Source: an uncultured Candidatus Saccharibacteria bacterium (GTDB lineage Bacteria; Patescibacteriota; Doudnabacteria; UBA920). From it: a stretch of 54,967 bases of DNA. Every line of letters begins with the position of its first letter. Positions within the stretch are counted from its first letter, which is position 1. Shown here piece after piece: positions 1-54,967 of this stretch. The notes under the pieces are model-generated. The model was not told the origin of the DNA, did not search any database, and saw nothing but the letters and a program-made list of their open reading frames with translations. The stretch spans positions 1 through 54,967 of the forward strand of contig CAZACP010000008.1 of the NCBI GenBank assembly GCA_964483665.1. The letters are read 5' to 3'. The position numbers and the translations under genes were made by a program.

Positions 1-2187
1 AGCCTGTATATTTGCTACATGGCTTAAAATTCTGAGTTCTATTTGAGAATAATCGAGTGACAATAGCTTATAGCCTTTTTCCGCCACAAACGCTTTGCGT
101 ACTTGTGAGCCAAGCCCCTCGCCCCTAACAGGAATGTTTTGTAAATTTGGGTCGATTGACGATAAACGCCCCGTAGCCGCAATGGTTTGATTATAACTGG
201 TATGAAGCCTGCCGGTTTTTTTGTTCACCATTTCAGGCAGCGTGGTAAGGTAGGTACTGTAAAGCTTAGTTACTTCGCGATATTCTAATATTTTGGGAAT
301 TATGTCATGCTGGCCAAGCATTTTTTCTAAATTATCTGCCGAGGTAGAAACTCCGGTTTTGGTTCGTTTGTTGTTGGTGGCTTCCAGCTTAAGTTCGTCG
401 AACAAAACCTCCTTAAGCTGCTTTGGGGAATTTATATTAAATTCGCGTCCTGCTAGCTTGTGAATTTTGTTTTCTAAATCTTTAATGTCTATTTCCGCTT
501 CCCCGGCTAGCCTGTTTAAAAGTTTTACGTCCAGTTTAATGCCGTTTAATTCCACATCTGCCAAAACTTCCACCAAAGGCATTTCTATGTCTTCAAATAC
601 TTTTTTAAGCCCATTCTTTTTAAGTTCAGGCTCAAAAATTTCTTTAAGTCTTAGCGTCATATCTACATCTTCGCAGCAATACCAAGAAACTTTAGCAGGT
701 TCCACCTTGTCCATGGTAATTTGCTCTTTACCTTTGCCTATTAAGTCTGTAATAGGCTGCATCTGATAACCCAGTTCGTTAAAAGCAAGCGCGTCTAGTC
801 CATGTTGGCGAGTACCGGCGTTTAGTAGGTACGATGCGATCATGGTGTCAAAACTAGCAGTAAGTTGTAAGTTGTAAGTTGTAAGTACTTGCTTGTCGTA
901 CTTTATGTTGTGGCCTATTAACTTAACTTTACCCGATGTAAGCAGAGTTTTTAGTTCAGACGATGAAGTAAAAAGCTTTGTGGAAATATAAAAAGCCTTA
1001 CCTGGTTTTGCGCACAACCCTACACCCACTAATTCCGCAATAATTGGGTCAAGGCCTGTGGTTTCCGTGTCTACGCTTATTTCACTCGCGTTTGATAATT
1101 CTTTAATTGCCTCTTCTAATTTCTTTTCGTCATCAACAAAAATATAATTCTGCTTAGAAACAACCTCTCCCCTGCCCCTCTCCTCAGAAGGAGAGGGGTT
1201 TTCTAAATTTGTAACTTGCGGTCCTCTCCCCCCCTGCTTGTCCGCCGAAGCTTTAGCGAAGGAGGATAACTCGTCACCCGTCACCGTCTTAGGCAACTTA
1301 GAAAGCAAATTCCTAAACTCCAAACTCTGAAACAATTTAACTGTCTGAGCTAAATGCTCCTGGTCTAATTCATAAGCTTTAATTTCCGGGTCTATACCCG
1401 GCACGTCGCACACAATAGTAGAAAGCTCATACGACATTCTGGCCTGTGCTTCTTGTTCTAATAGAAGATTTAAAATTCTCTCCTTAATTTTTTTTCGTGC
1501 TTCGGATTTTGGATTTCGAATTTCTTTATACAATTCCTCAAAAGAATGAAATTTTTGAATAAGCTCGCTAGCAGTTTTCTCCCCAATTCCTTTCACGCCC
1601 GGAATGTTGTCCGAAGGGTCACCACGAAGAGCTTTGTAGTCCACCATCTGATCCGGGTTAAGTCCATAGCGCTCTCTGACAGCACGAGAATCATAAATTA
1701 CTGTGTCAGTAAGTCCTTTACGTGGAGTATAAATTTTTACTTTACCGTTAACCAGCTGCAAAGTGTCCATATCGCCGGTTAAAATAAATATCTCGGCCTT
1801 TTCGTGGCTTTTGTCATGAAAGTGTTTGGAAAGCGTGCCAAGTACGTCGTCCGCCTCATAGCCCTGCTTTTCGTATATCGGCACGTTCATTGCCCCTAAA
1901 ACTTCTTTTATAACCGGAATTTGGTCATATAAAGCCTGGTCTGCCTTTACCCTGGTTGCCTTATATTCCTTATATTTTTCATGCCTAAAAGTCGGGCCGG
2001 AAAGGTCAAAAGCCGCGGCTATATGCGTAGCTTTTATATCTTTTATGGCCTTCAAAAAAATGCTTAAAAACCCAAAAACCGCGCCGGTTGGCCTGCCATC
2101 TTTGGTAGTTAAAGTAGGCAAAGCGTGATAAGCCCTATGTACAAGCGCGTTACCATCTATTAACATGTAGCGTTCTTTTTGTTGCAT
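1..2187 (-). CDS. polA: DNA polymerase I (C-terminus runs off the left window edge)
   Basis: Manual translation from ATG at 2187: MQQKERYMLIDGNALVHRAYHALP...YEADD...GDPSDNIPGVKGIGEKTA (5'-3' exonuclease), SVDTETTGLD (3'-5' exonuclease), TGRLSSIDPNLQNIP and DYSQIELR (polymerase). Missing from the ORF track because no stop lies inside the window. Confidence 0.97.
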   Translation of the reverse strand, partial: MQQKERYMLIDGNALVHRAYHALPTLTTKDGRPTGAVFGFLSIFLKAIKDIKATHIAAAFDLSGPTFRHEKYKEYKATRVKADQALYDQIPVIKEVLGAMNVPIYEKQGYEADDVLGTLSKHFHDKSHEKAEIFILTGDMDTLQLVNGKVKIYTPRKGLTDTVIYDSRAVRERYGLNPDQMVDYKALRGDPSDNIPGVKGIGEKTASELIQKFHSFEELYKEIRNPKSEARKKIKERILNLLLEQEAQARMSYELSTIVCDVPGIDPEIKAYELDQEHLAQTVKLFQSLEFRNLLSKLPKTVTGDELSSFAKASADKQGGRGPQVTNLENPSPSEERGRGEVVSKQNYIFVDDEKKLEEAIKELSNASEISVDTETTGLDPIIAELVGVGLCAKPGKAFYISTKLFTSSSELKTLLTSGKVKLIGHNIKYDKQVLTTYNLQLTASFDTMIASYLLNAGTRQHGLDALAFNELGYQMQPITDLIGKGKEQITMDKVEPAKVSWYCCEDVDMTLRLKEIFEPELKKNGLKKVFEDIEMPLVEVLADVELNGIKLDVKLLNRLAGEAEIDIKDLENKIHKLAGREFNINSPKQLKEVLFDELKLEATNNKRTKTGVSTSADNLEKMLGQHDIIPKILEYREVTKLYSTYLTTLPEMVNKKTGRLHTSYNQTIAATGRLSSIDPNLQNIPVRGEGLGSQVRKAFVAEKGYKLLSLDYSQIELRILSHVANIQA
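860..886. repeat. (GTAAGTT)x~4 heptamer tandem repeat inside polA
   Basis: gtaagttgtaagttgtaagttgtaagt; encodes TYNLQLT in frame. Confidence 0.85.
1162..1198. repeat. CCCCTCTCC...GGAGAGGGG palindromic element inside polA
   Basis: cccctctcct-caga-aggagagggg hairpin (1175-1198); encodes NPSPSEERGRGEV; same family as 40343-40375. Confidence 0.8.
1240..1266. repeat. GTCCGCCGAAGCTTTAGCGAAGGAGGA palindromic repeat inside polA
   Basis: Near-identical to 49470-49496 and related to the core of 43915-43970; encodes SSFAKASADK. Confidence 0.85.
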
Positions 2188-2211
2188 AGTGACATTATAC
2201 CTAATAACAAA

Positions 2212-2247
2212 AAGATGGTCATCTTCTAGAAAGAAGATGGCCATCTT
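2212..2247 (-). terminator. Intrinsic terminator
   Basis: aagatggtcatcttct-agaa-agaagatggccatctt stem, followed by a T-run on the minus strand. Confidence 0.7.
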
Positions 2248-2258
2248 AAATTAGATTT

Positions 2259-2375
2259 TTAAGGATTCACTGTAATGATTGGACTTTTTGCCGCAGAAGT
2301 ATATCCGTCGTTAAGCAAGTACCTAAACTCATACTGACCAGCAACCGAGGGAGCCCAGGTGGCAAATGTTCCGCA
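2259..2375 (-). pseudogene. C-terminal fragment of a secreted Ig-like-domain protein
   Basis: Reads CGTFATWAPSVAGQYEFRYLLNDGYTSAAKSPIITVNP* with no start codon, then a terminator. Confidence 0.5.
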
Positions 2376-2381
2376 AGTAGC

Positions 2382-2648
2382 GGTTCAGAGTTTTCTCAGC
2401 ATTTTACCGAAAGAATTAAAATCACCCACAGACACAGCAGAGTTAGAAGACCAAATGATAACGCTCATTTAGAAAGGTTTAACAGGACTATCCAGCAGGA
2501 ACTAATCAGGGACTTACCGATTAATACAAGAGTCATTAACCGATTTATTCCCGCTTATCTGGACTACTACAACAATCAGCGATATCATCTAGGTATTAAC
2601 TTAAAAACACCGGCAGAAGTCATTAATTGTTTCCAAGGTATTGTTTAG
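2382..2648 (+). mobile_element. IS481/IS3-type DDE transposase C-terminal remnant
   Basis: Reads GSEFSQHFTERIKITHRHSRVRRPNDNAHLERFNRTIQQE...YLDYYNNQRYHLGINLKTPAEV...*, a typical rve integrase core end; N-terminus missing. Confidence 0.8.
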
Positions 2649-2687
2649 AAAACGTAGTAAACAATAAAAAACCGCATATTTGTACGG

Positions 2688-2724
2688 TTACAGATTACGA
2701 ATTTATTACAGATATACAGATTCG
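2688..2724. repeat. Downstream inverted arm of the GxxExxY element
   Basis: ttacagattacgaatttattacagatatacagattcg; complementary to 3114-3146. Confidence 0.8.
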
Positions 2725-2729
2725 AGCGA

Positions 2730-3113
2730 CTAACGAATGTTTACTATTCTTTTAAACCTTGCTCCATCTTTACCAAAATGTACTAGCACACCCAATTTTA
2801 AATTTAATGCTTTTAAATAGTTTAAGGTCTGATCAATATTGTCACGAGAAAAGTGTGTATCGCGCTTTATTTCTAAAACTAGCTTATCTTCAATTAAAAA
2901 ATCCAAAAAATACTTTCCTATTGAAATAGATTTATAATCTAAATTTACTGCATACTGCTCAACAAATTTTACCCCTCTCTGTTTAAACTCTTCAGCCAAA
3001 GCTTTTTGATAATGCTTCTCTAAAAGCCCTGAACCCAAATTATTATGCACCTCAAAAATCGCACCAATTACTTTTCTTGTTAAGTCTCCATAAATTAAAT
3101 CATTTTCATTCAT
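2730..3113 (-). CDS. GxxExxY protein (PD-(D/E)XK-like family)
   Basis: MNENDLIYGDLTRKVIGAIFEVHNNLGSGLLEKHY...DFLIEDKLVLEIK; start placed at ATG 3113, directly after the repeat arm. Confidence 0.9.
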   Translation of the reverse strand: MNENDLIYGDLTRKVIGAIFEVHNNLGSGLLEKHYQKALAEEFKQRGVKFVEQYAVNLDYKSISIGKYFLDFLIEDKLVLEIKRDTHFSRDNIDQTLNYLKALNLKLGVLVHFGKDGARFKRIVNIR

Positions 3114-3146
3114 AAGTATCCGTATATCCGTAACAAATCTGTAATC
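3114..3146. repeat. Upstream inverted arm of the GxxExxY element
   Basis: aagtatccgtatatccgtaacaaatctgtaatc; complementary to 2688-2724. Confidence 0.8.
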
Positions 3147-3154
3147 CTTAACCA

Positions 3155-4798
3155 TTACTCTCCAGCGACTCTAAACACCTCTTCCACATCTGTTATACCT
3201 TCTAAGGCTTTAAGTAGCCCATCTTGCGCCATAGTCAGCATACCCTGCTCAATGGCGGTTTTTTTAAAATCCGACATAGAGGCTTCTTTGTTTATTAAAT
3301 TTTGTATGGCCTCGGTAACTTCCAAAACTTCGTAAATGCCAATGCGGCCTTTATAGCCAAGGTTATTGCATTTTTCGCAGCCCGGGCTGCGAAAAAATTG
3401 CAAATCTTTTGGCTGGCTGTAATCTTTGGGCATTTGGCTAAAAATCAGCTTAATTCTTTCCATTAGCTGCGGGGAAATTTTTGTCGGAGTTTTACAATCC
3501 TGGCAAATTCTGCGCACTAAACGCTGCGCCATCACGCAGGACAAAGCCGGCGAAACAATAAACGGTTTTACGCCCATATTTATAAGCCGCGGGATTGCGC
3601 CTGCCGCGTCATTGGTATGAAGCGTGGAAAGCACCAAGTGTCCGGTTAATGCTGCCTGCATGGCCACTTCCGCTGTTTCCTGGTCGCGTATTTCTCCCAC
3701 CATTACTATGTCCGGATCTTGCCTTAAAATGGCTCTTAGGCCCTTGGCAAAATTAAAATCTACATTGTGGTCTATGGGCGTTTGCACAATGCCTTCTAAT
3801 TTATATTCCACCGGATCTTCCAAGGTAATAATTTTCACCCCCGGCTCGTTTAACTCGTTTAAAAATGCGTAAAGACTGGTGGTTTTTCCGCTGCCGGTCG
3901 GACCCGTAGTAATAACCATTCCATTGGGACGCTGGAGTATTTTTTCCACAATTTCTTTTTGTTCTTGTCTAAAACCCAAAGAGTCTAATTTTAACTCAGA
4001 GTTGTTGTTGCCAAGCAATCTCATAACCACTTCTTCGCCGTAAGCTGAAGGCAAAACCGAAACGCGCACGTCTATTGGCCCGCCTAAATAAGTAAAAGTA
4101 ATACGGCCGTCCTGCGCCTGGTTTTCTACATTTAGTTTTAATTTGGCTAAAATTTTTATGCGCGTAATTATTTGCCTTTGCAAACTTTTGTTTATATGCA
4201 GCATATCCTGCAAAACTCCGTCTATGCGGTAGCGCAGTTTTAGAAAATGCTCTTCCGGTTCTAAATGTATGTCCGAGGCTCTAAGCAAAACAGCTCCGCC
4301 AAAAAAGATTTCTAAAAATTGGCTGGCAGTGGTTGTAAGCTGCAAATTTTCTTCTGCTAAAGCCTTTAACTGCTTGGTAAAATCTTGCTCTTTTTTTACG
4401 TCTATAGCTTCGTCGTGGGTAGCTTTAGGTCTTAAAACTTTGCTATAAAATTTTAAAGTTTTTTCCAAACTCCTTTTAGAAATTATATACAAAGTAACCT
4501 TGTTGTCTTGCGACAACTCGCGAATTTTTTCTAAAAGCAACGGGTGCTTAGGGTTAACCGTGCCGATTCTTAAATCTTTAAGCTCTTTATAAAAAGGCAC
4601 AGCCAGCATTTCTTTAGCTTCTTCTTCCAAAAAAATTCCCAAAACATTTAAATCCACGGGAAAATTATGCAAATCTACGTAAGGCAAACCCAAAGCCGCG
4701 GCCGCGCTTTGGGCCTGCTGCTCTTCCATTTTGCGGTTAACTTCGTCCATGCTTCGAACCAAATCGGCCGGGGTTTGAGCGAGAAAATTTTTACTCAT
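3155..4798 (-). CDS. GspE/PilB-family type II secretion/type IV pilus ATPase
   Basis: ASDIHLEP, GPTGSGKTT Walker A, LRQDPDIVMVGEIRD, TGHLVLSTLH, Zn-binding CxxC pairs. Confidence 0.95.
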   Translation of the reverse strand: MSKNFLAQTPADLVRSMDEVNRKMEEQQAQSAAAALGLPYVDLHNFPVDLNVLGIFLEEEAKEMLAVPFYKELKDLRIGTVNPKHPLLLEKIRELSQDNKVTLYIISKRSLEKTLKFYSKVLRPKATHDEAIDVKKEQDFTKQLKALAEENLQLTTTASQFLEIFFGGAVLLRASDIHLEPEEHFLKLRYRIDGVLQDMLHINKSLQRQIITRIKILAKLKLNVENQAQDGRITFTYLGGPIDVRVSVLPSAYGEEVVMRLLGNNNSELKLDSLGFRQEQKEIVEKILQRPNGMVITTGPTGSGKTTSLYAFLNELNEPGVKIITLEDPVEYKLEGIVQTPIDHNVDFNFAKGLRAILRQDPDIVMVGEIRDQETAEVAMQAALTGHLVLSTLHTNDAAGAIPRLINMGVKPFIVSPALSCVMAQRLVRRICQDCKTPTKISPQLMERIKLIFSQMPKDYSQPKDLQFFRSPGCEKCNNLGYKGRIGIYEVLEVTEAIQNLINKEASMSDFKKTAIEQGMLTMAQDGLLKALEGITDVEEVFRVAGE

Positions 4799-4874
4799 AA
4801 TTTTTTTTCTTTGTTTCTGTGGTCGCTAATACCTACCTATTATAACATCATAACGTAACAAAAAAAAGAGCTTC

Positions 4875-6020
4875 TTACAGCCCTTTTAATATTTCAGAAA
4901 ATTTTGTTTCTGCCTCTGCTAAACTTATTTGCGGCAAACTAAAAACCAAAAGCTGGTAATTATGCGGGCTTAAAGCAGTAGTTTTTACAGGCTTGCCTAA
5001 ACCTAAAATAAACTTGTCTAAATTTAAACCGTTATAAGCGGCCAAAAAAATTTCTACCGGGCCGCCGTTCTCTTGGGCCAAAACCGCGGCGGCTTTTTTC
5101 CCGGACAGGTTGGCAATTAAATCTAAAATAGACTGCGGTATAAGCGCGCTGCTGGCTCCGGATTTTTCAAAGTCCTGGCCGCTTAACACCGAGTACACCG
5201 TGTCATTTTCGGTTTTAAGCTTGGCTAAAATCCGGCCCCAAAGTCTTAACAAATTTAAAGGCTTAGTTTTGTATAAAGCCTGCACAATTTCCTGCTGCCT
5301 GCCGCCGGCTTCTATTAACTGGGAAGCGGTAAGAAAACTTTTTGGCGTGGTTTTTATATGCTGGAATGAGTCGGTTTTAGAAATTATTCCTGCCAACAGG
5401 CAAGTGGCAATATTTTCGTCTATTAAATACTGCTCAAATTTTTCGAACAAGGAACACAAAATTTCCCCAACTGAAGTCGCGCTTAAGTCGACTAAATTAA
5501 TTGCCCCATAAAATTCGTTTTCTGCTTTGTGGTCAATATTAATTTTGGGGGTTTCATAAAACAAGTCGGCGTTTTGTTCAAACAATCCGCCCAACAAAGA
5601 CAAAACAGGGGCGTCCAAAATAAAAATTAAGTCATAAGGGGCTTTTTCTTTGGCAAAACTTATATCTTGCGGCAAAAAAACCTGGCCGTCCTTTGCTTTT
5701 AAAAAAATACTGGCCTTGTTTTCAGTCGTCTCGTAAGAAAGTTCTTCCAGCTTCTTTTCTGAAGTATCAACCACCACCACCAGGCTTTTGCCTGAAGAAA
5801 GGGAGCTAATGACGGTTTCAGAACCGGGCAAAAATTTTAACTGCTCCGGCACTTCTCCGGAACTTGCCAGGCTGACATCTTTTTTTTGCTTTTCTAAAAA
5901 AGCCTTTAGTGCAAGGCCTGAGGCCAGGGCATCTATGCTTAAAGACTCGGGAAGGGCAACAAGCAGCCTGTTTGCCTTTTTTATTTGCTCAAATATTTGT
6001 TCGTGCGGGGTTAATTCCAT
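4875..6020 (-). CDS. DHH-family phosphoesterase (NrnA-like)
   Basis: SIDALASGLAL, INIDH, ATCLLAGIISKTDSF motifs; some catalytic positions look degenerate. Confidence 0.75.
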   Translation of the reverse strand: MELTPHEQIFEQIKKANRLLVALPESLSIDALASGLALKAFLEKQKKDVSLASSGEVPEQLKFLPGSETVISSLSSGKSLVVVVDTSEKKLEELSYETTENKASIFLKAKDGQVFLPQDISFAKEKAPYDLIFILDAPVLSLLGGLFEQNADLFYETPKINIDHKAENEFYGAINLVDLSATSVGEILCSLFEKFEQYLIDENIATCLLAGIISKTDSFQHIKTTPKSFLTASQLIEAGGRQQEIVQALYKTKPLNLLRLWGRILAKLKTENDTVYSVLSGQDFEKSGASSALIPQSILDLIANLSGKKAAAVLAQENGGPVEIFLAAYNGLNLDKFILGLGKPVKTTALSPHNYQLLVFSLPQISLAEAETKFSEILKGL

Positions 6021-6247
6021 AAAACTTTGATTTGGATGATTAACAAGTATATAACATTTTACTTAGTTGGTCAACCCGGTACATCTACATATAAGTGTTA
6101 TTCCTATAATAAACAAAGCCGCATAACTAACAAAGTTGATTAAAAAAACTTAAATCATCTCATTTTATATTAAATGTTGTATTACCGGGTCAATGTAGGG
6201 TAAAATAGAGTAATGGGCGACCTTATGCTCTTATTTTAGACTTACTT

Positions 6248-6631
6248 ATGCACACAAGCTTAGACCAAATCCCCGCTTTGGCAAAAAAAATTGCCTCAGG
6301 CATAAAAGGCGGAGAAATATTCGCACTTGTTGGAACCTTAGGTAGCGGTAAAACGACTTTTACTCAGGCTTTAGGCAAACAGCTGAAAATAAAACACCAC
6401 ATTACCAGCCCAACCTTCGTTATAATGAATAGGTACCCCTTTAAGCAAAAAACGCCAATGCATTTGTATCACCTAGACCTTTACAGAATAAAAAGTTTTA
6501 AGGACGTAAAAGCTTTGGGCTTAACGGAAATCTGGAACCAAAAAAATAACGTTATAATTATAGAGTGGGCGGACAAAATAAAAAAGCATTTGCCCAAAAA
6601 AACTAAAAAAATTTATTTTAACCAGCCATAA
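6248..6631 (+). CDS. tsaE: t6A biosynthesis ATPase TsaE
   Basis: GTLGSGKTTF, ITSPTF, YHLDLYR, IIEWAD. Confidence 0.95.
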   Translation: MHTSLDQIPALAKKIASGIKGGEIFALVGTLGSGKTTFTQALGKQLKIKHHITSPTFVIMNRYPFKQKTPMHLYHLDLYRIKSFKDVKALGLTEIWNQKNNVIIIEWADKIKKHLPKKTKKIYFNQP

Positions 6632-6695
6632 TTAAAATTCCGTTGCCCAGACAAAATCTAAAACCCTGCTTTTTAGTTCTCTGAATAACCATAAA

Positions 6696-7922
6696 ATGAA
6701 ATATAAATTAATATTAACAATTATTTTACTTGGTCTGCCTTTAACCGGGCGCGCGGCTAACACGCCGGCGGGTCTTTCCGCTGGCCAAGATTTTGTAATT
6801 AATTTTAACGAACAAACTTTTAAATTGCCGGCTGATCAGCTTAGCAAACTAAAAGGCTCCTACCAAATACCTAAAAACAGCAATTTAATTTACAAAACCT
6901 CTACCCAGGAAGAACTGGCGTCGGGATTTTTAAGCGGCCAACTACCAAGCCCAAAAATTGAGACAGTAGTTTTTAGTTTTGATCCGGCCGGTATTTATAA
7001 ATTTGTAACGCAAACAGCCAATGCAGTTGCTAAAAATCCGGTAGAGCCCAGGTTAACAATCCAAAACAATTTTGCAATAGACTTCGCTCCCCCGTCTGAC
7101 GGCATTTTTGTCGACGCTTCGGCCAATACTTTAAAAATTTTAACCGCGCTACAAAACAAGCAAACTTCGCTGGATTTAATTTTTTCCACCTCCAGCCCCA
7201 AAACCCGCCTTTCGGGTACGAATAATTTAGGCATAAACGAACTTATTGCAACAGGTGTTAGCAATTTTAAAGGAAGCCCCTCAAACCGGCGCCACAACAT
7301 AAAAGTTGGCGTGCAAAAATTTAAAGGCCTAATTATAAAAAAGGGAGAAGAATTTAGTTTTAACAAATATTTGGGTCCGGTAGAAGAAGAGCAGGGTTTT
7401 TTGCCGGAATTGGTTATTAAAAAAACAGGCACAGTACCGGAACTTGGCGGCGGGCTATGCCAAGTTTCCTCCACCACTTTTAGAGCCGCAATGGAAGCAG
7501 GATTGCCCATAACCCAAAGAAAAAATCACGCTTACGCCGTGCAATACTACTCTCCTCAAGGCACAGACGCGACCATTTACCCCGGAATTGTGGATTTAAA
7601 ATTTAAAAACGACACTCCGGGAGCAATTTTAGTCTGGCCGCATTTTGAGGCCGGCGACACTTTAATTTTTGACTTCTACGGCAGTAAAGACAATCGGGTT
7701 GTAACTTTGGAAAAGCCCAGGCAATACGACAGAAAACCTGACGGCAGTTTAAAGGCAGAGTGGACACGGATTGTCGAAAAAGACGGAGTAATTTCTTCCT
7801 CCACTTTTAAATCTATTTACCAGCCCCCGGCACTGTTCCATAAAGAAGAAACTTTTGTTACCGCTCCGCCCACTGGCGGACCCACCCCAACACCCGCTCC
7901 TAGCCCAACGCCAACTTTGTAA
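6696..7922 (+). CDS. VanW-family protein with signal peptide and Pro/Thr-rich tail
   Basis: GEEFSFNKYLG, GGGLCQVSSTTFRAA, GTDATIY, DLKFKNDT. Confidence 0.9.
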   Translation: MKYKLILTIILLGLPLTGRAANTPAGLSAGQDFVINFNEQTFKLPADQLSKLKGSYQIPKNSNLIYKTSTQEELASGFLSGQLPSPKIETVVFSFDPAGIYKFVTQTANAVAKNPVEPRLTIQNNFAIDFAPPSDGIFVDASANTLKILTALQNKQTSLDLIFSTSSPKTRLSGTNNLGINELIATGVSNFKGSPSNRRHNIKVGVQKFKGLIIKKGEEFSFNKYLGPVEEEQGFLPELVIKKTGTVPELGGGLCQVSSTTFRAAMEAGLPITQRKNHAYAVQYYSPQGTDATIYPGIVDLKFKNDTPGAILVWPHFEAGDTLIFDFYGSKDNRVVTLEKPRQYDRKPDGSLKAEWTRIVEKDGVISSSTFKSIYQPPALFHKEETFVTAPPTGGPTPTPAPSPTPTL

Positions 7923-7928
7923 TAAATC

Positions 7929-7960
7929 AAACGCGGAAACGAACAAACGTTTCCGCGTTT
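7929..7960. terminator. Bidirectional terminator between vanW and the convergent cargo genes
   Basis: aaacgcggaaacg-aacaaa-cgtttccgcgttt. Confidence 0.8.
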
Positions 7961-7974
7961 TTTAGTTTTCTTTC

Positions 7975-8322
7975 CTATTTCGGATGAAGTCGGTGATGTT
8001 TCTGCCCCTGACAATACCAATGCCCAGGACCGTAAACCACTCTATGAGCGAGCACCCACCCCCCGTCGGCCAAGACAGCTAAAACAAAGACGGGCACCAA
8101 AACAAGCAAAAACTTCCTGCTTAAAGCAACGCCAATATATTCCCTGTGGCCAACCCAGGGGTTTATAGAAAACAGGAACAACCACAAAGCGATTATTCCA
8201 ATAAAACCCAATACCACCTGAGTCCTAGGCATTGTGTCAATGGAAAAAGTTCTCCACCACACACGATAAAACGACACCGAAGCCGTAAGAGCCAAAGCAA
8301 GCATCAAGGTAATACTTTTCAT
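7975..8322 (-). CDS. Hypothetical membrane protein (cargo of trmB-1)
   Basis: 115-aa ORF with about 3 hydrophobic segments; SD GGGGAGG upstream. Confidence 0.7.
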   Translation of the reverse strand: MKSITLMLALALTASVSFYRVWWRTFSIDTMPRTQVVLGFIGIIALWLFLFSINPWVGHREYIGVALSRKFLLVLVPVFVLAVLADGGWVLAHRVVYGPGHWYCQGQKHHRLHPK

Positions 8323-8342
8323 TCTGCCTCCCCTTTTAAATA

Positions 8343-8714
8343 CTACTTCATTCTTCCTTCGCTAAAGTATCCGCCCTCGAGCAGTTCGAGGTACTCTTCG
8401 GGCGCAAAACAACCGATCGCGTATGGCACACATTTCCTCCGCTCGCTTTTCCGTACGGCTAAAATAAAACGGCCCTTGCCCCGAAACCTACTGCGCGTTG
8501 CCTGAATTTTGTAATCCTTATCTTCCAGGCGACTCTCCAAGTCAGCTTTCGCTTCGGCATAGTTCGAAAAAAGGCTAAGTTGAGTGGCAAGCGCCCGAAG
8601 GTTTGGAAATTGACTCCGCGAAGTATTCGGGCACATAAGCACAAACACCTCCGGCCCAAAAATCTCTGTAATTGCTGAAAGCATTGCGGCTTTTAGCTGT
8701 TTAGTCTTGTCCAT
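8343..8714 (-). CDS. Hypothetical protein (cargo of trmB-1)
   Basis: 123-aa ORF; SD AGGAGG upstream; divergent from trmB-1. Confidence 0.7.
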   Translation of the reverse strand: MDKTKQLKAAMLSAITEIFGPEVFVLMCPNTSRSQFPNLRALATQLSLFSNYAEAKADLESRLEDKDYKIQATRSRFRGKGRFILAVRKSERRKCVPYAIGCFAPEEYLELLEGGYFSEGRMK

Positions 8715-8837
8715 ATTTTCCCTCCTGTTTGGGAACTAACAATTTTTTCAAAATTTAAGTAAAATGTCAATTTTGTTGATTTATTTTATAGCATTTAATA
8801 AATTTGACTTAATTTTAAAGCTATTTTATAATTATTT

Positions 8838-8857
8838 TGTTGTCGAAATTTACAACA
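8838..8857. promoter_or_regulatory. Candidate operator TGTTGT-N8-ACAACA between the trmB-1 promoter and its start codon
   Basis: tgttgtcgaaatttacaaca lies just downstream of TTGACT-17-TATAAT. Confidence 0.6.
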
Positions 8858-8861
8858 TTAT

Positions 8862-9608
8862 ATGCATAATTTAAGCCTTATACCCCTGCTTAAACAGTCA
8901 GGGCTTAGTGAAAAAGAAGCCAAAATCTATCTGTCAGGCATAGAAATCGGCGCTGCCAGCATCCAAGACTTAGCCGAGCAAGCCAATATAAAAAGACCAA
9001 CCGCCTACGAAATTGTTGAAACCCTTGAAAAAAAGGGGTTATTTTCCGTAGTGCTTGAAGGAAAAAAGAGAAAATTTTTAGCTGAACAGCCGGAAAGAGT
9101 TTTGGCTTTATTTAAAATCCGTGAACAGGCGTTCGTGAAATCCTTACCTGAGCTAAATCTGTTATTTCAAACTGGCGGCAATAAACCAAAAGTCAAATTC
9201 TATGAGGGCACGGAAGGGTTGGAAGCTATGTATTTAGATACCTTAGAAAGCAAGCAAACAATATTAGTCTACGGCAATATAACGGAAATGTGGGGTGCTA
9301 TATCCCGCGACTTTAAGAAGGAATATATAAAAGCCCGGGTTAAAAAAAATCTTTGGTCAAAATGTATTGTGCCAAACACTCCCGAAACTATGGAATATAG
9401 CAAAAAAGACAAGGAAGAGTGTAGGCAAATGATATTCGTGCCAAAAGAAAATTTTAGCTTCCAAAACGAAATAGATATTTACAATGACAAAGTCGCCATT
9501 TTTTCATTTCCCGAAAAAATCGGCGTTATTATAGAAAGCAAAAAAATCGCGGAAACGCAAAAAATGATTTTTAACCTGGCCTGGCTAGGAGCCTTACAAG
9601 CAATTTAG
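8862..9608 (+). CDS. TrmB-family transcriptional regulator (paralog 1)
   Basis: N-terminal wHTH ([11 protein letters not shown]...[18 protein letters not shown]); C-terminal PKVKFYEG...EIDIYNDKV effector domain. Confidence 0.88.
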
Positions 9609-9627
9609 AAACTGTTATAATACCCCT

Positions 9628-10668
9628 ATGATAACGTCTTCCAACAACGAAATAGAAATAAGCGATATACCGGAAATTTCCCCAGCCGAAGAAGTTTTAA
9701 TCGAGCAAAATTTGCGTCCGCAAAGCTTTGACGAATATATTGGCCAAAAGGAAGTTAAGGACACTTTGTCCATTTTACTTACCGCGGCCAAACAGCGAAA
9801 AGAAAAAGTAGAACACTTGCTGTTTTACGGTCCGCCTGGCCTGGGCAAAACTACGCTGGCCAACATTGTGGCCAAAGAAATGGGCAGCAATATAAAAACC
9901 ACTTCCGGTCCGGCCATTGAGCGCGCCGGCGACTTGGCCTCTATTTTAACCAACCTGTCTGAAGGCGATGTTTTGTTTATAGACGAAATTCACCGCTTAA
10001 ATAAAGTTGTCGAGGAAGTTTTGTATCCGGCTATGGAAGATTTTGTTTTAGATATTGTCTTAGGCAAAGGACCGGGCGCCAGAAGCATAAGAATGGAGCT
10101 ACCTAAATTTACTTTAATTGGCGCTACCACCCGCATCGGGCTTTTGTCGAGTCCTTTACGAGACCGTTTTGGCGCAATTTTTCGCTTAGAATACTATTCG
10201 GAGGAAGACTTAATAAAAATAATAGACCGAAGCAGTAAAATTCTTAACTCCGAACTGGAAGCCGAGGCCTTGGCCGAACTAGCCAGGCGCTGCCGTTTTA
10301 CCCCGCGTATTGCCAACCGGCTTTTAAAGCGCGTAAGGGATTTTGCGCAAGTAAACGGCCATGTTAAAATAACCAAAGAAGTTGCTCTGCAGGCTTTAGA
10401 ATTGCTTAGAGTAAACGCGCTTGGCCTAGACAAAAACGACATTCGAATACTCGAAGCGCTCATTCAAAAGTTTAAAGGCCAGCCCGTAGGGCTTTCCACG
10501 CTCTCTGCCTCAACCGGCGAAGAAGAAGACACAGTCACCGACTTACACGAGCCATTCCTTTTACGCCTTGGGCTTATAACCAAAACCCCGCGCGGAAGAA
10601 TGGCAACAGAAGCCGCCTATAAACATTTGGGAATTAGCCTTCCCCCAGGCCAGCAAAAAATTTTGTGA
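9628..10668 (+). CDS. ruvB: Holliday junction branch migration helicase RuvB
   Basis: [39 protein letters not shown]. Confidence 0.98.
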
Positions 10669-10669
10669 A

Positions 10670-10760
10670 AAATCCAAAATATTAATTACGAAATCCGAAG
10701 CAAATTAGAATTTATAATTTCAAAATTTAAAACTTTTCGAATTTCGATATTCGAATTTTG
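10670..10760. repeat. Imperfect inverted heptamer-arm hairpin after ruvB
   Basis: aaatccaaaa..cgaaatccgaa arms versus ttcgaatttcgatattcgaatttt. Confidence 0.55.
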
Positions 10761-10773
10761 TGCTTATTACCCC

Positions 10774-10986
10774 ATGGACTTTACCACCGTATCTAACTTA
10801 ATAATTCAGGCCTTTTACTACATACTCGTGTTGCTGGTTTTATTTTGCAGTATTTTTGGAATATACGCGCTCGTTCGCTATGGCCGGTCTCGAACTTTTT
10901 CACTGGTATTAAGCCTTGTCTATATATTCTTTTTTTTAACCGCCCTGTCCCAGTCCTACTCCGCTTTGCAAAAAATCCTTTCTTAG
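10774..10986 (+). CDS. Small two-helix membrane protein
   Basis: 70-aa hydrophobic ORF collinear with ruvB. Confidence 0.7.
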   Translation: MDFTTVSNLIIQAFYYILVLLVLFCSIFGIYALVRYGRSRTFSLVLSLVYIFFFLTALSQSYSALQKILS

Positions 10987-10993
10987 CTTTACC

Positions 10994-11068
10994 AAATACT
11001 AATCTGTACAAATATACTAATAGGGTACAAAAAAATTAGTATATTAGTATTAATTCGTATTTAGTAAA
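10994..11068. repeat. 75-bp TACTAAT/ATTAGTA quasi-palindromic element, copy 1
   Basis: Last 34 nt are 32/34 identical to 35062-35095; same length as copy 2. Confidence 0.8.
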
Positions 11069-11070
11069 AC

Positions 11071-11622
11071 GTGCCAAAACTCTTTCCTTCGCAGCTTGAA
11101 ACTGAAAAAATTTATCTGGTTATTCGGGAACACTGGTTTCGCCTGCTTTTAAAGCTTGTTGTGTGGGCATTTTTAGCGGCGGTATTAGCCAGCTTTCAAT
11201 ACTATGGTCCGCAAATAATCCCCTCGCTCTTTGAAGGCCGCGCGGGAGCTATTACCCATCTGTTTGAACAGGTTTACTTTTTAATTATTTTGCTAGGACT
11301 ATTTTTAATAATTGTTTTTTATTATTTAAACACCCACATAATAACCGACATTCGCGTGGTGGATATTGACCAAGTTGGTCTTTTCTCCCATGTTGTTTCA
11401 GAACTTCACATAGATAAAATAGAAGACGTTACCAGTGAAACCGAAGGAATTTTTGGCACAATTTTTAACTACGGCCAAGTTTTTGTACAAACCGCGGCCA
11501 CCATTGAACGTTTTGAATTCGACAATGTCCCTAATCCGGCCGGTATAGAAAAACTTATTTTAGACCTATACGAACAAAATTCAAATTTTGCCAAAGAAGG
11601 GAAAGAGGCGGATAATAATTGA
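11071..11622 (+). CDS. Membrane protein with bacterial PH (bPH_2-like) domain
   Basis: Two TM helices, then HIITDIRVVDIDQVGLF...IEDVTSE..GIFGTIFNYGQVFVQTA. Confidence 0.75.
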   Translation: MPKLFPSQLETEKIYLVIREHWFRLLLKLVVWAFLAAVLASFQYYGPQIIPSLFEGRAGAITHLFEQVYFLIILLGLFLIIVFYYLNTHIITDIRVVDIDQVGLFSHVVSELHIDKIEDVTSETEGIFGTIFNYGQVFVQTAATIERFEFDNVPNPAGIEKLILDLYEQNSNFAKEGKEADNN

Positions 11623-11648
11623 TTATTAATAATTGTTAATTGATAACT

Positions 11649-12089
11649 ATGCCTACTACCGTTGTTGTTTCCGGAGGGTTTGACCCAATTCACATTGGCC
11701 ACATAGAAATGATGCAGGAAGCCAAAGCATTGGGCGATAAGCTAATTGTCATTGTAAACAATGACAATTGGTTAGTTGCAAAAAAAGGTTTTGCTTTTAT
11801 GCCCGAACAAGAGCGTTTGGCTATAGTAAAATCTATTAAACACGTAGACGAAGCGGTCTTAACCGGCCACGAAAAAAATCCAACCGACATGTCGGTTTGC
11901 AAAGAGCTGGAAGAATTAAAGCCGGACATATTTGCCAATGGCGGCGACCGAAAACCCGACGGCGACCCAGTTCCGGAAGTAGAATTATGCAACCGCCTAG
12001 GAATTAAATTAGTTTACAATATAGGTAAAAGTGGAAAAATCCAAAGCTCAAGCGACTTGGTAAAAAAAGCAGTACAAAACAAGGCCTAA
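11649..12089 (+). CDS. Cytidylyltransferase-family (HIGH motif) nucleotidyltransferase
   Basis: VVSGGFDPIHIGHI, FANGGDR, KIQSSS. Confidence 0.9.
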   Translation: MPTTVVVSGGFDPIHIGHIEMMQEAKALGDKLIVIVNNDNWLVAKKGFAFMPEQERLAIVKSIKHVDEAVLTGHEKNPTDMSVCKELEELKPDIFANGGDRKPDGDPVPEVELCNRLGIKLVYNIGKSGKIQSSSDLVKKAVQNKA

Positions 12090-12103
12090 CCGGCCTTGTT
12101 TTT
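12077..12103 (+). terminator. Terminator T1, overlapping the stop codon; duplicated at 13673-13699
   Basis: aaaacaaggcctaaccggccttgtttt. Confidence 0.85.
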
Positions 12104-12151
12104 AGTTGCCCTATCTGCCCCATAAGTCCTATCAATACTTATGCCAAATTT

Positions 12152-12189
12152 AAACCACGCTCGCAAGTTTTTCACTCGCGGCGTGGTTT
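12152..12189 (-). terminator. Terminator of the beta-barrel-like cargo gene
   Basis: aaaccacgc...gcgtggttt. Confidence 0.6.
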
Positions 12190-12205
12190 TGTAATGCATA
12201 ATGGA

Positions 12206-12739
12206 TCATTTCTTGACCCACCTAATTGCGAAAATTACATTGATACGATTACGTTCAAACATCGGCGCCCCCCATAAAAACAATGGCGTGTAGGGAATTT
12301 TGTATTCTACCCTTGGACCAGTGCCCTTGTAGCGTTCGGTAAGAATACCGACTCTGAGCGATTTTGACACTTTTCTATTCAACTCGGTCTTCAACCAAAA
12401 CCCGCTGCCACCATATTCGGGAATAAATAAGACCGATGTTTTAGCATTACCCATCCAAACAAATCCTCCTGCCCGAGCCGGGTTCTTGGCCTCCTCTATC
12501 CCAACACCGCCTGCGAGCTGTAGCCAAGGCTTTGGGTCGTAGGTTAGTCCGCCGTAGCTTTCACTGTAGCCTTCTTGGGTTTGGAACCAAACAAACGCTC
12601 CGAGCTTCCCCGAAAGCCTTCCAGTAATCAACCCGTCGATCCTCGGTGTAACGCTGCCCGATGATACGAAAGTTCGTTGCTCAACCCACGTTTGCGCGAT
12701 TGCGGCGCAAGAAACTAACATCGCAAATAATAGCTTCAT
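12206..12739 (-). CDS. Secreted protein with amphipathic beta-strand pattern, possibly a beta-barrel (cargo of trmB-2)
   Basis: Start MKLLFAMLVSCAAIAQ at 12739 after SD GGAGG; about 10 alternating-pattern strands. Confidence 0.7.
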   Translation of the reverse strand: MKLLFAMLVSCAAIAQTWVEQRTFVSSGSVTPRIDGLITGRLSGKLGAFVWFQTQEGYSESYGGLTYDPKPWLQLAGGVGIEEAKNPARAGGFVWMGNAKTSVLFIPEYGGSGFWLKTELNRKVSKSLRVGILTERYKGTGPRVEYKIPYTPLFLWGAPMFERNRINVIFAIRWVKK

Positions 12740-12878
12740 AGATCCTCCGAACGAGATTCTTGTTAGCCAGCATCCTAGCGTAACCAGCAATAATGCCAAA
12801 AAAATGCATTAGTGTCAATAATTTATAGTCAAAAATAAATAAAATTGCTAAAATTAATCACAAATAAAGCAATAAAAC

Positions 12879-12897
12879 TGTTGATAGTTTTTCAACA
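12879..12897. promoter_or_regulatory. Candidate operator TGTTGA-N7-TCAACA over the trmB-2 -35 box
   Basis: tgttga tagtttt tcaaca; promoter TTGATA-17-TATTAT ends 6 nt before the ATG. Confidence 0.7.
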
Positions 12898-12915
12898 ACA
12901 TGTTATTATTTTGCC

Positions 12916-13686
12916 ATGATACCAGAACTCCTAAAACAACTTGGTTTTGGCGACAAGGAAATTGTGGTTTACACCACATTGCTTCAGCATGGCAAACTTA
13001 CTCCCGCGGCTTTGGGCAGGATTGCCAAAATAAATCGAACCACCGTTTACAGCACGGCTAAAGAGCTGGTGCAAAAAGGCGTAATTGCCGAAGACTTAGG
13101 CGGAGCTAATTTGTATTTGGTGGCAAAACCACCGTCAGATTTAGACAACTTATTAAAAAAAGAGGAAAAGCAGTTGCAAGAAAAAAAAGTCATAATAAAA
13201 AACGCCATAGAAGAACTCCAAGGCATTACAAAAGCCACACAGTACACTATCCCTAAAATTATTTTTAAAGCTCAGGAAGAAGTCGAAGCTCACCTTTATG
13301 AACAAACTCCTAAATGGGACGAGAGTATTTTAAAATACGATGGTATTTGGTGGGGCTTTCAGGATCACACTTTTGTCCAGCATTACGAAAAATGGATAGA
13401 TTGGTACTGGCAAACCGGTTCGAATCCGGCAACGAAGTTAAAACTTTTAAGTAACGAGGTTGCAGAAAAAATTAAAAAGACCAAATATGAAAGAAGGCAA
13501 ATTTCTTTTTGGAAAGAAAGCCATAACTTTAAAACCACCACCTGGATACTGGGCGACTACGTTGTTATGATAGTCACAAATCAGCGCCCGCACTATTTAG
13601 TGGAAATTCACGACGCAACGCTTGCCCACGACCAACGAGAAGTCTTTAAAGGTATTTGGAAAACACAAATAGAAAACAAGGCCTAA
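12916..13686 (+). CDS. TrmB-family transcriptional regulator (paralog 2)
   Basis: wHTH LGFGDKEIVVY...INRTTVY; C-terminal domain clearly paralogous to 16320-17090. Confidence 0.88.
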   Translation: MIPELLKQLGFGDKEIVVYTTLLQHGKLTPAALGRIAKINRTTVYSTAKELVQKGVIAEDLGGANLYLVAKPPSDLDNLLKKEEKQLQEKKVIIKNAIEELQGITKATQYTIPKIIFKAQEEVEAHLYEQTPKWDESILKYDGIWWGFQDHTFVQHYEKWIDWYWQTGSNPATKLKLLSNEVAEKIKKTKYERRQISFWKESHNFKTTTWILGDYVVMIVTNQRPHYLVEIHDATLAHDQREVFKGIWKTQIENKA

Positions 13687-13699
13687 CCAGCCTTGTTTT
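13673..13699 (+). terminator. Terminator T1', copy of 12077-12103
   Basis: aaaacaaggcctaaccagccttgtttt, 26/27 identical. Confidence 0.85.
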
Positions 13700-13710
13700 G
13701 TTTTTTTGTG

Positions 13711-13736
13711 AGTAACTATTCGCGCGAATAGTTACT
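13711..13736. repeat. Perfect loop-less 26-bp palindrome
   Basis: agtaactattcgc|gcgaatagttact. Confidence 0.9.
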
Positions 13737-13762
13737 AGAATAAGTGTTTTTATTTTTCTTCT

Positions 13763-13864
13763 TTAACTTTTCCAAACAGGTTTAAACCTACTTAGAAAAA
13801 TTCCCGAGTAGTGACAGAGCCACTTTATAGCCTCTCGGGATAGGCGGTTTGGGGAGCGATTCAT
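13763..13864 (-). pseudogene. Short SD-led ORF after the ABC ATPase, possibly a truncated next gene of the donor operon
   Basis: GGGGAG SD, then MNRSPNRLSREAIKWLCHYSGIFLSRFKPVWKS*. Confidence 0.35.
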
Positions 13865-13880
13865 TGTTCTACTCCCCTTG

Positions 13881-14624
13881 TTAAAGCTTTCCGGGCATAA
13901 CGCGTCGGAGGAATTCTTGTGTTCGCGGGTGCTGAGGACTGCCCAGCACCGCATTCGCCGCACCGCTCTCAACAACGTGGCCGTGGTCAAGAAAAATTGC
14001 CTGGTTAGCAATCTCTTTGGCAAACCCAATATGGTGAGTTGCCATTACCACGGTCGTACCGGTTGATACTACGTCTTTGACCACATCAAGCAATTCCCAG
14101 ACAAGTTCCGGGTCAAGCGCGGAGGTGATTTCGTCGAGAAGCAGAACTTTGGGCTGTATTGCCATAGCCCGCGCGATTGCTACTCGCTGAGCTTGACCGC
14201 CGGAAAGAGTTGCTGGATAAGCATTTTCTTTTTCCGACAGCTTGACCTTGATAAGCAGTTCGCGCGCGCGGCCTTCGGCTTCAGAACGCCTCATTTTCAG
14301 AATCTGTGTGGGCCCTAGCGTGAGGTTTTCCAAAACCGTTAGGTGTGGCCAGAGGTTTAATCCTTGGAACACCATGCCTACGCGCTGACGCAGTAGTCCA
14401 TTGACCTTAGAGCCAGGCGTGATCTGGAATTCTCCGTCTAGAAGACGAATTGCCCCGGAGTCAATCGGCGTAAGGCCGTTTAAGCAACGAAGAAGTGTTG
14501 TTTTGCCGGAGCCACTGGGTCCAACCAGGGCGAGAACCTGACTCCTCTCGAGTCCGAACGATATTTTGTTCAGTACCTGGAGCTGACTAAAGCTCTTTGA
14601 CACCGAACTTACTTCAACTAACAC
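13881..14624 (-). CDS. Polar amino acid ABC transporter ATP-binding protein (GlnQ-like)
   Basis: GPSGSGKTT, LSGGQAQR, LLLDE; GTG start at 14624. Confidence 0.93.
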   Translation of the reverse strand: MLVEVSSVSKSFSQLQVLNKISFGLERSQVLALVGPSGSGKTTLLRCLNGLTPIDSGAIRLLDGEFQITPGSKVNGLLRQRVGMVFQGLNLWPHLTVLENLTLGPTQILKMRRSEAEGRARELLIKVKLSEKENAYPATLSGGQAQRVAIARAMAIQPKVLLLDEITSALDPELVWELLDVVKDVVSTGTTVVMATHHIGFAKEIANQAIFLDHGHVVESGAANAVLGSPQHPRTQEFLRRVMPGKL

Positions 14625-15255
14625 GAAAAACCTTCCTTTCCAGCCGCCTAACTGAATATTCAAGCGGCAGAATGATTGCTAAATAGAGAATCGCAAGAGT
14701 TGTGTAAACCTCAAACGACTGTTGCGTTAGGGCAATTATACTTCCGCCCCTGTTCAGCAATTCTGCAACACCAATAGTCGACGCCAAAGACGTCAGCTTA
14801 ATGGTTGTGACATACTCGCCAAACAGGTTAGGCAGCATATTTCGTAAGGCCTGTGGTAAAACTATATACCACAAAACCTGCCGAGAATTCATGCCCATTG
14901 AAAGTGCGGATTCACGCTGAGAAACTGAAACCGATTCCAGCCCCGCGCGAATGTTCTCCGCGTAAAAAGCCGCGCCGTTTAAAGCAAGGCCTACAGCAGA
15001 AGAAAAAAACGCCGAGAAAGCAACTCCGGTCAGCATCGGCAAGCTGTAGTAAATCCAGAGCAATACCACCAGTGGCGGTACTGCGCGAAAAGCCACAACA
15101 TACCCGACGACAAGAGCCCGCAATACCACAAACCGATAACTCTGAACCCAAACTAGCGTGACACCAAGAATCGTGCCAAACATAACCGCTAGGCACGACA
15201 GCCCCACGGTAGTGAGCAGGCCATAGAGCCAGGCCTGCCAAAACTGAAACAACAT
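14614..15255 (-). CDS. Polar amino acid ABC transporter permease
   Basis: AENIRAGLESVSVSQRESALSMGM (EAA loop), IVLPQALR. Confidence 0.93.
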   Translation of the reverse strand: MLFQFWQAWLYGLLTTVGLSCLAVMFGTILGVTLVWVQSYRFVVLRALVVGYVVAFRAVPPLVVLLWIYYSLPMLTGVAFSAFFSSAVGLALNGAAFYAENIRAGLESVSVSQRESALSMGMNSRQVLWYIVLPQALRNMLPNLFGEYVTTIKLTSLASTIGVAELLNRGGSIIALTQQSFEVYTTLAILYLAIILPLEYSVRRLERKVFRVS

Positions 15256-15266
15256 ATCTTTTCCTT

Positions 15267-16082
15267 TCAACGAATGTCCGATTGCCAGTTAGCGCCGTAC
15301 TTCTCTTCTAACTGTTTAAGTACGCCGCGAGTCTTAAGAAAGTGAAGCGAGGTGTCTAAAAACCGCAGCCAGTCCGGGTCACCGTAACGAACCGCGAACG
15401 AAGCCGGATTTAAGGCGAACTGCTTTTTTGCAAACAAATCCACCAAGTCGCTGCGGGTGGCTGCAAACTTTGCGATTTGATTGCTGTCAGCAATTGCCAC
15501 ATCGGCGTTGCCCGTAACCACATCGAGCATAAATCGCGAAATCTCTGCGGCCTCAACATTGGTACGGTTGAGCGTAGCCTTCTTGAACTCGGCGGTGGCA
15601 AACAAGTCGCCCGCTTCGCCTGTTGCCAAAACCACCCTTACCCCTGGCTGGTCAAAATCGGAAATCAGACCGAATTTCTCAAATCTGCTTCCGCGCCTAA
15701 CCAAAGCACTAAGTCCCATGTACAACACCGGTTGAGTAAACGCGATTGATTGAGCTCTCTCGATATTAGCAAACATAGGAGCCACAATTACATCCGCGCG
15801 TGCCGACTGCAAGGTTGCGGCCGCATTGCCATAGGTGGTTTCCGTCCACTCGATGCGTGCATTCATGCGCTCGGCGATAATTTCCATCGCCTCGACCAAA
15901 TGCCCGCTATATTCTCCGGTAGTCGCGTTCTTAATGACCATAGGAGAATCTATGACCGTAGCCGCACGGATAACGCGTGTGCGCCGCACTTGGTCGAAAA
16001 TTGACTCCCCCTGCTGCCCCGTTCTGGCGCAACCAGAAAGAATCAAAAATGACACCAAAACTAACAAAAGAATTCTATTCAT
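15267..16082 (-). CDS. Polar amino acid ABC transporter substrate-binding lipoprotein (SBP family 3)
   Basis: Lipobox LSGC; IERAQSIAFTQP; SD GGGAGG before the ATG at 16082. Confidence 0.9.
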   Translation of the reverse strand: MNRILLLVLVSFLILSGCARTGQQGESIFDQVRRTRVIRAATVIDSPMVIKNATTGEYSGHLVEAMEIIAERMNARIEWTETTYGNAAATLQSARADVIVAPMFANIERAQSIAFTQPVLYMGLSALVRRGSRFEKFGLISDFDQPGVRVVLATGEAGDLFATAEFKKATLNRTNVEAAEISRFMLDVVTGNADVAIADSNQIAKFAATRSDLVDLFAKKQFALNPASFAVRYGDPDWLRFLDTSLHFLKTRGVLKQLEEKYGANWQSDIR

Positions 16083-16193
16083 TGTGCCCTCCCTTGGGCT
16101 TGTCAAAGTTCTCTGTTCCGCAAAATAACGGAAAGGTTATTGTTATATTTAACTGTCACAATAACCAAGTATAATACCATATTTTCAACAATA

Positions 16194-16300
16194 TGTCAAT
16201 AATAATTCAACAATTTCCTTAATTTTGCTTTAAACAAAAGTAAAAATATTGTTGATTAAACTTCAACAAATATAAATTTGTTGTTGACAATTAATCAACA
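16194..16300. promoter_or_regulatory. Divergent promoters with three TGTTGA-N7-TCAACA-type operators
   Basis: Perfect sites at 16250-16268 and 16282-16300, a variant at 16194-16212. trmB-3 promoter TTGACA(16284)-17-TATAAT(16307); cargo promoter TTGACA(16199-16194)-17-TATTAT on the minus strand. Confidence 0.75.
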
Positions 16301-16319
16301 TTTTGCTATAATATGAAAT

Positions 16320-17090
16320 ATGATAGCAAACTTACTTAAAAATTTTGGTCTAAACGAAAAAGAGGCTCAAATTTACTTGGCAGTTTTAAAACAAGGTAGG
16401 GCTGCGCCTGCCCATATTGCACAAGTTACTAAAATAAACCGCACCACGGTTTACAGCGTGGCTAAAGAGCTTATAAAAAAAGGCTTTTTGCTTGAAGACC
16501 TGGCAGGGGGGAGCACTTCGCTAGTTGCGGTTCCACCTCAGGAATTAAAATTCTTGGTTCAAAAAGAAGAAAAGGAGCTGGAAAATAAAAAGCAGCTCAT
16601 AAGCCAAATGGTTAAGGAGCTGGAAAATTTTACCAAAGATTCCAAATACGCCATTCCTAAAATTACTTTTATACAAGAACAGGACTTAATGGATTACTTA
16701 TATAAACGCGGTGATGAGTGGCATAAAAGCATTATGAAGTACGACGGCATACTGTGGGGTTTTCAGGACCATACCTTTGCCGAACATTATGAAAAGTGGA
16801 TAGAGTGGGAGTGGAAAATTGGAGGGCCGAAAGATTTACGCCTGAGACTTTTTTCCAACGAGTCCGAAATCGAAGAAAAGAACAAACAAAAAGGCAAAGA
16901 GTTTGAAAGGCGTATAATAAAATACTGGAAAAAACCAAACCAATTTACTGCTTCTGTTTGGGTGCACGGGGATTATTTAGTTTTTGTCCAAACTCAAAGC
17001 CGGCCTCATTATTTAGTGGAAATTTATGATGTCTTGTTAGCCGAAAATATGAGGCAATTTTTTGCTGGCGTGTGGGATGAAATAAAATAA
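16320..17090 (+). CDS. TrmB-family transcriptional regulator (paralog 3)
   Basis: FGLNEKEAQIY...INRTTVY; shares MKYDGILWGFQDHTF-type motif with paralog 2. Confidence 0.88.
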   Translation: MIANLLKNFGLNEKEAQIYLAVLKQGRAAPAHIAQVTKINRTTVYSVAKELIKKGFLLEDLAGGSTSLVAVPPQELKFLVQKEEKELENKKQLISQMVKELENFTKDSKYAIPKITFIQEQDLMDYLYKRGDEWHKSIMKYDGILWGFQDHTFAEHYEKWIEWEWKIGGPKDLRLRLFSNESEIEEKNKQKGKEFERRIIKYWKKPNQFTASVWVHGDYLVFVQTQSRPHYLVEIYDVLLAENMRQFFAGVWDEIK

Positions 17091-17099
17091 CTTTTCAAT

Positions 17100-17153
17100 C
17101 ATGACCAACGAGAAGTCTTTAAAGGCATTTGGAAAACACAAATAGAAAAATAA
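17100..17153 (+). repeat. Orphan copy of the trmB-2 3' end (HDQREVFKGIWKTQIEK*)
   Basis: 48/50 identical to 13627-13676; both differences synonymous. Confidence 0.9.
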
Positions 17154-17188
17154 AAAGACCGGCGGACACACATTTCCGCCGGTCTTTT
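17153..17188. terminator. Bidirectional terminator
   Basis: aaaagaccggcgga-cacacatt-tccgccggtctttt. Confidence 0.85.
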
Positions 17189-17192
17189 TATT

Positions 17193-18338
17193 TTATGCTT
17201 TTAGTTCCACCTCGCTTGGGGAAACGGGCATTATTACCACGTCAAAACCTTCTTCTCTTAAGCTGGTATAAATTCTATTAAATTCAACTTCTTGCATACG
17301 TTCTTCTGGCGCTTCGGTTAGTAGCGGACGAAGCTGTATTACTGTATTTTCTGGTCCAAACCCCTTTTGTTTAAAAACCTCGGGTCTTATTTCCGTTTCA
17401 TTATTGCACACAAAAGTTAAGGTTGGTTTTCTAACTGTTTTATAGCCTTTATTTATTTGCGCATCCACAATTTGTTGGAACTGCTCAGCTATTTCATTCA
17501 GTGGCAACAATAATTTTTCCATCCTATTTCCTTTATGCTCCTCAGTCTCACCTGGCTTATCCGGTCGTTGATTATACACATGCAAAGCGCGCTTTTCTTC
17601 GTTAGTGCTCTGAGCAGAAACCTGGACACTTATTACCGGCTCCCCATTATAATCTGGACTGCTATAAATATCAGCAACAACCTGCATAGGGGTCTTTCTG
17701 TCTTTATTGACTTTTCCCGCAACAGTAGAAATTCTCACCCTTGAAATTGTGTTGCTAAAATCTTTACAAACCATTTCCAAAATATCTTTTAAATGAGGAT
17801 TAGGAGTCGCGTCACCACTCCCAACAAAAGCAATGCCAAATTTCTTTCCCTCTAGCAAAGGACTAACCTTTTTAGCTTCCCTCAAGCTTTCTTCTATTAA
17901 AAGCCTTATTTCTTTTGGACTTAACTCCTTGGTCTTTTTACCTTCATGTCCTTCTGCGTGAGCCGCAAAAGGACACCCCTTGCAATCATATGGGCATATC
18001 CCCCCCTGCAGGGGTAAAAGCAATGTTGGAGAGTTTTTATCTATATAAGCTTCTATGACAGCCCTTCCGTTTTCGGGATCATTTTTATAATTAAATAGTT
18101 CCCAAGCTGCCTTGGACTTTAAGCTCCTTACCCCTGTATAACCGGCCATAACCGCGGTTGAATAATGCAAATGCTGAACATCCCCTGAGCCAGACCTGGT
18201 TTCTTTTTCGTGCCAGCGCATCAAAACACTGTCATCGATAGAAAATTTTTCTATGGCCTCTTCCCCGTCTTTTAGCTGTATTGTCTCAGAATGCGCTGGG
18301 CTATCGCTAATAATTTTAAATTCTGGATGTTCCTTCAT
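17193..18338 (-). CDS. Radical SAM protein, RlmN/Cfr-like scaffold lacking the catalytic cysteines
   Basis: CPYDCKGC (CxxxCxxC); motif order matches RlmN by eye; start overlaps the rsmE stop. Confidence 0.75.
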   Translation of the reverse strand: MKEHPEFKIISDSPAHSETIQLKDGEEAIEKFSIDDSVLMRWHEKETRSGSGDVQHLHYSTAVMAGYTGVRSLKSKAAWELFNYKNDPENGRAVIEAYIDKNSPTLLLPLQGGICPYDCKGCPFAAHAEGHEGKKTKELSPKEIRLLIEESLREAKKVSPLLEGKKFGIAFVGSGDATPNPHLKDILEMVCKDFSNTISRVRISTVAGKVNKDRKTPMQVVADIYSSPDYNGEPVISVQVSAQSTNEEKRALHVYNQRPDKPGETEEHKGNRMEKLLLPLNEIAEQFQQIVDAQINKGYKTVRKPTLTFVCNNETEIRPEVFKQKGFGPENTVIQLRPLLTEAPEERMQEVEFNRIYTSLREEGFDVVIMPVSPSEVELKA

Positions 18339-19057
18339 TGGTTTAAAAAATTACTTATAATGCTTAAGCTCGACAACGCGGCGGTTTCGGCTCTTAAAAG
18401 TATAGGACCTAAAGTTATTGGCGTGCAGTTAGGAAGCTTTTTAAAACCACCCACCTCCTCTACTGTAAAGCCACCTTCCGGACCCACAGCGATTGAACAA
18501 GATTTAAATGATTGATCAAGATTTTTTGGTGACTGTCCGGCAATGTCACAAAGAAACAATTGACCGTATTCTTTTGAAGATTTTATTACATCATCGACGC
18601 TCTTTAGATACTCCAATTCTGGTGGATGAACACGGTCGCTTTGTTTGGCTGCTTCCCAAAGAATTTTTTGCCAGCGGTCGTTCTTTTTTTTAAAAAGTTC
18701 TTCGGTTAATTTAGTAGCTGTGTTTTGAGAGTTAAACAAAATTATTTTATGTGCGCCAAGCTCGGTAGATTTTTGGAATATAAAGTCCAAGGCTTTTTCA
18801 TTAACATAGCCTTGAAACAGAGTAATTTTAACCTTTGGTTCCGGCGGCGTTTTTATTTCGCTAAAGGCTTTTAATTTCAAAGAATATCTATCTATATCTA
18901 TAATTTCTACCAAATATCTTTTCTCGTCTTTCCCCTGCAAATTAAATTTTTCGCCCTTCTTCATTCTGCGGGCAAGCAAAATATGCCTGGCCTCATCGCC
19001 AGACAATTCAACACTTGCTCCTTCTGCTAGCTTTTGATCTGTTAAAAAATAAGACAC
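18335..19057 (-). CDS. rsmE: 16S rRNA m3U1498 methyltransferase RsmE
   Basis: EARHILLARR, QKSTELG, EAAKQS, VGPEGGF, LGPILLRAETA. Confidence 0.95.
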   Translation of the reverse strand: MSYFLTDQKLAEGASVELSGDEARHILLARRMKKGEKFNLQGKDEKRYLVEIIDIDRYSLKLKAFSEIKTPPEPKVKITLFQGYVNEKALDFIFQKSTELGAHKIILFNSQNTATKLTEELFKKKNDRWQKILWEAAKQSDRVHPPELEYLKSVDDVIKSSKEYGQLFLCDIAGQSPKNLDQSFKSCSIAVGPEGGFTVEEVGGFKKLPNCTPITLGPILLRAETAALSSLSIISNFLNQ

Positions 19058-19127
19058 GAGAATTATGAATTAGCAAATATATAAGAATGACAAGAATATA
19101 ACTGCGTTTTTATTTTTGATCATTTCT

Positions 19128-19433
19128 TTAATATTCAACTTGTATTGCAAACACCGCGGTCGAGCCTAAAAATTGATTTAGGGCGTAAATTATTCGCTGT
19201 GACAAGACTTTTATTTGGTACGCGACCTCTTTGCTTAAACAGGCCACCAAAAGCACGCCTTTTTCAAAATGTATAGCTTTGCTAGTTTCGGCCGCCTCAG
19301 ATACAAAAGCCCTAACAATGTCTTGCCAGGCTTTTAAAAGCTGGTGTTTTCTAACTGCGGCATCAAGCTTATAATTTTTTGAAGTGGTTTTTAAAACCTT
19401 TTCGATTTTTGTAAATTTGTGGTAGGAAGACAT
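19128..19433 (-). CDS. dciA: DUF721/DciA-family protein
   Basis: WQDIV...KGVLLVACLS..AYQIK pattern; position next to recF. Confidence 0.75.
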   Translation of the reverse strand: MSSYHKFTKIEKVLKTTSKNYKLDAAVRKHQLLKAWQDIVRAFVSEAAETSKAIHFEKGVLLVACLSKEVAYQIKVLSQRIIYALNQFLGSTAVFAIQVEY

Positions 19434-19459
19434 ATTTTTATTTTTGGCGGGTAATTTTT

Positions 19460-20551
19460 TTAAGCCACCTCTTCGCTTTCTAATGCAGGGCTTAGCGTAA
19501 CATGCTGGGCCGGCATTTCAAGCGGGTGGGTAGTGGTAATAAATGTTTGAAATTTATTTTGTAAAAACTTTAACAAAAAGGTTCTTCTCGTATCGTCTAA
19601 CTCGGAAAGCACATCGTCTAAAAGCAAAATCGGTTTTTCGTCCCCTTGGCTTAAATATTCTAGTTCTAAAACTTTCATGGCTAACACTTGGCTTCTTAGT
19701 TCCCCCCGGGAGGAAAATGGCGACAAATAAAGTCCCTCGCTCTGTAAATAAAAATCATCCCTATGAGGCCCCACCAGACATGTGGCGGCAAGTCGTTCTT
19801 TTGGCAAAGCTTTTTCCAATTTTAATTTAAAAGCAGTAGAAATTTCCTCCAAGGTCTCTCCCGGCAAAGACTGGTACACAACTTCAACCGGCCTATGAAA
19901 ACCGGAAATTAAAGAATAAATTTCTGCTATGCGGTTGTTTAAATAATCACAAAATGTTTTTCTTTCTTTTATTATCCTGCTGCCCAAAACCACCATTTGT
20001 TCGTTCCAGGACAAAAGCTCCTGCTCACTTCCACCTATCCCGGACCGCAAATTTTGCAAAATTTTGTTCTTATAAAACATGGCTTTTTTGTACTCGCCCA
20101 AATCTTCCAAGTACTGCGGATTCTTTTGTGACAAAACCATGTTCAAATATTTTCGCCTGCCCTCGGGTTGCTTGGTAAACATATCCACGTCGGTAGGTTC
20201 AAAAATCACCACCCTAACAAACCCTTGGGCTTCGGCTTTTCGTTTTTTTACTCCGTCTACCAAAAAATTCGCGTAAATTTTTTCCCGTTTTTCCAAAAAA
20301 ACTTTTATAATATGGCTTTCCCCGCCTTTTTCCACCTCAAACTCCACTTCGGAATTTTGGGTTTCTTTTAGAAAAATAAATTCATTATCATCCCTAAAAG
20401 ATTTAAACAAAGAGGCAAAATAAACAGATTCTAAAAGATTAGTCTTCCCAACAGCGTTAGGCCCGGAAAGCACCACAGTAGTGCTGTTAATTTCCAGATC
20501 CAAATCCGGATAATTGCGAAAGTTTTTTAATTTTATTCTTGTTATTTTCAT
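19460..20551 (-). CDS. recF: DNA replication/repair protein RecF
   Basis: KNFRNY, GPNAVGKTNLLES, GPHRDD, SRGELRS, LLLDDVLSELD; start moved to MKIT. Confidence 0.95.
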   Translation of the reverse strand: MKITRIKLKNFRNYPDLDLEINSTTVVLSGPNAVGKTNLLESVYFASLFKSFRDDNEFIFLKETQNSEVEFEVEKGGESHIIKVFLEKREKIYANFLVDGVKKRKAEAQGFVRVVIFEPTDVDMFTKQPEGRRKYLNMVLSQKNPQYLEDLGEYKKAMFYKNKILQNLRSGIGGSEQELLSWNEQMVVLGSRIIKERKTFCDYLNNRIAEIYSLISGFHRPVEVVYQSLPGETLEEISTAFKLKLEKALPKERLAATCLVGPHRDDFYLQSEGLYLSPFSSRGELRSQVLAMKVLELEYLSQGDEKPILLLDDVLSELDDTRRTFLLKFLQNKFQTFITTTHPLEMPAQHVTLSPALESEEVA

Positions 20552-20640
20552 AAAATCACAGAGCGCCACGGAAGCAATAACTGATATCACGGAACATACT
20601 AATTGCGATCCGTGTAATCTGTAAATATCCGTGCTTTTCT
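20552..20640. repeat. CACGGA/TCCGTG arm hairpin between dnaN and recF
   Basis: cacagag..cacggaa..cacggaa versus atccgtg..atctgta..atccgtg. Confidence 0.7.
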
Positions 20641-20646
20641 GTATTA

Positions 20647-21744
20647 TTAATTTTTTATCGGCATTACCAAATATACATAATCCTGCTGGCCTTCGGGCAA
20701 AATTAAAGCAGGTGAATTATCGTCTATTATTTTAATATTAATCTTATCTACATCCAGGGCATTTAAGCAATCAAGTACATAATGGAAGTTTAAAAGCAGT
20801 TGCCCCGGTTCCCCACCCACTTCCGCGGGGATTACCACCTGACTACTGCCGACATCTGCGGACTCTGACGACAATTGTATTTTTCCGCCCTCATAACCAA
20901 ACACCACACTGCTTCCGGCCTGGCTGAAAATTCCACCGGCTTTAAGCGCGCTAACCAAGGGCTTTTTCTCTACTTGTATGTTAACCTTAAAATCTGTGGG
21001 GATAATTTGCTGATAGTCGGGGTATTGGCCGTCTACCAATCTGCTTATGATTTGGGTTTGATTTATATCAAAGCTAATTTGGTTCTGGTTTACAATTATT
21101 TCCACATTCGCTTCAGGTGTTAGGTTACCAACTATTCTAGACAGTTCCTGAGCGGTTTTTTGGGGAACAATCACTATTTGTTCCTGCTCGGATTTTTTTT
21201 CTAAAACAACTTTCTTTTCAGCCAGCCTGTACCGGTCAGTAGCCGCAATCTTTAGTTCCTTTCCAAAGTAAAACATAATACCGGATATTTCCGGCTGGGT
21301 TTGATTATTAGAAGCCGCAAAAATAACCTGGTCCAGCGCTTTTTTTAATTCTTTTCCCGAAACTACAATGGTGTTATTTTTTTCTATTTGTGGAATTAAT
21401 GGAAAATCTTCCGCGGGAAGGGTTTTTATCGAAGTGTGATAACTTTCAGTTTCAATTTTTAGTTCTCCCGGCTTGGTTTCTAAACTTAGGTTGGTATTAG
21501 GAAGATTACTAACTAAATCGCTAAAAGTTTTTGCATAGACAGTTACCTCACCTTCTTCTTCAATCTTACACCTTATTTGAGTGGTTATTGCTATTTCTAA
21601 GTTAGTTGAAGAAATTTTGAGTTGACCATGTTCGGTTTTTAATAAAAAGTTATTTAGTACAGGTAATGTATTACTAGGAGATATTATTCTTCCTGTAGTC
21701 AGTAGTCCGTTTTTTAAGTTTTCTTGCGTGCAAATTACCTTCAT
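20647..21744 (-). CDS. dnaN: DNA polymerase III beta sliding clamp
   Basis: STNLEIAI, ATDRYRL, LVDGQYPDYQQIIP, YLVMPIK. Confidence 0.97.
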   Translation of the reverse strand: MKVICTQENLKNGLLTTGRIISPSNTLPVLNNFLLKTEHGQLKISSTNLEIAITTQIRCKIEEEGEVTVYAKTFSDLVSNLPNTNLSLETKPGELKIETESYHTSIKTLPAEDFPLIPQIEKNNTIVVSGKELKKALDQVIFAASNNQTQPEISGIMFYFGKELKIAATDRYRLAEKKVVLEKKSEQEQIVIVPQKTAQELSRIVGNLTPEANVEIIVNQNQISFDINQTQIISRLVDGQYPDYQQIIPTDFKVNIQVEKKPLVSALKAGGIFSQAGSSVVFGYEGGKIQLSSESADVGSSQVVIPAEVGGEPGQLLLNFHYVLDCLNALDVDKINIKIIDDNSPALILPEGQQDYVYLVMPIKN

Positions 21745-21958
21745 ATAAGTAATATAAATTATAAAAAATTAATAACAGTAATAAAGCTTGTGAAAAAGGG
21801 GATAAAGTTTAAAAGGGTTAACTATAAAGCGCTGAATAAGATTTTTATTATTGTCTTGTTGTGGAAAAGGCTAGGGAAAAGTATGGGTAAGTTACTTGTT
21901 GTGTACCTTAAAGAAAATTTGTTGTGAACACAAGAAGTAAAAATTACTTTTTCCAACA
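21745..21958. promoter_or_regulatory. Probable oriC (dnaA-dnaN spacer) with DnaA boxes
   Basis: TGTGAAAAA 21789-21797 and TGTGGAAAA 21860-21868 fit TTWTNCACA; several degenerate boxes; AT-rich. Confidence 0.7.
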
Positions 21959-23317
21959 CTACATAAACACCTTATCCATAATTAAATTTATTTCCTGCTT
22001 AAAATTATCCTTATCTTTTGTTAATAATGATATTTTTTCCACAGCGTGCATAACTGTTGTGTGGTCTCTGCCGCCAAAGAAATCCCCAATAGAAGGGAAA
22101 GAGCTATCTAGTTCTTTTCGTATTAAATACATGGCAATCTGCCTCGGTTTAACATATTCTTTTTTTCTCGACTGTTTTATTAGGTCGTCCATACTAATGT
22201 TGTAAAATTCTGCCACAGCTTCGGCAATTTTTCGCGCTGATGTCACTCTTTTTTTGGTGCCAATAATGCTGCCAAGAATGTTTTTTGCCTGTTCTAATAA
22301 AAGCCCTCTGTTTTGCATTTGTTGGTAAACAGCCAGCTTATTTAAGGCTCCCTCAAGCTCTCTTACGTTGCTTTGTATGTTTTCGGCAATATAAAAAAGA
22401 ATGGGTTCTTCTAAAGAAGTGCCGCGTTTTTCCATTTTTGTCCGAAGTATTGCCATGCGGGTTTCAAGGTCCGGCACCTGAATGTCTACCAACATGCCCC
22501 ATTCAAAGCGGCTGACCAAGCGTTGCTCAATAGAGGGTATGTCCTTTGGGGGTCTGTCAGAAGTAATAATAATTTGCTTGCCTTTGTCCCTAAGTTCGTT
22601 AAAAGTATGGAAAAATTCTTCCTGGGTCTGTTCTTTTCCGGCAATAAATTGTACATCGTCAATTAAAAGAGCGTCTAGGTTTCTATAGAACTTTTTAAAT
22701 TCTTCAATCCGCTTTTCTTTGAGCGCGTCTATGTAGTCATTCGTAAACTTTTCACTCGACGCGTAGAAAATTTTTGCCTTTGGGTTAGCTTTTAAAAGTT
22801 CGTGGCCAACCCCGTGCATTAAATGGGTTTTTCCCAAACCCACTCCCCCATATATAAACAGCGGGTTGTATTGGCCGCCCGGACTTTTTGCTACCGCTTG
22901 GCTTGCGGCATGGGCGAGTTCGCTATTTTTCCCGACAATAAAGGTTTCAAACGTGTATTTTGGATTAAGCCCGTTTGGGTTTTGGGTATTTTCGGTGTAA
23001 TTCTGCGCGTTTGTTTCTTGTGGTTTCGTGGCAGATTTTGTATTTTGGCCTTGGTTTGTGGGCAAATGGCCTAATTGTCCCACCTGGTATTTTACTTCTT
23101 TGATTTCCGGGGCAAGCGACTTAAGCGCCTTGAGCATTTCTTGGTGATATTTGTTATGAATCCAGTTTTTATGGAATAGGTCGGGAACATTTACTGTTAT
23201 GTGGTAGTCCCCTTTTTCTATTATGCTGGTATTTTTAAACCAAGTATTAAAATTGGCTTTACTAAGCGAAATTTCTAGATGGCCTAAAATTGCTTGCCAG
23301 AGTTGTTGATTTGTCAT
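21959..23317 (-). CDS. dnaA: Chromosomal replication initiator DnaA
   Basis: YNPLFIYGGVGLGKTHL, LLIDDVQF, RLVSRFEWG, GGRDHTTVMHA. Confidence 0.99.
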   Translation of the reverse strand: MTNQQLWQAILGHLEISLSKANFNTWFKNTSIIEKGDYHITVNVPDLFHKNWIHNKYHQEMLKALKSLAPEIKEVKYQVGQLGHLPTNQGQNTKSATKPQETNAQNYTENTQNPNGLNPKYTFETFIVGKNSELAHAASQAVAKSPGGQYNPLFIYGGVGLGKTHLMHGVGHELLKANPKAKIFYASSEKFTNDYIDALKEKRIEEFKKFYRNLDALLIDDVQFIAGKEQTQEEFFHTFNELRDKGKQIIITSDRPPKDIPSIEQRLVSRFEWGMLVDIQVPDLETRMAILRTKMEKRGTSLEEPILFYIAENIQSNVRELEGALNKLAVYQQMQNRGLLLEQAKNILGSIIGTKKRVTSARKIAEAVAEFYNISMDDLIKQSRKKEYVKPRQIAMYLIRKELDSSFPSIGDFFGGRDHTTVMHAVEKISLLTKDKDNFKQEINLIMDKVFM

Positions 23318-23560
23318 TTGTAAAAAAAGAAGTTAGTAGTTTTTATTTCGTTAGCAGGATTAAGGTCAAATGTATGCAACTATTATTTTAATAGTTTAGC
23401 AGTGAGTTATCAACATGTAAAATTGCCATTTTTCCTCATAAATAAGCAGGCAAATAATTTTTATGTTAATAAGGTGTGGAAAACGTGTGCCTTTAGACCA
23501 AACCCGACTTCCCAAGGGTACAAAATTGACTAAAATGCTTAATTTCTGTAAAATAAGGAA
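23318..23560. promoter_or_regulatory. dnaA upstream region with DnaA box
   Basis: TGTGGAAAA 23475-23483; GTTATCAACA near 23406. Confidence 0.5.
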
Positions 23561-23574
23561 AGTTAAAAATTAAT

Positions 23575-23690
23575 ATCGCTGACAACACAGACTATTACCG
23601 AAGTACACGGACTTGTTTTATAAAGACTTACGATAATTTTAAAGTAAGCTTATATTATTATCGATCCGTGCCACTCGGTGAATATCAGTG
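23575..23690 (+). repeat. Long imperfect hairpin (CACGGA/TCCGTG family) in the rpmH leader
   Basis: cgctga/tcagtg, accgaagt/actcggt, cacgga/tccgtg and cttac/gtaag nested pairings. Confidence 0.55.
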
Positions 23691-23708
23691 TTTCTCTGTT
23701 TTCTTAAT

Positions 23709-23843
23709 ATGAAAAGAACCTATCAGCCAAAAAAATTACGTCGCCTACGCAGGCATGGTTTTAGGGCAAAAATGAAGACTAACGCAGGGCGGAATGTTAT
23801 AAAAAGCCGCAGAAGCAAGGGTCGAAAAAAACTGGCTTTATAA
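23709..23843 (+). CDS. rpmH: 50S ribosomal protein L34
   Basis: [44 protein letters not shown]; below the ORF-track size cutoff. Confidence 0.97.
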
Positions 23844-23946
23844 GTTTGGTGTTTAGAGAAAAAAGCCAGTAAGGATTAGGCAGATTTTATTTCAATTAAT
23901 GTTCAATCCGGCAATTTAAAGTTAGGATTGAAAATCAATTACGGGT

Positions 23947-24285
23947 ATGTTAAAAAAGACTAACCGCCTAGCAAAAACCACCGCAGTTCAAGCGGTGTTA
24001 AAAGCAGGGCGGGGTTTTTTTAACCAGGAATTTAACCTCAGATTTCAAAGAAAAGACCAGGGAGAAACCAGAATTACTGTGGTGATATCAACAAAGGTAG
24101 ACAAGCGGGCGGTTAAACGCAATAGGCTAAAAAGAATAATTCGGGAATTTGTTCGCCAGAATTTAAATGTTTTGGCTTTGGGCGATTATGTAATAATGTT
24201 AAAACCCTCGGCTGTTAAAATTTCTGAAGACAGGTTAATGGAAAATATAGAAACCGCTTTTAAAAAATGGAAGTTACTTAAATAA
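23947..24285 (+). CDS. rnpA: RNase P protein component
   Basis: KVDKRAVKRNRLKRIIRE (RNR motif); synteny. Confidence 0.95.
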   Translation: MLKKTNRLAKTTAVQAVLKAGRGFFNQEFNLRFQRKDQGETRITVVISTKVDKRAVKRNRLKRIIREFVRQNLNVLALGDYVIMLKPSAVKISEDRLMENIETAFKKWKLLK

Positions 24286-24286
24286 T

Positions 24287-24565
24287 ATGGGAAAAATAAT
24301 AAAATTTGTAGCAAAAATCCCCAGCCGGGTAGCGGTGGAATTTATTAATCTGTACCAAAAAACATTATCCCCTGACCACGGCTGGTTAAAACTCAGATTT
24401 CCTCATGGCTATTGCAAATTTTATCCTTCCTGCAGCGAATATAGTAAGCAGGCCATAACAAAGCACGGGCTTATAAAGGGGGGTTTTATGGGGTTATTAA
24501 GAATTGTAAAATGCAACCCGTTTAGCGAACCAAAAATCGACTCGGTCCCTAAGTACAATCACTAA
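24287..24565 (+). CDS. yidD: Membrane protein insertion efficiency factor YidD
   Basis: CKFYPSCSEY, RIVKCNPF. Confidence 0.95.
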   Translation: MGKIIKFVAKIPSRVAVEFINLYQKTLSPDHGWLKLRFPHGYCKFYPSCSEYSKQAITKHGLIKGGFMGLLRIVKCNPFSEPKIDSVPKYNH

Positions 24566-24591
24566 TTAGTTTTGCATCAAAAAATTTATTT

Positions 24592-25314
24592 ATGTTTTCT
24601 AATCTTTACCATACAATAATTTACTACCCTCTCTTAAACCTTTTGGTATTTTTTTACAATATCCTGCCCGGACACGATATGGGTATTGTAATTATTGTTG
24701 TGACTGTGGTTATAAGGCTGTTGCTTGCGCCTTCCTTTCATAAGTCTTTAAAAAGCCAAAAGGCCATGAACGACTTGCAACCCAAGCTTGCCCAACTCAG
24801 GCAGCAGCATAAAGGCAATAAAGAGGCTGAGGCTAAAGCCATGATGGAGCTTTACAAAGAGCATAAAATAAACCCATTTTCTTCCTGCTTGCCCCTGCTT
24901 TTACAATTGCCTATATTAATTGGTTTGTACCAGGTTTTTAACGCTGCCTTGGGACACAATGAAATTACCGGGCTATACAATTTTGTTAAGGCGCCAGAGA
25001 ACATTAGCCCGTATTTTTTGGGGTTAGTTGATCTTTCTAAGCCTTCTTGGATTTTCGGAGTTATTGCCGGTGCTTCCCAGTTTTGGCAGTCAAAAATGAT
25101 GCTGGCAAAAGCCTCTCCTTCCGACGACCCGACAGCAAAAATGATGCAGGCGCAAACTACATATATTTTGCCGCTTTTAAGCGTATTTATTGCTCTTAAG
25201 CTTCCTGCCGGGTTGCCGCTTTACTGGATAGTAACCACCCTCTTTGCAATTGGTCAGCAATATTATATAATCCGTAAACAGAAGACAGAAGTAATAGTAG
25301 TAGATAGTAAGTAG
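24592..25314 (+). CDS. yidC: Membrane protein insertase YidC/Oxa1
   Basis: LQPKL, SCLPLLLQLPIL, GLPLYW. Confidence 0.95.
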   Translation: MFSNLYHTIIYYPLLNLLVFFYNILPGHDMGIVIIVVTVVIRLLLAPSFHKSLKSQKAMNDLQPKLAQLRQQHKGNKEAEAKAMMELYKEHKINPFSSCLPLLLQLPILIGLYQVFNAALGHNEITGLYNFVKAPENISPYFLGLVDLSKPSWIFGVIAGASQFWQSKMMLAKASPSDDPTAKMMQAQTTYILPLLSVFIALKLPAGLPLYWIVTTLFAIGQQYYIIRKQKTEVIVVDSK

Positions 25315-25382
25315 CGTTTAGCCAAACAAGCGGGGTTATTCCTGCCGGCTACTTACTACCAACCACTCACTACCAACTAGCA
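25305..25382 (+). repeat. TAGT/ACTA arm hairpin between yidC and jag
   Basis: tagtaagtagc (25305-15) pairs perfectly with gctacttacta (25348-58). Confidence 0.75.
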
Positions 25383-25383
25383 A

Positions 25384-25857
25384 ATGACCGACTATTCCCA
25401 CATAGAACAGATAAAAGAACTTATTGAGGGCTTTTTAAGAGCCGCGGGTTTTGAGTCCGCGGTTTCTTATGAAGAAAGCGTGACTAAGGGTTTGGTTTTT
25501 AATATAGCTGCTTCGCGCGACTCCTATTTGCTTATAGGCAGGCAAGGTTTAACTTTGCATGCCATGCAGACCCTGCTTCAGGCAATGGCTTCAAAAAAGT
25601 TTGCGGGTTCTGCCCCGGTCTATTTTACTTTGGACGTGGACGACTACAAAATGAAGAGCGAATGGTTCTTAAAAGAAACCGCCCGCGGCGCGGTGGAGCA
25701 GTTAAAAAAGACCGGCAGGGCCCAGGCCTTAGAGCCTATGCCAAACTACGAGCGAAGAATTGTACATGCTTACCTGCAGGAGCATGCGCCCGAAGTTTTT
25801 TCCGAAAGCGTAGACGAAGAGCCTTACAGACGAATAGTTATTAGGCTAAAAAAATAG
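25384..25857 (+). CDS. jag: Jag/KhpB-like KH-R3H RNA-binding protein
   Basis: LIGRQGLTLHAMQ, LDVDDYK, PMPNYERRIVH (R3H). Confidence 0.88.
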   Translation: MTDYSHIEQIKELIEGFLRAAGFESAVSYEESVTKGLVFNIAASRDSYLLIGRQGLTLHAMQTLLQAMASKKFAGSAPVYFTLDVDDYKMKSEWFLKETARGAVEQLKKTGRAQALEPMPNYERRIVHAYLQEHAPEVFSESVDEEPYRRIVIRLKK

Positions 25858-25899
25858 AAAAAAACACAAGAACACTATCGATAGTTAGCAGTTTTTTGC

Positions 25900-27084
25900 T
25901 TATACTAATGCTAGTACTATCCAAAACACGGCCGCGAGGTCGTTTTTTAAATATGGGTTGTCTAATTGTCCTTGGGTTAAAAGGGCAATTAAAAAAAGTG
26001 CTACAGAAAGTTTTAAAATATTTTTACGTTCACTTAAACCACGGTATATTAGCAGGCTTATTATCCCTATTAATCCTACAAGACCCAATATTCCTGTTTC
26101 AACCCAAAAATTTAAAAATATATTGTGGGGAAAATTGTGGTCAGGCAAAGTTTGGTCGGTTATAAGCAGGCGGTAGTTTTCAGAATAGCCGCCAAGCCCC
26201 AAGCCAAAAACCGGCGACTGCTTAACGGCAGTTATGCCGCTTTGCCAAAGCGTTAGGCGCGAGGAAGCAGACTTTTCTCCGCGCAAAGGCGAAGTCAGCC
26301 TGTGCCTGGTGCTGGGTATAAAAAGCACAATTATTGCAAACAGCAGCCCGGCATAAAAAAAGGCTTGTTTGGCTTTTTTATCTGCCGCCAGAAAAACAAA
26401 TACCAAAGCCGCCATTAATAAACCGAGCCACCCCGCGCGCGAGAGCGACAGCAGTAAGCCAAAACAGCCGAGTAGCCAAGCGGAAATTTTTAAATACTTT
26501 ATACTAAATACTTTATTTTTAATACTTTCCCACAAATCCCCAATTAAAAACGCCAATATTGGCGCTGACCAAAGGGCGTAAAAATTTGAATGTGCAAAAA
26601 AACTTACAGCGCGGCGCGGTTCAAAGTCGTTGCCTTGGAATAAAAGCGGAAGGCCTAAGCCTGTAAAATACTGAACAATGGCGTAGAGACCAAAAAGGCC
26701 GAGTAGCAAGTAGCAGGTAGTAATTAGCAAGTTACGAGACTTAGGAAATTCTTGAAATAAATATTTGCCTATAAAATACAAGCTAATGGGCTGAACAAAT
26801 AATACTAAAAGTTCCCCCAAAGTTTTTTGATTAATGCCCGAGACAAAAAGCGAAATTAGCGAGCCAAGTAAAAATAAAGAAATGAAGTATAAAATTTTTA
26901 CTTCGCATTTTTTTATTGACGCAAAAAGATTAGTTAGATGATTTTTGCTTAGTAAGAATATTCCGAAAACTACCCAAACAAAAAATACCCACAACATGAA
27001 AAAATTGGCAGGTAAGCCTAAAATGTTTATCTTTATTGCGTAAAGGGGGGTGAATAAAAATGTAAGCGGCAACAAATATTGCAT
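25900..27084 (-). CDS. O-antigen ligase (Wzy_C)-family membrane protein
   Basis: Polytopic; SLSRAGW, PVFGLGLGGY, FPHNIFLNFWVETGILG. Confidence 0.88.
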   Translation of the reverse strand: MQYLLPLTFLFTPLYAIKINILGLPANFFMLWVFFVWVVFGIFLLSKNHLTNLFASIKKCEVKILYFISLFLLGSLISLFVSGINQKTLGELLVLFVQPISLYFIGKYLFQEFPKSRNLLITTCYLLLGLFGLYAIVQYFTGLGLPLLFQGNDFEPRRAVSFFAHSNFYALWSAPILAFLIGDLWESIKNKVFSIKYLKISAWLLGCFGLLLSLSRAGWLGLLMAALVFVFLAADKKAKQAFFYAGLLFAIIVLFIPSTRHRLTSPLRGEKSASSRLTLWQSGITAVKQSPVFGLGLGGYSENYRLLITDQTLPDHNFPHNIFLNFWVETGILGLVGLIGIISLLIYRGLSERKNILKLSVALFLIALLTQGQLDNPYLKNDLAAVFWIVLALV

Positions 27085-27085
27085 A

Positions 27086-29692
27086 TTATGGAGTTGGCGT
27101 AGGCACCTGAAGTCCGCCGTTAATTTCAAAATTTACAGAAATACTGGTGTCGGCAGACTTGCCGTTTACGTCTACTGCCTTTGCCGCAATGGTATGAATT
27201 CCTTTTCCATAGTCTTTGTTTATGTTAAAGCTGTACGGGGCGGAGTTTAAGCTTTGTACGAAAATTCCGTCTACCGAAATATCTACTCTGGCAATCGGGC
27301 TTGGGCCTGTTGCCGCGGCTTCAATATGCAGCGGCAAATTTAATACGGTAAAATCGTCTTCGGGTTGGTTAATGCTAACCGCCGGAGGGTCTCCGCTTAA
27401 AATTGGCGTGGTGCTGGCGCTAAGTCCCGCCGGGTAGCCATAGCCGTTTTTTAAGGCCCAGTTTACAACCGGGTCTTCCCAGTAAGAATTTTGCGGTCTT
27501 TCGCTATGAAGCACTACATATGTTCTAAAAGATATTTGATTGGGCGGAGTTTCGGGCGTGGCAGGGAGGCCTGTTATGGAATCAATCTGAACAGCTTGGT
27601 GCACGTTGTCGTACTCGGTGGGAACCGAATAGTCGGCAAAAACTTCTTTCTTTGTGGTAGGAGTTAGCTGGGTCGGCAGTTTTCCTGAAATACTGTCTAC
27701 ATCTATTTCTCTTATGCCGTTTGGCCTTGTGAATTCTTCTGCAGGCGTGTCCTTAAGCGCGTTTAACATAAATTCCCTCCAAATAGGCGCAGCCACAACT
27801 ACCCCGTCAGCTCCCCGCTTCATAAGACATTTGGGGTCTTTGCCCCCGCAGCTATTACCCGCCCAAACTCCGGCGGCTAAAGAAGGAGTAAAGCCCATGG
27901 TCCAGCCGTCGTTCCAGTCATTGGTGGTGCCGGTTTTAGCCGCTACTGTTCGTCCGGGCAATGTGAGCGGCGAGTTTGGGCCAAAAACATAAGCTCTGGC
28001 ATTGTTGTCGCTCATAATGCTGGTTAACAGGTAGACTGCCTGAGGATCTAAAATTTCTTGCGGGCGCGGCTGAAATTCCTCCACTGTCTGACCTGATTTG
28101 TCTTTTATTTGCAAAATAAAAGTTTTTTCATTTTTAACTCCGTTGTTGGCTAAAACAGAATAAGCAGCCACATGGTCAACTAATTTAACAGTGCATCCGC
28201 CTAACACTAAAGACAGTCCGCAGTTAGCAAGCGGGCTGGTAATACCAAGCTTTCGGGCGGTTTGAGTTGCGTTGTCTACGCCGACTAAGGCCAGGGTTTT
28301 TACAGCCGGAATGTTTAAGGAGCCTGCCAAAGCTTGCCTCATGGAAACAATACCGTGCTCGCTGCCGTCGTAATTATTGGGAATGTAGTCTTTGTTATTG
28401 AATTTGCCGAAATTCGTTACCACGTCCATTAGCATGGTAGCCGGGGCGTATTTGTTTTCTTTGCTAAAAGCGGTTACGTAAACATAGGGTTTAAAACTGC
28501 TGCCAGGCTGGCGCGGAGAAATAGCTACGTTGACCTGCGGGTCAAACAGGCACTTGCCCGGTCCGCAGCCTTCCGGTTCGCTTTTTCCAAAATAATTTTT
28601 ACTGCCCACCATAGCTAAAACCTGCCCGGTTTTAGGGTCAATGGCGACCAAAGCTTCGTTATTTGCGTTATATTTTTTTACGTTGGTTTCCGCATATTTG
28701 TTTATGGCTTCTTCGGCGATTTTTTGTAAGCGCGGATCTAATGTTGTGTAAACTTTAAGCCCGCCTTCCTGTAAAGTTTTTTCGCCAAATTTTTGTGCCA
28801 AATAATCTTCCACCATAAACACAAAATGGGGTGCGGTAATTCCGGTTTTTATTTCGCTAAAGGCAACTTTTTCTTCCTTAGCCTGTTTTTCTTGTTCTGC
28901 AGAAATATAGCCGTCTTCCCGCATTCTGGTTAGCACGTAGTCTTTTCTGCCGTCGAGCAAAGCCCTGTTTGGCCCAAAGGGGTTGTAGCGGCTGGGCGAC
29001 TGCGGCAGTGCGGCTAGGTAAGCGCTTTCCGCCAAGCTTAGGTCTTTGGCGCTTTTTCCAAAATAGCTTTGGCTGGCGGCCTCCGCCCCGTAGGTGTTTT
29101 TACCATAAGGAATTTCGTTAAGGTAAAATTCTAAGATCTGGTCTTTGGAATAGCGCGTTTCCATGGCAAGGCTTAAAATTAACTCGCGCGGTTTTCTGTC
29201 CCAGGCGCTATAGTTTCGTAAAATTGCGTTTTTAACCAGCTGCTGGGTTATGGTGCTTCCGCCTCCCCCGCTTCGGTCCAAGTTAATGGCTAAGCGCAAA
29301 ACCGCTCTGGCAATTCCCCTGAAGGAAATTCCGTGATGTTTGTAAAAGTCTTTGTCTTCTATGGCAATGGTGGCCTTTTTTAAATTTTCTGAAATTTGAT
29401 CATACGGCACCAAAGTTCTTTTTACTTCTCCGTGAATTTCATACAATAGTGAATTGTCGCGCGCGTAAATTTTTGTACTCTCCGCCACTTCTCTGCTAAT
29501 TAGCTTGCCCGGGTCGGGCAAGTCTTTGCTGTAATACAAAAATAAAATCGCGAGCAAAAAAACGCCCACCGCCGCAAACCTAAAAGCCCATAAAGCAATT
29601 GTTCGCAAATCCCATTTGCCGCCTTTGCTTCTTACTTTTTTTACTCTAATTTTTTTGTCCTTGTCTTTGCTTTCAAAACTGTAAATATGCAT
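27086..29692 (-). CDS. Class A penicillin-binding protein (transglycosylase/transpeptidase) with C-terminal Ig-like domain
   Basis: AIEDKDFYKH, GGSTITQQLVKN, RQPGSSFKP, AKTGT; real start MHIYS at 29692 after TATAAT. Confidence 0.93.
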   Translation of the reverse strand: MHIYSFESKDKDKKIRVKKVRSKGGKWDLRTIALWAFRFAAVGVFLLAILFLYYSKDLPDPGKLISREVAESTKIYARDNSLLYEIHGEVKRTLVPYDQISENLKKATIAIEDKDFYKHHGISFRGIARAVLRLAINLDRSGGGGSTITQQLVKNAILRNYSAWDRKPRELILSLAMETRYSKDQILEFYLNEIPYGKNTYGAEAASQSYFGKSAKDLSLAESAYLAALPQSPSRYNPFGPNRALLDGRKDYVLTRMREDGYISAEQEKQAKEEKVAFSEIKTGITAPHFVFMVEDYLAQKFGEKTLQEGGLKVYTTLDPRLQKIAEEAINKYAETNVKKYNANNEALVAIDPKTGQVLAMVGSKNYFGKSEPEGCGPGKCLFDPQVNVAISPRQPGSSFKPYVYVTAFSKENKYAPATMLMDVVTNFGKFNNKDYIPNNYDGSEHGIVSMRQALAGSLNIPAVKTLALVGVDNATQTARKLGITSPLANCGLSLVLGGCTVKLVDHVAAYSVLANNGVKNEKTFILQIKDKSGQTVEEFQPRPQEILDPQAVYLLTSIMSDNNARAYVFGPNSPLTLPGRTVAAKTGTTNDWNDGWTMGFTPSLAAGVWAGNSCGGKDPKCLMKRGADGVVVAAPIWREFMLNALKDTPAEEFTRPNGIREIDVDSISGKLPTQLTPTTKKEVFADYSVPTEYDNVHQAVQIDSITGLPATPETPPNQISFRTYVVLHSERPQNSYWEDPVVNWALKNGYGYPAGLSASTTPILSGDPPAVSINQPEDDFTVLNLPLHIEAAATGPSPIARVDISVDGIFVQSLNSAPYSFNINKDYGKGIHTIAAKAVDVNGKSADTSISVNFEINGGLQVPTPTP

Positions 29693-29809
29693 AGGGGTAT
29701 TATAATTGTTTTTTTTGGGTTTTGAAAGGCTATAAATAAGCTTGCTAAAAATAAATTTTGGGTATAAAATATGCGGACAATCCGTAGTAGGGATTAGATT
29801 AGGAGGTAT

Positions 29810-30604
29810 ATGAATTTTGCAAAGGAAAGGCTCCGTAAGGGCGAATTTTTGAATGTGATGTGGAGTGCGACAGGCTCTCCTCATATGATTGCGGCCGGAT
29901 GGAAGCACGGGTATCATGTCTGTTTGGCTGACGCTGAGCACAATCCTGGAATGAGCGTGGAGCGTCTTTTGAATCTGCGTAATGGTTTCATGGCGCTTCA
30001 GGCTGAACAACAGAAAGAATGCGAGTTCGGCGTCAGGGTGCCCGTGGCGAACCGTGACTGGTTGCAGCATCTTGCTGATGGTGGGGTGCGCTTGTTCGTT
30101 ATTCCCATGATCGACACAGCAGAGCAAGCAGCCGAAGTAGTAAGCATGCTCTTGTATCCGCCTTTAGGTAAACGGGGCGGTGCGGGGCATATGCCTTGCA
30201 ACTTGTATGGGGGCAACCCGCAGTATTACCAACAAGCGAACGAAAATATGTGCGTTGTTGTTCAGGCCGAGACGCCTAAAGCGCTCGGAAATCTGCCCGC
30301 AATTTCTGCGGTTGCCGGGGTTGATATGGTGTTTTTTGGTCCATTCGACCTGCACATTACTAGCGACAAAGGGTTCCGCACCGGGGATTTGGGTGTCGAG
30401 CAAACGATAAAGAATGCGGTTGCCGGGGTTCAGAACAAGCTTCGTTCGGCGCGGTTCGGGATTATGGAACCTCGGGAAGATATGCTCTGGACATGGTTTC
30501 GGTCCGGCATCCAATTTGTGGCCACTCCTGATACTGTGTTGGTCGATCGAGTATTTGCCAAGCGAGCGCAAGATGTGGTCAGTGCTTTCAACCCTGCGAC
30601 TTGA
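29810..30604 (+). CDS. HpcH/HpaI aldolase family protein
   Basis: LADAEH, IPMIDT, YPPLGKRG, VVQAET, FFGPFDL; SD AGGAGG; visibly GC-richer than neighbours. Confidence 0.88.
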   Translation: MNFAKERLRKGEFLNVMWSATGSPHMIAAGWKHGYHVCLADAEHNPGMSVERLLNLRNGFMALQAEQQKECEFGVRVPVANRDWLQHLADGGVRLFVIPMIDTAEQAAEVVSMLLYPPLGKRGGAGHMPCNLYGGNPQYYQQANENMCVVVQAETPKALGNLPAISAVAGVDMVFFGPFDLHITSDKGFRTGDLGVEQTIKNAVAGVQNKLRSARFGIMEPREDMLWTWFRSGIQFVATPDTVLVDRVFAKRAQDVVSAFNPAT

Positions 30605-30624
30605 TCTGTCTTTTCGTTGAGTGC

Positions 30625-30670
30625 AAAACCCCCTATACCCAGCCGCAACGGCCTTGGGTGTAGGGGTTTT
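30625..30670 (+). terminator. Intrinsic terminator
   Basis: aaaaccccctataccc...gggtgtaggggtttt. Confidence 0.75.
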
Positions 30671-30722
30671 CTTTTTAAATATTTAAAAAAATGGTATTAT
30701 TTATATACTTAATTCAAACTTT

Positions 30723-31886
30723 ATGAATCAAATCGAAGAAATTTTAACCAGAGGTGTGGAGGAAGTTATAGACAAGGCGCATTTAGAAAGCCTTTTAAAG
30801 AGCAAAAAAAAGTTGAGAGTTAAATTGGGCATAGACCCAACCTCCCCCAATATTCATATTGGCCGAGCAGTAGTTTTGTGGAAGCTAAGGGCTTTTCAGG
30901 AATTGGGACATAAGGTGGTTTTTATAGTCGGCGATTTTACCGGCCTTATTGGCGACACTTCGGACAAAGAGTCAGAACGTCCCATGCTTTCTGAAAAAGA
31001 AATAAAGGCCAACCTAAAAAGCTATTTTGCCCAGGCGGGAAAAATTATAGACCCCAAAAAAGCTGAAATGCATTACAACTCCAAGTGGCTAAAAAAACTG
31101 GGGTTTGCAGAAATTGGCAAGTTGGCTAATTTGTTTGGCTTGCACGAAATGTCTTCGCGGGAAAATATTGCCTTGCGGCTTAAAGCCGGCAAACCTGTTT
31201 CGCTCAGGGAGCTTCTTTACCCTCTTATGCAGGGCTACGATTCAGTTGCTGTGAAGGCCGATGTGGAGCTTGGCGGTACAGACCAGAGGTTTAATTTGCT
31301 GGCCGGACGCACAATACAAAAAGCCTACGGGCAAGAGCCGCAGGATATTTTAACCACACAAATTATGGAAGGTACAGACGGAAGGAAAATGTCTTCTTCT
31401 TGGGGCAACACGGTAAACATTACCGAAGAGCCTAACAATATGTTTGGAAAAATAATGTCTATTCCCGATGGTTTAATAAAAAAGTATTTTGTTTTGGCTA
31501 CAAGAGTGGAAATTAGGGAAATAGATGAAATAATGAAATTGCCGAATCCTAGGGATCAGAAATTAAAACTAGCCGAAGAAATTACCAAGCTTTACCATGG
31601 CGAAAAAAAAGCTTTGGTTGCTAAAGAAGCCTTTATTAATCAATTCAGTAAAGGTGAGTTGCCTGAAGAAATTGAAACAAAAAAGTTTAAAAGCGGTAGT
31701 TACAAATTATCAGAGTTGATTGTTTTAACCGGGCAGGCAGCAAGCAAGTCAGAGGCCAGAAGGCTTATTGAGCAAAAGGGTGTTAAGGTGGATCAGCAAA
31801 CCAGCGGCGATATGGAGCTTATGCTAGACGGACAAAAAGAATATTTGCTCCAGGTTGGCAAAAGAAAATTTGTGAAAATAAAATAA
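30723..31886 (+). CDS. tyrS: Tyrosyl-tRNA synthetase
   Basis: GIDPTSPNIHIG (HIGH), YPLMQGYDS, GGTDQRFN, KMSSS, S4 domain. Confidence 0.97.
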   Translation: MNQIEEILTRGVEEVIDKAHLESLLKSKKKLRVKLGIDPTSPNIHIGRAVVLWKLRAFQELGHKVVFIVGDFTGLIGDTSDKESERPMLSEKEIKANLKSYFAQAGKIIDPKKAEMHYNSKWLKKLGFAEIGKLANLFGLHEMSSRENIALRLKAGKPVSLRELLYPLMQGYDSVAVKADVELGGTDQRFNLLAGRTIQKAYGQEPQDILTTQIMEGTDGRKMSSSWGNTVNITEEPNNMFGKIMSIPDGLIKKYFVLATRVEIREIDEIMKLPNPRDQKLKLAEEITKLYHGEKKALVAKEAFINQFSKGELPEEIETKKFKSGSYKLSELIVLTGQAASKSEARRLIEQKGVKVDQQTSGDMELMLDGQKEYLLQVGKRKFVKIK

Positions 31887-31889
31887 GTC

Positions 31890-32018
31890 CGTCATCCCGG
31901 AATTTTTTCGTCTCAGTATAAAGTTAGTCGAAAAAATATCCGGGATCCAGAATAGAGCAATAAAATAGATTCCGGATATTCTGCCCATATAAATAGTTGT
32001 ACAGAATTCCGGAATGAC
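31890..32018. repeat. GTCATYCCGG...CCGGAATGAC REP/MITE-like composite palindrome
   Basis: cgtcatcccgga...atccgggatcca...tagattccgga...ttccggaatgac. Confidence 0.75.
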
Positions 32019-32107
32019 AAAGCTTGTATATATAAACTTAAAACCCCCTCAAAGCGAGGGGGTTTTAAAATCTGTGCAATCTGTATTTATCCGTGTATCT
32101 GTGAACG

Positions 32108-32236
32108 TTACATAGCGGCAGTTTCGCCGCCTTCTTCTTTTTCTTCGGTGTCGGTGGCGGTGTCGTCAGCCGGCATGCTGCCGTCGTTCATTCCGCCGTC
32201 TGTTGGGGTTCCCATTGCTTCGTCGTCAAAAAACAT
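32108..32236 (-). CDS. 42-aa highly acidic microprotein
   Basis: MFFDDEAMGTPTDGGMNDGSMPADDTATDTEEKEEGGETAAM*; AGGAAAGGAAAG upstream; coding-like codon usage. Confidence 0.65.
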   Translation of the reverse strand: MFFDDEAMGTPTDGGMNDGSMPADDTATDTEEKEEGGETAAM

Positions 32237-32346
32237 TTTACTTTCCTTTCCTTCCTCCTCCCCTCCGAATAATAGGAGAATAGGGGAAGTTATTATTTAA
32301 ACTTAAACAATTCTTAAAAAGAATTGTACAAAAAGTATACCAGCGC

Positions 32347-32838
32347 CTATTTAATATGTCTAGTCTTAGAGTGAAAAAAACCCGCACACATAGCAACCGC
32401 AAGTGCGTCTGCGGCGTCGTCTGGCTTAGGCACTTTTTTTAAGTTAAAAGTTTTTTGCACCATATATTGAACTTGTTTTTTTTCTGCTTTGCCATAACCG
32501 CAAATAAAGTTTTTTACTTGTAAGGGTGTGTATTCGTAAATAGGAATTTTATTTTTTTCGCAAATGTATAACGTAAGCCCTCGGGCTTGTGTGACTGTAA
32601 TAATAGTTTTTTGGTTGGTAGTAAAAAATATTTTTTCAATACCTACTGCTGCTGGTTTATGCTTCTCGATGATGTTAGATAGGTCATCTGCCAAAATTTT
32701 TAACCGTTCTGCATCGGAAAGTTTTTTATCGGTAGCAATCACTCCAAAATCAACCAGCTTGGGCTGGTTTGATTTAGCTATTTCGATAATACCATAGCCG
32801 GTTGTAGCGGTACCGGGGTCAATTCCGAGGATGATCAT
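32347..32838 (-). CDS. ruvC: Holliday junction resolvase RuvC
   Basis: ILGIDPG, IEKIFF, EYTPLQVK, DDAADALAVA. Confidence 0.97.
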   Translation of the reverse strand: MIILGIDPGTATTGYGIIEIAKSNQPKLVDFGVIATDKKLSDAERLKILADDLSNIIEKHKPAAVGIEKIFFTTNQKTIITVTQARGLTLYICEKNKIPIYEYTPLQVKNFICGYGKAEKKQVQYMVQKTFNLKKVPKPDDAADALAVAMCAGFFHSKTRHIK

Positions 32839-33181
32839 TTATTTTGAAATTTATAACAATAATATCGCCGCCTTTATAATTAGGATAAAGTCTTTTCCAA
32901 ATGCCCTTAGCGTTATCTTTTGTAATGTTGCTGCCAAACCTACGTGTATCATTCACTTGTAATAGGTAATCAAGGCTTTTATAGGTTTCGATAGATGTGG
33001 TAATAACCATGACTGAGTCTTGAGAAGATTTAAAAATAATTTTTTCTCCTATTATGGGCTTTATTGGAATGCTAAAGCCAGGTCTTGCTTCTGCTGTTTT
33101 TGACCCTTTTTTTATTTGATCCAAAAATTCTTGCTTAACAAAAATTGTCTGAATTCCTTTTTCTTGCTCACTACGTTCCAT
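32819..33181 (-). CDS. ASCH/PUA-like domain protein
   Basis: IFVKQEFLDQIKKGSKTAEAR motif. Confidence 0.75.
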   Translation of the reverse strand: MERSEQEKGIQTIFVKQEFLDQIKKGSKTAEARPGFSIPIKPIIGEKIIFKSSQDSVMVITTSIETYKSLDYLLQVNDTRRFGSNITKDNAKGIWKRLYPNYKGGDIIVINFKINDHPRN

Positions 33182-33185
33182 AGGA

Positions 33186-33905
33186 TTATAGGTTAGCTGA
33201 TGTATGAACCGAGATCACGTCTTCATCATTTTCTAATTCCGCAAACAGACTGTCGACTTTGGGCTTTTGGTCTTCGGTTAAGTCCACGCCTTGGGAAGAT
33301 TCTTTTATAATGTCTGCCCGGGCTATTTTCGCTCCGGCTTGTGCTAAGACTTGTTTTATTTTATTTAGTTCAAGTGGTTTGGTATAAATTTCTAAACCTT
33401 CGGTTGATTCTCTTACGTCATCGGCACCCGCGTCTATGGCCGCTAACTCAATGGCGGAAAGATTATAATCCCGCTCAACTAATATTTGTCCTTTGGTAGA
33501 AAATTGCCAGGCAACACTGTTTTGTGCACCTATACTGCCGTTGTGTTTAGAAAATATATGGCGGATATTTTGAAAAGTTCTATTAGAGTTGTCAGTCGCG
33601 CATTCTACTAAAAAGGCTGTGCCAAAAGGCCCGTAGCCTTCGTAAACAACTTCTTGTATTTGCCCAGCTCCTCCGCCGGTTGCGGCTTTTATGGCCCGTT
33701 CTATGTTGTCATTCGGCATGCCTTGGTCTTTGGCGTAGTCCACCGCGCTTTTAAGCTTAAAATTAACGCTTGGGTCACCACTGCCCCCGCCTTCTTTAAC
33801 CGCTATAGATATTTTTTTTCCGAGCTTGGAATATAAAAGCCCGCGCTTTTGATCAAGTACGCCTTTGGTACGTTTAATTTGGCTCCATTTGCTGTGTCCG
33901 GACAT
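33186..33905 (-). CDS. yebC: YebC/PmpR-family protein
   Basis: MSGHSKWSQIKR, YEGYGP, TDNSNRT. Confidence 0.97.
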   Translation of the reverse strand: MSGHSKWSQIKRTKGVLDQKRGLLYSKLGKKISIAVKEGGGSGDPSVNFKLKSAVDYAKDQGMPNDNIERAIKAATGGGAGQIQEVVYEGYGPFGTAFLVECATDNSNRTFQNIRHIFSKHNGSIGAQNSVAWQFSTKGQILVERDYNLSAIELAAIDAGADDVRESTEGLEIYTKPLELNKIKQVLAQAGAKIARADIIKESSQGVDLTEDQKPKVDSLFAELENDEDVISVHTSANL

Positions 33906-33909
33906 GATG

Positions 33910-33940
33910 ATTAAATAAAATTTTGAAATTAAATAAAATT
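33910..33940. repeat. Downstream inverted arms of the four-helix-bundle element
   Basis: attaaataaaatt (33910-22) and aaattaaataaaatt (33926-40). Confidence 0.75.
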
Positions 33941-33949
33941 AAGTAAAAT

Positions 33950-34315
33950 TTATTTATTCCTAAGATTTTTCGTGGCTGAATATTTTGACGCTGTCATAAT
34001 GGCTGTTATTTCCGAGGCCTCTTTTAACAAATCTTGGATTTCCGCTTCATTCATTAATTTTGATTCAATTATTAATTCAAGCCAAAATTGAGTTTCATCT
34101 GCTTCTTCTGCAACCACCCCAAGTTTGTTAATGAAATCTTTTGCGGACTTAGCTCAACAAACAGCGCGGTAGTTGGCAGCGACAGATGTGCCTGATCTTA
34201 AAATTTGTTTAGCAATTACAATTCCTACCGTTCCTAATTTTTCTAAATGTTGTGAAAGTTTAATAATTCTTATGGCAAATTGTTTAGTTCTTTTTTGAAG
34301 GTCGATTTTGTCCAT
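33950..34315 (-). pseudogene. Four-helix-bundle (23S rRNA IVP-like) protein with an in-frame TGA at codon 54
   Basis: MDKIDLQKRTKQFAIRII...QILRSGTSVAANYRAVC*AKSAKDFINKLGVVAEEADETQFWLEL...NK*; TGA at 34154-34156. Confidence 0.88.
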
Positions 34316-34316
34316 A

Positions 34317-34349
34317 AATTTTATTTAATTTGCTAATTTTATTTAATTT
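34317..34349. repeat. Upstream inverted arms of the four-helix-bundle element
   Basis: aattttatttaattt twice (34317-31, 34335-49), reverse complement of the downstream arm. Confidence 0.75.
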
Positions 34350-35011
34350 TTAAATGACACAAGCACGGTCATTTCCCCTTTAATAGCCGCGCGGTCTTTA
34401 AGTTGGTGTATTACGTCGTCCGGAGTGCCTCGAATGAATTCTTCATGCATTTTGGTAAGCTCGCGCGCTATTACAACTTGGGAATTTGGAAAGGCGTTGG
34501 AAATATAGGAAAGAGTTTTAAGTATTCGTTCAGGACTTTCGTAAAAAATGGCAGTAGCTTCTGCGTCCGCGGCAGACTGCAAAGCCGAAACCGCCTTTGC
34601 CGCGGTTTTTTGCAAAAAACCTAAAAACATAAATTTGTCCGTAGGAAGACCGGAGGCGGACAGCGCCACAATGGCCGCACTTGCTCCGGGGATGGGAACT
34701 ACGGCTACGTTTTGCGCTACGCATTCACGAACTAGCCTAAAGCCTGGGTCACTAATTCCGGGAGTTCCTGCGTCGGTTATTAAACAACCGTCTTGTTTTT
34801 GTAAGCGCCGGGTTAATTCTTTTACCACCTGCTGTTCGTTAAATTCCGCAAACTGTACGACCTCTTTTGGCCAGGCGTCTATATGCTGAAGCAGTCTGTT
34901 GCTATAACCTGGGTTTTCGGCAATTACAAAATTGCATGACTTAAGGCTTTTTATAGCTCTTAAAGTAATGTCTTCTAAGTTTCCTATTGGAGTTGCGACA
35001 ACGTACAACAT
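34343..35011 (-). CDS. rsmI: 16S rRNA C1402 2'-O-methyltransferase RsmI
   Basis: LYVVATPIGNLEDIT, TDAGTPGISDPG, YESPER, ARELTKMHEE. Confidence 0.96.
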   Translation of the reverse strand: MLYVVATPIGNLEDITLRAIKSLKSCNFVIAENPGYSNRLLQHIDAWPKEVVQFAEFNEQQVVKELTRRLQKQDGCLITDAGTPGISDPGFRLVRECVAQNVAVVPIPGASAAIVALSASGLPTDKFMFLGFLQKTAAKAVSALQSAADAEATAIFYESPERILKTLSYISNAFPNSQVVIARELTKMHEEFIRGTPDDVIHQLKDRAAIKGEMTVLVSFKN

Positions 35012-35020
35012 ATATTTATT

Positions 35021-35095
35021 AAATACTAATAATTACTAATATACCAATCCTTTTGTTTGATATTAGTATATTAGTATAGATTCGTATTTAGTAAA
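35021..35095. repeat. 75-bp TACTAAT/ATTAGTA element, copy 2
   Basis: Homologous to 10994-11068. Confidence 0.8.
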
Positions 35096-35096
35096 T

Positions 35097-35369
35097 CTAT
35101 TCATCTGTAGATTCTAAACCAAACATTTCTTCTATGAGCTGATATTTATTATGCAGCATTTCCCGGTATTCTCCTAATTCCCATTTAGCGTCGCCACTTG
35201 CCTGCTCATATTCTTCTTGGGTGTCTTTAAGTTCTTTGTCTATGTCCTCCAAAATTTCGTAAGCCTGGTCTTCGGTTTGCGGAGCCTGGTCCATCCACTC
35301 GTCAAAATCCATAGTTAAAAGTTTCTGATATTTTTCTTCGTATATTTCTTTTAATTTTGCCAAATCCAT
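35097..35369 (-). CDS. Acidic helical hypothetical protein
   Basis: 90-aa ORF, host-like codon usage, collinear with rsmI. Confidence 0.75.
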   Translation of the reverse strand: MDLAKLKEIYEEKYQKLLTMDFDEWMDQAPQTEDQAYEILEDIDKELKDTQEEYEQASGDAKWELGEYREMLHNKYQLIEEMFGLESTDE

Positions 35370-35386
35370 AAGCTCGTTTTAAGCAC

Positions 35387-35467
35387 CACAGAAAACTACA
35401 AAATTTAAGCAACTTTTGTAATTCAGGTTCTGCAGTTTTCTGTAGATTAATTATTAGTTTCTGTAAT
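35387..35467 (-). repeat. CAGAAAAC arm hairpin upstream of the 90-aa gene
   Basis: cacagaaaactacaaaat versus gttctgcagttttctgta; mismatches become G-U pairs on the minus strand. Confidence 0.6.
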
Positions 35468-35493
35468 TTATTTTACAATAATTTTGATATTTT

Positions 35494-35715
35494 AAAAACC
35501 CCTAATTCCACCAACTCCTTCAGGGAGTATTTTGGTAGCAGGGGTTTTTTGGATGAAAAGCCAAAAAGAAGAGTCTTTTAGCCTATGGATTAACCCGTAG
35601 GCTAACCGCCCAATAAATTGAGGCGATAATGCCGCTAAAGCGGGTTACAATTTTTTTTATTTAATTGTGTTTTATTTTTGTTTCGTTCTCCAAATGGAGA
35701 AGAATTAGCTTTTCT
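35494..35715 (-). ncRNA. Candidate structured RNA with its own promoter and terminator
   Basis: TTGCAA(35750-45)-17-TATAAT(35727-22); 10-bp closing stem 35705-14/35555-64; several internal hairpins; terminator 35494-35549; no SD-led ORF. Confidence 0.5.
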
Positions 35716-35759
35716 ATATACATTATAGCAGATCCAAAGAATTTTTGCAAGAGTAAAAA

Positions 35760-36542
35760 TTATTTATTTGAATTTCTATCAAGTCTTTTTGCTTCCGCCC
35801 ACGCAAGGTTATAAATTGTTTTCATAGCGGCACTTATTTCTTTGCTTTCTATAATTATGCCAAGTTTTTCTTTCCAAGAAGCTATCATTACTTTGTTATC
35901 ATAAATATTTATTTCGGGTGAAAAGTAAACTTTGTCAGCCGGTACGAGCGCGGATTCCCTAGCTTCCTCCGCGTCTTTGCCCGCTCTTTCTACCCCAGCT
36001 TCGTTGGAAGGAACTATGGCTTTTATATGAATGCCTTTATTGGTTCTTCTTTTGTAATATTTAGGAAAATAATCAGGCAAGGCTTTGTGCATTTCGTTTA
36101 CGTTAGCATAAGCTAAAATGGTTTCGTGCGATGCTAGTGTGTCCTCATAAACTTGCTCAACACCCTTCATGCCCTCATAGAACATAACTTTCGGCCTATC
36201 TGTAATATTGTGTAGAGATTTAAGCTGTGGCACCAAATTTTGTGCTTGTAAAAGCTCTTGTTGTTTTGTTTCTATTTCATCTTGAATTTTTTTTAATATT
36301 TTGTCCGGGCTTTCAGCGACGTATTCCTGAAGCGGTTCTTTGCCTGAAATACTAACCAAGCCTTTTGAAATTAAAGACTCTAAGATGTCATAAACCGTAG
36401 TTCTGTTTATACCCGACTTTCTGGCAATTGGCGAAACAGTTCTTTTGCCTAATTCCAATAAAGCCAAATAGACCAAGGCTTCTTTTTCAGAAAAACCAAT
36501 CGAAATTAGACTTTTATATAGAGGAGAGTTAATGTCTAGCAT
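35760..36542 (-). CDS. TrmB-family transcriptional regulator (paralog 4)
   Basis: Start MLDINS at 36542, 6 nt after TATACT; GFSEKEALVY...INRTTVY; PKVMFYEG; EINIYDNKV. Confidence 0.88.
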   Translation of the reverse strand: MLDINSPLYKSLISIGFSEKEALVYLALLELGKRTVSPIARKSGINRTTVYDILESLISKGLVSISGKEPLQEYVAESPDKILKKIQDEIETKQQELLQAQNLVPQLKSLHNITDRPKVMFYEGMKGVEQVYEDTLASHETILAYANVNEMHKALPDYFPKYYKRRTNKGIHIKAIVPSNEAGVERAGKDAEEARESALVPADKVYFSPEINIYDNKVMIASWKEKLGIIIESKEISAAMKTIYNLAWAEAKRLDRNSNK

Positions 36543-36653
36543 ATATAAAGTATATGCTATTTCTTGAATTGTGTCAATAGCTTTCCACAAAAAATATAAA
36601 ATATAGAAATTTAGCCTAAATAAAACCTTTTTACACAATGAAAATGACGCTTA

Positions 36654-36685
36654 ATATTGACAATATATTAAATATACTGTATTAT
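36654..36685 (+). promoter_or_regulatory. Cargo promoter TTGACA-17-TATTAT with palindrome ATATTG-A-CAATAT over the -35
   Basis: Read directly at 36654-36666 (palindrome), 36657-62 (-35) and 36680-85 (-10). Confidence 0.6.
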
Positions 36686-36775
36686 TACACGTTAAAACAA
36701 AAATCACCCGGCGGGGTTTAAACGTATAAGAAAATTAGTTTAGTTTTTTTGAAAGAGTGAGTTATAAGGAGGTTT

Positions 36776-37186
36776 ATGAAGTTAACCATGAATACGGCTT
36801 TGGTTATTGCGATCCCTTGCCCCCACTGCGGGAGGATTCAGGGCCCGCACAAACCTGGATGTTTACAAACCCAACTTTTAGAGCTGTGCACAAAGAGAAG
36901 GCATCTTTCATGCCCCCTCTGCGACAAGAACGCCGTGGATGTTAACAATAACGATTATTGGGAATGCCGCGAGTGTTGCGCCCAGTTCAGGAACGGAAAA
37001 TTGGATGTTTCGCGTTTGTCTTCGAAGGACGGCAAACAGCATATGATAATTGATTTTAATGAGGACTGCGTCTATCCCGTGCTTCTTTTGTCCAGAAAAG
37101 GGCGCGGCAATTTTCCTATCGATCGAGCGATTCGTAAAATCGAATGCAAGATCGAAAGAAAGGCGAACAAACAAGAAGGCAAATAA
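36776..37186 (+). CDS. Cys-rich, probably Zn-binding hypothetical protein (cargo of trmB-4)
   Basis: CPHC..HKPGC and CPLC...CREC motifs; SD AAGGAGG. Confidence 0.75.
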   Translation: MKLTMNTALVIAIPCPHCGRIQGPHKPGCLQTQLLELCTKRRHLSCPLCDKNAVDVNNNDYWECRECCAQFRNGKLDVSRLSSKDGKQHMIIDFNEDCVYPVLLLSRKGRGNFPIDRAIRKIECKIERKANKQEGK

Positions 37187-37268
37187 GAGCCTTGTCCCCC
37201 ACAAATTTAAACCCCGCTGCTTGCAAGCGGCGAAGCAAAAGATAGGTGATCCGTACGGATTCCTGTCT

Positions 37269-38045
37269 TTATTTTTTACCGTCCTGTCTTTTCGCCTCAA
37301 GCCACGCCAGTTCAAATATCTTTTTCATCGCCTCGGCAATTTCGGCACTTTCTATGGTGATACCAAGTTCTTCGCGCCAAGAGGCTATCATAATTTTGTT
37401 GTTGTAAATATTAATTTCTGGAGTAAAGGAATATTTGTCGGCAGGGACCAGCGCGGTTTGCCTTATTTGAATTTTGTCGTCTTTTCTAAGTTCCCTTGCG
37501 GCTGGGGTGTCCGGAAAAATTGCGCGAATAGGAATTTTCTTTTTTGCACGTCTAAAGTAATAGTCCGGAAAATATTCAGGCAAAGCCACGTTGTTGTCTT
37601 CAACATGGGCAAAAGCCCGAATAGGCTCCTTGGAAGTTAAGGTGTCTTCGTATACTTCTTTTATGCCTTCCATTCCTTCATAAAATCTAACCTTTGGCCT
37701 GTCTTTTACATTATGAATACTTTTAAGTTGCGGGATTATGTTTTTTGCTTGTTCTATAAACGCTTGGTTTTTTTCTATGTAGTGGTTAAACATAGCAATT
37801 ATTTTGTCTGGGTTTTCCGCCGCGTATTCTTGTTTTGGCTCTTTGCCGGAAATATTTACTACCCCCCTGGTAAGTAACGAATTTAAAATATGGTAACAAG
37901 TAGTTCTGTTTATAGCTGCTCTTTGTGCTATTTGTGATACAGTACCCTTGCCAAGTTCGAGTAAAGACAGATAAATGTCTGCTTCTTTGCTCGAGAAACC
38001 TAAAGTGATAAGCGAATTTTGAAGTATAAAATGTTGTTCTTGCAT
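37269..38045 (-). CDS. TrmB-family transcriptional regulator (paralog 5)
   Basis: GFSSKEADIY...INRTTCY; close paralog of 35760-36542. Confidence 0.88.
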   Translation of the reverse strand: MQEQHFILQNSLITLGFSSKEADIYLSLLELGKGTVSQIAQRAAINRTTCYHILNSLLTRGVVNISGKEPKQEYAAENPDKIIAMFNHYIEKNQAFIEQAKNIIPQLKSIHNVKDRPKVRFYEGMEGIKEVYEDTLTSKEPIRAFAHVEDNNVALPEYFPDYYFRRAKKKIPIRAIFPDTPAARELRKDDKIQIRQTALVPADKYSFTPEINIYNNKIMIASWREELGITIESAEIAEAMKKIFELAWLEAKRQDGKK

Positions 38046-38050
38046 ATAAG

Positions 38051-38063
38051 GTCTAATTTAGAC
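38051..38063. promoter_or_regulatory. Candidate operator GTCTAA-T-TTAGAC between the trmB-5 promoter and its start codon
   Basis: Perfect palindrome downstream of TTGACA-17-TATACT on the minus strand. Confidence 0.55.
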
Positions 38064-38232
38064 TTAACTAGTATAGTTATGTTTTAATTTTGTGTCAATT
38101 TTTTTGCACAAAAATTTATTATTTTAAATATATCTTATAAACAAAAGCAAAAATGAATTTATTTTGACCATAAATCTTGACAGTATATGAAATATATGTT
38201 AAATTAACGGGTCTCAAAAGGAGGAGACTAGT

Positions 38233-38817
38233 GTGGAGACCCTGCTTCAAATTTGGGGAGGGTTGTTCTACACCCTCAACAAGATTTTCTTTGCTTTCTC
38301 TGAACAAGCCAAAGCACGGGGTAAGCTGGTTTTGTACAAACAATGGCGCGTTGGTTCTTGGGTCTTGTACCTGCTTGGTCTGCCGGCTTGGGTGATTCTT
38401 CTGGCGGGCAAGCATGCGTGGATAGCTGCGGCTTTGGAGGCCGGCGGCGGTCCGGCGATGCTGCTTGGTCTGGTAACCGCTTTGCGAGGTACTGCCAAAG
38501 ACCCGCCTAAGTGGTTAGACCGTCTTGCCTTTTACTGCATTGTATTGGGTCTTGGGTATAGCGTGTATGACTTTGGGGGAATTAACACTCTTGCTCAATG
38601 GTTGGAGCTTGGCCTTGCTTCAGGCTATTTGGTCGGAACCTACAAGCTGGCGCGGGAACACAGTAGCGGGTATCTTTGGTACTTGTTAATGCACATATCT
38701 TGCGGCTGGCTAATGCTGGTTTCTGGCTACTACGGCTTGGCTTTCCAGCAAGGCCTGTCATTGGTGTTTATTACGGACGCTTATCGAATCTCAAGGAGAG
38801 GGAACAATGAAAAGTAG
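38233..38817 (+). CDS. Polytopic membrane protein (cargo of trmB-5)
   Basis: About 6-7 TM segments; SD AGGAGG; GTG start; GC-richer than neighbours. Confidence 0.75.
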   Translation: METLLQIWGGLFYTLNKIFFAFSEQAKARGKLVLYKQWRVGSWVLYLLGLPAWVILLAGKHAWIAAALEAGGGPAMLLGLVTALRGTAKDPPKWLDRLAFYCIVLGLGYSVYDFGGINTLAQWLELGLASGYLVGTYKLAREHSSGYLWYLLMHISCGWLMLVSGYYGLAFQQGLSLVFITDAYRISRRGNNEK

Positions 38818-39271
38818 AATTGTCGCGGGACAGCATAGCTTGTCTCTATGTGAGGAGAAAAAACTATACAAACTAGCTGATACGCAACTCGAAGATAAAA
38901 TTCGAGAGACGCTTCCTGTGCTTGTTTCTGCTCATCTATCGCAGTTTAGCGAGCTGCAATCGGAAATCAAACTGTTCAACTCCTTGCTCTGGATTTACAT
39001 TCAGCGGAAAGGGGTTCTGGAAAGGGTAGCCGACAATGTTCGTTTGTTGCTTTGGGTCCAATACCGAATTTCAAGCATTAACGCATTTGCTGCAAAACTT
39101 GGATTAAACCCGTCCTTTGTTGGCGGACTCCTTGGAGGGGAAGAAGCTAAATTGGGTGGTTGGAACTTGGCGAATTTGATGAGGATATGCGGGGTGTTGA
39201 AGGTAAGTCCGGAGGTTTTGTTGTTTGCGGATTTGGCAGCAGCGGTTCGTGCGGTGTCGGGGACGAAATAG
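38807..39271 (+). CDS. Protein with C-terminal XRE-type helix-turn-helix
   Basis: SINAFAAKLGLNPSFVGGLLGG...NLANLMRICGVLKVSPEVLL. Confidence 0.65.
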   Translation: MKSRIVAGQHSLSLCEEKKLYKLADTQLEDKIRETLPVLVSAHLSQFSELQSEIKLFNSLLWIYIQRKGVLERVADNVRLLLWVQYRISSINAFAAKLGLNPSFVGGLLGGEEAKLGGWNLANLMRICGVLKVSPEVLLFADLAAAVRAVSGTK

Positions 39272-39345
39272 ATGGGATGGCTAATAATTTAACGAAACAC
39301 CACAACTTCGGTATTGGTCTGTGAGAGCCTCATCCTTACAAATTA

Positions 39346-39386
39346 AAAAGGCAGGTTTCGCGTCCGCGATCCTGCCTTTCTTTTTT
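39346..39386. terminator. Bidirectional terminator
   Basis: aaaggcagg...cctgccttt plus T-run. Confidence 0.75.
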
Positions 39387-39392
39387 ATTTTT

Positions 39393-39665
39393 TTATGAAA
39401 CCGAAATTTTCAGTTTGGCATCTAAGGCCTCAGTTAACCTATATAGAAACTGCAAAGAAGGACTGAAGTCGCCCCGTTCGAGGCGGGATATTACAGGTTG
39501 TTTGGTATTGGCTTTTATTGCGAGTTGTTTTTGGGTTAAGCCTTCTTTTAGGCGTTTTTCTATTATCATTTCAACCACGGCAAATTCCGGACCTAGGTCT
39601 TTATAGGCTTTTTTTATTTTTTTATTTTTTAGTAGCTGTCTTTTTAAATTTTTATAGCTATTCAT
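39393..39665 (-). CDS. HigA-type XRE HTH antitoxin
   Basis: RLKEGLTQKQLAIKANTKQPVISRLERG. Confidence 0.85.
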   Translation of the reverse strand: MNSYKNLKRQLLKNKKIKKAYKDLGPEFAVVEMIIEKRLKEGLTQKQLAIKANTKQPVISRLERGDFSPSLQFLYRLTEALDAKLKISVS

Positions 39666-39723
39666 AAATATTAGATAGGTTAGTGTACTTGCACATGTAA
39701 TATACTCTATAGGTTATATTGTG

Positions 39724-40032
39724 TCAAGCTGTCAAAATCCTATATTTGTTTAATGCTTTTTCTATTTCTTTTTGAGGTGCTTTTTCGGATTTTTTTATAT
39801 ACCCTGATAGCAGATAGATTTGATTTTTGTGAAAACAATAAAATATCCGCACTTCCTGTTGCCCTCTTGCTCTTAGTTCAAAAAGACTATCTATTATTTT
39901 TTTACTGTGAGGCGTGCTAAGATAAGAACCAAATTTTTCAAGTAAATCAATCGTCCTTAACACTTTTGCGACTGTTTGTGTTTCCAAAGAGTAAATAAAT
40001 TTTTCCACAGATGAATCTATATGAATTTGCAT
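39724..40032 (-). CDS. RelE/HigB-type (Gp49-like) toxin
   Basis: PHSKKIIDSLFELRARGQQEVRIFYCF...GYIKKSEKAP; toxin lies upstream of antitoxin. Confidence 0.85.
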   Translation of the reverse strand: MQIHIDSSVEKFIYSLETQTVAKVLRTIDLLEKFGSYLSTPHSKKIIDSLFELRARGQQEVRIFYCFHKNQIYLLSGYIKKSEKAPQKEIEKALNKYRILTA

Positions 40033-40038
40033 ATAAAT

Positions 40039-40596
40039 TTATCTTATTTGGCTTTTTACATATTTCAACAACACACTGCCTTTGTTGTTAAGTTTTTTTA
40101 TTGAAGCAAGTTTGAATTTGTTATTTAAAACAGTGTCTCCAAACAAACTAATTCCTTGGCCAAAAACAAGCGGTTCGATGGTTAAATATAGTTCATCTAA
40201 CAAATTATTTTTTAAACAATATGCGTAGGTTTGCGCTCCGCCTAAAATGGCAACTTTTTTATATTTAAGTTTAGCAATTAATTTTTTAACATCGATTTTA
40301 CTTGGATTACAATATAAAAGTTTGTCTGATTTTTTTACCGCACCCTCACCCCGACCCTCTCCCACAGGGAGAGGGGGAAGAGAACGGCTAAAAACAAGAC
40401 AATTTCTTTTGCTCAAAGGCTTTATGGCAGTTTGGTAGGTGTTGTTGCCGACTATTACCAAATCGCAAGTATCAAGTAGCGCACGCATAAAAACTTTGTC
40501 TTCTTTGCTAGTCCAGGAAGAGTTGTGCTTGGGGCCTTTGGCAATGCGCCCGTCCAAGGTAATTGCAGCTATGGCTATGAATTTAGGATTGACCAT
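40039..40596 (-). CDS. Dihydrofolate reductase / RibD C-terminal-like protein
   Basis: AAITLDGRIA, VIVGNNTY, ILGGAQTY, LDELYLTIEPLVFGQG. Confidence 0.85.
   Translation of the reverse strand: MVNPKFIAIAAITLDGRIAKGPKHNSSWTSKEDKVFMRALLDTCDLVIVGNNTYQTAIKPLSKRNCLVFSRSLPPLPVGEGRGEGAVKKSDKLLYCNPSKIDVKKLIAKLKYKKVAILGGAQTYAYCLKNNLLDELYLTIEPLVFGQGISLFGDTVLNNKFKLASIKKLNNKGSVLLKYVKSQIR
40343..40375. repeat. CCCTCTCCC...GGGAGAGGG palindrome inside the DHFR-like gene
   Basis: ccctcaccccgaccctctcccacagggagaggg; encodes PLPVGEGRGEG. Confidence 0.85.
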
Positions 40597-40694
40597 AATT
40601 GACCAAAATTAAATAAAATTGAGCATAATTGTAAAAATTCAAAACAATGCTATAATTCAGTATCTTTAATAATTATCTTACATTAAGTAACAAA

Positions 40695-41426
40695 ATGCCA
40701 GAGCAAACGCAGGATAAATTTTTAGGCAAAGAGCCTAAATACTACGACCTTTTTATGGCCATGTTTGTAGCCATATTAATAGTTTCGGAAATTACTTCTA
40801 CTAAACTAATTCATATTGGCCCCTTTAGGACAGCCGGAGCAATTATACTTTTTCCTTTGGCTTACATAGTTAGCGACGTCTTAACTGAAGTTTACGGCTA
40901 TGCCAGGGCTAGAAGAGTTATGTGGGTTGGATTTATGTCTTTAATTTTAATGTCCCTAGTTTTAACTATTGTGCAGTATTTGCCGGCTGCGCCTATTTGG
41001 AATAATCAGGAAGCTTACGAAAAAGTTTTAGGCTTTGTACCCAGAATTTCTATAGCCAGCATAATTGCCTATTGGGCCGGCGGGTTTGCCAACGATTTTA
41101 CTTTGGCTAAAATGAAACTTATAACAAAAGGCAAAATGCTTTGGGCTCGCACCATAGGTTCTACCGCGGTTGGTCAGGCTGTAGACTCCGTTTTGTTTAT
41201 AGGTATTGCGTATTATGCAATTTTGCCAATCCAGGTTATTTTGCAAATTGCGTTGACCCAGTATTTACTAAAGCTGACCTATGAGACTGTGGCAACTCCC
41301 CTTACTTATTTTGTGGTAAACAAACTTAAGAAAGCCGAAGGCTTAGATGTCTACGACACCAACACCAATTTTACGCCGTTTAAATTTAAGCTAGACAGAG
41401 AAGCTAGACTTTCCGAAAATGTTTAA
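40695..41426 (+). CDS. yhhQ: Queuosine precursor transporter (YhhQ/VUT family)
   Basis: FPLAYIVSDVLTEVYG, RISIASIIAY, STAVGQAVDS. Confidence 0.88.
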   Translation: MPEQTQDKFLGKEPKYYDLFMAMFVAILIVSEITSTKLIHIGPFRTAGAIILFPLAYIVSDVLTEVYGYARARRVMWVGFMSLILMSLVLTIVQYLPAAPIWNNQEAYEKVLGFVPRISIASIIAYWAGGFANDFTLAKMKLITKGKMLWARTIGSTAVGQAVDSVLFIGIAYYAILPIQVILQIALTQYLLKLTYETVATPLTYFVVNKLKKAEGLDVYDTNTNFTPFKFKLDREARLSENV

Positions 41427-42138
41427 GCAAGGGCTTGTAAATATCTAAATTTGGACTTATTACCAAATTTTTAAACTCGTCTTTATTTGTGAATTGAACT
41501 AACCCCCTTTGTCTTAAAATCACAATCGGGGTTTTTTCATTGCCTTCGCCCATAAGTAATACGGCCATAGCTGAAAGCGTGTCTACAATATTGCTTTGGG
41601 TAACTTTTAATTTTTGGTTAAAGATATCTTTTTTCCCTCTGTAATCTTTAAGTGGTTTAATGCCGTAAAAGCCGGTGCTAATGCCCGTGGTTCCCCACCT
41701 AAGCGGCGCAGTGTGGCTGTCTGTAGCTACAACGCCTAAATTTTTTAATTTATATTTCTTTTTTAAAAATATCCAAATTTCTTTTAAAAGTTTTTGCGTA
41801 TTTTTTGGCCAAAGTATAAAATAGCCATTGCCGTTGCTTTCGTCTATGCCGGCATTTGGAATTAAAGTATGGTCTTTTATGCTAAGAGTAAATTTGTGCC
41901 CTGAAATTTTATGCGCAGGTAAAATATAATCCGCTTCCTTTTGAATTAGTTTAGATTTTAGCCCGCCAGCTGGAGGATTAGATATTTTTATACAGCGGCC
42001 TTGGTGAATGGCTAAAATTTTACTGGTTATAAATACCACATCACCCTCTTTTAACTTAGGCAGATGTTCGGTGAATATTTTATAAATATTGTCCTTGGGC
42101 GGCAATAATTTTCTAGTTTTAACTTTTATAAATTGCAT
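41404..42138 (-). CDS. CofE-family gamma-glutamyl ligase, possibly folate-related
   Basis: ITSKILAIHQG, PNAGIDESN, VVATDS, DIFNQKL, MGEGNEKTP. Confidence 0.82.
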   Translation of the reverse strand: MQFIKVKTRKLLPPKDNIYKIFTEHLPKLKEGDVVFITSKILAIHQGRCIKISNPPAGGLKSKLIQKEADYILPAHKISGHKFTLSIKDHTLIPNAGIDESNGNGYFILWPKNTQKLLKEIWIFLKKKYKLKNLGVVATDSHTAPLRWGTTGISTGFYGIKPLKDYRGKKDIFNQKLKVTQSNIVDTLSAMAVLLMGEGNEKTPIVILRQRGLVQFTNKDEFKNLVISPNLDIYKPLLKHFRKV

Positions 42139-42218
42139 TTGGGCATTATAAAGAACTTGGGTTTTTTAGGCAAAAGGAAAAGCCGGCACCACGAAGTGGG
42201 TGCCGGCCTGGCAAGATT

Positions 42219-42842
42219 CTACCCTGCCATGTCGATGACGTGGAGTTCGAATCTTTCCGGGGGGAGAGACGAAACGGGATCGGGATTGCGGCTCGCCCAC
42301 GCCTTAAAGGTGGAGCTAGCCACAGTCTCGTTTAGGTAGAACAGAAACTGGTTGGAGAAACAGGAAATCGGCGGCGGTTGGCGAAAGGTCAAGCGCAATC
42401 CCACGGCGCGTTTCATATCTACGCCACCAGTTTCGACAGATTTGTCCTGCAGAAGCTGGACGAAGCTGCACCTTCCGGCGTGCGGCCATACATCCGGTCG
42501 TAGCAGCGGCCGAAGGGCTGGGTGCAGCTCAAAGGTGGTTTCGCATTGACGAATCCATTCGAGAATGTCATTCCCCCATCGCCAATGCAGGAGCAGCACC
42601 TTGTATTGCTCGACTAGGTTAATGGCCAGGTCGAAGCGACGTTGTTGTAAGAACATTGGTTCTTCCGGGAAGGGGGCAGGAGGAACCAAATTTTCCGATT
42701 CGACTATGCGTTCCGCCATCCCCACGACTTTGTCGGCGCGGTCTAACTCAATACGGCCATGGACTAGCAGCGGCGGCAGCTCGTGCAGCCTAGTGCCCGG
42801 GATCTCTACGAATTTCCGTTCGCCGATGATGTCGACGCTCAT
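42219..42842 (-). CDS. Hypothetical protein, GC-rich
   Basis: 207-aa ORF, SD AAGGAGG, downstream hairpin. Confidence 0.75.
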   Translation of the reverse strand: MSVDIIGERKFVEIPGTRLHELPPLLVHGRIELDRADKVVGMAERIVESENLVPPAPFPEEPMFLQQRRFDLAINLVEQYKVLLLHWRWGNDILEWIRQCETTFELHPALRPLLRPDVWPHAGRCSFVQLLQDKSVETGGVDMKRAVGLRLTFRQPPPISCFSNQFLFYLNETVASSTFKAWASRNPDPVSSLPPERFELHVIDMAG

Positions 42843-43134
42843 TGTAGCAACCTCCTTAAAGAAATAAGAACATTTAAAGCCAGTATAAACCCATAATTTA
42901 TTTTTTGCAAAGTTTTTTATAAATTTATTTTGTATTGACTGATGTATTAAAAACTGAGATAATATCTCGTTATAATTTTTTGTTATTATTTGCCTGCTGT
43001 GGCCAGTAATAACAGATTATAATCCTAAATTAGGGAAGCTGTGGTTCTTTAACAATTGGTTGTTTTTGGACACAACGGTTAGTGGTAATTAACCTTTGAC
43101 TGTTGTGTCCAAATTCTGTTCGTAGGGAGCTTTT

Positions 43135-43746
43135 GTGAAAACGATTCATTACTTCAACCATTCCATTGTCGATGGTGAACGTGGAATGCTGGCAGCAAAT
43201 GGTACCAGACTAGCCTCTTTTCTGGGAAAGAGGTACGCGGAAGATGACAGGACTAAATTTTGTGAAAAGACTTTCGTTGCGCCACAACACCTTGCTGCTC
43301 AGACTGCTCTGTCTTTTTTGTTGACTTATGTGGAGGTTCAAATGTCAGCCCCGCAGATTATGCCGACAATCTTCGAGCTGGGTACTGAGGCGTTGATGAA
43401 AAAAATCACATCTCATTCTCAGTTTGAAGTCTTGGCTTCAGCTGGTGGAAAATACCAAGCTGTTCTTGACTGCTACGGCAGTAGCAGTAATGTCGTGCTT
43501 TCGTTGAGAGCGCAGGCTGTTGCCGGGGTAAATCTGGTGTTTAATCTCATGGAAGATGACGAGCTTGCTTTAGTCTTTGGCGCTGATCCCATGATCTCAT
43601 TGGCGGTGTCAGGCGTTCATCAAGGGCTTATTTTGCCCGAGAAGTACGAACAACTTGCAGACATGGAGGGGGTTATATTGGAGAGGTCTGGCGACAGACC
43701 TTTATTTACAGTTGTAGACAGGATTAGTATACCAGGCTCTCCTTGA
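43135..43746 (+). CDS. Hypothetical protein
   Basis: 203-aa ORF, GTG start after AGGGAG, terminator 43777-43824. Confidence 0.7.
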   Translation: MKTIHYFNHSIVDGERGMLAANGTRLASFLGKRYAEDDRTKFCEKTFVAPQHLAAQTALSFLLTYVEVQMSAPQIMPTIFELGTEALMKKITSHSQFEVLASAGGKYQAVLDCYGSSSNVVLSLRAQAVAGVNLVFNLMEDDELALVFGADPMISLAVSGVHQGLILPEKYEQLADMEGVILERSGDRPLFTVVDRISIPGSP

Positions 43747-43776
43747 TTAAAAACAACCATCCCACCGCAGTTTCCG

Positions 43777-43824
43777 CGGGCGAAAAGACGTTCATCCTGA
43801 ACGTTTTCACTTTTCGCCCGTTTT
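43777..43824 (+). terminator. Intrinsic terminator
   Basis: cgggcgaaaag...cttttcgcccg-tttt. Confidence 0.75.
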
Positions 43825-43914
43825 ATTTTTGATCAAAATAAAGACTTGGATTATTTTGAAGCCTATTGCTCAGTTTAGTTAAAATAGAATATAATATATG
43901 AGGTTTTTGGTTTA

Positions 43915-43970
43915 CCCTACGAAACTTCTTGACCTCAGAAGCTTTAGCGTAGGAGTTTAGTGAAGTAGGG
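43915..43970. repeat. Nested palindromic repeat abutting tRNA-Ile
   Basis: ccctacgaaact...agtgaagtaggg enclosing ctcagaagctttagcgtaggag. Confidence 0.65.
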
Positions 43971-44045
43971 GCGTGTAGCTCAGCTGGTTAGAGCATCTTG
44001 CTTATACCAAGAGGGTCCTAGGTTCGAATCCTAGCACGCCCACCA
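43969..44045 (+). tRNA. tRNA-Ile(UAU)
   Basis: GGGCGTG/CACGCCC acceptor stem; TCTTG-CT TAT AC-CAAGA anticodon arm; GGTTCGAATCC; encoded CCA. Confidence 0.93.
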
Positions 44046-44054
44046 AAATACAGT

Positions 44055-44630
44055 ATGAGTATTAATAAAAGTAATTTATGGAGTTTTTTAAATAGTCAAT
44101 TTTTTAATACTATTATTGGATTTTTAGCAATAGTAGCCGCCTTGTCGGTTGCATTAAGGCAAAATACTTTAATTTCTCAGCAGACTCAGATTTCAGAGAA
44201 AGCATTTGAATTCCAATATAAACCTAATATTAGCTTAACTTTTGACAAAGTTCTAAAAAATTTATATTTAAACAATCTTGGGGAACATCCAATAACATTA
44301 ACCAGAATTGAATCTGAAGAAGAATTTAAGGATTTATCGCAAAAACAAAATAACGATAAATTAATTTCTTATCTAATTAAGCCTTACTGGTCAACTTTTG
44401 AGTCAAGAGTTTTAGATCCTCGCTCCTCATTAAATTTAAATTTAAATCTTGTTCCGACAAAAGACCTTTCGTCTACATTGTATAAAATTATTTTACATAT
44501 AGAGGATGTAACAGGTGAAAAATATAATGGAATTTCGCAACTCAGATTTTATTATAAAGATGGTGATATACTAGATTTTTCAGTCGAAAAAGTTTTTGTT
44601 TATCGGGTATTAAATAATGTTCAAAAGTAA
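44055..44630 (+). CDS. AT-rich membrane-anchored hypothetical protein
   Basis: 191-aa ORF starting 10 nt after the tRNA; one N-terminal TM helix. Confidence 0.7.
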   Translation: MSINKSNLWSFLNSQFFNTIIGFLAIVAALSVALRQNTLISQQTQISEKAFEFQYKPNISLTFDKVLKNLYLNNLGEHPITLTRIESEEEFKDLSQKQNNDKLISYLIKPYWSTFESRVLDPRSSLNLNLNLVPTKDLSSTLYKIILHIEDVTGEKYNGISQLRFYYKDGDILDFSVEKVFVYRVLNNVQK

Positions 44631-44672
44631 ATTAAAACCGCTTTTAAAGCGGTTTTAATAAATCTCTGATCT

Positions 44673-47138
44673 CTATATCACTGTCGCGCTGGCTACCTTA
44701 TCCCCTTCTTCTAGCCGCATTACCCTAACTCCTTGCGTAGCTCTGCCTAGGGTGGAAATAGAATTCAGTGGCGTACGAATGGTTTGGCCTTGTTTAGAAA
44801 TTATAACCAAGTCGTGCTCTTCGGAGGTGTTTAATATATACATAGCCACAATTTTACCTGTCTTGGGAGTAACTTTTAAGGTTTTTATACCGCTGCCGGC
44901 GCGTTTTTGGACTTTGTAGTAAGTCGCTTCAGTCTTTTTGCCCAAACCATTTTCTGTAACCACCAGGACTTCTAAGTCCTTAACGTTAACTTCTTTTCTT
45001 ATAATATCCATAGAAATTATAACGTCGTCTTTCTTGGTGCGCATACCGGTTACGCCGCTGGCGGTTCTGCCCATGGGGCGAACATCTTTCTCGCTAAAAC
45101 GAATAGCTTGGCCGTTTTCGGTTGAAAGCATAACCTGGTCTTCGCCCGTCGAGCTTTCTACCCACTTTAATTCGTCCCCGTCCTTAAGGTTAATGGCTAT
45201 CATGCCGCTCTTTCTGACTTTGCTAAATTCGTCGCGCGCCACTTTTTTTATAAGGCCTTTTTTGGTAGCCATAATTAAGAATTTTACCGTATCTTTCTTT
45301 TTTAAAGTTAAGACCGCGGTGGCAATTTCGTTTTGCCCGAGCTGTAAAAAGTTAACCAATGCCTGGCCTTTGCTTGTTCTGGAGCCTTCCGGCAGTTCAT
45401 AGACTTTGGTTTGGAAAACCCTGCCTTTGTTAGTAAAGAACAGAATGTCGTCGTGGGTATGGGAAGAAATTAGTTTTTCCACTACGTCCTCTTCTTTTAA
45501 GCTTTGGCCAATAACTCCTTTGCCGCCGCGCGCTTGGCTTTTGTAGGTGTCGGGCGCCAGGCGTTTTACGTAGCCGGACTTGGTAATAGTAATAATTACA
45601 TTTTCTTCCGGAATTAAGTCTTCGGCCGAAAAAGTTCCCACCGCGTGTTTAACCACCTGGGTTCTTCTTTCGTCGCCAAATTTTTCTTTAAGTTCCGCGA
45701 CTTCTTTTTTTATAATGCCTAAAATTTTGGCTTTAGATTTTAAAATGCCTTCCAGTTCCGCAATTAGCGCGCGTTTCTCTTTTAATTCGTCGTCAATTTT
45801 TTTTCTTTCGAGGCCGGCTAAAGTTTGCAGCCTCATGTCCAAAATAGCGTTAGACTGAATCTCCGTCAGTTTAAACTTTTTCATTAAGTTTTCATGCGCT
45901 TCGGGCCGGTCGGTGGACTTTTTGATAGTATTTATAATCGCGTCTATATTGTCCAGGGCTTTTTTCAAGCCTTCCAAAATATGTTCGCGCTCTTTGGCTT
46001 TTTTAAGTTCGAATTCCGTGCGGCGTTTTATGACTATTTGGCGGTGTTCCAAATATTTTTCCAATATTGTTTTTAAATTTAAAACATGCGGCTCAATTCC
46101 GTCTACCAAAGCCAGCGTGTTCATATGGAAAGTTTCCTGCAGCTGGGTATAGGAAAAAAGCTGGTTTAAAATTTTATTGGCCAGCGCGTCTTTTTTTAGG
46201 TCAATAACCACTCTCACGCCGTCTTTGTCGCTTTCGTCCCTTACGTCTCTTATACCTTCTAATTTTTTGTCTCTAACTAGGTCGGCAATTTTTTCTAAGA
46301 GCGTGGCTTTGTTTACGCGATAAGGAATTTCATGAATTAAAATTTGGAATGCGCCGGTCTTGGTTTCTACGATTTCGGTTTTTGCGCGCATAACTATGCT
46401 GCCCTTGCCCGTGGCATAGGCATTTTTTATAGCCGCTACGTCGTAAATAATTCCGCCTGTTGGAAAGTCGGGACCTTTTATAAATTCTAACAAGTCTTCC
46501 ACGGTTGAATCCGGTTCTTCTATTAGCTTTATAATCGCGTCAGCCAGCTCGGTTAAGTTATGCGGCGGGATGTCTGTTGCCATACCCACAGCAATGCCCA
46601 AAGTGCCGTTTAAAAGCAGGTTAGGCAGTTTTCCGGGCAAAACCATTGGTTCTTTTCTGGTTGCGTCGTAGTTGTCGCGCCAGTTGACGGTTTCTTTGTC
46701 TAAATCTACCAAAAGTTCTTCGGCTAAAGCGGACATGCGAGCCTCGGTGTAACGCATAGCCGCAGCTCGGTCGCCGTCCATACTGCCAAAGTTACCTTGG
46801 CCGTCTATAAGCGGGTAGCGCATGGCAAATTCTTGCGCCATATGCACCATAGCGTCGTATACAGCCATGTCGCCGTGAGGGTGGTATTTACCAAGCACGT
46901 CACCTACTACCGCGGCGCTTTTGCGGAATTTTACGCTGTGGCGAAGCCCTAGTTCGTGCATAACGTACAAAATACGCCTGTGCACGGGCTTAAGGCCGTC
47001 ACGCACGTCCGGCAGGGCGCGGCTGACAATTACGCTCATAGCGTAGTCTAAATATGACTCCTGCATTTCCTTTTCCAAATGCCGGGTTTTTATTTCGCCA
47101 ATGTCATGGCTTAGTTCTTCTTTTGAATCTTTAGGCAT
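44673..47138 (-). CDS. gyrA: DNA gyrase subunit A
   Basis: YHPHGD, AAMRYTE (catalytic Tyr), GyrA-box QARGGKG, beta-pinwheel repeats. Confidence 0.97.
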
Positions 47139-47152
47139 AAATGTTTATTACG

Positions 47153-47731
47153 TTATTCCAAAGGTTCTTCAGTTATTGGTGGGGTTTTGTCAGGTCTGGT
47201 TTGAGTGTTTAAATCGATATCGACCTGCCCTAGTCTTAAGTAGCTGTTGTCACCTCGTTTACGTTGTTTGGTATACAAAACAAAATTTTTTAAAAATTCA
47301 CTTAGTTTTTCCGCTCTAACTAGGTAGTCTTGAATATTAACAGGGTGATACTTGTCGGGGTTGGTTATTTGCAATGATTTAATTATTTTTGCAATATCTA
47401 CTTTTTTTTCTGCTGAGAAAATTTTTAAATGATTCGGTATTGACGATGCTGGCAGTTCTTTGATTGGTGATAGCTCAGTAAGTTTGTCAGCTAGTCTTTT
47501 TCTATTTTTTAGTACAGTAGGGAAATAATTAATATTTTGGCTTTCTTCAAAGTAATTTTGTGATCTTTGTAATTCCTCATAAATTGGCAGGACTTGCTGT
47601 TTTACAAAACTAATAATTTGAGCAACATCACTAATTAATTTTTCCACTGTTTTAATAGCCTCTTTTTCTGCCAAAGTAAATTCATGGTCTTCCTTGTAGC
47701 CCCTTGGTCTATTTGGTTCAAAATTTCCCAT
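47153..47731 (-). CDS. Hypothetical protein
   Basis: 192-aa ORF collinear with and upstream of gyrA. Confidence 0.7.
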   Translation of the reverse strand: MGNFEPNRPRGYKEDHEFTLAEKEAIKTVEKLISDVAQIISFVKQQVLPIYEELQRSQNYFEESQNINYFPTVLKNRKRLADKLTELSPIKELPASSIPNHLKIFSAEKKVDIAKIIKSLQITNPDKYHPVNIQDYLVRAEKLSEFLKNFVLYTKQRKRGDNSYLRLGQVDIDLNTQTRPDKTPPITEEPLE

Positions 47732-47943
47732 TATTTGTTCTCCTCAAAAAGCTGTTTGCCGGTATTTTTAATTTCTTTAACCTGCTCTTTAAAGAAAAAC
47801 GAAGCTATGTTTACATTGTTGCCAATTCTGTTTACTAGTATCCAAATAGCTATTAACACCACAACCACGCAACCAATTATAATCCACATTAGGCGAATTT
47901 TGTAACTGTGGGGTTTGTTGCGAATACGTTCGATAAGATTCAT
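47731..47943 (-). CDS. Small single-TM membrane protein
   Basis: 70-aa ORF; stop overlaps the next start. Confidence 0.7.
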   Translation of the reverse strand: MNLIERIRNKPHSYKIRLMWIIIGCVVVVLIAIWILVNRIGNNVNIASFFFKEQVKEIKNTGKQLFEENK

Positions 47944-48010
47944 AACTGAAAGATGCTTGATGAAATTTTAAATTTTGTCAGTTTTGATCAATTATGGTCA
48001 ATCTTGTCAA

Positions 48011-48637
48011 TTACCTAAGGGGTTCTAAAACCACAACTTTTGTCCCCTCTTCCTGAAGTTCCTTCTTCTTAACAGTTAATTTTTCCATTTCTTCTTTTTT
48101 TCCGCCCATTTCTTTTATAAACTTTTCAATGCCGTCTAAGTCAAAAATTATATCTTTCATTTTGTAGTGGGAGGGGATGACTATTTTTGGCTCTAACTCG
48201 TTAACTATTTTTGCGGCAGCAGAAGCGCTTAAGACTGTATTGCCCCCCACCGGCAGAATTAATATGTCTATTTCACCTAAAGCTTCTATTTCGTCTTCTT
48301 TCATATTCCATTCGTGAATATGAGTCAGGTTTAGTATGCGAATGTCTTCGCTTTCTATTATGTATATGGTTATGTATTTGTCTTCCTGTTTTAAAGGAAA
48401 GCCGGAAACCGAAACGCCTTTTAAGTCGTAGTCACCCGGGTCGGTTATGTCAAAATGCTGCCCGGAAATCCCGCTTACCGCGTTGTAAATTTTGTTATTT
48501 TTTTGTGCCAACATTAAAATATCGGCCGCTCCCCTAGGAGGCGTCAGGCCGGTATCTTTATGAAACGGGTCGGTTATTATGGCGGCTTCTTTAGTGGTTA
48601 TTTTAAAGGAAGAAAGGCCAAAATATTGTATTTGCAT
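48011..48637 (-). CDS. Metallo-beta-lactamase-fold protein with degenerate metal ligands
   Basis: MQIQYFGLSSFKI..IITDPF, IDILILPVGG, IVIPSHY; HxHxDH absent. Confidence 0.8.
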   Translation of the reverse strand: MQIQYFGLSSFKITTKEAAIITDPFHKDTGLTPPRGAADILMLAQKNNKIYNAVSGISGQHFDITDPGDYDLKGVSVSGFPLKQEDKYITIYIIESEDIRILNLTHIHEWNMKEDEIEALGEIDILILPVGGNTVLSASAAAKIVNELEPKIVIPSHYKMKDIIFDLDGIEKFIKEMGGKKEEMEKLTVKKKELQEEGTKVVVLEPLR

Positions 48638-48811
48638 AATTAATCGCGGATTACTCGCGGAACAAAGAAACACTGATAAAACGCTGAATGTAGTGCAGGC
48701 CCGTGGCCTGCTTTTTGTAGGCGATTTATCGATTTTTTGTAAATTTAAACCTAACTTATTATATACTTTTTTAGGCAAAAAGAAAAGGGTAAAAAGCTAT
48801 AATTTTAGCCA

Positions 48812-48945
48812 TTGACAAGATGAAGTATTTAGCTTATATTAATTAGCTTAATTGAATATTTAAGGACTTCTGGTGCCGGTCAAATACCGACTCGTCTAGC
48901 CCTTTAACAACAACCCCCTAAGCCTAACCGCCAGGGGGTTTTGTA
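48812..48945 (+). promoter_or_regulatory. Promoter and leader with boxA-like motif and terminator-like hairpin
   Basis: TTGACA(48812)-17-TATATT(48835); GCCCTTTAACA 48899-48909; aaccccc...gggggtt-tt. Confidence 0.55.
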
Positions 48946-48966
48946 ATTCAAATAAAAGGAGACAAA

Positions 48967-49233
48967 ATGAAGCGTCTTGATGAATGGTGGCTAAAACGTA
49001 ATTTTGATGATATACACATCTCATTGCAGGCCTGGCAAGAGAGTCCGTATGCCGAAGAGTTTGAAAGACTTGGTTTTTTTGAGCAGATTCAATTGGCCTG
49101 TAGGATCTACGACATGAAGCGTTCGAGGGTGAATGAGATTCGTTTGATTATAGATGGTGTGAGTCGATTGGCGGCCGTAATAGCGGCTGCCATAGGCGCT
49201 CTTATGGCGCTGTCAAAGTTTTTGGGCCGCTAA
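48967..49233 (+). CDS. Small protein with C-terminal TM helix
   Basis: 88 aa; SD AAAGGAG. Confidence 0.7.
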   Translation: MKRLDEWWLKRNFDDIHISLQAWQESPYAEEFERLGFFEQIQLACRIYDMKRSRVNEIRLIIDGVSRLAAVIAAAIGALMALSKFLGR

Positions 49234-49304
49234 TATTTAAGAGTTTGGGGTGATGTGATAAACATTTACCCCTTGCTTTTTTTTAGAAAATCGGTATAAT
49301 ATTA

Positions 49305-49368
49305 AGGCTTTTGAGTGTACGCGCTAAACTAATAATTAACCATTCAAAAGCCTATGTAATTAGCGCGT
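49305..49368 (+). promoter_or_regulatory. H-type pseudoknot upstream of rpsA
   Basis: S1 49305-17/49341-53 (13 bp) and S2 49319-27/49360-68 (9 bp), just after TATAAT at 49295-300. Confidence 0.6.
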
Positions 49369-49469
49369 TTAACAATTAATCAAATTAATATAGGTTTATA
49401 ATCATTTTTTGACAACGATTAGCCGTTGTTTTTTTGTCCTCAACTATTATAAAATTTTTATAGCGGACA

Positions 49470-49496
49470 GTCCGCCGAAGCCTTGGCGAAGGCGGA
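49470..49496. repeat. GTCCGCCGAAGCCTTGGCGAAGGCGGA repeat in the rpsA leader
   Basis: Near-identical to 1240-1266. Confidence 0.85.
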
Positions 49497-49541
49497 TAGA
49501 ATGAATTTCCGATATATTTGGTTTAAAAAAATAATTTTTTT

Positions 49542-50753
49542 ATGTCAGAAGAAACAACAGTAACAGCTCCCTCCCCGCTTGCCCCGGTGACTTACCCGGA
49601 AGGAGCAAAGTCCGCGCAAACTATGCAGGACTTAATTAGCAGCGGGATTGAAATTAAAGTTTTAAAAGCCGGCGACATGGTGGAAGGTACTCTTATTTCG
49701 GCCGGTAAAAACGAAGTCTACGTGGACTTAGAAGGTTATGGTATTGGCGTGGTTAGAGGCCGCGAACTTTATGATGACCAGGCTTCTATAGCCAGTCTTG
49801 TGCCCGGCGACAAGCTTTTAGTAAGCGTGGTTGAAACTGAAAATAAAGAAGGCGTGGTAGAATTGTCTTTGCGCCAGGCAGGCCAGAGCAAAGTTTGGCA
49901 GACCTTGAAAGAAAAAATGGAAAACAAAGAAATCATGCGGGTAAAAATTCTTGAAGCCAACAAAGGCGGCCTTATGATAGAGCTTAACAATGTTATGGGT
50001 TTCTTGCCGGTTTCTCAGCTTTCTATAGAACATTACCCGCGCGTGGAAGACGGCGACAAGAGCAAAATTCTTGGAATTTTGCGCTCCTATGTCGGACAAA
50101 TGTTTGACGTGCAGGTTATAACCGCGGATCCGGAAGAAGAAAAGTTAATTGTGAGCGAAAAAGCGGTTATGGAAAAAGAAATGGAAGGCCGTTTATCCAA
50201 ATTAAAAATCGGTGACATTGTTGAAGGCACGGTTACCGGCGTAGTAGACTTTGGCGCATTCGTAAAATTTGGCGAACTGGAAGGCTTGGTACACATTAGC
50301 GAACTTGCCTGGCAGCGCATAGAAAACCCGAAAGACATTATAAAAGTGGGCGACAGCGTCCGCTGCAAGGTTATTTCTATAGACAAGGGCCGCGTAAGTT
50401 TGTCTATAAAGCAGTTGGCTCAAGATCCCTGGCTGGAAGCGGTTAAAAAGTACCAAATCGGCCAAGTAGTAAAAGGCAAAGTTTCTAAAATTATGCCGTT
50501 TGGCGTATTTGTAGAATTAGACAAGGACATTCAGGGACTTGCGCATATAATGGAATTGTCCCACGAAGCTGTTAAATCCGCTGACGGAATTTTAAAGCCG
50601 GGCGAAGAAAAAGAATTTAAAATAATTTCCATTGAACCGGGCGAACACCGCTTGGGGCTTTCCTTAAAAGCTATGACCGAAGCTCCTAAGAAATCTGACG
50701 ATGTTAAGTCTGAAGAGAAGGTAGAAGAAAAAAGCGAAGTTAAGGCTGAATAA
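49542..50753 (+). CDS. rpsA: 30S ribosomal protein S1 (four S1 domains)
   Basis: NKGGL, GFLPVSQLS, DFGAFV...GLVHISEL, MPFGVFV...GLAHIMEL. Confidence 0.93.
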   Translation: MSEETTVTAPSPLAPVTYPEGAKSAQTMQDLISSGIEIKVLKAGDMVEGTLISAGKNEVYVDLEGYGIGVVRGRELYDDQASIASLVPGDKLLVSVVETENKEGVVELSLRQAGQSKVWQTLKEKMENKEIMRVKILEANKGGLMIELNNVMGFLPVSQLSIEHYPRVEDGDKSKILGILRSYVGQMFDVQVITADPEEEKLIVSEKAVMEKEMEGRLSKLKIGDIVEGTVTGVVDFGAFVKFGELEGLVHISELAWQRIENPKDIIKVGDSVRCKVISIDKGRVSLSIKQLAQDPWLEAVKKYQIGQVVKGKVSKIMPFGVFVELDKDIQGLAHIMELSHEAVKSADGILKPGEEKEFKIISIEPGEHRLGLSLKAMTEAPKKSDDVKSEEKVEEKSEVKAE

Positions 50754-50762
50754 AAAATAAAT

Positions 50763-50800
50763 AAAAAACACGGATATCAATTTAGATAGCCGTGTTTTTT
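50763..50800. terminator. Bidirectional terminator after rpsA
   Basis: aaaaaacacgg...ccgtgtttttt. Confidence 0.8.
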
Positions 50801-50842
50801 ATTTCTGTGTTTATCAGTTTTTATTCTGTGGAGTTCTGTGTC

Positions 50843-51073
50843 TTACATCATGGGTTTAGCAGAGCCCATTTCCCCACTGCACATTTTGCAAGTTTTTTTG
50901 TGAGTAGCGAGTTCGTAAACCGCCGAAAGGCCGACTAAAATATAAACAACTTTGGCTAAGGTGCCGGTGCCTAAGATTTTCATAACTAAGTTAAAATCAA
51001 AAGCGCCTACCAAGCCCCAGTTAAGAGCGCCAACAATAACCAATATCCAAGCTAACATATGTAATGCTTTCAT
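50843..51073 (-). CDS. DUF378-family small membrane protein
   Basis: LVIVGALNWGLVG...VYILVGLSAVY. Confidence 0.88.
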   Translation of the reverse strand: MKALHMLAWILVIVGALNWGLVGAFDFNLVMKILGTGTLAKVVYILVGLSAVYELATHKKTCKMCSGEMGSAKPMM

Positions 51074-51187
51074 TTTTTTCACCGCCTTTCGTTTTTGTTT
51101 CAAAATTTAATTATTTTATAATATTATTATAGCATAAATAAATGGTTTTTAAAAAAAGAGCCCTATTTTAGGGCTCTTTTTAAATTT

Positions 51188-52573
51188 TTACCAACCAAAT
51201 AATTTACCTACATCTTCCGAAGTTTCGCGTCTTCTGGCAACTTTTATTTCCCCGTTTTGCGCAATAAGTTTAGCAGGGCTTGAAAGCAGGCAGTGGTGGG
51301 AGGCAAGGGCGTCCTGGTAGGCGCCGGTATCAAATACCGCAATATATAACTCTTCGCAGTCTTGTAGGCGCGGCAACATTATATATTCGCCGCCCGCTGT
51401 GTAGCGGTCATCTGAATCGCAAGAACTGCCGGCTAACCAGACCGGTTGCAGCTTATGGGTGTTCATATAGTTTACCGGGACTATATGCCATTTTTGGTGT
51501 ATGGCCCAGGTGTCTAAAAGGTCGTTCATAAAACTGCCGTCTATAACGTACCACTTTTTGTTGTTTTTTTCACTGACATTTTTTTCCGCCAAAACTTTAT
51601 AAATAGTAATCTGCGCCGGAGCCGCTACGTAACTTCCCCATTCGACAATCAAGTTAGGATGTTTAAGCTTAATTCGGTCGCATTCTTTTTTAGCAGTTTT
51701 AACAATTTGCTGGATTAAGCTTTTGCCGCTGTAAAAATGTTTTTTCTTTTCAAAAGGCACGCCCGCTCCCCCGCCAATATCCAAAGTATCAAGCCCCGGG
51801 TTTTTTTCTTTCATTTGCGCAAACAAAGTCAAAGCCCGTTTCATGGGTTTTACAAAACCTTCAATGGTTTCGATTTGTTTGGAAATATGGTAATGCAAAG
51901 TGGAAAGGTTTCTTACCTTGCCGATTTTTAGTAATTCTTCTTCGGTAAAACCAAAGCGGTTAAATTTTTTGTCCCAGTGGGCCTGAACTTTTATGTCTAA
52001 ATTTACCCTTATGCCAACTTCGCCCTTAAATTTCTTTAAGCGCTCTAATTCAACATAGTCTTCAATAATCGGCACCACAATTAAACCTTTGCCTCTTAAT
52101 TCTTCAATTAAGCTAATGTACTTTTCTGTTTTTGGACCGTTACAAATAACGCGGATTTTTGCGTTAAATTTGTCCTGTTCTATCATTCGTTTTACCAAGA
52201 AAAGTTCATTGGCAGAAGCTACGTCTAAGTTAGCTCCCTCAGCCACGGCCGGTAACACAAACTCTTTGGTTTGGTTAGCCTTCATGGCGTAATGGTAGTA
52301 AAATTTTCCTTTGTAGCCCAAAACTTTTATGTAGGCGTTAAAGGTTTCTATTAAGTCGCGTACCCTGTCTTCAATAATTGTGGGGAAAACAATTTCCGTG
52401 GCAGTACCGTATTTTTTTACAATATCAAAAATATTGTATTGGTAATTACCTTCGCGAAAAATTAATTCGCCATCCGGACCAATGTCAAAATTTTGGGTGT
52501 TGACTTCGTCTAGACCCATTCGCCAAAATTTTTTAAAACCGTTTTTCTTTTTTGCTACAGATTTAGTGGTCAT
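51188..52573 (-). CDS. PLP-dependent Orn/DAP/Arg decarboxylase (arginine decarboxylase-like)
   Basis: YAMKANQ (PLP Lys), CNGPK, LDIGGG, SCDSDD, FDTGAYQD. Confidence 0.85.
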   Translation of the reverse strand: MTTKSVAKKKNGFKKFWRMGLDEVNTQNFDIGPDGELIFREGNYQYNIFDIVKKYGTATEIVFPTIIEDRVRDLIETFNAYIKVLGYKGKFYYHYAMKANQTKEFVLPAVAEGANLDVASANELFLVKRMIEQDKFNAKIRVICNGPKTEKYISLIEELRGKGLIVVPIIEDYVELERLKKFKGEVGIRVNLDIKVQAHWDKKFNRFGFTEEELLKIGKVRNLSTLHYHISKQIETIEGFVKPMKRALTLFAQMKEKNPGLDTLDIGGGAGVPFEKKKHFYSGKSLIQQIVKTAKKECDRIKLKHPNLIVEWGSYVAAPAQITIYKVLAEKNVSEKNNKKWYVIDGSFMNDLLDTWAIHQKWHIVPVNYMNTHKLQPVWLAGSSCDSDDRYTAGGEYIMLPRLQDCEELYIAVFDTGAYQDALASHHCLLSSPAKLIAQNGEIKVARRRETSEDVGKLFGW

Positions 52574-52848
52574 GAAAATGTTTAATGTATGCTAGTTTAG
52601 CATTTAGACTAACCGAGAATAGTACTATATTTTGACTATTTTGTCAAGACTCTGGCGGAGGAGCCTAAAAAAACAAAAACACGCTTTTCAAGGAATTTGC
52701 GTGCGTCTAACTAAGCCATTGAATTGACTTGCGAAGGTTTTGTTGTAAAACTAAGGTGCTATTTTGTCTGTTCAACTCCTAAATTATTAAGTAATAAAAA
52801 TAATTTAACACTATAGAATTTTGTTGTCAATTATTTTTGTTGATAAAG

Positions 52849-52935
52849 TGGTGCCCGAGGAGGGAGTCGAACCCTCAATCCCTTGCGGGCGACAGATCTT
52901 AAGTCTGTAGTGTATTCCAGTTCCACCACTCGGGC
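52849..52935 (-). tRNA. tRNA-Leu(UAA)
   Basis: GCCCGAG acceptor; ACAGA-CT TAA GA-TCTGT; long variable arm; CCA. Confidence 0.95.
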
Positions 52936-52982
52936 ATATTTAGTTTGTTTGTACTTCGTAGCCCCTTTATGGGACGAAGAAG

Positions 52983-53058
52983 TGGAGGCGCGGGCGGGAA
53001 TCGAACCCGCGCAATCGCGGTTTTGCAGACCGCAGCGTTACCACTTCGCCACCGCGCC
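52983..53058 (-). tRNA. tRNA-Cys(GCA)
   Basis: GGCGCGG acceptor; GCGGT-CT GCA AA-ACCGC; CCA. Confidence 0.95.
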
Positions 53059-53109
53059 AAAAGCATAAGACCACATAATTTTAGCGAAAAATATTAAAAC
53101 AGGCAATAG

Positions 53110-53137
53110 AAAACCCCTCTTTAAACAGAGGGGTTTT
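53110..53137. terminator. Intrinsic terminator
   Basis: aaaacccctct-ttaaac-agaggggtttt. Confidence 0.8.
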
Positions 53138-53142
53138 CGTAT

Positions 53143-53838
53143 TTAGTCGGCTAAAGCTAGTGTCGGAAAAGTGTGCAAACTGGCAATCTGGGTAGATTTA
53201 TTCGCAAGGGCAACGGAATCTTCCAAAGCTTGGCTGGTTAAGGACATCAACTCGCCATACTTTTGTTTAGAACCATTTACCCAGGAAGGGCTGCCAGGAT
53301 ACACATATATACCTTTCATTTTTTCAAAGCTGGTATATTTTTCCTTGTAGCGCGGGGTTTCCATAAGCTTGCTCATATCCTTAAACCATTCAAGAACAGT
53401 AGGATATTTGCGCCAAGACGGATGTCCCGGAGCTACGCCAATGCCGCTACAATTGTTGTCTACTCTATGAATACAGAAATTGCTTTCTACCCAAGAGATA
53501 GCCAACGCACGTTGCCATTGGGGCTGCTTAACCATTTCGCTCGCATAAGGCGCCAAAGGCGACTTGTGAGCGACTAAATAGTCGTGTAATCGAATTGTTA
53601 AAGGATCGTTGCTTACTATCTCGTCAAAACTGAGAGTTTTTTGATTTTCGTCAGAGCTGTTATTTTTAAACAGAACTGAGGGGTCTTTGATTTCAAAAAT
53701 TAACGCTGTTTCCGAAGAAGTCTGGCTGGCTAACGCTACGGCGTGCGGGTAAACCGCAGGCATAAGCACCAGCATTGAAACCAAAGAGTTTAAAATACTC
53801 TGGTTAAAAGCAGACTTTAAGGTAAAAAGAGTTTTCAT
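53143..53838 (-). CDS. Secreted lysozyme-like/glucosaminidase-type cell wall hydrolase
   Basis: Signal/TM segment; YLVAHKSPLAPYA...ALAISWVESNF...NNCSGIG. Confidence 0.6.
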   Translation of the reverse strand: MKTLFTLKSAFNQSILNSLVSMLVLMPAVYPHAVALASQTSSETALIFEIKDPSVLFKNNSSDENQKTLSFDEIVSNDPLTIRLHDYLVAHKSPLAPYASEMVKQPQWQRALAISWVESNFCIHRVDNNCSGIGVAPGHPSWRKYPTVLEWFKDMSKLMETPRYKEKYTSFEKMKGIYVYPGSPSWVNGSKQKYGELMSLTSQALEDSVALANKSTQIASLHTFPTLALAD

Positions 53839-54387
53839 CTTTGATATCAGACTCCTTTCTCCCTGTGCTCATTTAAACCCACGAGGGGCTTATTTAAGCA
53901 AGTAATAGAATTAAAGAACTAACAGCCAGGCAGTCGACCTTAATGAATTAAATAGAAAGCCTGGGCTTATTAACAACCAATTTAGCTTTTTTAGGGCTTT
54001 ATTAGCGGTTAATAAAAAAGTGCCATGTAGCACTTTCTTAATATTATTATACTCCTTTTTAACAGCTTTTTCAAGCCTTTTTTGCCAGTTTTTGTCCTAT
54101 TTAAGCCAAAAAACATTTCTTTACCCTTACTTTTGGCAAAATTCAGCCCTTTTAAATAAGCGGAAATTTGTAAATAATTTAGGTGCTTAGGGGTTACAAT
54201 CAAAAAATAAAATAGTTTAAATAAAAGAGAATTTTTTTGATTCCTTAAGTATTTTTTAAGGTGTCAAGGCTTTTGGTTAAACATAAATTCATAAGCTTAT
54301 ACGGGATTCGCTATGGTTCGATTGTGTTTACATATCAATTTGCATGCTGTAATATATAATGCTGTGATTATTACAAAAGGAGGAAGG

Positions 54388-54684
54388 ATGTCAAAGGAGA
54401 CTGATAGGGAAGCAGCGTTCGGGATTTGTTTTATGCAAATGCCTAAACATTTGGAGCGCTTAAAAAAAGGCCTGAGCGCCCAAGAGTGGGGGCCCCGCGT
54501 TATTGAGAGAGTGGAGCAGGATTATAACGACTTCATGAATGAACTCAAGCGGCTGCACGAAAGCGGTCAGGGCCTTCCAGATGATGTTTTTGCAAGACTT
54601 TCTGCTCGGAATTACTGGGTTGAGTATCTGAAGATGGCTATGGAAGACGTGATACGCCAGCAGGAGAAGCACAAAAGTGGGTAA
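54388..54684 (+). CDS. Hypothetical helical protein
   Basis: Start MSKETDRE after SD AGGAGG. Confidence 0.7.
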   Translation: MSKETDREAAFGICFMQMPKHLERLKKGLSAQEWGPRVIERVEQDYNDFMNELKRLHESGQGLPDDVFARLSARNYWVEYLKMAMEDVIRQQEKHKSG

Positions 54685-54796
54685 TCCAGGAAGGACGTAG
54701 CAAAAAAAGCCGGTTGTTGCCGGTTACAAAACTCGAGCACGGACTCGAGTTTTTATTATCCAAGAAAAAAATCCCACGTAAAGTGGGACTTTTTTC

Positions 54797-54810
54797 TTGG
54801 AGCGGGTAAC
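54797..54810. repeat. Duplicate of the tRNA-Gly 3' end (att-like)
   Basis: ttggagcgggtaac, identical to 54913-54926. Confidence 0.8.
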
Positions 54811-54913
54811 CCCGCAGTAGAGCCTAGCGGCTCACTACGGGGCGCGCGGGACAGGCCGCGTTATTCACAAACCAAAAGAAAATGCCCGACCTTTTAGGTC
54901 AGGCATATTCTTT

Positions 54914-54967
54914 TGGAGCGGGTAACGGGAATTGAACCCGTTTCTCCACCATGGCAAGGTGGCATAA
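54914..54967 (-). tRNA. tRNA-Gly(GCC), 5' part cut by the window edge
   Basis: CCACC-TT GCC AT-GGTGG; GGTTCAATTCC; TACCCGC-T-CCA. Confidence 0.9.

Follow-up and report, generated by a model that had tools for sequence, protein, structure and literature searches.

Positions 2686-3153 of the window, the whole 54,967-nt stretch of DNA analysed here, hold a gene for a GxxExxY protein enclosed by inverted arms. Such gene-in-a-palindrome insertions, which resemble the intervening sequences (IVSs) of 23S rRNA, are a widespread and apparently undescribed class. The preferred reading, to which a probability of about 0.45 is given on sequence comparison, is an insertion-type palindromic cassette whose arms would be DNA-level terminal repeats and candidate binding-site arrays, with the mRNA hairpin as a consequence. 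The cassette and its surroundings comprise the following features:

2670..2689, minus strand: intrinsic terminator (stem and T-run), overlapping the outer end of the downstream arm
2686..2721, minus strand: downstream (3') arm, reverse complement of the upstream arm, with units ATCTGTA, ATCTGTA, ATTCGTA and ATCTGTA
2730..3113, minus strand: GxxExxY / PDDEXK_3 gene, 127 aa, matching TIGR04256 and PF13366
3118..3153, minus strand: upstream (5') arm, with heptamer units TACAGAT, TACGGAT and TACGGAT
3155..4798, minus strand: host gene (pilB/gspE) for a GspE/PilB-type secretion/pilus ATPase, with the cassette in its 3' untranslated spacer

An inverted-repeat search gives the window arms (2686-2721 / 3118-3153) as 36 nt, 81% Watson-Crick, with a gap of 396 nt; 29 of the positions are Watson-Crick, five G-U, one A-C and one other. 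The enclosure reported in the initial annotation is real, its 29-nt arms falling inside the 36-nt arms, and a hand count over the shorter stretch reproduces the pairing claimed (23 Watson-Crick, 4 G-U and two mismatches, A-C and A-A). The arms were also said to abut the ATG and to sit past the stop, and the gaps are indeed 4 nt and 8 nt: the 3118-3153 arm, which begins 1 nt past the stop codon of pilB, extends to 4 nt short of the ATG at 3113, and the downstream arm begins 8 nt beyond the TAG stop of the GxxExxY gene (2730-2732). Translation from a further in-frame ATG, at 3155, would run through the arm, and this codon is probably not the true start. The alignment score of the arms, which is strand-symmetric, reaches 37, whereas shuffled sequences average 14.5 and never exceed 20. 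The sense RNA of 2660-3170 folds at a minimum free energy of -116.9 (z -3.5, equalled by 0 of 100 shuffles) with a continuous closing helix of about 38 bp, the antisense fold of the cassette reaches -70.7 (z -1.8), and the arms alone give -40.8 sense versus -26.1 antisense. Chance pairing is ruled out by the shuffle scores together with the fold z.

No known RNA family was found by an Rfam search of the window arms. On the window as a whole Rfam returns tRNAs only and no rRNA, and 16 related loci are likewise without rRNA. An RT-17 match inside the coding sequence is sub-threshold (26 bits, gathering score 40) and is taken as chance because 16 other loci lack it. A role of the arms as CsrA-type GGA sites was rejected because the units of most family members are TACGAAT or TACTAAT, without GGA.

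Each arm consists of 3-5 units of a polar heptamer, YRC-N-RAW (TAC-R-GAT in the window), aimed at the gene, with a unit polarity of 334:50 upstream and 55:322 downstream. This heptamer is specific to GxxExxY genes, its density per 60 nt being 2.6 in their arms versus 0.76 in the arms of four-helix-bundle genes and in control flanks. Mismatch rates along the heptamer are.06,.09,.02,.37,.03,.00 and.02, and.21 in the spacers; both arms conserve the core triplets, while the centre base varies freely and the spacers partly so, without G-U preference. Complementarity between the spacers nevertheless reaches 79%, and the two arms show the irregular spacing of their units in mirror image, so that either pairing selection or frequent arm-to-arm copying is needed.

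The encoded protein matches TIGR04256 (GxxExxY) over model positions 1-116 of 116 (E 5e-34, 117 bits, cut-off 35) and PF13366 (PDDEXK_3) at E 1e-33 (116 bits, cut-off 22). GxxExxY/PDDEXK_3 proteins form a very large family whose function is not established. The nuclease motif E32...D71...E81-x-K83 is intact in the window protein, and its four residues are invariant in 53 homologues. An AF2 model (pLDDT 94) has the order alpha-alpha-beta-beta-beta-alpha-beta-beta, and its best Foldseek neighbours are the RecB-like nuclease cores of lambda-exonuclease, Cas4 (SSO0001), MGME1 and AdnAB; a search for a solved structure of a sequence relative gave only weak Pcc1 matches. On this modelling the protein is predicted to be a minimal RecB/Cas4-like PD-(D/E)XK nuclease. 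No relative above 57% identity came from a scan of metagenomes for closer orthologues. Phage origin of the gene was rejected, no tblastn match being found among 50,697 phage records. None of the papers found to name either family describes the flanking repeats.

Arms accompany GxxExxY genes in general, as the reading of the initial annotation requires. They are significant at about 70% of the loci (71-124 loci, depending on the set), outscore every shuffle at 52 of 71, and reach a score of at least 30 at 80 of 124 distinct loci; a stricter cut leaves 51 of 71 loci with arms, of median length 36 nt. Some non-CPR copies, which were drawn from plasmid and chromid matches, have direct repeats or one arm alone, and a Sphingomonas copy has the upstream array only. 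Palindromic arms are as frequent (53 of 74, in many phyla) at loci of four-helix-bundle genes, the 23S-IVS-protein family. The window contains one of these, together with several arrays that enclose no gene:

10988..11068: ORF-less hairpin, with 34-nt arms of TACTAAT/TACAAAT/TACGAAT units and a 13-nt loop
20557..20643: ORF-less hairpin of CACGGAT/ACAGAT-type units, as in the GxxExxY arms, filling the dnaN-recF spacer
32060..32105: four ATCYGTG/ATCTGTA units as a solo array, following a terminator
33910..34347, minus strand: second cassette, with 31-nt arms (90% complementary) around a four-helix-bundle / 23S_rRNA_IVP gene
35010..35100: ORF-less hairpin immediately before the rsmI start, with a right arm almost identical to the one at 10988-11068

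The gene of the second cassette (34315 to 33950) lies between rsmI and yebC, matches TIGR02436 (E 5e-24) and PF05635 (E 2e-17), and is broken by an in-frame TGA. This shows that two unrelated small-protein families, one of them the IVS protein family, share one operon-spacer architecture. An assignment of the four-helix-bundle IVS protein to HEPN was considered and dropped, as it was not found in the HEPN survey (PMC3710099). A search for a partner arm to the solo array at 32060-32105 found none.

The cassettes sit in transcribed spacers. A T2SSE gene precedes the cassette in all 12 close orthologues. The terminator at 2670-2689, where the pilB-GxxExxY transcript is predicted to end, is conserved in the form CCGC-N8-GCGG-T6 whether or not an orthologue carries the cassette. 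A promoter of the gene's own was rejected, no sigma-70-like promoter being found on the minus strand between pilB and the GxxExxY gene. Neighbours of GxxExxY genes have the same orientation at 60:6 upstream and 64:7 downstream, with a median gap of 46 nt from the upstream stop codon to the ORF start, and annotated operon examples (X being the GxxExxY gene) include fabD-X-fabG, radA-X and ade-X. Assembled metatranscriptome contigs span pilB and the cassette, crossing both arms, and no skip joint across the arms was found in them. The window ORFs that were checked include no rnc gene.

Gain, loss and relocation can be followed among relatives. The cassette occupies the pilB site in the window, L080, L100, L081 and L093. 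A solo unit array remains there in L079 (the closest relative, with PilB 87% identical) and in L090. The site is clean in L085, L086 and L089. Occasional relocation is seen as pairs in unrelated flanks (L027/L029; L019/L021 versus L040; L021/L070, the last in one genome). The termini CTCTACTAAATAC...GTATTTAGTAGA are common to L027, L029, L021 and L070; in L040 only the right-hand terminus of the pair was read. The proposal of a mobile one-gene unit is supported by presence and absence among pilB orthologues and by movement together with the arms. Inspection by eye of the window copy and of five relocated copies, whose arm boundaries are fuzzy, showed no evident target-site duplication. Most GxxExxY copies are vertically inherited at fixed sites, the protein often being better conserved than its neighbours, and genomes hold several paralogues.

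Elements of the CTCTACTAAATAC...GTATTTAGTAGA type also occur without a gene, as 31 hairpins against 6 ORF-sized elements, or about five hairpins per cassette. One CPR genome of about 1 Mb has at least 14 ORF-less hairpins of this terminus, 12 of them with a conserved loop, and loops differ from genome to genome. Cassette and same-terminus hairpins are found together in four genomes (CAZFQP01, CAZQFQ01, JAGWQI01 and JARLHZ01). The window's own arm has one further copy in the source metagenomes, in hairpin form. ORF-less hairpins are also seen within essential operons, e.g., dnaN-recF and atpD-atpC.

Under the preferred reading, 2686-3153 would be one copy of a compact gene-in-a-palindrome insertion carrying a promoterless nuclease gene of about 125 aa, probably expressed through pilB read-through. 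Constraint on the arms would act at the level of DNA sequence, and the arms may represent repeated recognition sites that mark the element ends, most simply for the encoded nuclease. Within the pilB transcript they would pair as a stem of about 36 bp, with the ORF looped out and its start region hidden, and RNase III would be likely to act on this stem as it does on those of 23S IVSs and Correia elements. The RNA hairpin would be secondary, possibly exploited by host or element, and probably not the primary target of selection. Vertical inheritance and a conserved protein are as compatible with a gene that is domesticated or of use to the host as with a selfish gene. The same layout, with unrelated units, is occupied by four-helix-bundle genes, whose products are unlikely to be enzymes, from which it follows that the encoded protein need not be the mobility factor. 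Like the ends of Tn7, Mu and Tc1-like IR-DR elements, each end of the cassette has several oriented short motifs, inward and mirrored; unlike them, it comes without a DDE or other strand-transfer enzyme. To our knowledge, TnsA is the only PD-(D/E)XK protein of transposition and depends on TnsB, and we know of no transposition chemistry for a lone 127-aa PD-(D/E)XK protein. It is possible, though on balance doubtful, that GxxExxY and its heptamers form a self-recognising repeat system of RAYT/REPIN or minimal-transposon type, and that 23S IVSs are only the rRNA-resident members of a larger class of about 450 bp.

A related explanation, which we regard as rather unlikely, moves the emphasis from the cassette to the hairpins. 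The nuclease would be a vertically inherited, domesticated enzyme that spreads or maintains ORF-less hairpins in the manner of RAYTs and REPINs, the hairpins would serve the host as intercistronic RNA elements (stability, processing, termination), and the gene itself would seldom move. RAYTs are HUH (IS200/IS605 TnpA-like) tyrosine transposases, and the REP palindrome measures 20-35 nt. Several features agree: a nuclease-type gene lies between inverted copies of a repeat specific to its family, and this repeat is also dispersed as intergenic hairpin doublets in the same genomes, in the roughly fivefold excess given above for one terminus type. The window's own arm, too, has a counterpart in hairpin form. 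Inheritance is largely vertical, protein conservation is strong, and the hairpins fill operon spacers (dnaN-recF; upstream of rsmI). The enzyme, however, is of PD-(D/E)XK type and not the HUH Y1 transposase that defines RAYTs, the repeats are heptamer arrays instead of a single REP palindrome, and several paralogues occur per genome. Cassettes do move, arms included, hairpin loops vary between genomes, and a match between the units of gene and orphan hairpin within a genome is seen for one terminus family only. Four-helix-bundle genes, moreover, have the same layout without a nuclease. Correia elements and other MITEs offer a further comparison. The elements studied here are likewise short and intergenic, with terminal inverted repeats, and are co-transcribed with neighbours, and multi-copy ORF-less hairpins are present in the genomes studied, but the full-length form carries a conserved gene and no known transposase, the arms consist of tandem heptamers, no target-site duplication is visible by eye, and many copies are old and syntenic.

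23S rRNA IVSs occur in Leptospira, Coxiella, Salmonella and others, and are excised by RNase III without religation. In Coxiella the IVS is 428-444 nt long and has a 28-bp stem processed by RNase III, and the loop of 23S IVSs carries an ORF of about 120 aa (PMC4990558). The IVS analogy drawn in the initial annotation is apt, as an IVS-protein-family gene (PF05635/TIGR02436) lies in a like palindrome in the window's second cassette and size and stem match the Coxiella IVS (PMC4990558). Both kinds of element are inserts of about 430-470 nt with terminal inverted repeats and stems of about 28-36 bp, both are sporadic in distribution, and ORF-less versions of both exist. They differ in that the window element lies in a protein-operon spacer and not in helix 25 or 45 of 23S rRNA, in that its ORF encodes a PD-(D/E)XK (PDDEXK_3) protein and the IVS ORF an S23p / four-helix bundle protein (PF05635), and in the family-specific heptamer arrays of its arms.

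This likeness raises the explanation that the arms are selected as a sense-RNA stem, the ORF being looped from the pilB mRNA by an mRNA IVS that is cut by RNase III or regulates translation. It is judged improbable. The match in size and stem to the RNase III-processed Coxiella IVS (PMC4990558) speaks for it, as does the 23S-IVS-protein gene in a like palindrome in the same window. Inverted terminal repeats of Correia elements in mRNA can be RNase III targets, the transcribed hairpin being bound or cut (PMC2649163). The arms adjoin start and stop codons, cassettes are nearly always co-oriented with and embedded in host transcripts, RNA contigs cover pilB plus cassette, and the window folds better sense than antisense (-116.9 versus -70.7), with 5 G-U against 1 A-C. 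The orthologue clade of the window leans the same way, with G-U to A-C at 18:9, which is not significant (p = 0.12) and is inflated by shared ancestry, the sequences being non-independent.

Across loci the bias disappears. The initial annotation took the G-U mismatches as a sign of selection on RNA pairing and named the absence of a strand-biased G-U excess as telling against it, and across the family there is none. Mismatches in the strong arms of 80 GxxExxY loci comprise 71 G-U, 72 A-C and 281 other, with two thirds of transversion type, and over 53 four-helix-bundle loci G-U to A-C is 41:49. Isolated mismatches stand at 12:18 in GxxExxY and 18:15 in four-helix-bundle loci. Arm duplex energies are equal on the two strands (-32.1 sense versus -32.6 antisense), and mismatches gather at the conserved heptamer's centre and not along the helix. 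The covariation check gives no support either: in the pilB-linked clade 17 of 36 arm pairs are invariant, and covariation (0.110) is the same as in the shuffle control (0.107). A generic dsRNA substrate, finally, needs no conserved, family-specific unit. The initial reading is therefore retained for the generality of the arms, the one-gene insertion and the IVS likeness, and abandoned for the G-U argument; the cassette with DNA-level terminal repeats is preferred.

Very improbable is a third explanation, in which the heptamer arrays are operator- or antitoxin-like and control the nuclease gene or protein in an addiction or defence module that is not mobile: tandem repeats of a family-specific unit do stand directly upstream of the nuclease gene and leave no space for a separate leader, and Sphingomonas has the upstream array alone, but this explanation accounts neither for the inverted array downstream nor for the ORF-less hairpins and solo arrays, no partner gene is present, and the 7-nt units, an inverted copy of which also follows the gene, are far shorter than the known type III antitoxin repeats, which measure 36 nt. 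An integron cassette with attC was rejected because attC lies only downstream of an ORF and needs an integrase, and here two arms bracket the ORF.

For annotation, the arms of these cassettes matter in that they produce spurious N-terminal extensions and small ORFs. Cultured carriers exist in Bacteroides, Sphingomonas and Treponema; among them are Bacteroides finegoldii, with a radA-GxxExxY locus, and Sphingomonas parapaucimobilis, with fabD-GxxExxY-fabG. The origin and mobility of 23S rRNA IVSs have been an open problem for more than 30 years (PMC4990558), and a defined DNA/RNA motif paired with a defined protein gives a handle both on this origin and on the function of GxxExxY proteins. If the doubtful reading of 23S IVSs as the rRNA-resident members of a larger class is true, gene-in-a-palindrome cassettes colonise transcribed spacers in the housekeeping operons of many phyla of bacteria.

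The GxxExxY cassette directly follows a GspE/PilB-type ATPase gene, and its ORF is bracketed by inverted arms:

3155-4798, minus strand: GspE/PilB-type ATPase gene, stop codon TAA
3153-3118, minus strand: upstream arm of 36 nt, beginning 1 base past this TAA
ATG at 3113 to TAG at 2730-2732, minus strand: GxxExxY ORF of 127 aa, its ATG 4 bases past the upstream arm
2721-2686, minus strand: complementary downstream arm, 8 bases past the TAG of the ORF
2689-2670, minus strand: intrinsic terminator, overlapped by the outer end of the downstream arm

The cassette measures 468 bp and its arms are 81% Watson-Crick. With G-U pairs included, the sense RNA is predicted to form an unbroken helix of ca. 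38 bp (MFE -116.9 kcal/mol, z -3.5), and the antisense strand folds more poorly (-70.7, z -1.8). Aligned strand-symmetrically, the arms score 37, with shuffles reaching at most 20. The initial annotation had described 29-nt arms pairing with four G-U among six non-Watson-Crick positions; the pairing and this count stand, and the length is corrected to 36 nt, over which five G-U, one A-C, and one other position are found. On the plus strand at 2392-2652, convergent with the GxxExxY gene, lies what is left of the C-terminal part of an IS-type transposase with an rve_3 integrase core (PF13683, E 4e-12), and no ORF of at least 100 aa is present on either strand of the window's initial 2.4 kb (1-2390). 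Toward the 3' end of the GxxExxY coding sequence (2737-2829, minus strand) there is a sub-threshold Rfam match to RT-17 RNA (26 bits vs a gathering score of 40), which is probably due to chance, since it is absent from 16 other GxxExxY loci.

Both TIGR04256 ('GxxExxY protein') and Pfam PDDEXK_3 include the ORF product as a full-length member. The 53 homologues compared share E32, D71, E81, and K83 without exception, and the AlphaFold model has a pLDDT of 94 and a pTM of 0.87. Among solved structures, its closest matches in fold are the nuclease cores of an alkaline exonuclease, lambda exonuclease, Cas4 SSO0001, MGME1, and AdnAB, with tRNA-splicing endonucleases and Hjc ranked lower; no solved structure of a sequence relative was found. 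By its nearest folds, invariant residues, and confident model, the protein is thus a minimal RecB/Cas4-like nuclease, and is probably active. Conservation of the protein is often above that of the flanking host genes.

GxxExxY loci were fetched from species-representative genomes (78), metagenomes (80), and plasmids and chromids of cultured bacteria outside CPR (8), together with 10 close-orthologue loci, 9 of them distinct. In the flanks compared, nearly every GxxExxY gene has a run of short units on its 5' side (TACGAAT, TACTAAT, TACAAAT, TGCGAAT, CACGAAT, TACGGAT) and the reverse complement on its 3' side. The arms that the initial annotation had singled out proved to be a general feature of these loci, outscoring every shuffle in 52 of the 71 loci that could be used and passing a stricter threshold in 51 of 71 (median 36 nt). 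Outside CPR, clear inverted arms occur in Bacteroides (CACAGAGGA units), Bernardetia, and Treponema, a complete hairpin 3' of the gene in Gemmatirosa, direct repeats in Fusobacteria, Prevotella, and Persicobacter, and an upstream array only in Sphingomonas. Numerous tandem arrays such as TAGTAGATAGTATTTAGTAGATAG are present in Bacteroidota genomes (L307, L314, L334, other JAOQAG01 loci, and others among L299-L418), at more than 10 sites in one Bacteroidota MAG.

The arms consist of a polar heptamer, YRC-N-RAW, repeated in arrays. Mismatch rates at unit positions 1-7 of aligned arms are.06,.09,.02,.37,.03,.00, and.02, and the rate in the spacers between units is.21; conservation therefore holds for both triplets in each arm, is almost absent at the centre base, and is partial in the spacers. 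Units point inward (upstream 334 sense-type vs 50 antisense-type, downstream 55 vs 322), and their density per 60 nt is 2.6 beside GxxExxY genes and 0.76 in control flanks. GGATTAC and GATATAC do not vary within the pilB-linked clade, while the spacers next to them do. Such a pattern is that of repeated sequence-specific recognition sites, not that of a generic double-stranded stem.

GxxExxY cassettes, like the four-helix-bundle cassettes described below, are without a promoter and co-oriented with their neighbours (60:6 upstream, 64:7 downstream). A median of 46 nt separates the ORF start from the stop codon upstream of it, which is the length of the arm alone, and the hosts of cassettes are typically housekeeping operons, such as atpD-atpC (several CPR lineages), fabD-fabG, radA, and ade. 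The pilB site is filled in the window and in the relatives L080, L100, L081, and L093, and clean, with the conserved terminator only, in L085, L086, L089, and others. In L079, the closest relative (PilB 87% identical), the ORF is missing and a solo array, ATAAGATATAAGATTTAGGAT, is retained, and L090 keeps a solo upstream-type arm. The order in L093 (4150-4665), with left and right arms as a closed hairpin followed by the GxxExxY ORF and a second right arm, suggests rearrangement between hairpin and cassette forms. All 12 close orthologues of the window cassette (12/12) follow a T2SSE gene, therefore the pilB-linked lineage is inherited vertically. One GxxExxY subfamily, with members 73-79% identical, sits in unrelated contexts (L027 vs L029; L021 and L070 inside one genome), and relocated copies have the same termini, CTCTACTAAATAC...GTATTTAGTAGA, wherever both ends were read; gene and arms therefore move together. 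L040 has a context unlike that of the atp-linked group, and its right-hand terminus alone was read. No target-site duplication was evident by eye at the window's cassette or at five relocated copies. In metatranscriptome RNA runs X7, X8, and X10, position 3168 is where the contigs of a co-occurring strain part from the window sequence; their last pilB codons differ at synonymous sites only and a different sequence, AAAACAATTAACAATTT…, comes after the stop, and this strain may be a site variant without the window's cassette.

A second cassette of the window, of 438 bp, fills the rsmI-yebC spacer:

33910-33940 and 34317-34347: arm pair of 31 nt, 90% complementary, with a minus-strand ORF inside

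This ORF carries the AEEADETQFWLELI motif, is broken by an in-frame TGA, and belongs to TIGR02436 ('four helix bundle protein', E 5e-24) and Pfam PF05635 ('23S rRNA-intervening sequence protein', 23S_rRNA_IVP, E 2e-17). The layout recurs in 80 four-helix-bundle loci (Bacteroidota, Verrucomicrobiota, Planctomycetota, CPR, and other phyla), with significant arms in 53 of 74 (median 31 nt) and neighbours mostly co-oriented (56:13 upstream, 61:10 downstream); in Flavobacterium columnare such a gene lies between gmk and nadD (PMC5524665). These arms are also tandemly repetitive, with many unrelated units (e.g., AATTGGC, AATGCGG, GTAATGG, TAAGACC), and the GxxExxY heptamer occurs in them at background level only. 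The 23S rRNA intervening sequences (IVSs) of Coxiella are 428-444 nt, compared with 468 and 438 bp for the window cassettes, and have terminal inverted repeats with a 28-bp stem, an S23p ORF, and excision by RNase III; their origin is unexplained, and transposon-remnant and mobile-element hypotheses have been proposed (PMC4990558). The evidence supports the earlier picture of a one-gene insertion unit, kin in kind to IVSs.

The preferred reading, with a probability of about 0.45, is that of an insertion cassette whose arms would be recognition sites. Selection would act on the DNA sequence of the arms rather than on RNA pairing, and the arms are arrays of a motif specific to the nuclease family, mirrored at both ends as in multi-site transposon ends. 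Spacers are 79% complementary without G-U bias, for which arm-to-arm copying may be one possibility. A 127-aa PD-(D/E)XK hydrolase is not known to carry out transposition by itself, and two unrelated small proteins share this kind of palindrome.

Arm units are also found in the window without an ORF:

10988-11068: ORF-less hairpin of TACTAAT/TACAAAT/TACGAAT units, just 5' of the ORF starting at 11071
35010-35100: ORF-less hairpin of the same units, just 5' of rsmI, its right arm nearly identical to that at 10988-11068 and its loop unrelated
20557-20643: ORF-less hairpin filling the whole dnaN-recF spacer, pairing limited to the unit cores CACGGA/TCCGTG and ACAGA/TCTGT
32060-32105 and 23664-23690: solo arrays of ATCYGTG-type units, no partner arm

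The GTG listed as the start of recF (20590) probably lies too far 5', an ATG near 20562 being the better fit. The solo array at 32060-32105 comes after a strong terminator hairpin (32038-32068). Species-representative genomes were scanned for the right-arm terminus of the atp-linked subfamily, and at least 120 stretches matched; among the matches listed, 31 were distinct ORF-less hairpins, six were elements with an ORF-sized loop, and the rest were mostly unrelated tandem arrays of Bacteroidota. WARV01, a CPR genome of ca. 1 Mb, carries no fewer than 14 hairpins, of which 12 share a conserved loop of 43 nt, and a GxxExxY cassette occurs together with same-terminus hairpins in four genomes among the matches listed. 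In metagenome DNA runs X1, X3, X6, and X11, other contigs carry the 36-nt arm 3118-3153 with 3 differences, in a short ORF-less hairpin (…ATATACGGAT gatacgaa ATCCGTATAT…) in unrelated context, at about the depth of the window's genome. RAYT genes flanked by REPs have mirrored flanking repeats as in the GxxExxY cassette, and a domesticated variant of such a RAYT/REPIN-like system is a possible, if unlikely, alternative. Two adjacent strong hairpins on the TCCGGAAT motif (31887-32030, MFE -42.1, z -5.5), 3' of the gene ending at 31886, are of a different palindrome family. A 33-nt inverted repeat at 50746-50817 (82% complementary, 6-nt loop), containing CACGGATATC/GATAGCCGTG, is possibly a terminator or one more hairpin of the cassette family.

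A primarily RNA-level function is doubtful. Selection on sense-RNA pairing should leave G-U far in excess of A-C, which corresponds to the G-U pairs of the antisense strand.

Mismatches in the arms of GxxExxY loci
71 loci: G-U 50, A-C 49, other 177
51 loci with significant arms: G-U 41, A-C 44, other 157
Isolated mismatches (three pairs either side), 51 significant-arm loci: G-U 12, A-C 18, other 61
Enlarged set, 80 strong-arm loci: G-U 71, A-C 72, other 281
pilB-linked clade of the window, 12 sequences: G-U 18, A-C 9, other 31

The shares are near 1:1:4, the expectation for random mismatches, and arm duplex energy is the same on the two strands (-32.1 vs -32.6); four-helix-bundle arms behave likewise (G-U:A-C 41:49, equal energy on both strands). 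The G-U mismatches, initially read as a sign of selection on RNA pairing, thus have no excess in the 80 loci. When 11 orthologous arm pairs are aligned, 87% of the complete 36-bp structure is paired and 17 of its 36 pairs do not vary; covariation, the check suggested earlier, was no better than in shuffles (0.110 vs 0.107; reached by 204 of 500). The 18:9 ratio of the pilB-linked clade has p = 0.12, and several of its G-U pairs are a single inherited state, e.g., the inner TACGGAT/ATCTGTA pair common to four sequences; one relative has the opposite, A-C intermediate. The 5:1 G-U:A-C ratio of the window is therefore most simply taken as a local accident, or as a trend of its clade at the very most, and not as a signature of the family. 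An autoregulatory or addiction module is highly improbable.

Under the insertion-cassette reading, an RNA hairpin would form as a by-product of co-transcription. Four wastewater metatranscriptomes hold the region, with contigs (2540-3197, 2343-3197) crossing both arms from inside pilB, and none of their assembled contigs, which have no read ends, skips the cassette; these contigs fit pilB-cassette co-transcription, with DNA carry-over possible, and are uninformative on cleavage. Given what is established about RNase III, and the IVS and Correia precedents, the near-perfect 30-40-bp mRNA helix of the cassette would be expected to attract this enzyme. No RNase III gene was found among the window ORFs checked.

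No description of repeats flanking GxxExxY genes was found in the searchable literature naming GxxExxY or PDDEXK_3. IVSs, MITEs, and RAYT/REPIN systems are already known; new are the cross-phylum, family-wide architecture, the nuclease-specific heptamer, and the link to the IVS-protein family outside rRNA.

Follow-up and report, generated by a model that had tools for sequence, protein, structure and literature searches.

The archaeal regulator TrmB adjoins an ABC transporter in Pyrococcus furiosus and Thermococcus litoralis and represses this trehalose-maltose transporter; the trehalose-maltose cluster lies on a ~16-kb segment that is horizontally shared by the two species, which is a precedent for the joint transfer of a TrmB regulator and its transporter. 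A second member of the family, TrmBL2 (TK0471 of Thermococcus kodakarensis, and in Pyrococcus; PDB 5bpd and 5box), is an abundant chromatin protein and global repressor of low sequence specificity that, to our knowledge, has no known ligand. Bacterial neighbour regulators (for example, of the LysR, TetR and MarR families) are co-transferred with their target operons. Here we analyse the region around the replication origin in a small Patescibacteria (CPR) genome from wastewater (a stretch of 54,967 nucleotides, hereafter the window), in which five TrmB-like genes lie within 55 kb, a density ~3-6x that of other CPR loci. We suggest that these TrmBs are probably local repressors that control their own genes and move together with accessory operons through recombination, and that such regulator-plus-cargo pairs most likely account for the majority of the flexible gene content in this part of the genome.

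The five genes, trmB1 (8862-9608, +), trmB2 (12916-13686, +), trmB3 (16320-17090, +), trmB4 (35760-36542, -) and trmB5 (37269-38045, -), encode TrmBL2-type transcription factors with a winged helix, a coiled coil and a PLD-like domain, and without a sugar-binding barrel. All five match Pfam TrmB (PF01978) above cutoff (E values of 5e-11 to 1e-18) and align over their full length (~250-260 amino acids), falling into two subgroups (that is, {1,4,5} and {2,3}) with identities of 58% for trmB4/trmB5, 40% for trmB1/trmB4 and 48% for trmB2/trmB3. A profile of the five paralogs matches TrmBL2 in the PDB across its full length, and an AlphaFold model (pLDDT 92) has TrmBL2 (5bpd, E value of 3.6e-14) as its top Foldseek match, followed by TrmB (3qph); in fold comparison of the predicted model, the C-terminal domain is similar to PLD folds, and may serve in ligand sensing. 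The trmB4 family is 58-80% identical across Patescibacteria phyla. trmB1 is a divergent paralog whose closest relative, among 185,579 species genomes searched, is only 42% identical. trmB2 is syntenic in L001, L002 and L003 (70-76% identity), and the trmB3 orthologue in L215 (74% identity) sits beside the same ABC operon.

Each regulator lies head-to-head with different cargo, within a span (7975-39271) that also includes ~18 kb of core genes (dnaA, dnaN, recF, yidC and others). trmB1 faces two hypothetical genes, cargo1a (8343-8714, -; AGGAGG SD, GC 0.49), a 123-aa ORFan that matches nothing beyond its own cluster in a search of 5.8 billion proteins, and cargo1b (7975-8322, -; GGAGG SD, GC 0.47), a predicted 115-aa membrane ORF; the 3' end of trmB1 also contains a promoter-like site for a leaderless ruvB. 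trmB2 faces a hypothetical ORF called at 12206-12799 (-), the start of which is probably the ATG at 12739 (cargo2, 12206-12739, -; GGAGG SD, GC 0.49). The partner of trmB3 is an SBP_bac_3/BPD_transp_1/ABC_tran operon (ORF span 16106-13881, -), that is, an amino-acid-type ABC transporter of SBP, permease and ATPase (cargo3, 13881-16082, -; GC 0.48-0.52), the SBP gene of which (15267-16082, -; GGGAGGG SD) starts at 16082 in agreement with a 271-aa database protein. Gene starts were otherwise taken from a simple ORF caller, the SBP gene and cargo2 being the two ORFs with corrected starts. trmB4 is paired with a Cys-rich 136-aa ORF (cargo4, 36776-37186, +; AAGGAGGT SD, GC 0.47), and trmB5 with a PnuC-like membrane protein (cargo5a, 38233-38817, +) followed by a weak-HTH ORF (cargo5b, 38807-39271, +), both SD-led.

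In both regions, the top-ranking promoter-like sites belong to the trmB and cargo genes. The trmB promoters score 12/12 (trmB3), 11/12 (trmB1, trmB4 and trmB5) or 10/12 (trmB2), and the -10 box lies 6-7 nt before the ATG in trmB2, trmB3 and trmB4, which thus look leaderless, and 29 nt and 24 nt before it in trmB1 and trmB5, respectively, both of which are without an SD. An SD is nearly absent from ~40 core genes; its absence is the genome default and not a speciality of trmB; the SD-led cargo, with AGGAGG-type sequences on the first cargo genes, is the unusual class. Cargo is also GC-richer (0.46-0.52) than the window (0.407) and the trmB genes (0.37-0.40). A sequence-only reading of this DNA had described five TrmB-family paralogs, each divergent from different cargo, consensus promoters without an SD at every trmB, three apparently leaderless regulators, SD-led and mostly GC-richer cargo, a palindrome in every divergent spacer and no integrase, and this description is confirmed.

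The same arrangement recurs in a survey of ~150 Patescibacteria loci, which were picked by TrmB similarity and are phylogenetically non-independent: TrmB-like genes are divergent from the upstream neighbour in 80 of 99 cases (38% in the background), the divergent partner is SD-led in 49 of 113 pairs (43%, versus 30 of 320 controls, 9%; p = 4e-14), and the trmB combines a consensus promoter with a leaderless start in 62 of 113 (55%, versus 8 of 320, 2.5%; p = 1e-34). Divergent regulator-target pairs are common among bacteria, and the 3' sides of trmB2 and trmB4 are syntenic in several relatives, as would suit ordinary regulators that were placed by chance or simply inherited vertically; such an origin is nevertheless scarcely credible given these orientation, SD and leaderless statistics, the clean indels at strain level and the relocation of the trmB3-ABC pair described below.

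The spacers contain two types of conserved candidate operator. TGTTGA-N7-TCAACA occurs in three exact copies (0.14 expected by chance), one over the -35 box and spacer of the trmB2 promoter (12879-12897, +) and two at the trmB3 promoter (16250-16268 and 16282-16300, +), the second of which overlaps the -35 box; trmB2/3 orthologues keep this palindrome. Exact copies of TTGTG-N12-CACAA are found solely over the -35 boxes of trmB4 (36569-36590) and trmB5 (38090-38111), and the motif is present in 33 of 78 trmB4-family upstream regions (0.2 in shuffles). At trmB1 (8804-8857, +), the promoter (TTGACT-17-TATAAT) is followed by a palindrome, TGTTGT-N8-ACAACA (8838-8857), between the -10 box and the ATG. 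Given such specific palindromes at fixed promoter positions, we consider it very improbable that the TrmBs coat and silence DNA of unusual composition largely irrespective of its sequence, as archaeal TrmBL2 or bacterial xenogeneic silencers would: although the closest solved structure is that of a chromatin protein and the cargo composition is atypical, the known silencers act on AT-rich DNA but the GC content of this cargo is above that of the genome, and several diverged paralogs per genome are more in keeping with specific regulators than with a single architectural protein. The sequence-only reading had further suggested one dedicated operator for each pair, which is not supported: trmB4 and trmB5 have an identical operator type, so cross-talk rather than one-to-one wiring is expected.

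Comparison with relatives indicates that the modules belong to the accessory genome and are gained, lost or relocated as units, at both strain and species level. In contigs of a sister strain from public wastewater runs, position 7912 is fused to 9623 with 55 nt between them (four runs), and module 1 (7913-9622, 1.7 kb; terminator hairpin, cargo1b, cargo1a, spacer and trmB1) is missing; both forms are present in X8, and five related species (L001-L005) have no module 1 between the VanW gene and ruvB. The surroundings of module 1 are mosaic relative to the sister strain (99.6% identity in the left flank, ~90% in ruvB). Likewise, 35753 is fused to 40054 with only CTA between them, so that a 4.3-kb island (35754-40053) comprising trmB4, cargo4, trmB5, cargo5a, cargo5b and a HigB-like (Gp49) and HigA-like (HTH_3) toxin-antitoxin pair (39393-40032, -) is missing; the corresponding site is empty in L215, and different TrmB-plus-cargo pairs occupy the trmB4 site in L084 and L088. 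The sister strain also lacks 13846-16318 (that is, the cargo3 operon is replaced by 483 nt and trmB3 is kept), and the trmB3-ABC pair lies at another chromosomal site in L215. At trmB2, the position is kept and the cargo differs (a permease and a methyltransferase in L001 and L003, the hypothetical gene in the window and L002). The comparison that the sequence-only reading had proposed, for presence, absence or swapping of pairs at fixed sites in relatives, thus has a positive outcome; the proposal that pairs are exchangeable units stands for gain, loss and the re-sited trmB3-ABC pair, but not for trmB2 and trmB3, which stay while cargo is changed.

Repeats mark two of these units. The terminator hairpin AACAAGGCCTAACCGGCCTTGTT (12063-12102, +) has just two copies in the window, which flank cargo2 and trmB2 at a distance of 1597 nt; the second (13660-13699) overlaps the final 50 nt of the trmB2 coding sequence (13627-13676, +). 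This 50-nt segment is itself repeated directly as a non-coding remnant of the trmB2 3' end (17100-17149, +; 48/50 identical, 96%; reading HDQREVFKGIWKTQIEK*), and the two copies bracket exactly the ABC and trmB3 unit. Flanking repeats are missing from modules 1 and 4/5, and the contigs show no excision joint for the 50-nt repeat, both of which count against our reading. Neither an integrase nor a transposase was detected in the ORFs covered by the scans or by matches to annotated relatives.

How the cargo came to be paired with TrmB genes can be envisioned in other ways. The sequence-only reading proposed that the genome may tame foreign genes by pairing every acquired gene with its own TrmB and operator, which would make the pairs plug-in units. 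The GC-rich, SD-led cargo in an SD-poor genome, the variation of modules between strains, the different operators of the two TrmB subfamilies, the ORFan cargo1a and the lack of a close trmB1 orthologue are in keeping with this notion, yet we regard it as doubtful: detectable cargo relatives (of the ABC operon, cargo2 and cargo5a) are confined to Patescibacteria or metagenome contigs rather than foreign phyla, the trmB4/trmB5 operator type is common to orthologues in many CPR phyla regardless of cargo, and trmB2 and trmB3 remain in place while cargo is swapped or lost. Moreover, the orthologous L215 module (72-74% identical) retains the contrast between a GC-rich, SD-led ABC operon and a trmB3 of host-like GC, which argues for a selected gene property that is maintained, not ameliorating, instead of recent import. 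Alternatively, the pairing may be structural, with TrmBs controlling only themselves or distant targets and the promoter-proximal side or 3' end of trmB serving as a preferred landing site. The 80 divergent neighbours form 45 unrelated clusters, the trmB2 cargo differs between species, the 3' end of trmB2 forms a recombination junction, and the conserved operators sit at trmB promoters, with no common operator found at cargo promoters across loci, an observation that also counts against local repression. A purely structural pairing is nonetheless unlikely, as certain pairs are found repeatedly in distant genomes and diverge together: PnuC-like genes with trmB4/5-type genes in 7 loci (cargo5a homologues in six besides the window, one matching Pfam NMN_transporter), cargo2 with trmB2-type genes in 3 (adjoining in L002 and L139) and the ABC operon with trmB3 in 2. 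That partners are so strongly enriched in SD-led genes speaks for a functional class over random landings, and TCAACAA half-sites lie on both sides of the cargo3 promoter.

We favour local repression, in which a TrmB dimer would bind the palindromic operator over its own consensus promoter and, once bound, repress its own gene and presumably also the divergent cargo, whose promoter is 60-120 bp distant. Transcripts of the regulators would be leaderless or SD-less, and the cargo mRNAs would have long leaders and a strong SD. Pairs may be gained, lost and re-sited without an integrase through homologous or homology-facilitated illegitimate recombination, with trmB genes and terminator hairpins sometimes acting as anchors.

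We take the locus to represent real modular gene regulation, but not a categorically new kind. TrmBL2, the best profile and fold match and, as a low-specificity chromatin protein, a point against the local-repressor reading, shares with the paralogs its size (~260 aa), the order of winged helix, long coiled coil and PLD-like domain, and the lack of a C-terminal sugar barrel; however, the paralogs are only ~20% identical to it, score far under the NCBIfam equivalog cutoffs, and are bacterial and several in number, with specific conserved palindromes and local cargo. As in P. furiosus and T. litoralis, a TrmB-family gene adjoins an ABC transporter, yet TrmB proper (338 aa) has an extra sugar-binding subdomain that is missing here, is archaeal, lies on a segment flanked by IS elements and uses an unlike operator. 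The modules resemble integron gene cassettes and small genomic islands in being small accessory units that come and go at fixed sites, several in a row; unlike integron cassettes, they have neither an integrase nor attC/attI, every unit carries its own promoter and regulator, and their junctions suggest homologous or illegitimate recombination. With bacterial neighbour regulators they share the divergent layout, probable autoregulation via a shared-spacer operator, and gain and loss with accessory operons. They differ from these in the TrmBL2-type family and Patescibacteria host, in a systematically leaderless regulator with a near-perfect promoter facing a target that is systematically SD-led in an SD-poor genome, and in the combination of one highly conserved regulator type and one operator with many unrelated cargo genes.

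The DNA is the replication-origin region of a Patescibacteria (candidate phyla radiation, CPR) genome of approximately 41% GC, given that it carries dnaA (21959–23317, minus strand), dnaN, recF, a DciA-like gene, yidC and a KhpB/Jag-like gene, that cumulative GC skew is lowest near 21 kb, and that RuvB (9628–10668) shares 91% identity with its best match and 73–77% with the next four (all five being metagenome-assembled genomes labelled Candidatus Saccharibacteria, Doudnabacteria or Patescibacteria). Within the origin region (18335–25857), rsmE-like, dciA-like, recF, dnaN and dnaA genes occupy the minus strand and small ORFs, yidC and the KhpB/Jag-like gene the plus strand, with a 630-nt gap (23318–23946) between the two sets; TrmB modules lie to either side of the origin. 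The public runs that contain the window strain are wastewater and activated-sludge metagenomes. Elsewhere, the first 2.7 kb hold few ORFs, 2730–3155 encodes a PD-(D/E)XK nuclease-family protein (PDDEXK_3), and an ORF at 32819–33181 resembles in size two ORFs that flank the YebC homologue of a collinear relative (L215) and are annotated there as 23S_rRNA_IVP/bAvd-like.

The sequence-only reading had counted five TrmB-family paralogs, and all five ORFs (trmB1, 8862–9608(+); trmB2, 12916–13686(+); trmB3, 16320–17090(+); trmB4, 35760–36542(−); trmB5, 37269–38045(−)) indeed match Pfam TrmB (PF01978) at 42.7–67.5 bits against a gathering cutoff of 25.6, possess the N-terminal TrmB-type winged helix-turn-helix (wHTH) and align as homologues over their full length. 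They form two subgroups, one with trmB4 and trmB5 (58% identical) and trmB1 (40% identical to trmB4), the other with trmB2 and trmB3 (48%). TrmB sensu stricto and TrmBL1 are proteins of approximately 340 amino acids with a C-terminal beta-barrel sugar-binding subdomain and a sugar-responsive regulon; this barrel is absent from trmB1–trmB5, which stop at 248–260 amino acids. A profile of the five paralogs matches the solved structure of TrmBL2 (264 amino acids) end to end and covers residues 7–132 alone of TrmB (3qph). The AlphaFold model of trmB4 (pLDDT 92) comprises a winged helix, a 30-residue coiled-coil helix (residues 80–110) and an alpha/beta, beta-rich domain (118–258); fold searches with it return TrmBL2 first (E = 3.6e-14) and TrmB next, and its C-terminal domain matches PLD folds. 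As predicted, the structure has the TrmBL2-type architecture (that is, wHTH, coiled-coil dimerisation helix and PLD-like domain). The NCBIfam equivalogs for TrmB, TrmBL1 and TrmBL2 are missed widely (20–47 bits versus cutoffs of 500–650), including that of the archaeal chromatin protein TrmBL2 (NF041141; 21–29 bits versus 530). As profile and fold favour TrmBL2 and the equivalog cutoffs are missed, the paralogs are TrmB-family proteins of TrmBL2-type architecture, not orthologues of the sugar-sensing TrmB.

Each paralog is transcribed divergently from a different neighbour (cargo1a/1b, cargo2, the cargo3 ABC transporter operon, cargo4 and cargo5a/5b for trmB1–trmB5, respectively), and the best sigma-70-like sites of both module regions coincide exactly with the promoters of trmB and cargo genes. 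The distance from −10 box to ATG is 6–7 nt for trmB2, trmB3 and trmB4, 29 nt for trmB1 and 24 nt for trmB5, the last two also lacking a Shine–Dalgarno sequence (SD). First cargo genes have an AGGAGG-type SD, and cargo GC is 0.46–0.52 compared with 0.407 for the window and 0.37–0.40 for the trmB genes. The earlier description of this layout (divergent and different cargo, sigma-70 promoters on SD-less regulators of which three look leaderless, and SD-led, GC-richer cargo) therefore stands, with one correction. Given that almost none of the approximately 40 core genes of the window has an SD, the SD-led cargo genes form the atypical class, rather than the trmB genes that lack an SD. Part of the Parcubacteria is reported to have lost the anti-SD motif (PMC9297842). 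An apparent leaderless promoter of ruvB itself (CTTACA-17-TATAAT, TG-extended, ATG 6 nt downstream) lies at 9593–9628 inside the trmB1 3′ end, and TATAAT stands 6 nt upstream of several core genes (for example, 41404–42138 and 32819–33181); leaderless initiation may be widespread across the genome. In the cargo5a leader (38210–38253), the GGAGG SD falls within a hairpin (GTCTC-aaaaggagg-AGAC) and a longer GGGTCTC...GAGACCC pairing spans the start codon, an arrangement that may serve translational control. No riboswitch or other known RNA was found in the cargo leaders, Rfam at its gathering threshold yielding tRNAs alone across the window.

Palindromes overlapping a promoter, as proposed from the sequence, prove real and specific at trmB2, trmB3, trmB4 and trmB5. 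TGTTGA-N7-TCAACA occurs exactly three times in the window (0.14 expected), always at the trmB2 and trmB3 promoters, and this putative operator is kept in four orthologous loci; exact matches to TTGTG-N12-CACAA are confined to sites over the trmB4 and trmB5 −35 boxes. Upstream regions of trmB4/5 orthologues share TTTTGTGGAA..ATTGACACAA, an inverted repeat that embeds the −35 box and is followed by TATACT and a gap of 6–9 nt to the ATG, and TTGT-N14-ACAA is present in 33 of 78 trmB4-family upstream regions against 0.2 in shuffles. The idea of one dedicated operator per pair fails for trmB4 and trmB5, which have the same palindrome. Archaeal TrmBL2 is an abundant chromatin protein that coats DNA non-specifically, and the shared fold might suggest a comparable coating or silencer-like role here; the promoter palindromes would instead argue for specific DNA binding. 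The cargo promoters have further repeats. An AT-rich palindrome between −35 and −10 boxes is common to cargo4 (36660–36680, TTGACAATATATTAAATATACTGT) and cargo5 (38185–38204, TTGACAGTATATGAAATATATGT); being restricted to these two paralogous modules among 114 spacers, it was rejected as a general cargo-promoter operator and, as the other 112 spacers lack it, probably represents either a remnant of module duplication or an operator of local scope. At 16135–16166 and 16183–16213, upstream of cargo3, whose first gene encodes the substrate-binding protein (SBP), the leader contains a palindrome with 16-nt arms (GGTTATTGTTATATTT/AACTGTCACAATAACC), and TCAACAA is present as a direct half-site on each side of the cargo3 −35 box; such elements may provide TrmB3 with secondary sites.

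Comparison with close relatives bears on whether regulator and cargo are exchanged together. In contigs of a sister strain from independent runs (approximately 90–99.6% identical and differing through clean indels), 7912 is joined to 9623 with 55 nt between, so that a hairpin, both cargo genes, the spacer and trmB1 (module 1) are lost exactly, and forms with and without module 1 coexist in one run (X8). The sequence around module 1 has mosaic identity, with 8 differences over 1913 nt in its left flank, 106 over 1039 nt in ruvB and 6 over the following 427 nt, the signature of an imported recombination tract. Likewise, 35753 is joined to 40054 with only CTA between, removing trmB4, cargo4, trmB5, cargo5a, cargo5b and a HigB/HigA-like pair as a 4.3-kb island that extends exactly from the DHFR stop codon to the −35 box of the next operon. 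The toxin–antitoxin pair, HigB-like (Pfam Gp49) and HigA-like (HTH_3), occupies the island edge (39393–40032), and a strong promoter-like site (TTGACA-17-TATATT, 39727–39699) lies within it. At the third locus, 13845 is joined to 16319 with 483 nt between, presence and absence forms coexisting in runs X3 and X4; here the ABC operon and spacer are lost and trmB3 is kept from its ATG. The pair therefore behaves as a unit for module 1 and the island, which are cleanly absent, but not for trmB3, which the sister strain retains without its operon. In the same strain cargo2 appears to be a hyper-divergent allele rather than an indel, because its centre (12328–12813) is replaced by unlike sequence of the same length (484 unlike letters); trmB2 is still approximately 90% identical. 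Depths across cargo and trmB genes were flat in metatranscriptome contigs that are unstranded and mostly from the sister strain.

Related species extend this picture. The backbone of six fetched loci (L001–L006) is collinear with the window. Module 1 is absent from L001–L005, in which the VanW gene directly precedes ruvB, and the block of ABC operon and trmB3 is missing from the corresponding position of the same five, as is the radical-SAM gene (17193–18338) that is convergent with trmB3. The trmB2 gene is syntenic in L001–L003 (70–76% identity); its divergent cargo is a cargo2 homologue in L002, whereas L001 and L003 have there a small ORF, a xanthine/uracil-type permease and a methyltransferase. 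L084 and L088 each have a single trmB4-type gene at the trmB4 site, paired with a 465-amino-acid SD-led cargo and an EamA transporter, respectively. In the collinear L215 (62–85% protein identity), nothing lies between the homologues of 35097 and 40039 (that is, trmB4 and trmB5 are missing there), an extra TrmB gene accompanies an SD-led 142-amino-acid ORF where the window has none, and the trmB3 orthologue (74%) is divergent from the same ABC operon (72, 58 and 72%) at another place, beside gyrA. The window has at that place a variable stretch (42219–44630) without counterpart in L215, comprising an ORF of 56% GC with an AAGGAGGT SD (42219–42842), two ORFs without Pfam matches and tRNA-Ile(TAT) (43969–44045); a sixth, hidden TrmB suspected at 43135–43746 beside the GC-rich ORF was rejected, as hhalign against the TrmB alignment was negative. 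The proposal of exchangeable units is thus partly borne out, by absences, swaps and a relocation, but with the qualification that trmB2 stays in place with different cargo.

Traces of recombination remain at two of the modules. A 50-nt direct repeat (48 of 50 identical) comprises the last codons of trmB2 (13627–13676) and a non-coding copy (17100–17149) that begins 10 nt past the trmB3 stop; the copies are 3473 nt apart and enclose exactly a terminator, the ABC operon and trmB3. A terminator hairpin with just two copies in the window encloses cargo2 and trmB2. No flanking terminal repeats were found for module 1 or the 4.3-kb island, and the excision joint at the 50-nt repeat was not found in contigs from the window strain's own runs, although contigs cannot show rare variants. 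In agreement with the sequence-only reading, no integrase, transposase or recombinase Pfam domain was found in those window ORFs that were scanned or that matched annotated homologues; a type IV pilus/type II secretion ATPase is encoded. We infer that exchange proceeds through homologous and homology-facilitated illegitimate recombination after DNA uptake. A less likely alternative is that the pairing is structural only, with trmB flanks acting as landing sites; the recurrence of particular pairs (see below) speaks against it.

In the initial interpretation the genome may domesticate foreign genes by pairing each with a dedicated regulator and operator. The GC-rich, SD-led cargo might suggest this, but a foreign origin is not supported. 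A pattern scan of species genomes found no relative of the ABC SBP, and a protein search found nine (9 clusters), of which one is annotated as Patescibacteria, the closest comes from a contig that is collinear with the window, and all others are metagenome sequences; homologues of cargo2 and cargo5a occur only within the fetched loci, mostly annotated Patescibacteria, and cargo1a is an ORFan. In L215 the orthologous ABC genes likewise combine high GC with an SD and adjoin a trmB3 whose GC is ordinary, so recent import is not supported as the cause of the compositional contrast, which rather points to maintenance within the module by selection on expression or translation. Xenogeneic silencers (H-NS/Lsr2/Rok-like) target DNA that is AT-rich relative to the genome; the cargo is GC-richer (0.46–0.52 versus 0.407), which speaks against a silencer role. 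An anti-phage defence system was also rejected, PADLOC giving no cargo match and only a resemblance of the TrmB wHTH to Csa3/CasR HTH domains.

The arrangement extends beyond this genome. Orthologues of trmB4/5 are 58–80% identical across many candidate phyla (Doudnabacteria, Nomurabacteria, Paceibacterota, Jacksonbacteria, Kerfeldbacteria, Uhrbacteria and others), and the family has at least 2673 clusters in a 5.8-billion-protein collection. In loci fetched with an alignment of trmB4, trmB5 and trmB1 and with single proteins as queries (that is, loci chosen through TrmB similarity and non-independent, with gene starts from a simple ORF caller), 80 of 99 TrmB-like genes (81%) are divergent from their upstream neighbour compared with 38% of all genes, an excess as for a local autoregulated repressor. 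When only divergent pairs separated by 60 nt or more are considered, the partner is SD-led in 49 of 113 pairs with TrmB and 30 of 320 without (odds ratio 7.4, p = 4e-14), and a strong −35 box with a −10 box ending 4–10 nt before the start precedes 62 of 113 trmB genes versus 8 of 320 (p = 1e-34). These differences disfavour a chance arrangement. Particular pairings are also found repeatedly and diverge together: trmB4/5-type genes accompany a PnuC-like membrane protein at seven loci, trmB2-type genes accompany cargo2 at three, and trmB3 accompanies the ABC operon at two. From such recurrent pairs, guilt by association suggests that each TrmB may control its adjacent cargo in response to a ligand. 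Other recurrent cargo of trmB4-type genes consists of B12-binding radical-SAM enzymes, sometimes fused to a PnuC-like membrane domain, and plain radical-SAM proteins (L008, 7240–9183; L157, 1751–3619; L086, 4356–5786; L112, 4587–5807). One locus (L139, 1–11298) has an array denser than that of the window, with four TrmB-like genes in 11 kb, each beside periplasmic-binding-protein or SD-led genes.

We envision that a TrmBL2-type dimer would bind the palindrome over its own promoter and repress itself, that the same dimer may repress the divergent cargo promoter, and that repression would last until the PLD-like domain senses a ligand. The regulator would be made from a leaderless mRNA and the cargo from an SD-led mRNA with a long leader, and TrmB–cargo pairs would be the currency of accessory-gene flux. 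We advance only tentatively, and with more doubt than confidence, the full model in which, in SD-poor Patescibacteria, the leaderless, tightly autoregulated TrmBL2-type repressor with its operator and promoter is a portable adaptor, a single conserved type of regulator serving a wide range of unrelated cargo genes with an SD, the repressor's coding sequence and terminator provide homology anchors for integrase-free cargo capture and exchange through natural transformation, and regulator and cargo are deliberately split between leaderless and SD-dependent initiation.

Patescibacteria are a very large, mostly uncultured bacterial branch with tiny genomes and few transcription factors, and to our knowledge almost nothing is known of their gene regulation, which makes the modules of interest for CPR biology. 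If TrmBL2-type proteins are standard local switches of accessory genes, regulons and operators would be predictable from sequence alone, these genes would flag the flexible gene pool in metagenome-assembled genomes, and the family would supply orthogonal repressors, operators and promoters of natural origin. The opposition of leaderless regulator and SD-led cargo in mostly SD-less genomes is, in addition, a testable starting point for understanding how these organisms partition translation initiation.

Our literature search found no paper linking TrmB with Patescibacteria, CPR or Saccharibacteria. Among known systems, archaeal TrmBL2 is like the paralogs in fold, and the closest in organisation include the TrmB/trehalose–maltose transporter cluster, in which the regulator likewise sits next to its ABC transporter and has been moved by transfer, and bacterial neighbour regulators co-transferred with their operons. 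As a local regulator that travels with its operon is an already known principle, the advance would lie in the protein family, the lineage and the initiation dichotomy rather than in a new category of system.

What the first reader, a model, noticed from the sequence alone, without database searches (positions are those of the whole stretch)
12077..13699. Beta-strand-protein/trmB-2 module is bracketed by a duplicated terminator that also supplies the trmB-2 stop
Seen: aaaacaaggcctaacc(g/a)gccttgtttt at 12077-12103 and 13673-13699, 26/27 identical. The cytidylyltransferase and TrmB-2 therefore both end in NKA*, whereas the orphan trmB-2 end at 17100 ends in EK*. Inference: a target-site-like duplication of the terminator accompanied insertion of this module. 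Together with the neighbouring repeat, this points to successive cassette accretion at one hotspot downstream of the cytidylyltransferase.
Basis: partly seen in the sequence, partly recalled or inferred. Interest (0 to 1): 0.7.

Follow-up and report, generated by a model that had tools for sequence, protein, structure and literature searches.

The report
Duplicated terminator marks a recombination joint
The repeated 27-base terminator is real, but it is most likely the scar of one unequal crossover that stacked two alternative versions of a highly variable locus in a Doudnabacteria (CPR) genome, not a target-site duplication made when the beta-protein/trmB-2 module was inserted.

Summary
T1 (AAAACAAGGCCTAACC[G/A]GCCTTGTTTT) lies at 12076-12102 and 13673-13699, 26/27 identical, with no other copy in the window and 0 expected by chance. 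It supplies NKA* to both the cytidylyltransferase (CTase) and TrmB-2. The orphan trmB-2 end at 17100-17153 reads ...IEK*.

Fourteen related alleles show the following:
- T1 is the CTase's own terminator. It is present once in relatives that lack the module (L006, L103).
- It is also present once in relatives that have beta/trmB-2 but nothing after it (L145, L146). There trmB-2 ends in other terminators.
- T1' occurs only in alleles that carry both the beta/trmB-2 unit and the downstream X-cargo-trmB-3-orphan unit.
- CTase-T1-spacer-beta-trmB-2 is collinear with the single-unit alleles. T1'-X-cargo-trmB-3-orphan-T2 is collinear with L006. The only new joint is ...ATAGAAAA|CAAGGCC....

I therefore read T1' as the left end of a second copy of the locus, fused to the penultimate codon of trmB-2 by one unequal crossover at a 4-nt AAAA overlap. 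The hotspot idea holds: the cargo, the terminators and even the CTase tail are swapped between near-identical strains. The insertion-with-target-duplication idea does not. T1 is not a dispersed repeat, and no recombinase was found. This is an ordinary kind of event, documented here in unusual detail.

The parts
11649..12089 (+). Cytidylyltransferase-like gene (146 aa). Its last three codons and stop (NKA*) lie in the left arm and loop of T1.
   Evidence: Pfam CTP_transf_like, E 1e-15. The same tail is found in L006, L103, L145 and L146. A different tail (KNYAPN*) occurs in L094-L096, which are 98% identical up to 12069.
12076..12102 (.). T1: the native bidirectional intrinsic terminator of the CTase (11-bp stem, 5-nt loop, A-run and T-run).
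   Evidence: -19.4 kcal/mol, z -4.75. Present as a single copy at the CTase end in L006, L103, L145 and L146.
12103..12205 (.). Spacer S plus the terminator hairpin of the beta gene (12152-12189). Collinear with the single-unit alleles.
   Evidence: Hairpin fold -29.6 kcal/mol, z -7.0. Continuous homology with L145 and L146 across T1|S.
12206..12739 (-). Beta-strand protein (177 aa, signal peptide). Predicted 12-stranded barrel.
   Evidence: AF2 pLDDT 89.7. Foldseek top hits are the KdgM porin structures 4fqe/4pr7 (TM 0.61-0.63, E 6e-7). Only 26 homologues found.
12879..12897 (.). TGTTGA-N7-TCAACA palindrome over the -35 box of the trmB-2 promoter (putative operator).
   Evidence: 3 sites in the window, 0.14 expected. 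Promoter-like site at 12881-12909.
12916..13686 (+). trmB-2 (256 aa, TrmB-family HTH regulator). From the third base of codon 254 onward it is encoded by T1'.
   Evidence: Pfam TrmB, E 6e-12. Comparison of C-termini across 120 homologues.
13627..13676 (+). R: the last 50 nt of the ancestral trmB-2 coding sequence. Repeated as R' at 17100-17149.
   Evidence: (D4, 48/50).
13673..13699 (.). T1': second copy of the CTase terminator. It overlaps R by AAAA, which is the single novel joint of the locus. It supplies NKA* to TrmB-2.
   Evidence: It is 27/27 identical to the CTase T1 of allele L145. It is found only in the alleles that carry both units.
13700..13790 (.). Block P-Y: a 26-nt perfect palindrome (13711-13736) followed by a spacer. 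The 3' part of the spacer is homologous to the sequence that follows the CTase terminator in L006 and L094.
13791..13845 (-). X: conserved structured terminator at the 3' end of the (-) cargo operon. It is the left frame of unit 2 and the left breakpoint of the cargo swap.
   Evidence: 55/55 identical to L006 although the flanks are about 79% identical. Diverged copies occur in L007, L087 and L098. The joint at 13845|16319 is seen in Logan contigs.
13881..16106 (-). Cargo of unit 2 in this strain: an amino-acid-type ABC transporter (ATPase, permease, binding protein), GC 0.51.
   Evidence: Pfam. Replaced by a 113-aa or 67-aa membrane protein in L141/L094/L006. An ABC ATPase and permease also lie next to trmB-3 in L098.
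16250..16300 (.). Two TGTTGA-N7-TCAACA palindromes over the trmB-3 promoter.
16320..17090 (+). trmB-3 (256 aa), 48% identical to TrmB-2. It is the regulator of unit 2.
   Evidence: Orthologues in L006 (86%) and L098 (75%, at another locus).
17100..17153 (+). R': orphan 3' end of the ancestral trmB-2 (HDQREVFKGIWKTQIEK*).
   Evidence: The same remnant occurs in L006 (degenerate), in L141, and as a longer 110-nt remnant in L103.
17147..17194 (.). T2: 20-bp-stem bidirectional terminator. It is the original terminator of trmB-2, shared with the convergent radical-SAM gene.
   Evidence: (-31.1 kcal/mol, z -9.9). It follows the trmB-2 remnant in L103.

Best explanation
T1 is the cytidylyltransferase's own Rho-independent, bidirectional terminator. 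Its left arm and loop encode the last three residues and the stop codon. T1' is a second copy of that terminator. It sits at the one novel joint in the locus.

At that joint, the end of trmB-2 (...ATA GAA AA) from one copy of the CTase-rsmE locus was fused, across a 4-nt AAAA overlap, to the start of the CTase terminator of another copy of the locus. The first copy carried the ancestral arrangement CTase-T1-S-beta-trmB-2(IEK*)-T2. The second carried the alternative arrangement CTase-T1-(P)Y-X-cargo-trmB-3-R'-T2. In that second arrangement an earlier replacement had already removed beta and all but the last 50 nt of trmB-2.

One unequal (illegitimate, microhomology-level) crossover between the two therefore stacked both alleles head to tail. 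It produced both direct-repeat pairs at once (T1/T1' and R/R') and changed the TrmB-2 tail from K* to NKA*. Later the unit-2 cargo was exchanged (ABC transporter here, small membrane proteins in sister strains) between the conserved X terminator and the trmB-3 promoter region.

Functionally, T1' now terminates trmB-2 and, on the other strand, backs up X for the convergent cargo operon.

Shown: the repeats, the reading frames, the hairpins, the allele structures and their collinearity, and the restriction of T1' to two-unit alleles. Inferred: the crossover itself, its direction, and terminator activity.
For: 1. T1 is native to the CTase. There is a single T1 at the CTase stop in L006, L103, and L145 and L146. 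Other Doudnabacteria each have their own tail and terminator there.
2. trmB-2 originally ended IEK*-T2. L103 keeps a 110-nt trmB-2 remnant ending IEK* followed by T2. The window, L141 and L006 keep the 50-nt remnant after trmB-3. IEK* is a common end in the family.
3. Unit 1 is ancestral next to the CTase. CTase-beta-trmB-2-rsmE occurs in L008, L010 and L014, with TrmB-2 76-78% identical against 79-84% for the CTase. L145 aligns without a break with window 11998-13686.
4. Unit 2 alone exists. L006 is CTase-T1-Y-X-TM67-trmB-3-R'-terminator-rsmE. L094-L096 are the same type, with flanks 98% identical to the window.
5. T1' and the R|T1' joint occur only in the two-unit alleles: 11 contigs, from two strain groups that differ by about 10% in trmB-2.
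6. Window T1' is 27/27 identical to the CTase T1 of L145.
7. Single-unit, two-unit and unit-2-only alleles occur in samples with closely numbered JGI identifiers (3300045345-3300045396).
8. Allele exchange by recombination is active here. The CTase tail switches at 12069/70 between strains that are 98% identical. trmB-2 identity between the window and L101 ranges from 0.60 to 1.00 per 60-nt block.
9. No other T1 copies exist.
Against: - The 60-nt block with palindrome P that follows T1' is absent after T1 in L006 and L094. A clean crossover between the alleles sampled so far would not produce it. It needs an extra insertion or deletion, or an unsampled parent.
- The order of events is not fixed by the data. 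A tandem duplication of T1-S-beta-trmB-2, followed by replacement inside the second copy and later T1 x T1' deletion in the L006 lineage, explains the same structures.
- L087 has a trmB-2-like gene that ends IENKS* and is followed by the S-spacer motif and a terminator resembling the one downstream of beta. This looks like an R|T1-S joint and favours that duplication variant.
- A 4-nt overlap in an A-rich context is weak evidence for microhomology.
- At least six different terminators follow the same ATAGAAAA in different alleles. That position may look like a breakpoint simply because selection ends there.
- Terminator function has not been measured. RNA contigs run through T1'.
Confidence: 0.6

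Rival explanations
1. Same class of event, different order. A head-to-tail tandem duplication of the 1.6-kb unit T1-S-beta-trmB-2 occurred within one chromosome (joint R|T1 at AAAA). The interior of the second copy was then replaced by P-Y-X-cargo-trmB-3, leaving R'. Unit-2-only alleles such as L006 arose afterwards by recombination between T1 and T1', which deleted unit 1.
For: L087 keeps a trmB-2-like 3' end, then a degenerate T1 left arm (GAAAACAAAAGCTAA, IENKS*), then the S-spacer motif TCCTATTAGTCTTATTT, then a terminator resembling the one downstream of beta. That is the joint expected from a pure tandem duplication. Deleting the interval between T1 and T1' from the window gives the L006 gene order, with R' explained at no extra cost. 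R and R' each group by position rather than by strain, so the duplication predates the split between the window and L141.
Against: It needs three events against two. The evidence that L087 is a mosaic is only suggestive, because the trmB-2 3' end is conserved in every relative. The T1-like sequence in L087 is degenerate. No allele with two beta/trmB-2 copies was found among the alleles recovered. L006 lacks block P.
Confidence: 0.25
2. The beta/trmB-2 module is a cassette that inserted into T1 of a unit-2-type allele and duplicated the terminator as a target-site-like repeat, by transposition or by site-specific recombination at the hairpin.
For: A direct repeat brackets the module. Relatives without the module have one T1. 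In L101/L141 the left copy is reduced to AAAACAAGGCCTAA. A 14-nt core therefore brackets the module, as at an attL/attR pair.
Against: The left joint T1|S|beta is ancestral, not novel (L145, L146, and synteny in L008/L010/L014). Module-only alleles have one T1 and other trmB-2 terminators. The model does not explain R/R', or why the remnant after trmB-3 matches the incoming gene at 48/50. There is no transposase, integrase or terminal inverted repeat. 27 bp is far longer than known target-site duplications. There are only two copies.
Confidence: 0.08
3. No rearrangement created T1'. The terminator after trmB-2 was overwritten by a short ectopic gene conversion from T1, or it converged on the same hairpin.
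For: Terminators at this position turn over quickly. At least six different hairpins follow the same ATAGAAAA, all with the stop codon in the loop.
Against: 26-27 of 27 identity, loop included, is not convergence. Conversion needs flanking homology, and only AAAA and TTTT are shared. The strict link between T1' and the presence of unit 2 and R' would be unexplained.
Confidence: 0.04
4. Assembly chimera between co-occurring strains that carry the two single-unit alleles.
For: Single-unit alleles of both kinds do co-occur in related samples.
Against: The joint needs k-mers (...CAAATAGAAAACAAGGCC...) that exist in neither parent. It was assembled independently 11 times by different pipelines, and in two diverged strain backgrounds.
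Confidence: 0.01

Closest known systems
Rho-independent (intrinsic) bidirectional terminators between gene ends
   Same: GC-rich stem, short loop, A-run upstream and T-run downstream, placed at gene ends. T1, T1', T2 and X all have this form.
   Different: Here the stop codon and the last 2-3 codons of the upstream gene lie inside the hairpin. Swapping terminators therefore rewrites the protein's C-terminal tail: NKA*, K*, KTA*, NN*, KV*. Activity was not measured.
Replacement and additive flexible genomic islands maintained by homologous recombination in conserved flanks (e.g. Lopez-Perez et al. 2014, PMC4033161; title and abstract seen, paper not read in full)
   Same: The position is fixed between core genes (CTase and rsmE). 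Near-identical strains carry different gene content there. Breakpoints fall inside the ends of the flanking core genes.
   Different: The scale is very small (0.1-5 kb) and the host is a CPR bacterium. The units are regulator-plus-cargo pairs. Here two alternative alleles have been stacked, not exchanged.
Unequal crossing-over, tandem duplication joints and homology-facilitated illegitimate recombination at microhomology (concept from general knowledge; the term occurs in PMC6382021)
   Same: One novel head-to-tail joint with a few shared bases. Direct repeats of the sequences that flanked the parental breakpoints. The rest of the structure is collinear with the parents.
   Different: The two repeated 'units' differ in content (beta/trmB-2 versus X-cargo/trmB-3). 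The partners were therefore different alleles, or the second copy was later overwritten. An extra 60-nt block (P) at the joint is unexplained.
Target-site duplications of transposable elements
   Same: A direct repeat brackets a gene module.
   Different: 27 bp instead of 2-14 bp. There are no terminal inverted repeats and no transposase. The left joint is ancestral. The repeat is a functional terminator that belongs to the neighbouring gene.
Integron gene cassettes with attC hairpins
   Same: Hairpin-forming sites at cassette ends, variable cargo at one locus, and stacking of units.
   Different: There is no integrase or attI within 55 kb. The hairpin is 27 nt and perfect, where attC sites are 57-141 nt and imperfect. 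There are only two copies. The units include divergent genes. Each other boundary uses a different hairpin.

Membership tests
Intrinsic (Rho-independent) terminator | GC-rich stem-loop immediately followed by a U-tract, at the 3' end of a transcription unit | tested here: met
   T1: 11-bp stem, 5-nt loop, TTTTT, -19.4 kcal/mol, z -4.75. T1': 10-bp stem, -14.6 kcal/mol, z -4.4. On the minus strand T1' also forms an 11-bp stem followed by a T-rich run. Both lie at stop codons.
Intrinsic (Rho-independent) terminator | Transcripts actually end there | tested here: inconclusive
   Only assembled metatranscriptome contigs were available. One contig spans 13471-13823 across T1'. Read ends could not be examined.
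Transposon target-site duplication | Short direct repeat flanking an element that has its own terminal inverted repeats and transposase, with both joints novel relative to the empty site | tested here: not met
   No transposase or integrase domain in the module or in the scanned window ORFs. No terminal inverted repeats at 12103 or 13672. The left joint is present in single-unit alleles L145 and L146.
Integron cassette array | intI integrase with attI next to the array | tested here: not met
   No Pfam hit to a tyrosine recombinase among the window ORFs scanned: the 10 locus ORFs and 20 of the ORFs >=150 aa downstream of 19.4 kb. Precomputed Pfam for the called genes around the locus, about window 2.9-20.5 kb, also shows none. 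Seven ORFs of 154-1013 aa downstream (25384, 27086, 29810, 32347, 38233, 38807, 40039, 44673) were not scanned.
Integron cassette array | Each cassette ends in an attC site: an imperfect palindrome of 57-141 nt with R''/L''/L'/R' boxes and extrahelical bases | tested here: not met
   T1 is a 27-nt perfect palindrome. Other unit ends use unrelated hairpins (T2, X, the beta terminator).
Dispersed repeat (REP/MITE-like) | Many copies spread over the genome and its relatives | tested here: not met
   2 copies in the window. 1 copy in the MAG of the closest species. 4 hits in all GTDB representative genomes and 2 in JGI metagenome contigs, all others in unrelated contexts.
Unequal-crossover / tandem-duplication joint | A single novel head-to-tail joint, with everything on each side collinear with a parental arrangement | tested here: met
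   Window 11998-13686 is collinear with L145. Window T1-end, 13791-13845 and 16102-17150 are collinear with L006. The only sequence without a parental counterpart is the joint ATAGAAAA|CAAGG, plus block P.
Unequal-crossover / tandem-duplication joint | The repeated units are copies of each other | tested here: not met
   Units 1 and 2 share only T1 and R. TrmB-2 and TrmB-3 are 48% identical paralogues. This implies different parental alleles or a later replacement.
Flexible genomic island (replacement/additive) | Same chromosomal position between conserved core genes, with different gene content among close relatives | tested here: met
   The backbone ruvB-bPH-CTase-[variable]-rsmE is found in about 16 Doudnabacteria loci. 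At least six allele classes occur among strains 80-98% identical in the flank.

The most novel reading that the evidence does not exclude
In these reduced CPR genomes, terminator hairpins that overlap stop codons could be the preferred joints at which self-contained regulator-plus-cargo units (X terminator, cargo, conserved leader, operator, TrmB gene) are stacked, deleted and exchanged between co-occurring strains. That would make a cassette system that works without a dedicated integrase, with T1/T1' as one visible product. The trmB-1 unit, present or absent between VanW and RuvB with a changed VanW tail, would be a second product.
Probability: 0.12. Interest if true: 0.6.

Novelty: new member of a known kind. 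Interest (0 to 1): 0.3.

Why it matters
The main value is as a clean, sequence-level record of how gene content changes in an uncultivated CPR lineage that lacks obvious mobile-element machinery. One small interval next to the replication-origin genes holds at least six allele classes. Breakpoints fall at gene ends, terminators are reused, and regulator/cargo pairs are stacked or swapped.

It also shows a practical consequence for annotation. Where the stop codon lies inside the terminator hairpin, recombination at terminators rewrites protein C-termini, and orphan gene ends are left as datable scars.

The event type itself (unequal crossover in a flexible islet) is well known, so the finding does not open a new question. 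The side observations may deserve more attention than the repeat: a porin-like 12-stranded barrel in a CPR genome, and a 55-nt element that is perfectly conserved across about 20% background divergence.

Tried and rejected
- Rfam scans of the whole window (gathering thresholds) and of 13650-13900 (permissive): only tRNAs and sub-threshold noise.
- Exact-pattern scan for the X element in all GTDB genomes: 38 hits. All but the L006 and L007 contigs are in unrelated phyla, which is about the number I estimate for chance given the pattern's length. X is therefore lineage-restricted.
- T1 pattern in metagenome and genome collections: no additional related copies.
- Search for recombinases in the window: none.
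- Looked for similarity between spacer S (after T1) and block P (after T1') as a trace of a pure tandem duplication: about 48% identity in AT-rich sequence, not significant (by eye).
- Tested whether the trmB-2-like gene of L087 is a mosaic with a window-like 3' end. Its 3' end is more similar (0.83-0.90 against 0.57-0.73), but that region is conserved in all relatives, so this is only suggestive.
- Tried to use the G/A difference in the T1 loop as a marker for T1'. Rejected, because the CTase T1 of L145 carries the same A.
- DNA and RNA runs were available only as assembled contigs. Minority deletion products (T1 x T1', R x R') and transcript 3' ends could not be examined.
- Considered that the weak inverted similarity between R and 13755-13786 (72% over 32 nt, I4) marks an inverted trmB remnant: not above chance.
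Full report
**1. Observation**

The 27-nt sequence AAAACAAGGCCTAACCGGCCTTGTTTT lies at 12076-12102, and AAAACAAGGCCTAACCAGCCTTGTTTT lies at 13673-13699.
- The copies are 26/27 identical.
- They are the only matches in the window even with three mismatches allowed. None occurred in 100 dinucleotide-preserving shuffles.
- Similarity does not extend beyond the hairpin.
- Both copies fold into strong hairpins flanked by an A-run and a T-run (-19.4 and -14.6 kcal/mol, z about -4.5). Both are picked up as terminator-like on both strands.
- The cytidylyltransferase (CTase, 11649-12089) ends VQNKA* and TrmB-2 (12916-13686) ends IENKA*. In both, the TAA stop lies in the hairpin loop.
- The neighbouring repeat is also real. 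13627-13676 (the last 50 nt of ancestral trmB-2, called R here) recurs at 17100-17149 (R', 48/50). R' starts nine bases after the trmB-3 stop and reads ...KGIWKTQIEK* into the large terminator T2 at 17147-17194.
- R and T1' overlap by AAAA.

**2. Context**

The window comes from a Candidatus Doudnabacteria (Patescibacteria) genome. The genes around the finding, in order:
- trmB-1, ruvB, a 70-aa ORF, a bPH-domain protein, the CTase, T1
- a 177-aa secreted all-beta protein on the minus strand
- trmB-2, T1'
- an amino-acid-type ABC transporter on the minus strand (GC 0.51 against 0.41 for the window)
- trmB-3, R', T2
- a radical-SAM gene and rsmE, both on the minus strand
- recF-dnaN-dnaA, starting 0.4 kb beyond rsmE

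No integrase or transposase domain was found in the locus ORFs or in the 20 larger ORFs scanned downstream of 19.4 kb. The precomputed Pfam calls for the genes around the locus show none either. A few larger downstream ORFs were not scanned.

**3. Relatives**

The backbone ruvB-small ORF-bPH-CTase-[variable]-rsmE is conserved in about sixteen Doudnabacteria species genomes. What lies between the CTase and rsmE differs:
- Nothing: L009, L013, L016, L019-L021.
- beta + trmB-2: L008, L010, L014.
- Other genes + trmB-2: L007.
- trmB-3 only: L006, the closest species.

Each species has its own CTase tail and its own terminator overlapping the stop.

Closer relatives recovered through protein look-ups give a graded series of alleles:

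| Allele | Closeness to the window | Structure |
|---|---|---|
| L145 | CTase through trmB-2 82.7% nt | CTase QNKA*-T1-S-beta-trmB-2, which ends ATAGAAAA\|AACCGCCTAA... (IEKTA*) in a third terminator. One T1 only. |
| L146 | about 82% nt | Same left part as L145. |
| L147 | TrmB-2 81% aa | trmB-2 ends IENN* in a fourth terminator, then rsmE. |
| L103 | about 80% nt | CTase QNKA*-T1-S-[110-nt trmB-2 remnant ending IEK*]-T2. |
| L006 | about 79% nt | CTase QNKA*-T1-Y-X-67-aa membrane ORF(-)-trmB-3-degenerate R'-terminator-rsmE. |
| L094-L096 | 98% nt up to 12069 | CTase tail switches to KNYAPN* with an unrelated hairpin, then Y-X-113-aa membrane ORF(-)-trmB-3. |
| L141/L142/L101/L143/L144/L086 | 90-99% nt | Both units, as in the window: CTase KNKA* (right arm of T1 lost)-S-beta-trmB-2 IENKA*-T1'-P-Y-X-113-aa ORF-trmB-3-R'-T2-radical SAM. 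|

**4. What the alleles imply**

- T1 belongs to the CTase. It is present, once, whether or not beta/trmB-2 follows.
- trmB-2 originally ended IEK* followed by T2. This is shown by the L103 remnant and by R' in three lineages.
- CTase-T1-S-beta-trmB-2 in the window is collinear with the single-unit alleles. The T1|S joint is therefore old.
- T1(')-Y-X-cargo-trmB-3-R'-T2 is collinear with L006.
- The only sequence with no counterpart in a single-unit allele is the joint ...ACACAAATAGAAAA|CAAGGCCTAA..., plus the 60-nt block with palindrome P right after T1'.
- T1', P and that joint occur together in exactly the same eleven contigs, all of which carry both units.
- A true insertion makes two new joints. 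A head-to-tail fusion of two copies of a locus makes one, and it duplicates the sequences at the two parental breakpoints. That matches T1/T1' and R/R' here.
- Window T1' is 27/27 identical to the CTase T1 of L145.
- Single-unit, unit-2-only and two-unit alleles come from samples with closely numbered JGI identifiers, so they probably co-occur.

**5. Most likely history (inferred)**

- Ancestor: CTase-T1-S-beta-trmB-2(IEK*)-T2.
- In one lineage, S-beta and all but the last 50 nt of trmB-2 were replaced by Y-X-cargo-trmB-3.
  - That module exists elsewhere in a more distant genome, L098, with X, an ABC ATPase and permease, a small membrane ORF and trmB-3, and with no R'.
  - This replacement gave the L006-type allele.
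- An unequal crossover then joined the end of trmB-2 in an ancestral-type chromosome to the start of T1 in an L006-type chromosome, at AAAA. This stacked the two alleles and changed the TrmB-2 tail from K* to NKA*.
- R groups with R, and R' with R', across the window and L141. The joint therefore predates the split between those strains.
- An equally mechanistic variant is duplication first, then replacement within the second copy, then T1 x T1' deletion in the L006 lineage.
  - L087 gives it some support. There a trmB-2-like gene ends IENKS* and is followed by the S motif and a terminator resembling the one downstream of beta.
  - I cannot separate the two orders of events with the present data.
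- Later, the unit-2 cargo was exchanged between X (breakpoint 13845) and the promoter/leader region (about 16156). The window has the ABC transporter where sister strains have a 113-aa membrane protein.

**6. How it works now**

- T1 ends CTase transcription. It sits about 50 nt from the separate strong terminator of the convergent beta gene at 12152-12189.
- T1' ends trmB-2. Together with X it separates trmB-2 from the convergent cargo operon.
- T2 serves trmB-3 and the convergent radical-SAM gene.
- These roles are predicted from sequence. RNA-seq contigs show that the locus is transcribed in wastewater communities but cannot show 3' ends.

**7. Rejected or down-weighted readings**

- Dispersed repeat: rejected. 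The pattern has four hits in 596 Gb of representative genomes and two in metagenome contigs, and only the L006 contig is related.
- Transposon target-site duplication or integron-like cassette: defining features were tested and not met (see the membership table).
- Gene conversion or convergence: does not explain the link between T1' and unit 2.
- Assembly chimera: excluded by the novel joint k-mers and by eleven independent assemblies.

**8. Verdict**

The specific mechanism proposed (target-site-like duplication on insertion of beta/trmB-2) is not supported. The repeat is best read as the scar of an unequal crossover, or tandem joint, in a small flexible islet. This is a new, well-resolved example of a known kind of event. 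Interest is modest (0.3).

The following side observations are listed separately:
- the porin-like barrel
- the perfectly conserved X element
- the conserved T1'-P-Y-X block
- terminator-encoded protein tails
- the trmB-1 unit indel
- an 85-nt palindromic dispersed element

Noticed in passing
window 13791-13845 (core 13801-13841); L006 10487-10541; L007 12506-12542; L087 236-272; L098 about 1095-1140: Element X lies at the 3' end of the minus-strand cargo. Read on the minus strand it is CCCGAG, an inner hairpin, CUCGGG and then a U-tract. It is 55/55 identical between the window and L006 although their flanks are about 79% identical. Diverged copies with a different inner hairpin sit behind different cargo genes in L007, L087 and L098. 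It has no Rfam family. It looks like a conserved structured terminator that frames the swappable cargo.
   Followed up: partly
window 13687-13845: The whole non-coding block T1'-P-Y-X differs at only 2 of about 159 positions between the window and allele L141/L101, while the adjacent trmB-2 is about 89-90% identical. It includes a unique 26-nt perfect palindrome, AGTAACTATTCGCGCGAATAGTTACT (13711-13736), that is absent from L006 and L094. The reason for this conservation is unknown.
   Followed up: partly
window 12206-12739 (-): The 'beta-strand protein' is predicted (AF2, pLDDT 89.7) to be a 12-stranded barrel with a signal peptide. Its closest solved folds are the outer-membrane porins KdgM and NanC (TM 0.61-0.63, E 6e-7). 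Only 26 homologues were found among 5.8 billion proteins, all unnamed or labelled as Patescibacteria-group or unclassified bacteria. A porin-like barrel is unexpected in a lineage generally regarded as having no outer membrane. It sits next to a sugar-regulator-family (TrmB) gene.
   Followed up: partly
window 7913-9622: A further regulator-plus-cargo unit (two small minus-strand ORFs plus trmB-1) is absent from L141, whose upstream flank (window 4448-7912) is 99.1% identical. The last codons of VanW and its terminator change at the breakpoint. This is the same pattern as at the CTase end.
   Followed up: partly
window 13846-16155; L098 1150-2624: The ABC transporter (GC 0.51) replaces a 113-aa membrane protein of sister strains exactly between X and the promoter/leader region. 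In the distant genome L098, an ABC ATPase (67% aa) and a permease also sit between an X-like element and trmB-3. The association between the ABC genes and trmB-3 is therefore old and is not a random recent import.
   Followed up: partly
window 12879-12897, 16250-16268, 16282-16300: TGTTGA-N7-TCAACA palindromes occur only over the promoters of trmB-2 and trmB-3 (3 sites, 0.14 expected). They are conserved upstream of trmB-3 in L006, L098 and L141. They are probably TrmB operators for autoregulation and control of the divergent cargo.
   Followed up: partly
window about 16120-16165 (-): The 5' leader of the cargo operon has a conserved hairpin (GGTTATTGT...ACAATAACC followed by CCTTTCC). L098 and L006 carry compensatory changes in it, and it is kept although the cargo differs.
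   Followed up: no
trmB-2 3' ends: window 13669-13699 and 17142-17194; L006 about 11800; L008 11935; L145; L147 1335-1365: At least six unrelated terminator hairpins follow the same ...ATAGAAAA in different alleles, and each places the stop codon in or next to its loop. The C-terminal tails of the TrmB-2 and CTase families (K, NKA, KTA, NN, KV, NRP and others) are therefore encoded by interchangeable terminators.
   Followed up: partly
window 10984-11068 and 35015-35099: An 85-nt AT-rich palindromic element occurs twice in the window (about 80% identical, readable in both orientations). Its 38-nt arm, 11031-11068, matches many otherwise unrelated contigs in the same metagenomes. It is a dispersed palindromic repeat of unknown role.
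   Followed up: partly
window 8862-9608, 12916-13686, 16320-17090, 35760-36638 (-), 37269-38045 (-): There are five TrmB-family regulator genes in 55 kb of a small CPR genome. The variable locus lies about 0.4-7 kb from recF-dnaN-dnaA (19460-23317).
   Followed up: no

Follow-up and report, generated by a model that had tools for sequence, protein, structure and literature searches.

Displacement of a resident gene by events of the homology-facilitated illegitimate recombination (HFIR) type, which leave an orphaned 3' region behind, has precedents (PMC5361080, PMC3240628). In Rhs/CDI toxin loci and in the effector-immunity arrays of the Vibrio cholerae T6SS, an incoming module takes the place of most of a resident gene, whose 3' remnant is pushed downstream; this relic remains beside the newcomer and passes to the descendants, and no dedicated recombinase is involved. 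The mechanism proposed for these arrays combines a homologous anchor on one side with an illegitimate join on the other (PMC5361080). In HFIR, one end of the inserted foreign DNA lies in shared sequence, with a short stretch of the anchor region duplicated, and the other lies at 4–5 nt of microhomology between unrelated sequences (PMC3240628). The process is described for naturally transformable bacteria (de Vries & Wackernagel 2002; Prudhomme et al. 2002, both as cited in PMC5361080). Two other kinds of locus invite comparison, namely integrative elements in the 3' ends of tRNA or protein genes, where accessory genes stand between direct repeats of the gene 3' end and the gene upstream of them remains complete, and recombination hotspots or 'flexible genomic islets', where varied cassettes at a fixed spot between core genes are exchanged by homologous recombination in the flanks.

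Here, we analysed a stretch of 54,967 nucleotides (the window) from an uncultured Doudnabacteria genome, in which the 3' end of one TrmB-family gene, trmB-2, recurs behind another, trmB-3. A preliminary description had read this as the trace of a module of roughly 3.5 kb that entered at a trmB gene. We find it likely that the two copies mark the 3' ends of genes that occupied a single chromosomal slot, successively or as alternatives, and are not the borders of an inserted element.

Results

The gene trmB-2 (12916..13686, plus strand; 256 aa) ends in HDQREVFKGIWKTQIENKA followed by the stop codon. Repeat copy 1 (13627-13676, plus strand), CACGACCAACGAGAAGTCTTTAAAGGTATTTGGAAAACACAAATAGAAAA, is its functional 3' end, HDQREVFKGIWKTQIE, and the corresponding stretch at 17100-17149, CATGACCAACGAGAAGTCTTTAAAGGCATTTGGAAAACACAAATAGAAAA, stands behind the stop of trmB-3 (16320..17090, plus strand; 256 aa). 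Direct reading and a repeat search gave 48/50 identity, as previously noted, and both mismatches are synonymous (CAC/CAT for His, GGT/GGC for Gly). The second copy, hereafter the orphan (17100..17152, plus strand), does possess its own stop and terminator, as had been described: it reads HDQREVFKGIWKTQIEK up to the stop, is in frame with trmB-3 and runs into the hairpin T2. Between the trmB-3 stop and the orphan lies a spacer of 9 nt (17091..17099, plus strand; CTTTTCAAT), the presumed displacement junction.

The 50-bp repeat is real. A search of the sequence with a 47-nt pattern returned exactly two sites, the two copies, with 0 expected from 100 shuffles. Moreover, at least 7 independent assemblies or samples yielded a total of 10 contigs with 99.8–100% identity to the window, and a contig of 15 kb covers both copies, which rules out misassembly. 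Over the same 50 positions, the trmB-2 genes of other species (L021, L046) match either window copy about equally (46–48/50), and the 48/50 identity between the copies is therefore no evidence of a recent duplication. The PF01978 domain (N-terminal TrmB winged-helix) was found in trmB-2 and trmB-3 with 45.7 and 48.3 bits, respectively (gathering cut-off 25.6). By the Pfam criterion both belong to the TrmB family of predicted transcription regulators, and they share 48% amino acid identity.

The left anchor of the variable slot is CTPt, a cytidylyltransferase-like gene (11640..12089, plus strand; Pfam CTP_transf_like) that is conserved and syntenic in all relatives. It ends in VQNKA, and its stop codon lies within T1 (12074..12102; AAAACAAGGCCTAACCGGCCTTGTTTT), the native bidirectional terminator hairpin of the gene. 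The ending NKA-stop with T1 is common to the window, L037, L038 and L047. Next come o197 (12206..12799, minus strand), to which the Pfam scan matched no family, and trmB-2, which form a divergent pair. The former is hypervariable among close relatives (71.5% amino acid identity to L042 versus 78–82% to L047/L046). A second copy of the CTPt terminator, T1' (13673..13699), is fused in frame to trmB-2: comparison of the C-termini showed that codons 1–253 are the gene's own, and that the final 3 codons and the stop (NKA-stop) come from the T1' copy. This stacking junction, GAAAA/CAAGG at 13676/13677, also occurs in L012, L042 and L044. A perfect palindrome, AGTAACTATTCGCGCGAATAGTTACT (13710..13737), was found only in the lineage formed by the window, L012 and L042–L045.

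Between the repeat copies lies an amino-acid-type ABC-transporter operon (13846..16155, minus strand) with Pfam matches for an ATPase (13881-14663), a permease (14614-15270) and SBP_bac_3 (15267-16106), all on the minus strand. The operon ends in the terminator hairpin X (13791..13845, minus strand) and faces a divergent promoter/leader (16156..16319), whose TGTTGA-N7-TCAACA palindromes are putative operators. X is 55/55 identical in L037 and shows compensatory changes in its hairpin in L038 and L039; the promoter/leader is conserved across all cargos. Compared with the nearest relatives, the segment that varies is 13846-16155, the ABC genes, and not 13677-17099. Neither of its limits (13845 on the left; 16156-16500, or more narrowly 16156-16319, on the right) coincides with a repeat copy: the first falls in the conserved terminator X and the second in the leader/trmB-3 5' region, likewise conserved. 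Three cargo types were found at the locus, namely the ABC operon, a 113-aa membrane protein and a 254-aa protein. L042, L012 and L044 carry about 320–480 nt with the 113-aa gene in place of the ABC cargo, and both variants were found in run X3.

The X-ABC-trmB-3 unit is intact beside gyrA in L039, with X again 3' of the ABC operon, which has about 50% GC there too. Relative to the window, the ABC proteins of L039 (72/58/72% amino acid identity) and its trmB-3 (74%) are equally diverged, and trmB-3 appears to be the ancestral partner of the ABC operon. The gyrA neighbourhood of the window lacks the unit. All ORFs between 8.8 and 23.3 kb were scanned against Pfam; the domains found were CTP-transferase, TrmB, three ABC, radical SAM, RsmE, DciA, RecF, DnaN and DnaA, with no integrase, transposase or relaxase among them. 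At 3155-4798 the window encodes a T2SSE/type IV pilus-type ATPase.

The slot lies between CTPt and RsmE-DciA-RecF-DnaN-DnaA, and is empty or variable in 20 or more syntenic species-level loci. In Candidatus Doudnabacteria it is normally occupied by the divergent pair of o197, whose orthologues keep this position, and trmB-2 ('type A'). The order in L038 is CTPt, T1, X, the 254-aa gene (minus strand), trmB-3, orphan, T2 and a radical-SAM gene (minus strand), with neither trmB-2 nor the ABC operon. L037 has a decayed orphan 3' of trmB-3 and lacks the upstream trmB-2, the ABC operon, T2 and the radical-SAM gene; in both loci trmB-3 is the slot's sole trmB gene. The orphan also stands 9 bp after the trmB-3 stop in L042/L043, and the spacer C(T/C)TTTCAAT plus orphan is thus common to four lineages (window, L042/L043, L038 and L037). 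Since L038 and L037 possess the orphan without an upstream trmB-2 or ABC operon, the orphan is older than the present arrangement. Its position, followed by T2 and then the radical-SAM gene or RsmE, matches that of the trmB-2 end in type-A genomes, just upstream of the convergent RsmE operon. Among 59 full-length trmB-family genes (non-redundant loci), only this lineage's trmB-3 (window, L042, L038, L037) has an orphan downstream.

Core proteins of the window are close to those of L037/L038 (RecF 95%, RuvB 94% and DnaA 90% amino acid identity), as against 60–80% for type-A genomes; none of the type-A genomes among the relatives compared came as close as L037/L038. For L046/L047, the core values are 64% (RsmE), 59% (DciA), 68% (RecF), 60% (DnaN) and 75% (DnaA), whereas the o197–trmB-2 cassette is 78–92% identical (trmB-2, 92%). 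The cassette is thus closer to L046/L047 than the core genes are, which indicates that it was probably exchanged horizontally, either into or out of the window lineage. The block from the CTPt 3' end through T1, spacer and o197 to trmB-2 is collinear with L047, and mosaic identity profiles were seen in L012, L021 and L042.

T2 (17147..17194), a strong bidirectional terminator with a 20-bp stem (z = -7.9), overlaps the last codons and stop of the orphan with its 5' arm, and jointly serves trmB-3/orphan and the convergent radical-SAM gene (17193..18338, minus strand). The latter belongs to the accessory content of the slot: the window, L042 and L038 have it, L037 and all type-A loci do not. Across the window, L042 and L038, the orphan has accumulated only 1–3 changes, many fewer than neutral sites have. 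Between the window and L038, it is identical at 50/53 positions, all three differences being synonymous, where third codon positions are 57–65% identical. Spacer, orphan and T2 together are 93% identical in this comparison, against 36–62% for other intergenic regions (binomial P = 1e-8; with a conservative neutral rate, P = 0.003). Conservation of the orphan far exceeds that of a neutral relic, which a pure 'scar' model would not lead one to expect.

We therefore considered whether the orphan is kept for a function of its own, serving trmB-3 or the radical-SAM operon as a 3'-UTR or terminator-context element, acting as a small RNA, or extending TrmB-3 by read-through, the repeat then reflecting selection and not history alone. 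This seems rather unlikely. The conservation just given agrees with such a role, as does the frame shared with trmB-3, and the orphan has decayed only in L037, where T2 and the radical-SAM gene were lost. However, we found no covarying structure outside T2 and no Rfam family, L042 carries one non-synonymous change, and the 1-bp deletion in L037 causes a frameshift. Synonymous identity between the window and L038 is also raised in the radical-SAM 3' end (80%, dropping to 61%), which points instead to a more recent recombination tract. The orphan region is present in metatranscriptome contigs, although these are strandless and may contain DNA.

Discussion

The orphan is in all likelihood an in-situ relic, an old leftover 3' end of a displaced resident trmB-2-type gene, and a history of cassette replacement followed by stacking probably explains both copies. 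Comparison with relatives points to a slot that was ancestrally a typical type A, occupied by o197 and trmB-2. This cassette would have been displaced by illegitimate recombination in an ancestor common to the window, L042, L038 and L037, the newcomer being a unit of X, cargo, leader and trmB-3 ('type B'). The right-hand join would have fallen 50 bp before the old trmB-2 stop, so that the last 17 codons, the stop and T2 survived as the orphan. The junction shared by these lineages is directly visible, and the relic sits at the 3'-end position of the intact gene; from this we infer the replacement event. The cargo of the time was most likely the ABC operon, but the indications are ambiguous: its co-divergence with trmB-3 in L039 favours the ABC genes, while parsimony on (window, L042), L037 and L038 favours a small gene. 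The earlier suggestion that a trmB-2-type cassette had been replaced thus holds in essence for the origin of the orphan, but the replacer would be the trmB-3 unit in the ancestor of four lineages, and the present trmB-2 is a separate, stacked cassette.

In the lineage of the window, L042 and L012, a second o197–trmB-2 cassette would then have been stacked upstream of the trmB-3 unit. It joined at the microhomology GAAAA/CAAGG, so that trmB-2 would have lost its own last codon(s) and now reads into T1'. The junction is observed; the order is our reconstruction, and with the available relatives the displacement and the stacking may have occurred in either order. The most economical mechanism is HFIR of DNA from a type-A relative, anchored in CTPt/T1 on the left and joined illegitimately on the right, a route which we propose from the sequence only and which assumes natural transformation in the lineage. 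Finally, close relatives exchange the cargo that lies between X and the leader/trmB-3 5' end, through ordinary homologous recombination within these conserved arms.

The same structure would result from the opposite order, which we regard as unlikely. Here, the segment from T1 through o197 to trmB-2 would have undergone tandem duplication by illegitimate recombination at an AAAA microhomology, the interior of copy 2 would have been replaced by X-cargo-trmB-3 with the orphan left behind, and L037/L038 would have lost copy 1 by T1/T1' recombination. The staggered pairs (T1 to 50 bp, T1' to 50 bp) are the exact signature of a tandem duplication, trmB-2/o197 function would be kept at every stage, and the window trmB-2 is 75–78% identical to those of type-A species, similar to core genes. 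Yet this history takes at least 3 events instead of 2, and the cassette is anomalously close to that of the distant L046/L047 lineage, showing that it is transferred horizontally. Moreover, trmB-3 of L037 and L038 share 80% DNA identity though their CTPt genes share 94%, so that it is not evident that one deletion common to both is the simplest history.

It is highly improbable that the ABC/trmB-3 module of 3.4 kb arrived as an integrative element by site-specific insertion into the trmB-2 3' end, with the copies as attL and attR and a replacement end supplied. The direct 48/50 repeats do bracket the segment, both copies keep reading frame, stop and terminator, and type-A relatives have convergent genes directly after trmB-2. 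Such an element is nevertheless at odds with the orphan of L038 and L037, which stands there without upstream trmB-2 or ABC operon, with polymorphism bounded elsewhere (13845 and 16156), and with a module that neither contains nor adjoins an integrase, transposase or relaxase gene; it also fails to account for the fusion of the 'replacement end' to a second copy of the neighbour's terminator. The joint from 13676 to 17150 expected of an excised circle or empty site was absent from 12 runs, searched as Logan contigs, which rare excision may escape. Nor is there support for trmB 3' ends as sites of recombination in general, as the 59 trmB-family genes hold no second case, so that the target is not recurrent, and the two junctions (17099/17100 and 13676/13677) lie about 50 bp apart in trmB-2-type sequence. 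Taken as a whole, the interpretation in the preliminary description is mostly wrong. Assembly artefact or chance similarity, suggested only by the general risk in metagenome-assembled sequence, has a negligible probability and is refuted by the independent assemblies, the shuffles and the same structure in diverged relatives.

The replacement-and-stacking history resembles that of the Rhs/CDI and T6SS arrays in the 3' remnant shifted downstream, in its inheritance beside the new gene without a recombinase, and in the combination of anchor and illegitimate join. In contrast to those arrays, the displaced gene is a TrmB-type regulator with membrane or transport cargo and not a polymorphic toxin, the relic is single and encodes neither immunity nor another stand-alone product, and no conserved 5' gene portion anchors the displacement junction itself. 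As in HFIR, one end lies in shared sequence (CTPt/T1, collinear with L047) and the other at microhomology between unrelated sequences, foreign DNA would have been inserted and a short stretch of the anchor region is duplicated; unlike in HFIR proper, the mechanism is read from the junctions, and the tandem-duplication route would yield the same one. The bracketing repeat and the intact upstream gene recall integrative elements in gene 3' ends, from which the locus differs in having no integrase and no precise empty site, in the downstream copy that relatives hold without the upstream one, in the ends of its variable segment, and in a 'replacement end' copied from the neighbour's terminator. 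As recombination hotspots go, this locus of an uncultured Doudnabacteria genome is ordinary, if busy, and like flexible genomic islets it exchanges varied cassettes at a fixed spot, beside the dnaA-dnaN-recF cluster. It departs from them in that the homology arms include cassette-internal parts (X, the leader with its putative operators, and the trmB-3 5' end), and cargo is therefore exchanged under one regulator.

The repeated trmB-2 3' end and its genomic setting

The gene trmB-2 (12916-13686) is an ORF of the TrmB family encoding 256 aa, and its 3' end recurs downstream of a second such ORF, trmB-3 (16320-17090; 256 aa, 48% amino acid identity to trmB-2). As reported in the preliminary description, the copies at 13627-13676 and 17100-17149 share 48 of 50 positions and both differences are synonymous; no match of this kind is expected by chance. 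The second copy (17100-17152, hereafter the orphan) starts 9 nt past the trmB-3 stop, encodes HDQREVFKGIWKTQIEK followed by a stop codon, and overlaps T2 (17147-17194), a very stable bidirectional terminator. Between the copies lie an amino-acid-type ABC operon on the minus strand and trmB-3. Misassembly could be set aside, since 10 contigs from at least 7 independent assemblies match the window at 99.8-100% identity and a 15-kb contig spans both copies. The strain occurs in wastewater samples (contigs of runs X1-X4). Several independent assemblies have contig ends at ~15063-15132, the junction of the ABC permease and binding-protein genes, which may result from strain variation or low coverage.

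The 48/50 identity does not indicate a recent duplication, as trmB-2 ends of other species match either window copy similarly (46-48/50). A nucleotide-level element common to all trmB-2 3' ends was also rejected, synonymous-codon identity there being unexceptional (0.52-0.54 vs 0.48 gene-wide).

Judged by the source names of its homologues, the window genome belongs to Candidatus Doudnabacteria (Patescibacteria), and the region adjoins the dnaA-dnaN-recF-dciA cluster. The literature yielded no paper on TrmB in Patescibacteria. The order VanW-RuvB-o183-CTPt-<o197-trmB-2-[slot]-<RsmE-DciA-RecF-DnaN-DnaA is kept in more than 20 species-level loci (type A; <, opposite orientation), where CTPt is a cytidylyltransferase gene and o197 a gene divergent to trmB-2. 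Some type-A loci have nothing in the slot 3' of trmB-2, others 0.7-5 kb of unrelated genes. By core genes, the loci closest to the window are L037 and L038 (RecF 95%, RuvB 94% and DnaA 90% aa identity).

Five TrmB-family paralogues are present in the 55 kb, at 8862-9608, 12916-13686, 16320-17090 and, on the minus strand, 35760-36638 and 37269-38045; each of the three examined (trmB-1, trmB-2 and trmB-3) has a divergently oriented partner gene for a membrane or transport protein. The related locus L042, in which VanW abuts RuvB, lacks the trmB-1 cassette (<115 aa, <123 aa, trmB-1; 7913-9622), and window-L042 identity is 99-100% to the left of this second TrmB-cassette indel and ~90% to its right, with no flanking repeat seen. 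The two arms of an 85-nt inverted repeat, 10984-11068 (5' of o183) and 35015-35099 (close to trmB paralogue four), are 81% complementary, rising to 94% in a 34-nt core; L042 has a match to the repeat as well.

The orphan is probably a relic of a displaced gene

The slot of L037 and L038 contains a trmB-3-type gene and is without trmB-2, o197 and the ABC operon. Directly after the trmB-3 stop, behind the 9-nt spacer found in the window, both carry a trmB-2-type 3' end, which is intact in L038 (50/53 vs the window) and decayed in L037, where it has a 1-bp deletion. The orphan is also found in L042 and L043, nearest relatives of the window, and its position is exactly that of the trmB-2 3' end in type-A genomes. 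This position and distribution indicate that the orphan would be older than the present arrangement, left in place when a trmB-3 unit displaced a resident trmB-2-type gene in a common ancestor of the window, L042/L043, L038 and L037. It would not have arisen through insertion of what now separates the two copies. Microhomology between the displacement junction (17099/17100) and the sequence 3' of trmB-3 in a further relative, L039, was too weak to claim.

The preliminary description had proposed that an ABC/trmB-3 module of ~3.5 kb entered at a trmB gene, or replaced an earlier trmB-2-type cassette, and that trmB 3' ends may serve as recombination sites. Contigs of 12 DNA or RNA runs contained no excision or empty-site joint between the repeats, although rare events could escape contigs, and Pfam scans of local ORFs revealed no integrase. 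Relatives in which type-A trmB-2 is directly followed by convergent genes do exist, but they belong to distant species and do not represent empty sites of the module. No further orphan was found among 59 full-length trmB-family genes. A mobile module is hence unsupported, while replacement of an earlier trmB-2-type cassette holds for the origin of the orphan. A weak chimeric joint from 13413 to 16956 in run X6 (depth 2.9, 31-nt side, 12/71 mismatches) was judged to be a further paralogue of a different organism and not a trmB-2/trmB-3 hybrid.

Two occupants appear to be stacked in one slot

The C-terminus of trmB-2 reads ...QIE-NKA before the stop, and its last 12 nt together with the hairpin T1' (13673-13699) copy the end of CTPt (...VQNKA and stop) with its terminator T1 (12074-12102). 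L037, L038 and the type-A locus L047 have T1 as the native terminator of CTPt; in L037 and L038 it is followed by a spacer and then by a hairpin termed X, as T1' is in the window. The window layout is [T1-<o197-trmB-2...50 bp][T1'-X-<ABC-trmB-3-9 nt-50 bp]-T2. Two staggered repeat pairs bound what appear to be alternative occupants of a single slot, placed one behind the other and joined at GAAAA|CAAGG (13676/13677). This junction is common to L012, L042, L044 and the window. The interval from T1' to X contains, at 13710-13737, the perfect 26-bp palindrome AGTAACTATTCGCGCGAATAGTTACT, which occurs only in the lineage of the window, L012 and L042-L045.

The trmB-3 unit and its exchangeable cargo

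Hairpin X (13791-13845; cccgag...ctcggg with an inner stem) follows the ABC ATPase gene of the window, is identical at 55/55 positions in L037 and shows compensatory changes in L038 and L039; it is probably the terminator of the cargo operon, because a T-run follows on the minus strand. The divergent promoter/leader regions (16107-16319 and ~12800-12915) contain perfect -35/-10 boxes and TGTTGA-N7-TCAACA palindromes, likely TrmB operators, and are conserved among loci that differ in cargo; that of the trmB-3 unit is kept in every locus. In L039 and L040, a trmB-3 orthologue (74% aa) lies divergent to an ABC operon (72/58/72% aa) and adjoins gyrA, with no orphan after it; the L039 operon also ends in X. 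The gyrA neighbourhood of the window keeps the L039 gene set, with the ABC/trmB-3 pair missing, and no X-like scar was found there. This suggests that X-<ABC-leader-trmB-3 has long been a linked unit, which would have been relocated into the CTPt-RsmE slot. Since the ABC operon has a GC content of ~50% in L039 too, against a 42% background, the compositional jump in the window reflects the operon itself and does not point to recent import; the conserved o197 is also GC-rich. Scans of metagenome contigs with radical-SAM protein and ABC binding protein queries found nothing.

In place of the ABC genes (13846-16155), L012, L042-L045 and several sequencing runs have a gene for a 113-aa membrane protein; L037 carries a shorter homologue of it, and in L038 the place is taken by a 254-aa gene; run X3 holds both cargo variants. 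No Pfam family was assigned to the alternative cargos (113-aa, 67-aa and 254-aa proteins), o197 or o123. On the left, the breakpoint coincides with the end of X; on the right, it falls in the leader or the first ~180 nt of trmB-3, a stretch over which identity between the window and L042 climbs from 87% to 100%. Cargo change is ordinary homologous replacement via conserved arms, and its boundaries are not the repeats.

Wastewater metatranscriptome contigs (runs X15-X18) cover trmB-3, the orphan, T2 and the radical-SAM gene (17107-17226), with no strand information and possible DNA carry-over. One contig of 1231 nt joins X, the small cargo and trmB-3; ABC sequence is absent from these samples.

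The orphan is unexpectedly conserved

Between the window and L038, the stretch from spacer through orphan to T2 is 93% identical, compared with 36-62% for other intergenic sequence and 57-65% for third codon positions (binomial P = 1e-8, or 0.003 if the neutral rate is set conservatively). The reading frame of the orphan is that of trmB-3, and the sole lineage in which it has decayed, L037, has also lost T2 and the radical-SAM gene. A younger recombination tract over 17060-17700 is a possible cause, and synonymous identity in the adjoining radical-SAM 3' end is raised too. The orphan could instead be conserved as a functional 3'-UTR or terminator-context element, but the region has no covarying structure and no Rfam family: only T2 was supported as conserved structure, without covariation, and only tRNAs elsewhere reached the Rfam gathering score, E-value hits at terminators being noise. 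It is also possible that gene conversion keeps it like the trmB-2 copies.

Cassette transfer between species

In the type-A loci L046 and L047, core proteins are only 59-75% identical to those of the window, as against 78-82% for o197 and 92% for trmB-2, and the L047 block from the CTPt 3' end through T1 to the spacer reaches 92-95% DNA identity. Compared with the window, L012, L021 and L042 show mosaic profiles with patches of 98-100% and 50-85%. The simplest history would thus begin with displacement of the resident trmB-2 cassette by the trmB-3 unit; a type-A <o197/trmB-2 cassette would then have come in by homology-facilitated illegitimate recombination (HFIR), its left side anchored in CTPt/T1 and its right side joined at a microhomology. 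The opposite order, namely tandem duplication, interior replacement and later T1/T1' deletion in L037/L038, is possible, as it leaves the same final structure.

The gene o197 (12206-12799, no Pfam family) is hypervariable: it is only 71.5% identical (aa) between the window and L042, though its flanks are 94-100% identical, and the window version is closer to those of the distant L046/L047 (78-82%). In L021 (3760-4731), RuvB is 91% identical (aa) to that of the window, as against 56-72% for other core genes, and DNA identity along trmB-2 increases from the 5' end (~62%) to the 3' end (93%); both observations point to inter-species mosaicism.

A broader proposal, which as a whole we consider rather unlikely, is that the slot would be a recombinase-free cassette-exchange platform, in which X and the leader/trmB-3 5' end serve as portable homology arms that allow membrane or transport cargos to be exchanged across Doudnabacteria under a single TrmB regulator, entire regulator cassettes cross between species 60-75% identical in core proteins, and the orphan is retained by selection as a functional 3' element and not as a passive scar. 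The strong conservation of the relic could hint at such an element. Cassette displacement and stacking at a hotspot beside the replication-origin gene cluster is a better-supported history than a mobile element. These sequence-level data suggest that the reduced genomes of these Doudnabacteria trade regulator-transporter cassettes even among quite distant species, through homologous as well as illegitimate recombination and with no dedicated recombinase. Short direct repeats of gene ends may be historical relics and not att sites, which calls for caution in island-calling on MAGs.

HFIR is on record for transformable bacteria and has been put forward to explain orphaned 3' regions of toxin loci (PMC5361080, PMC3240628). 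The trmB-2/trmB-3 locus of this uncultured lineage adds a new example to a known class of events, in which genes are displaced and cassettes stacked at hotspots of recombination.
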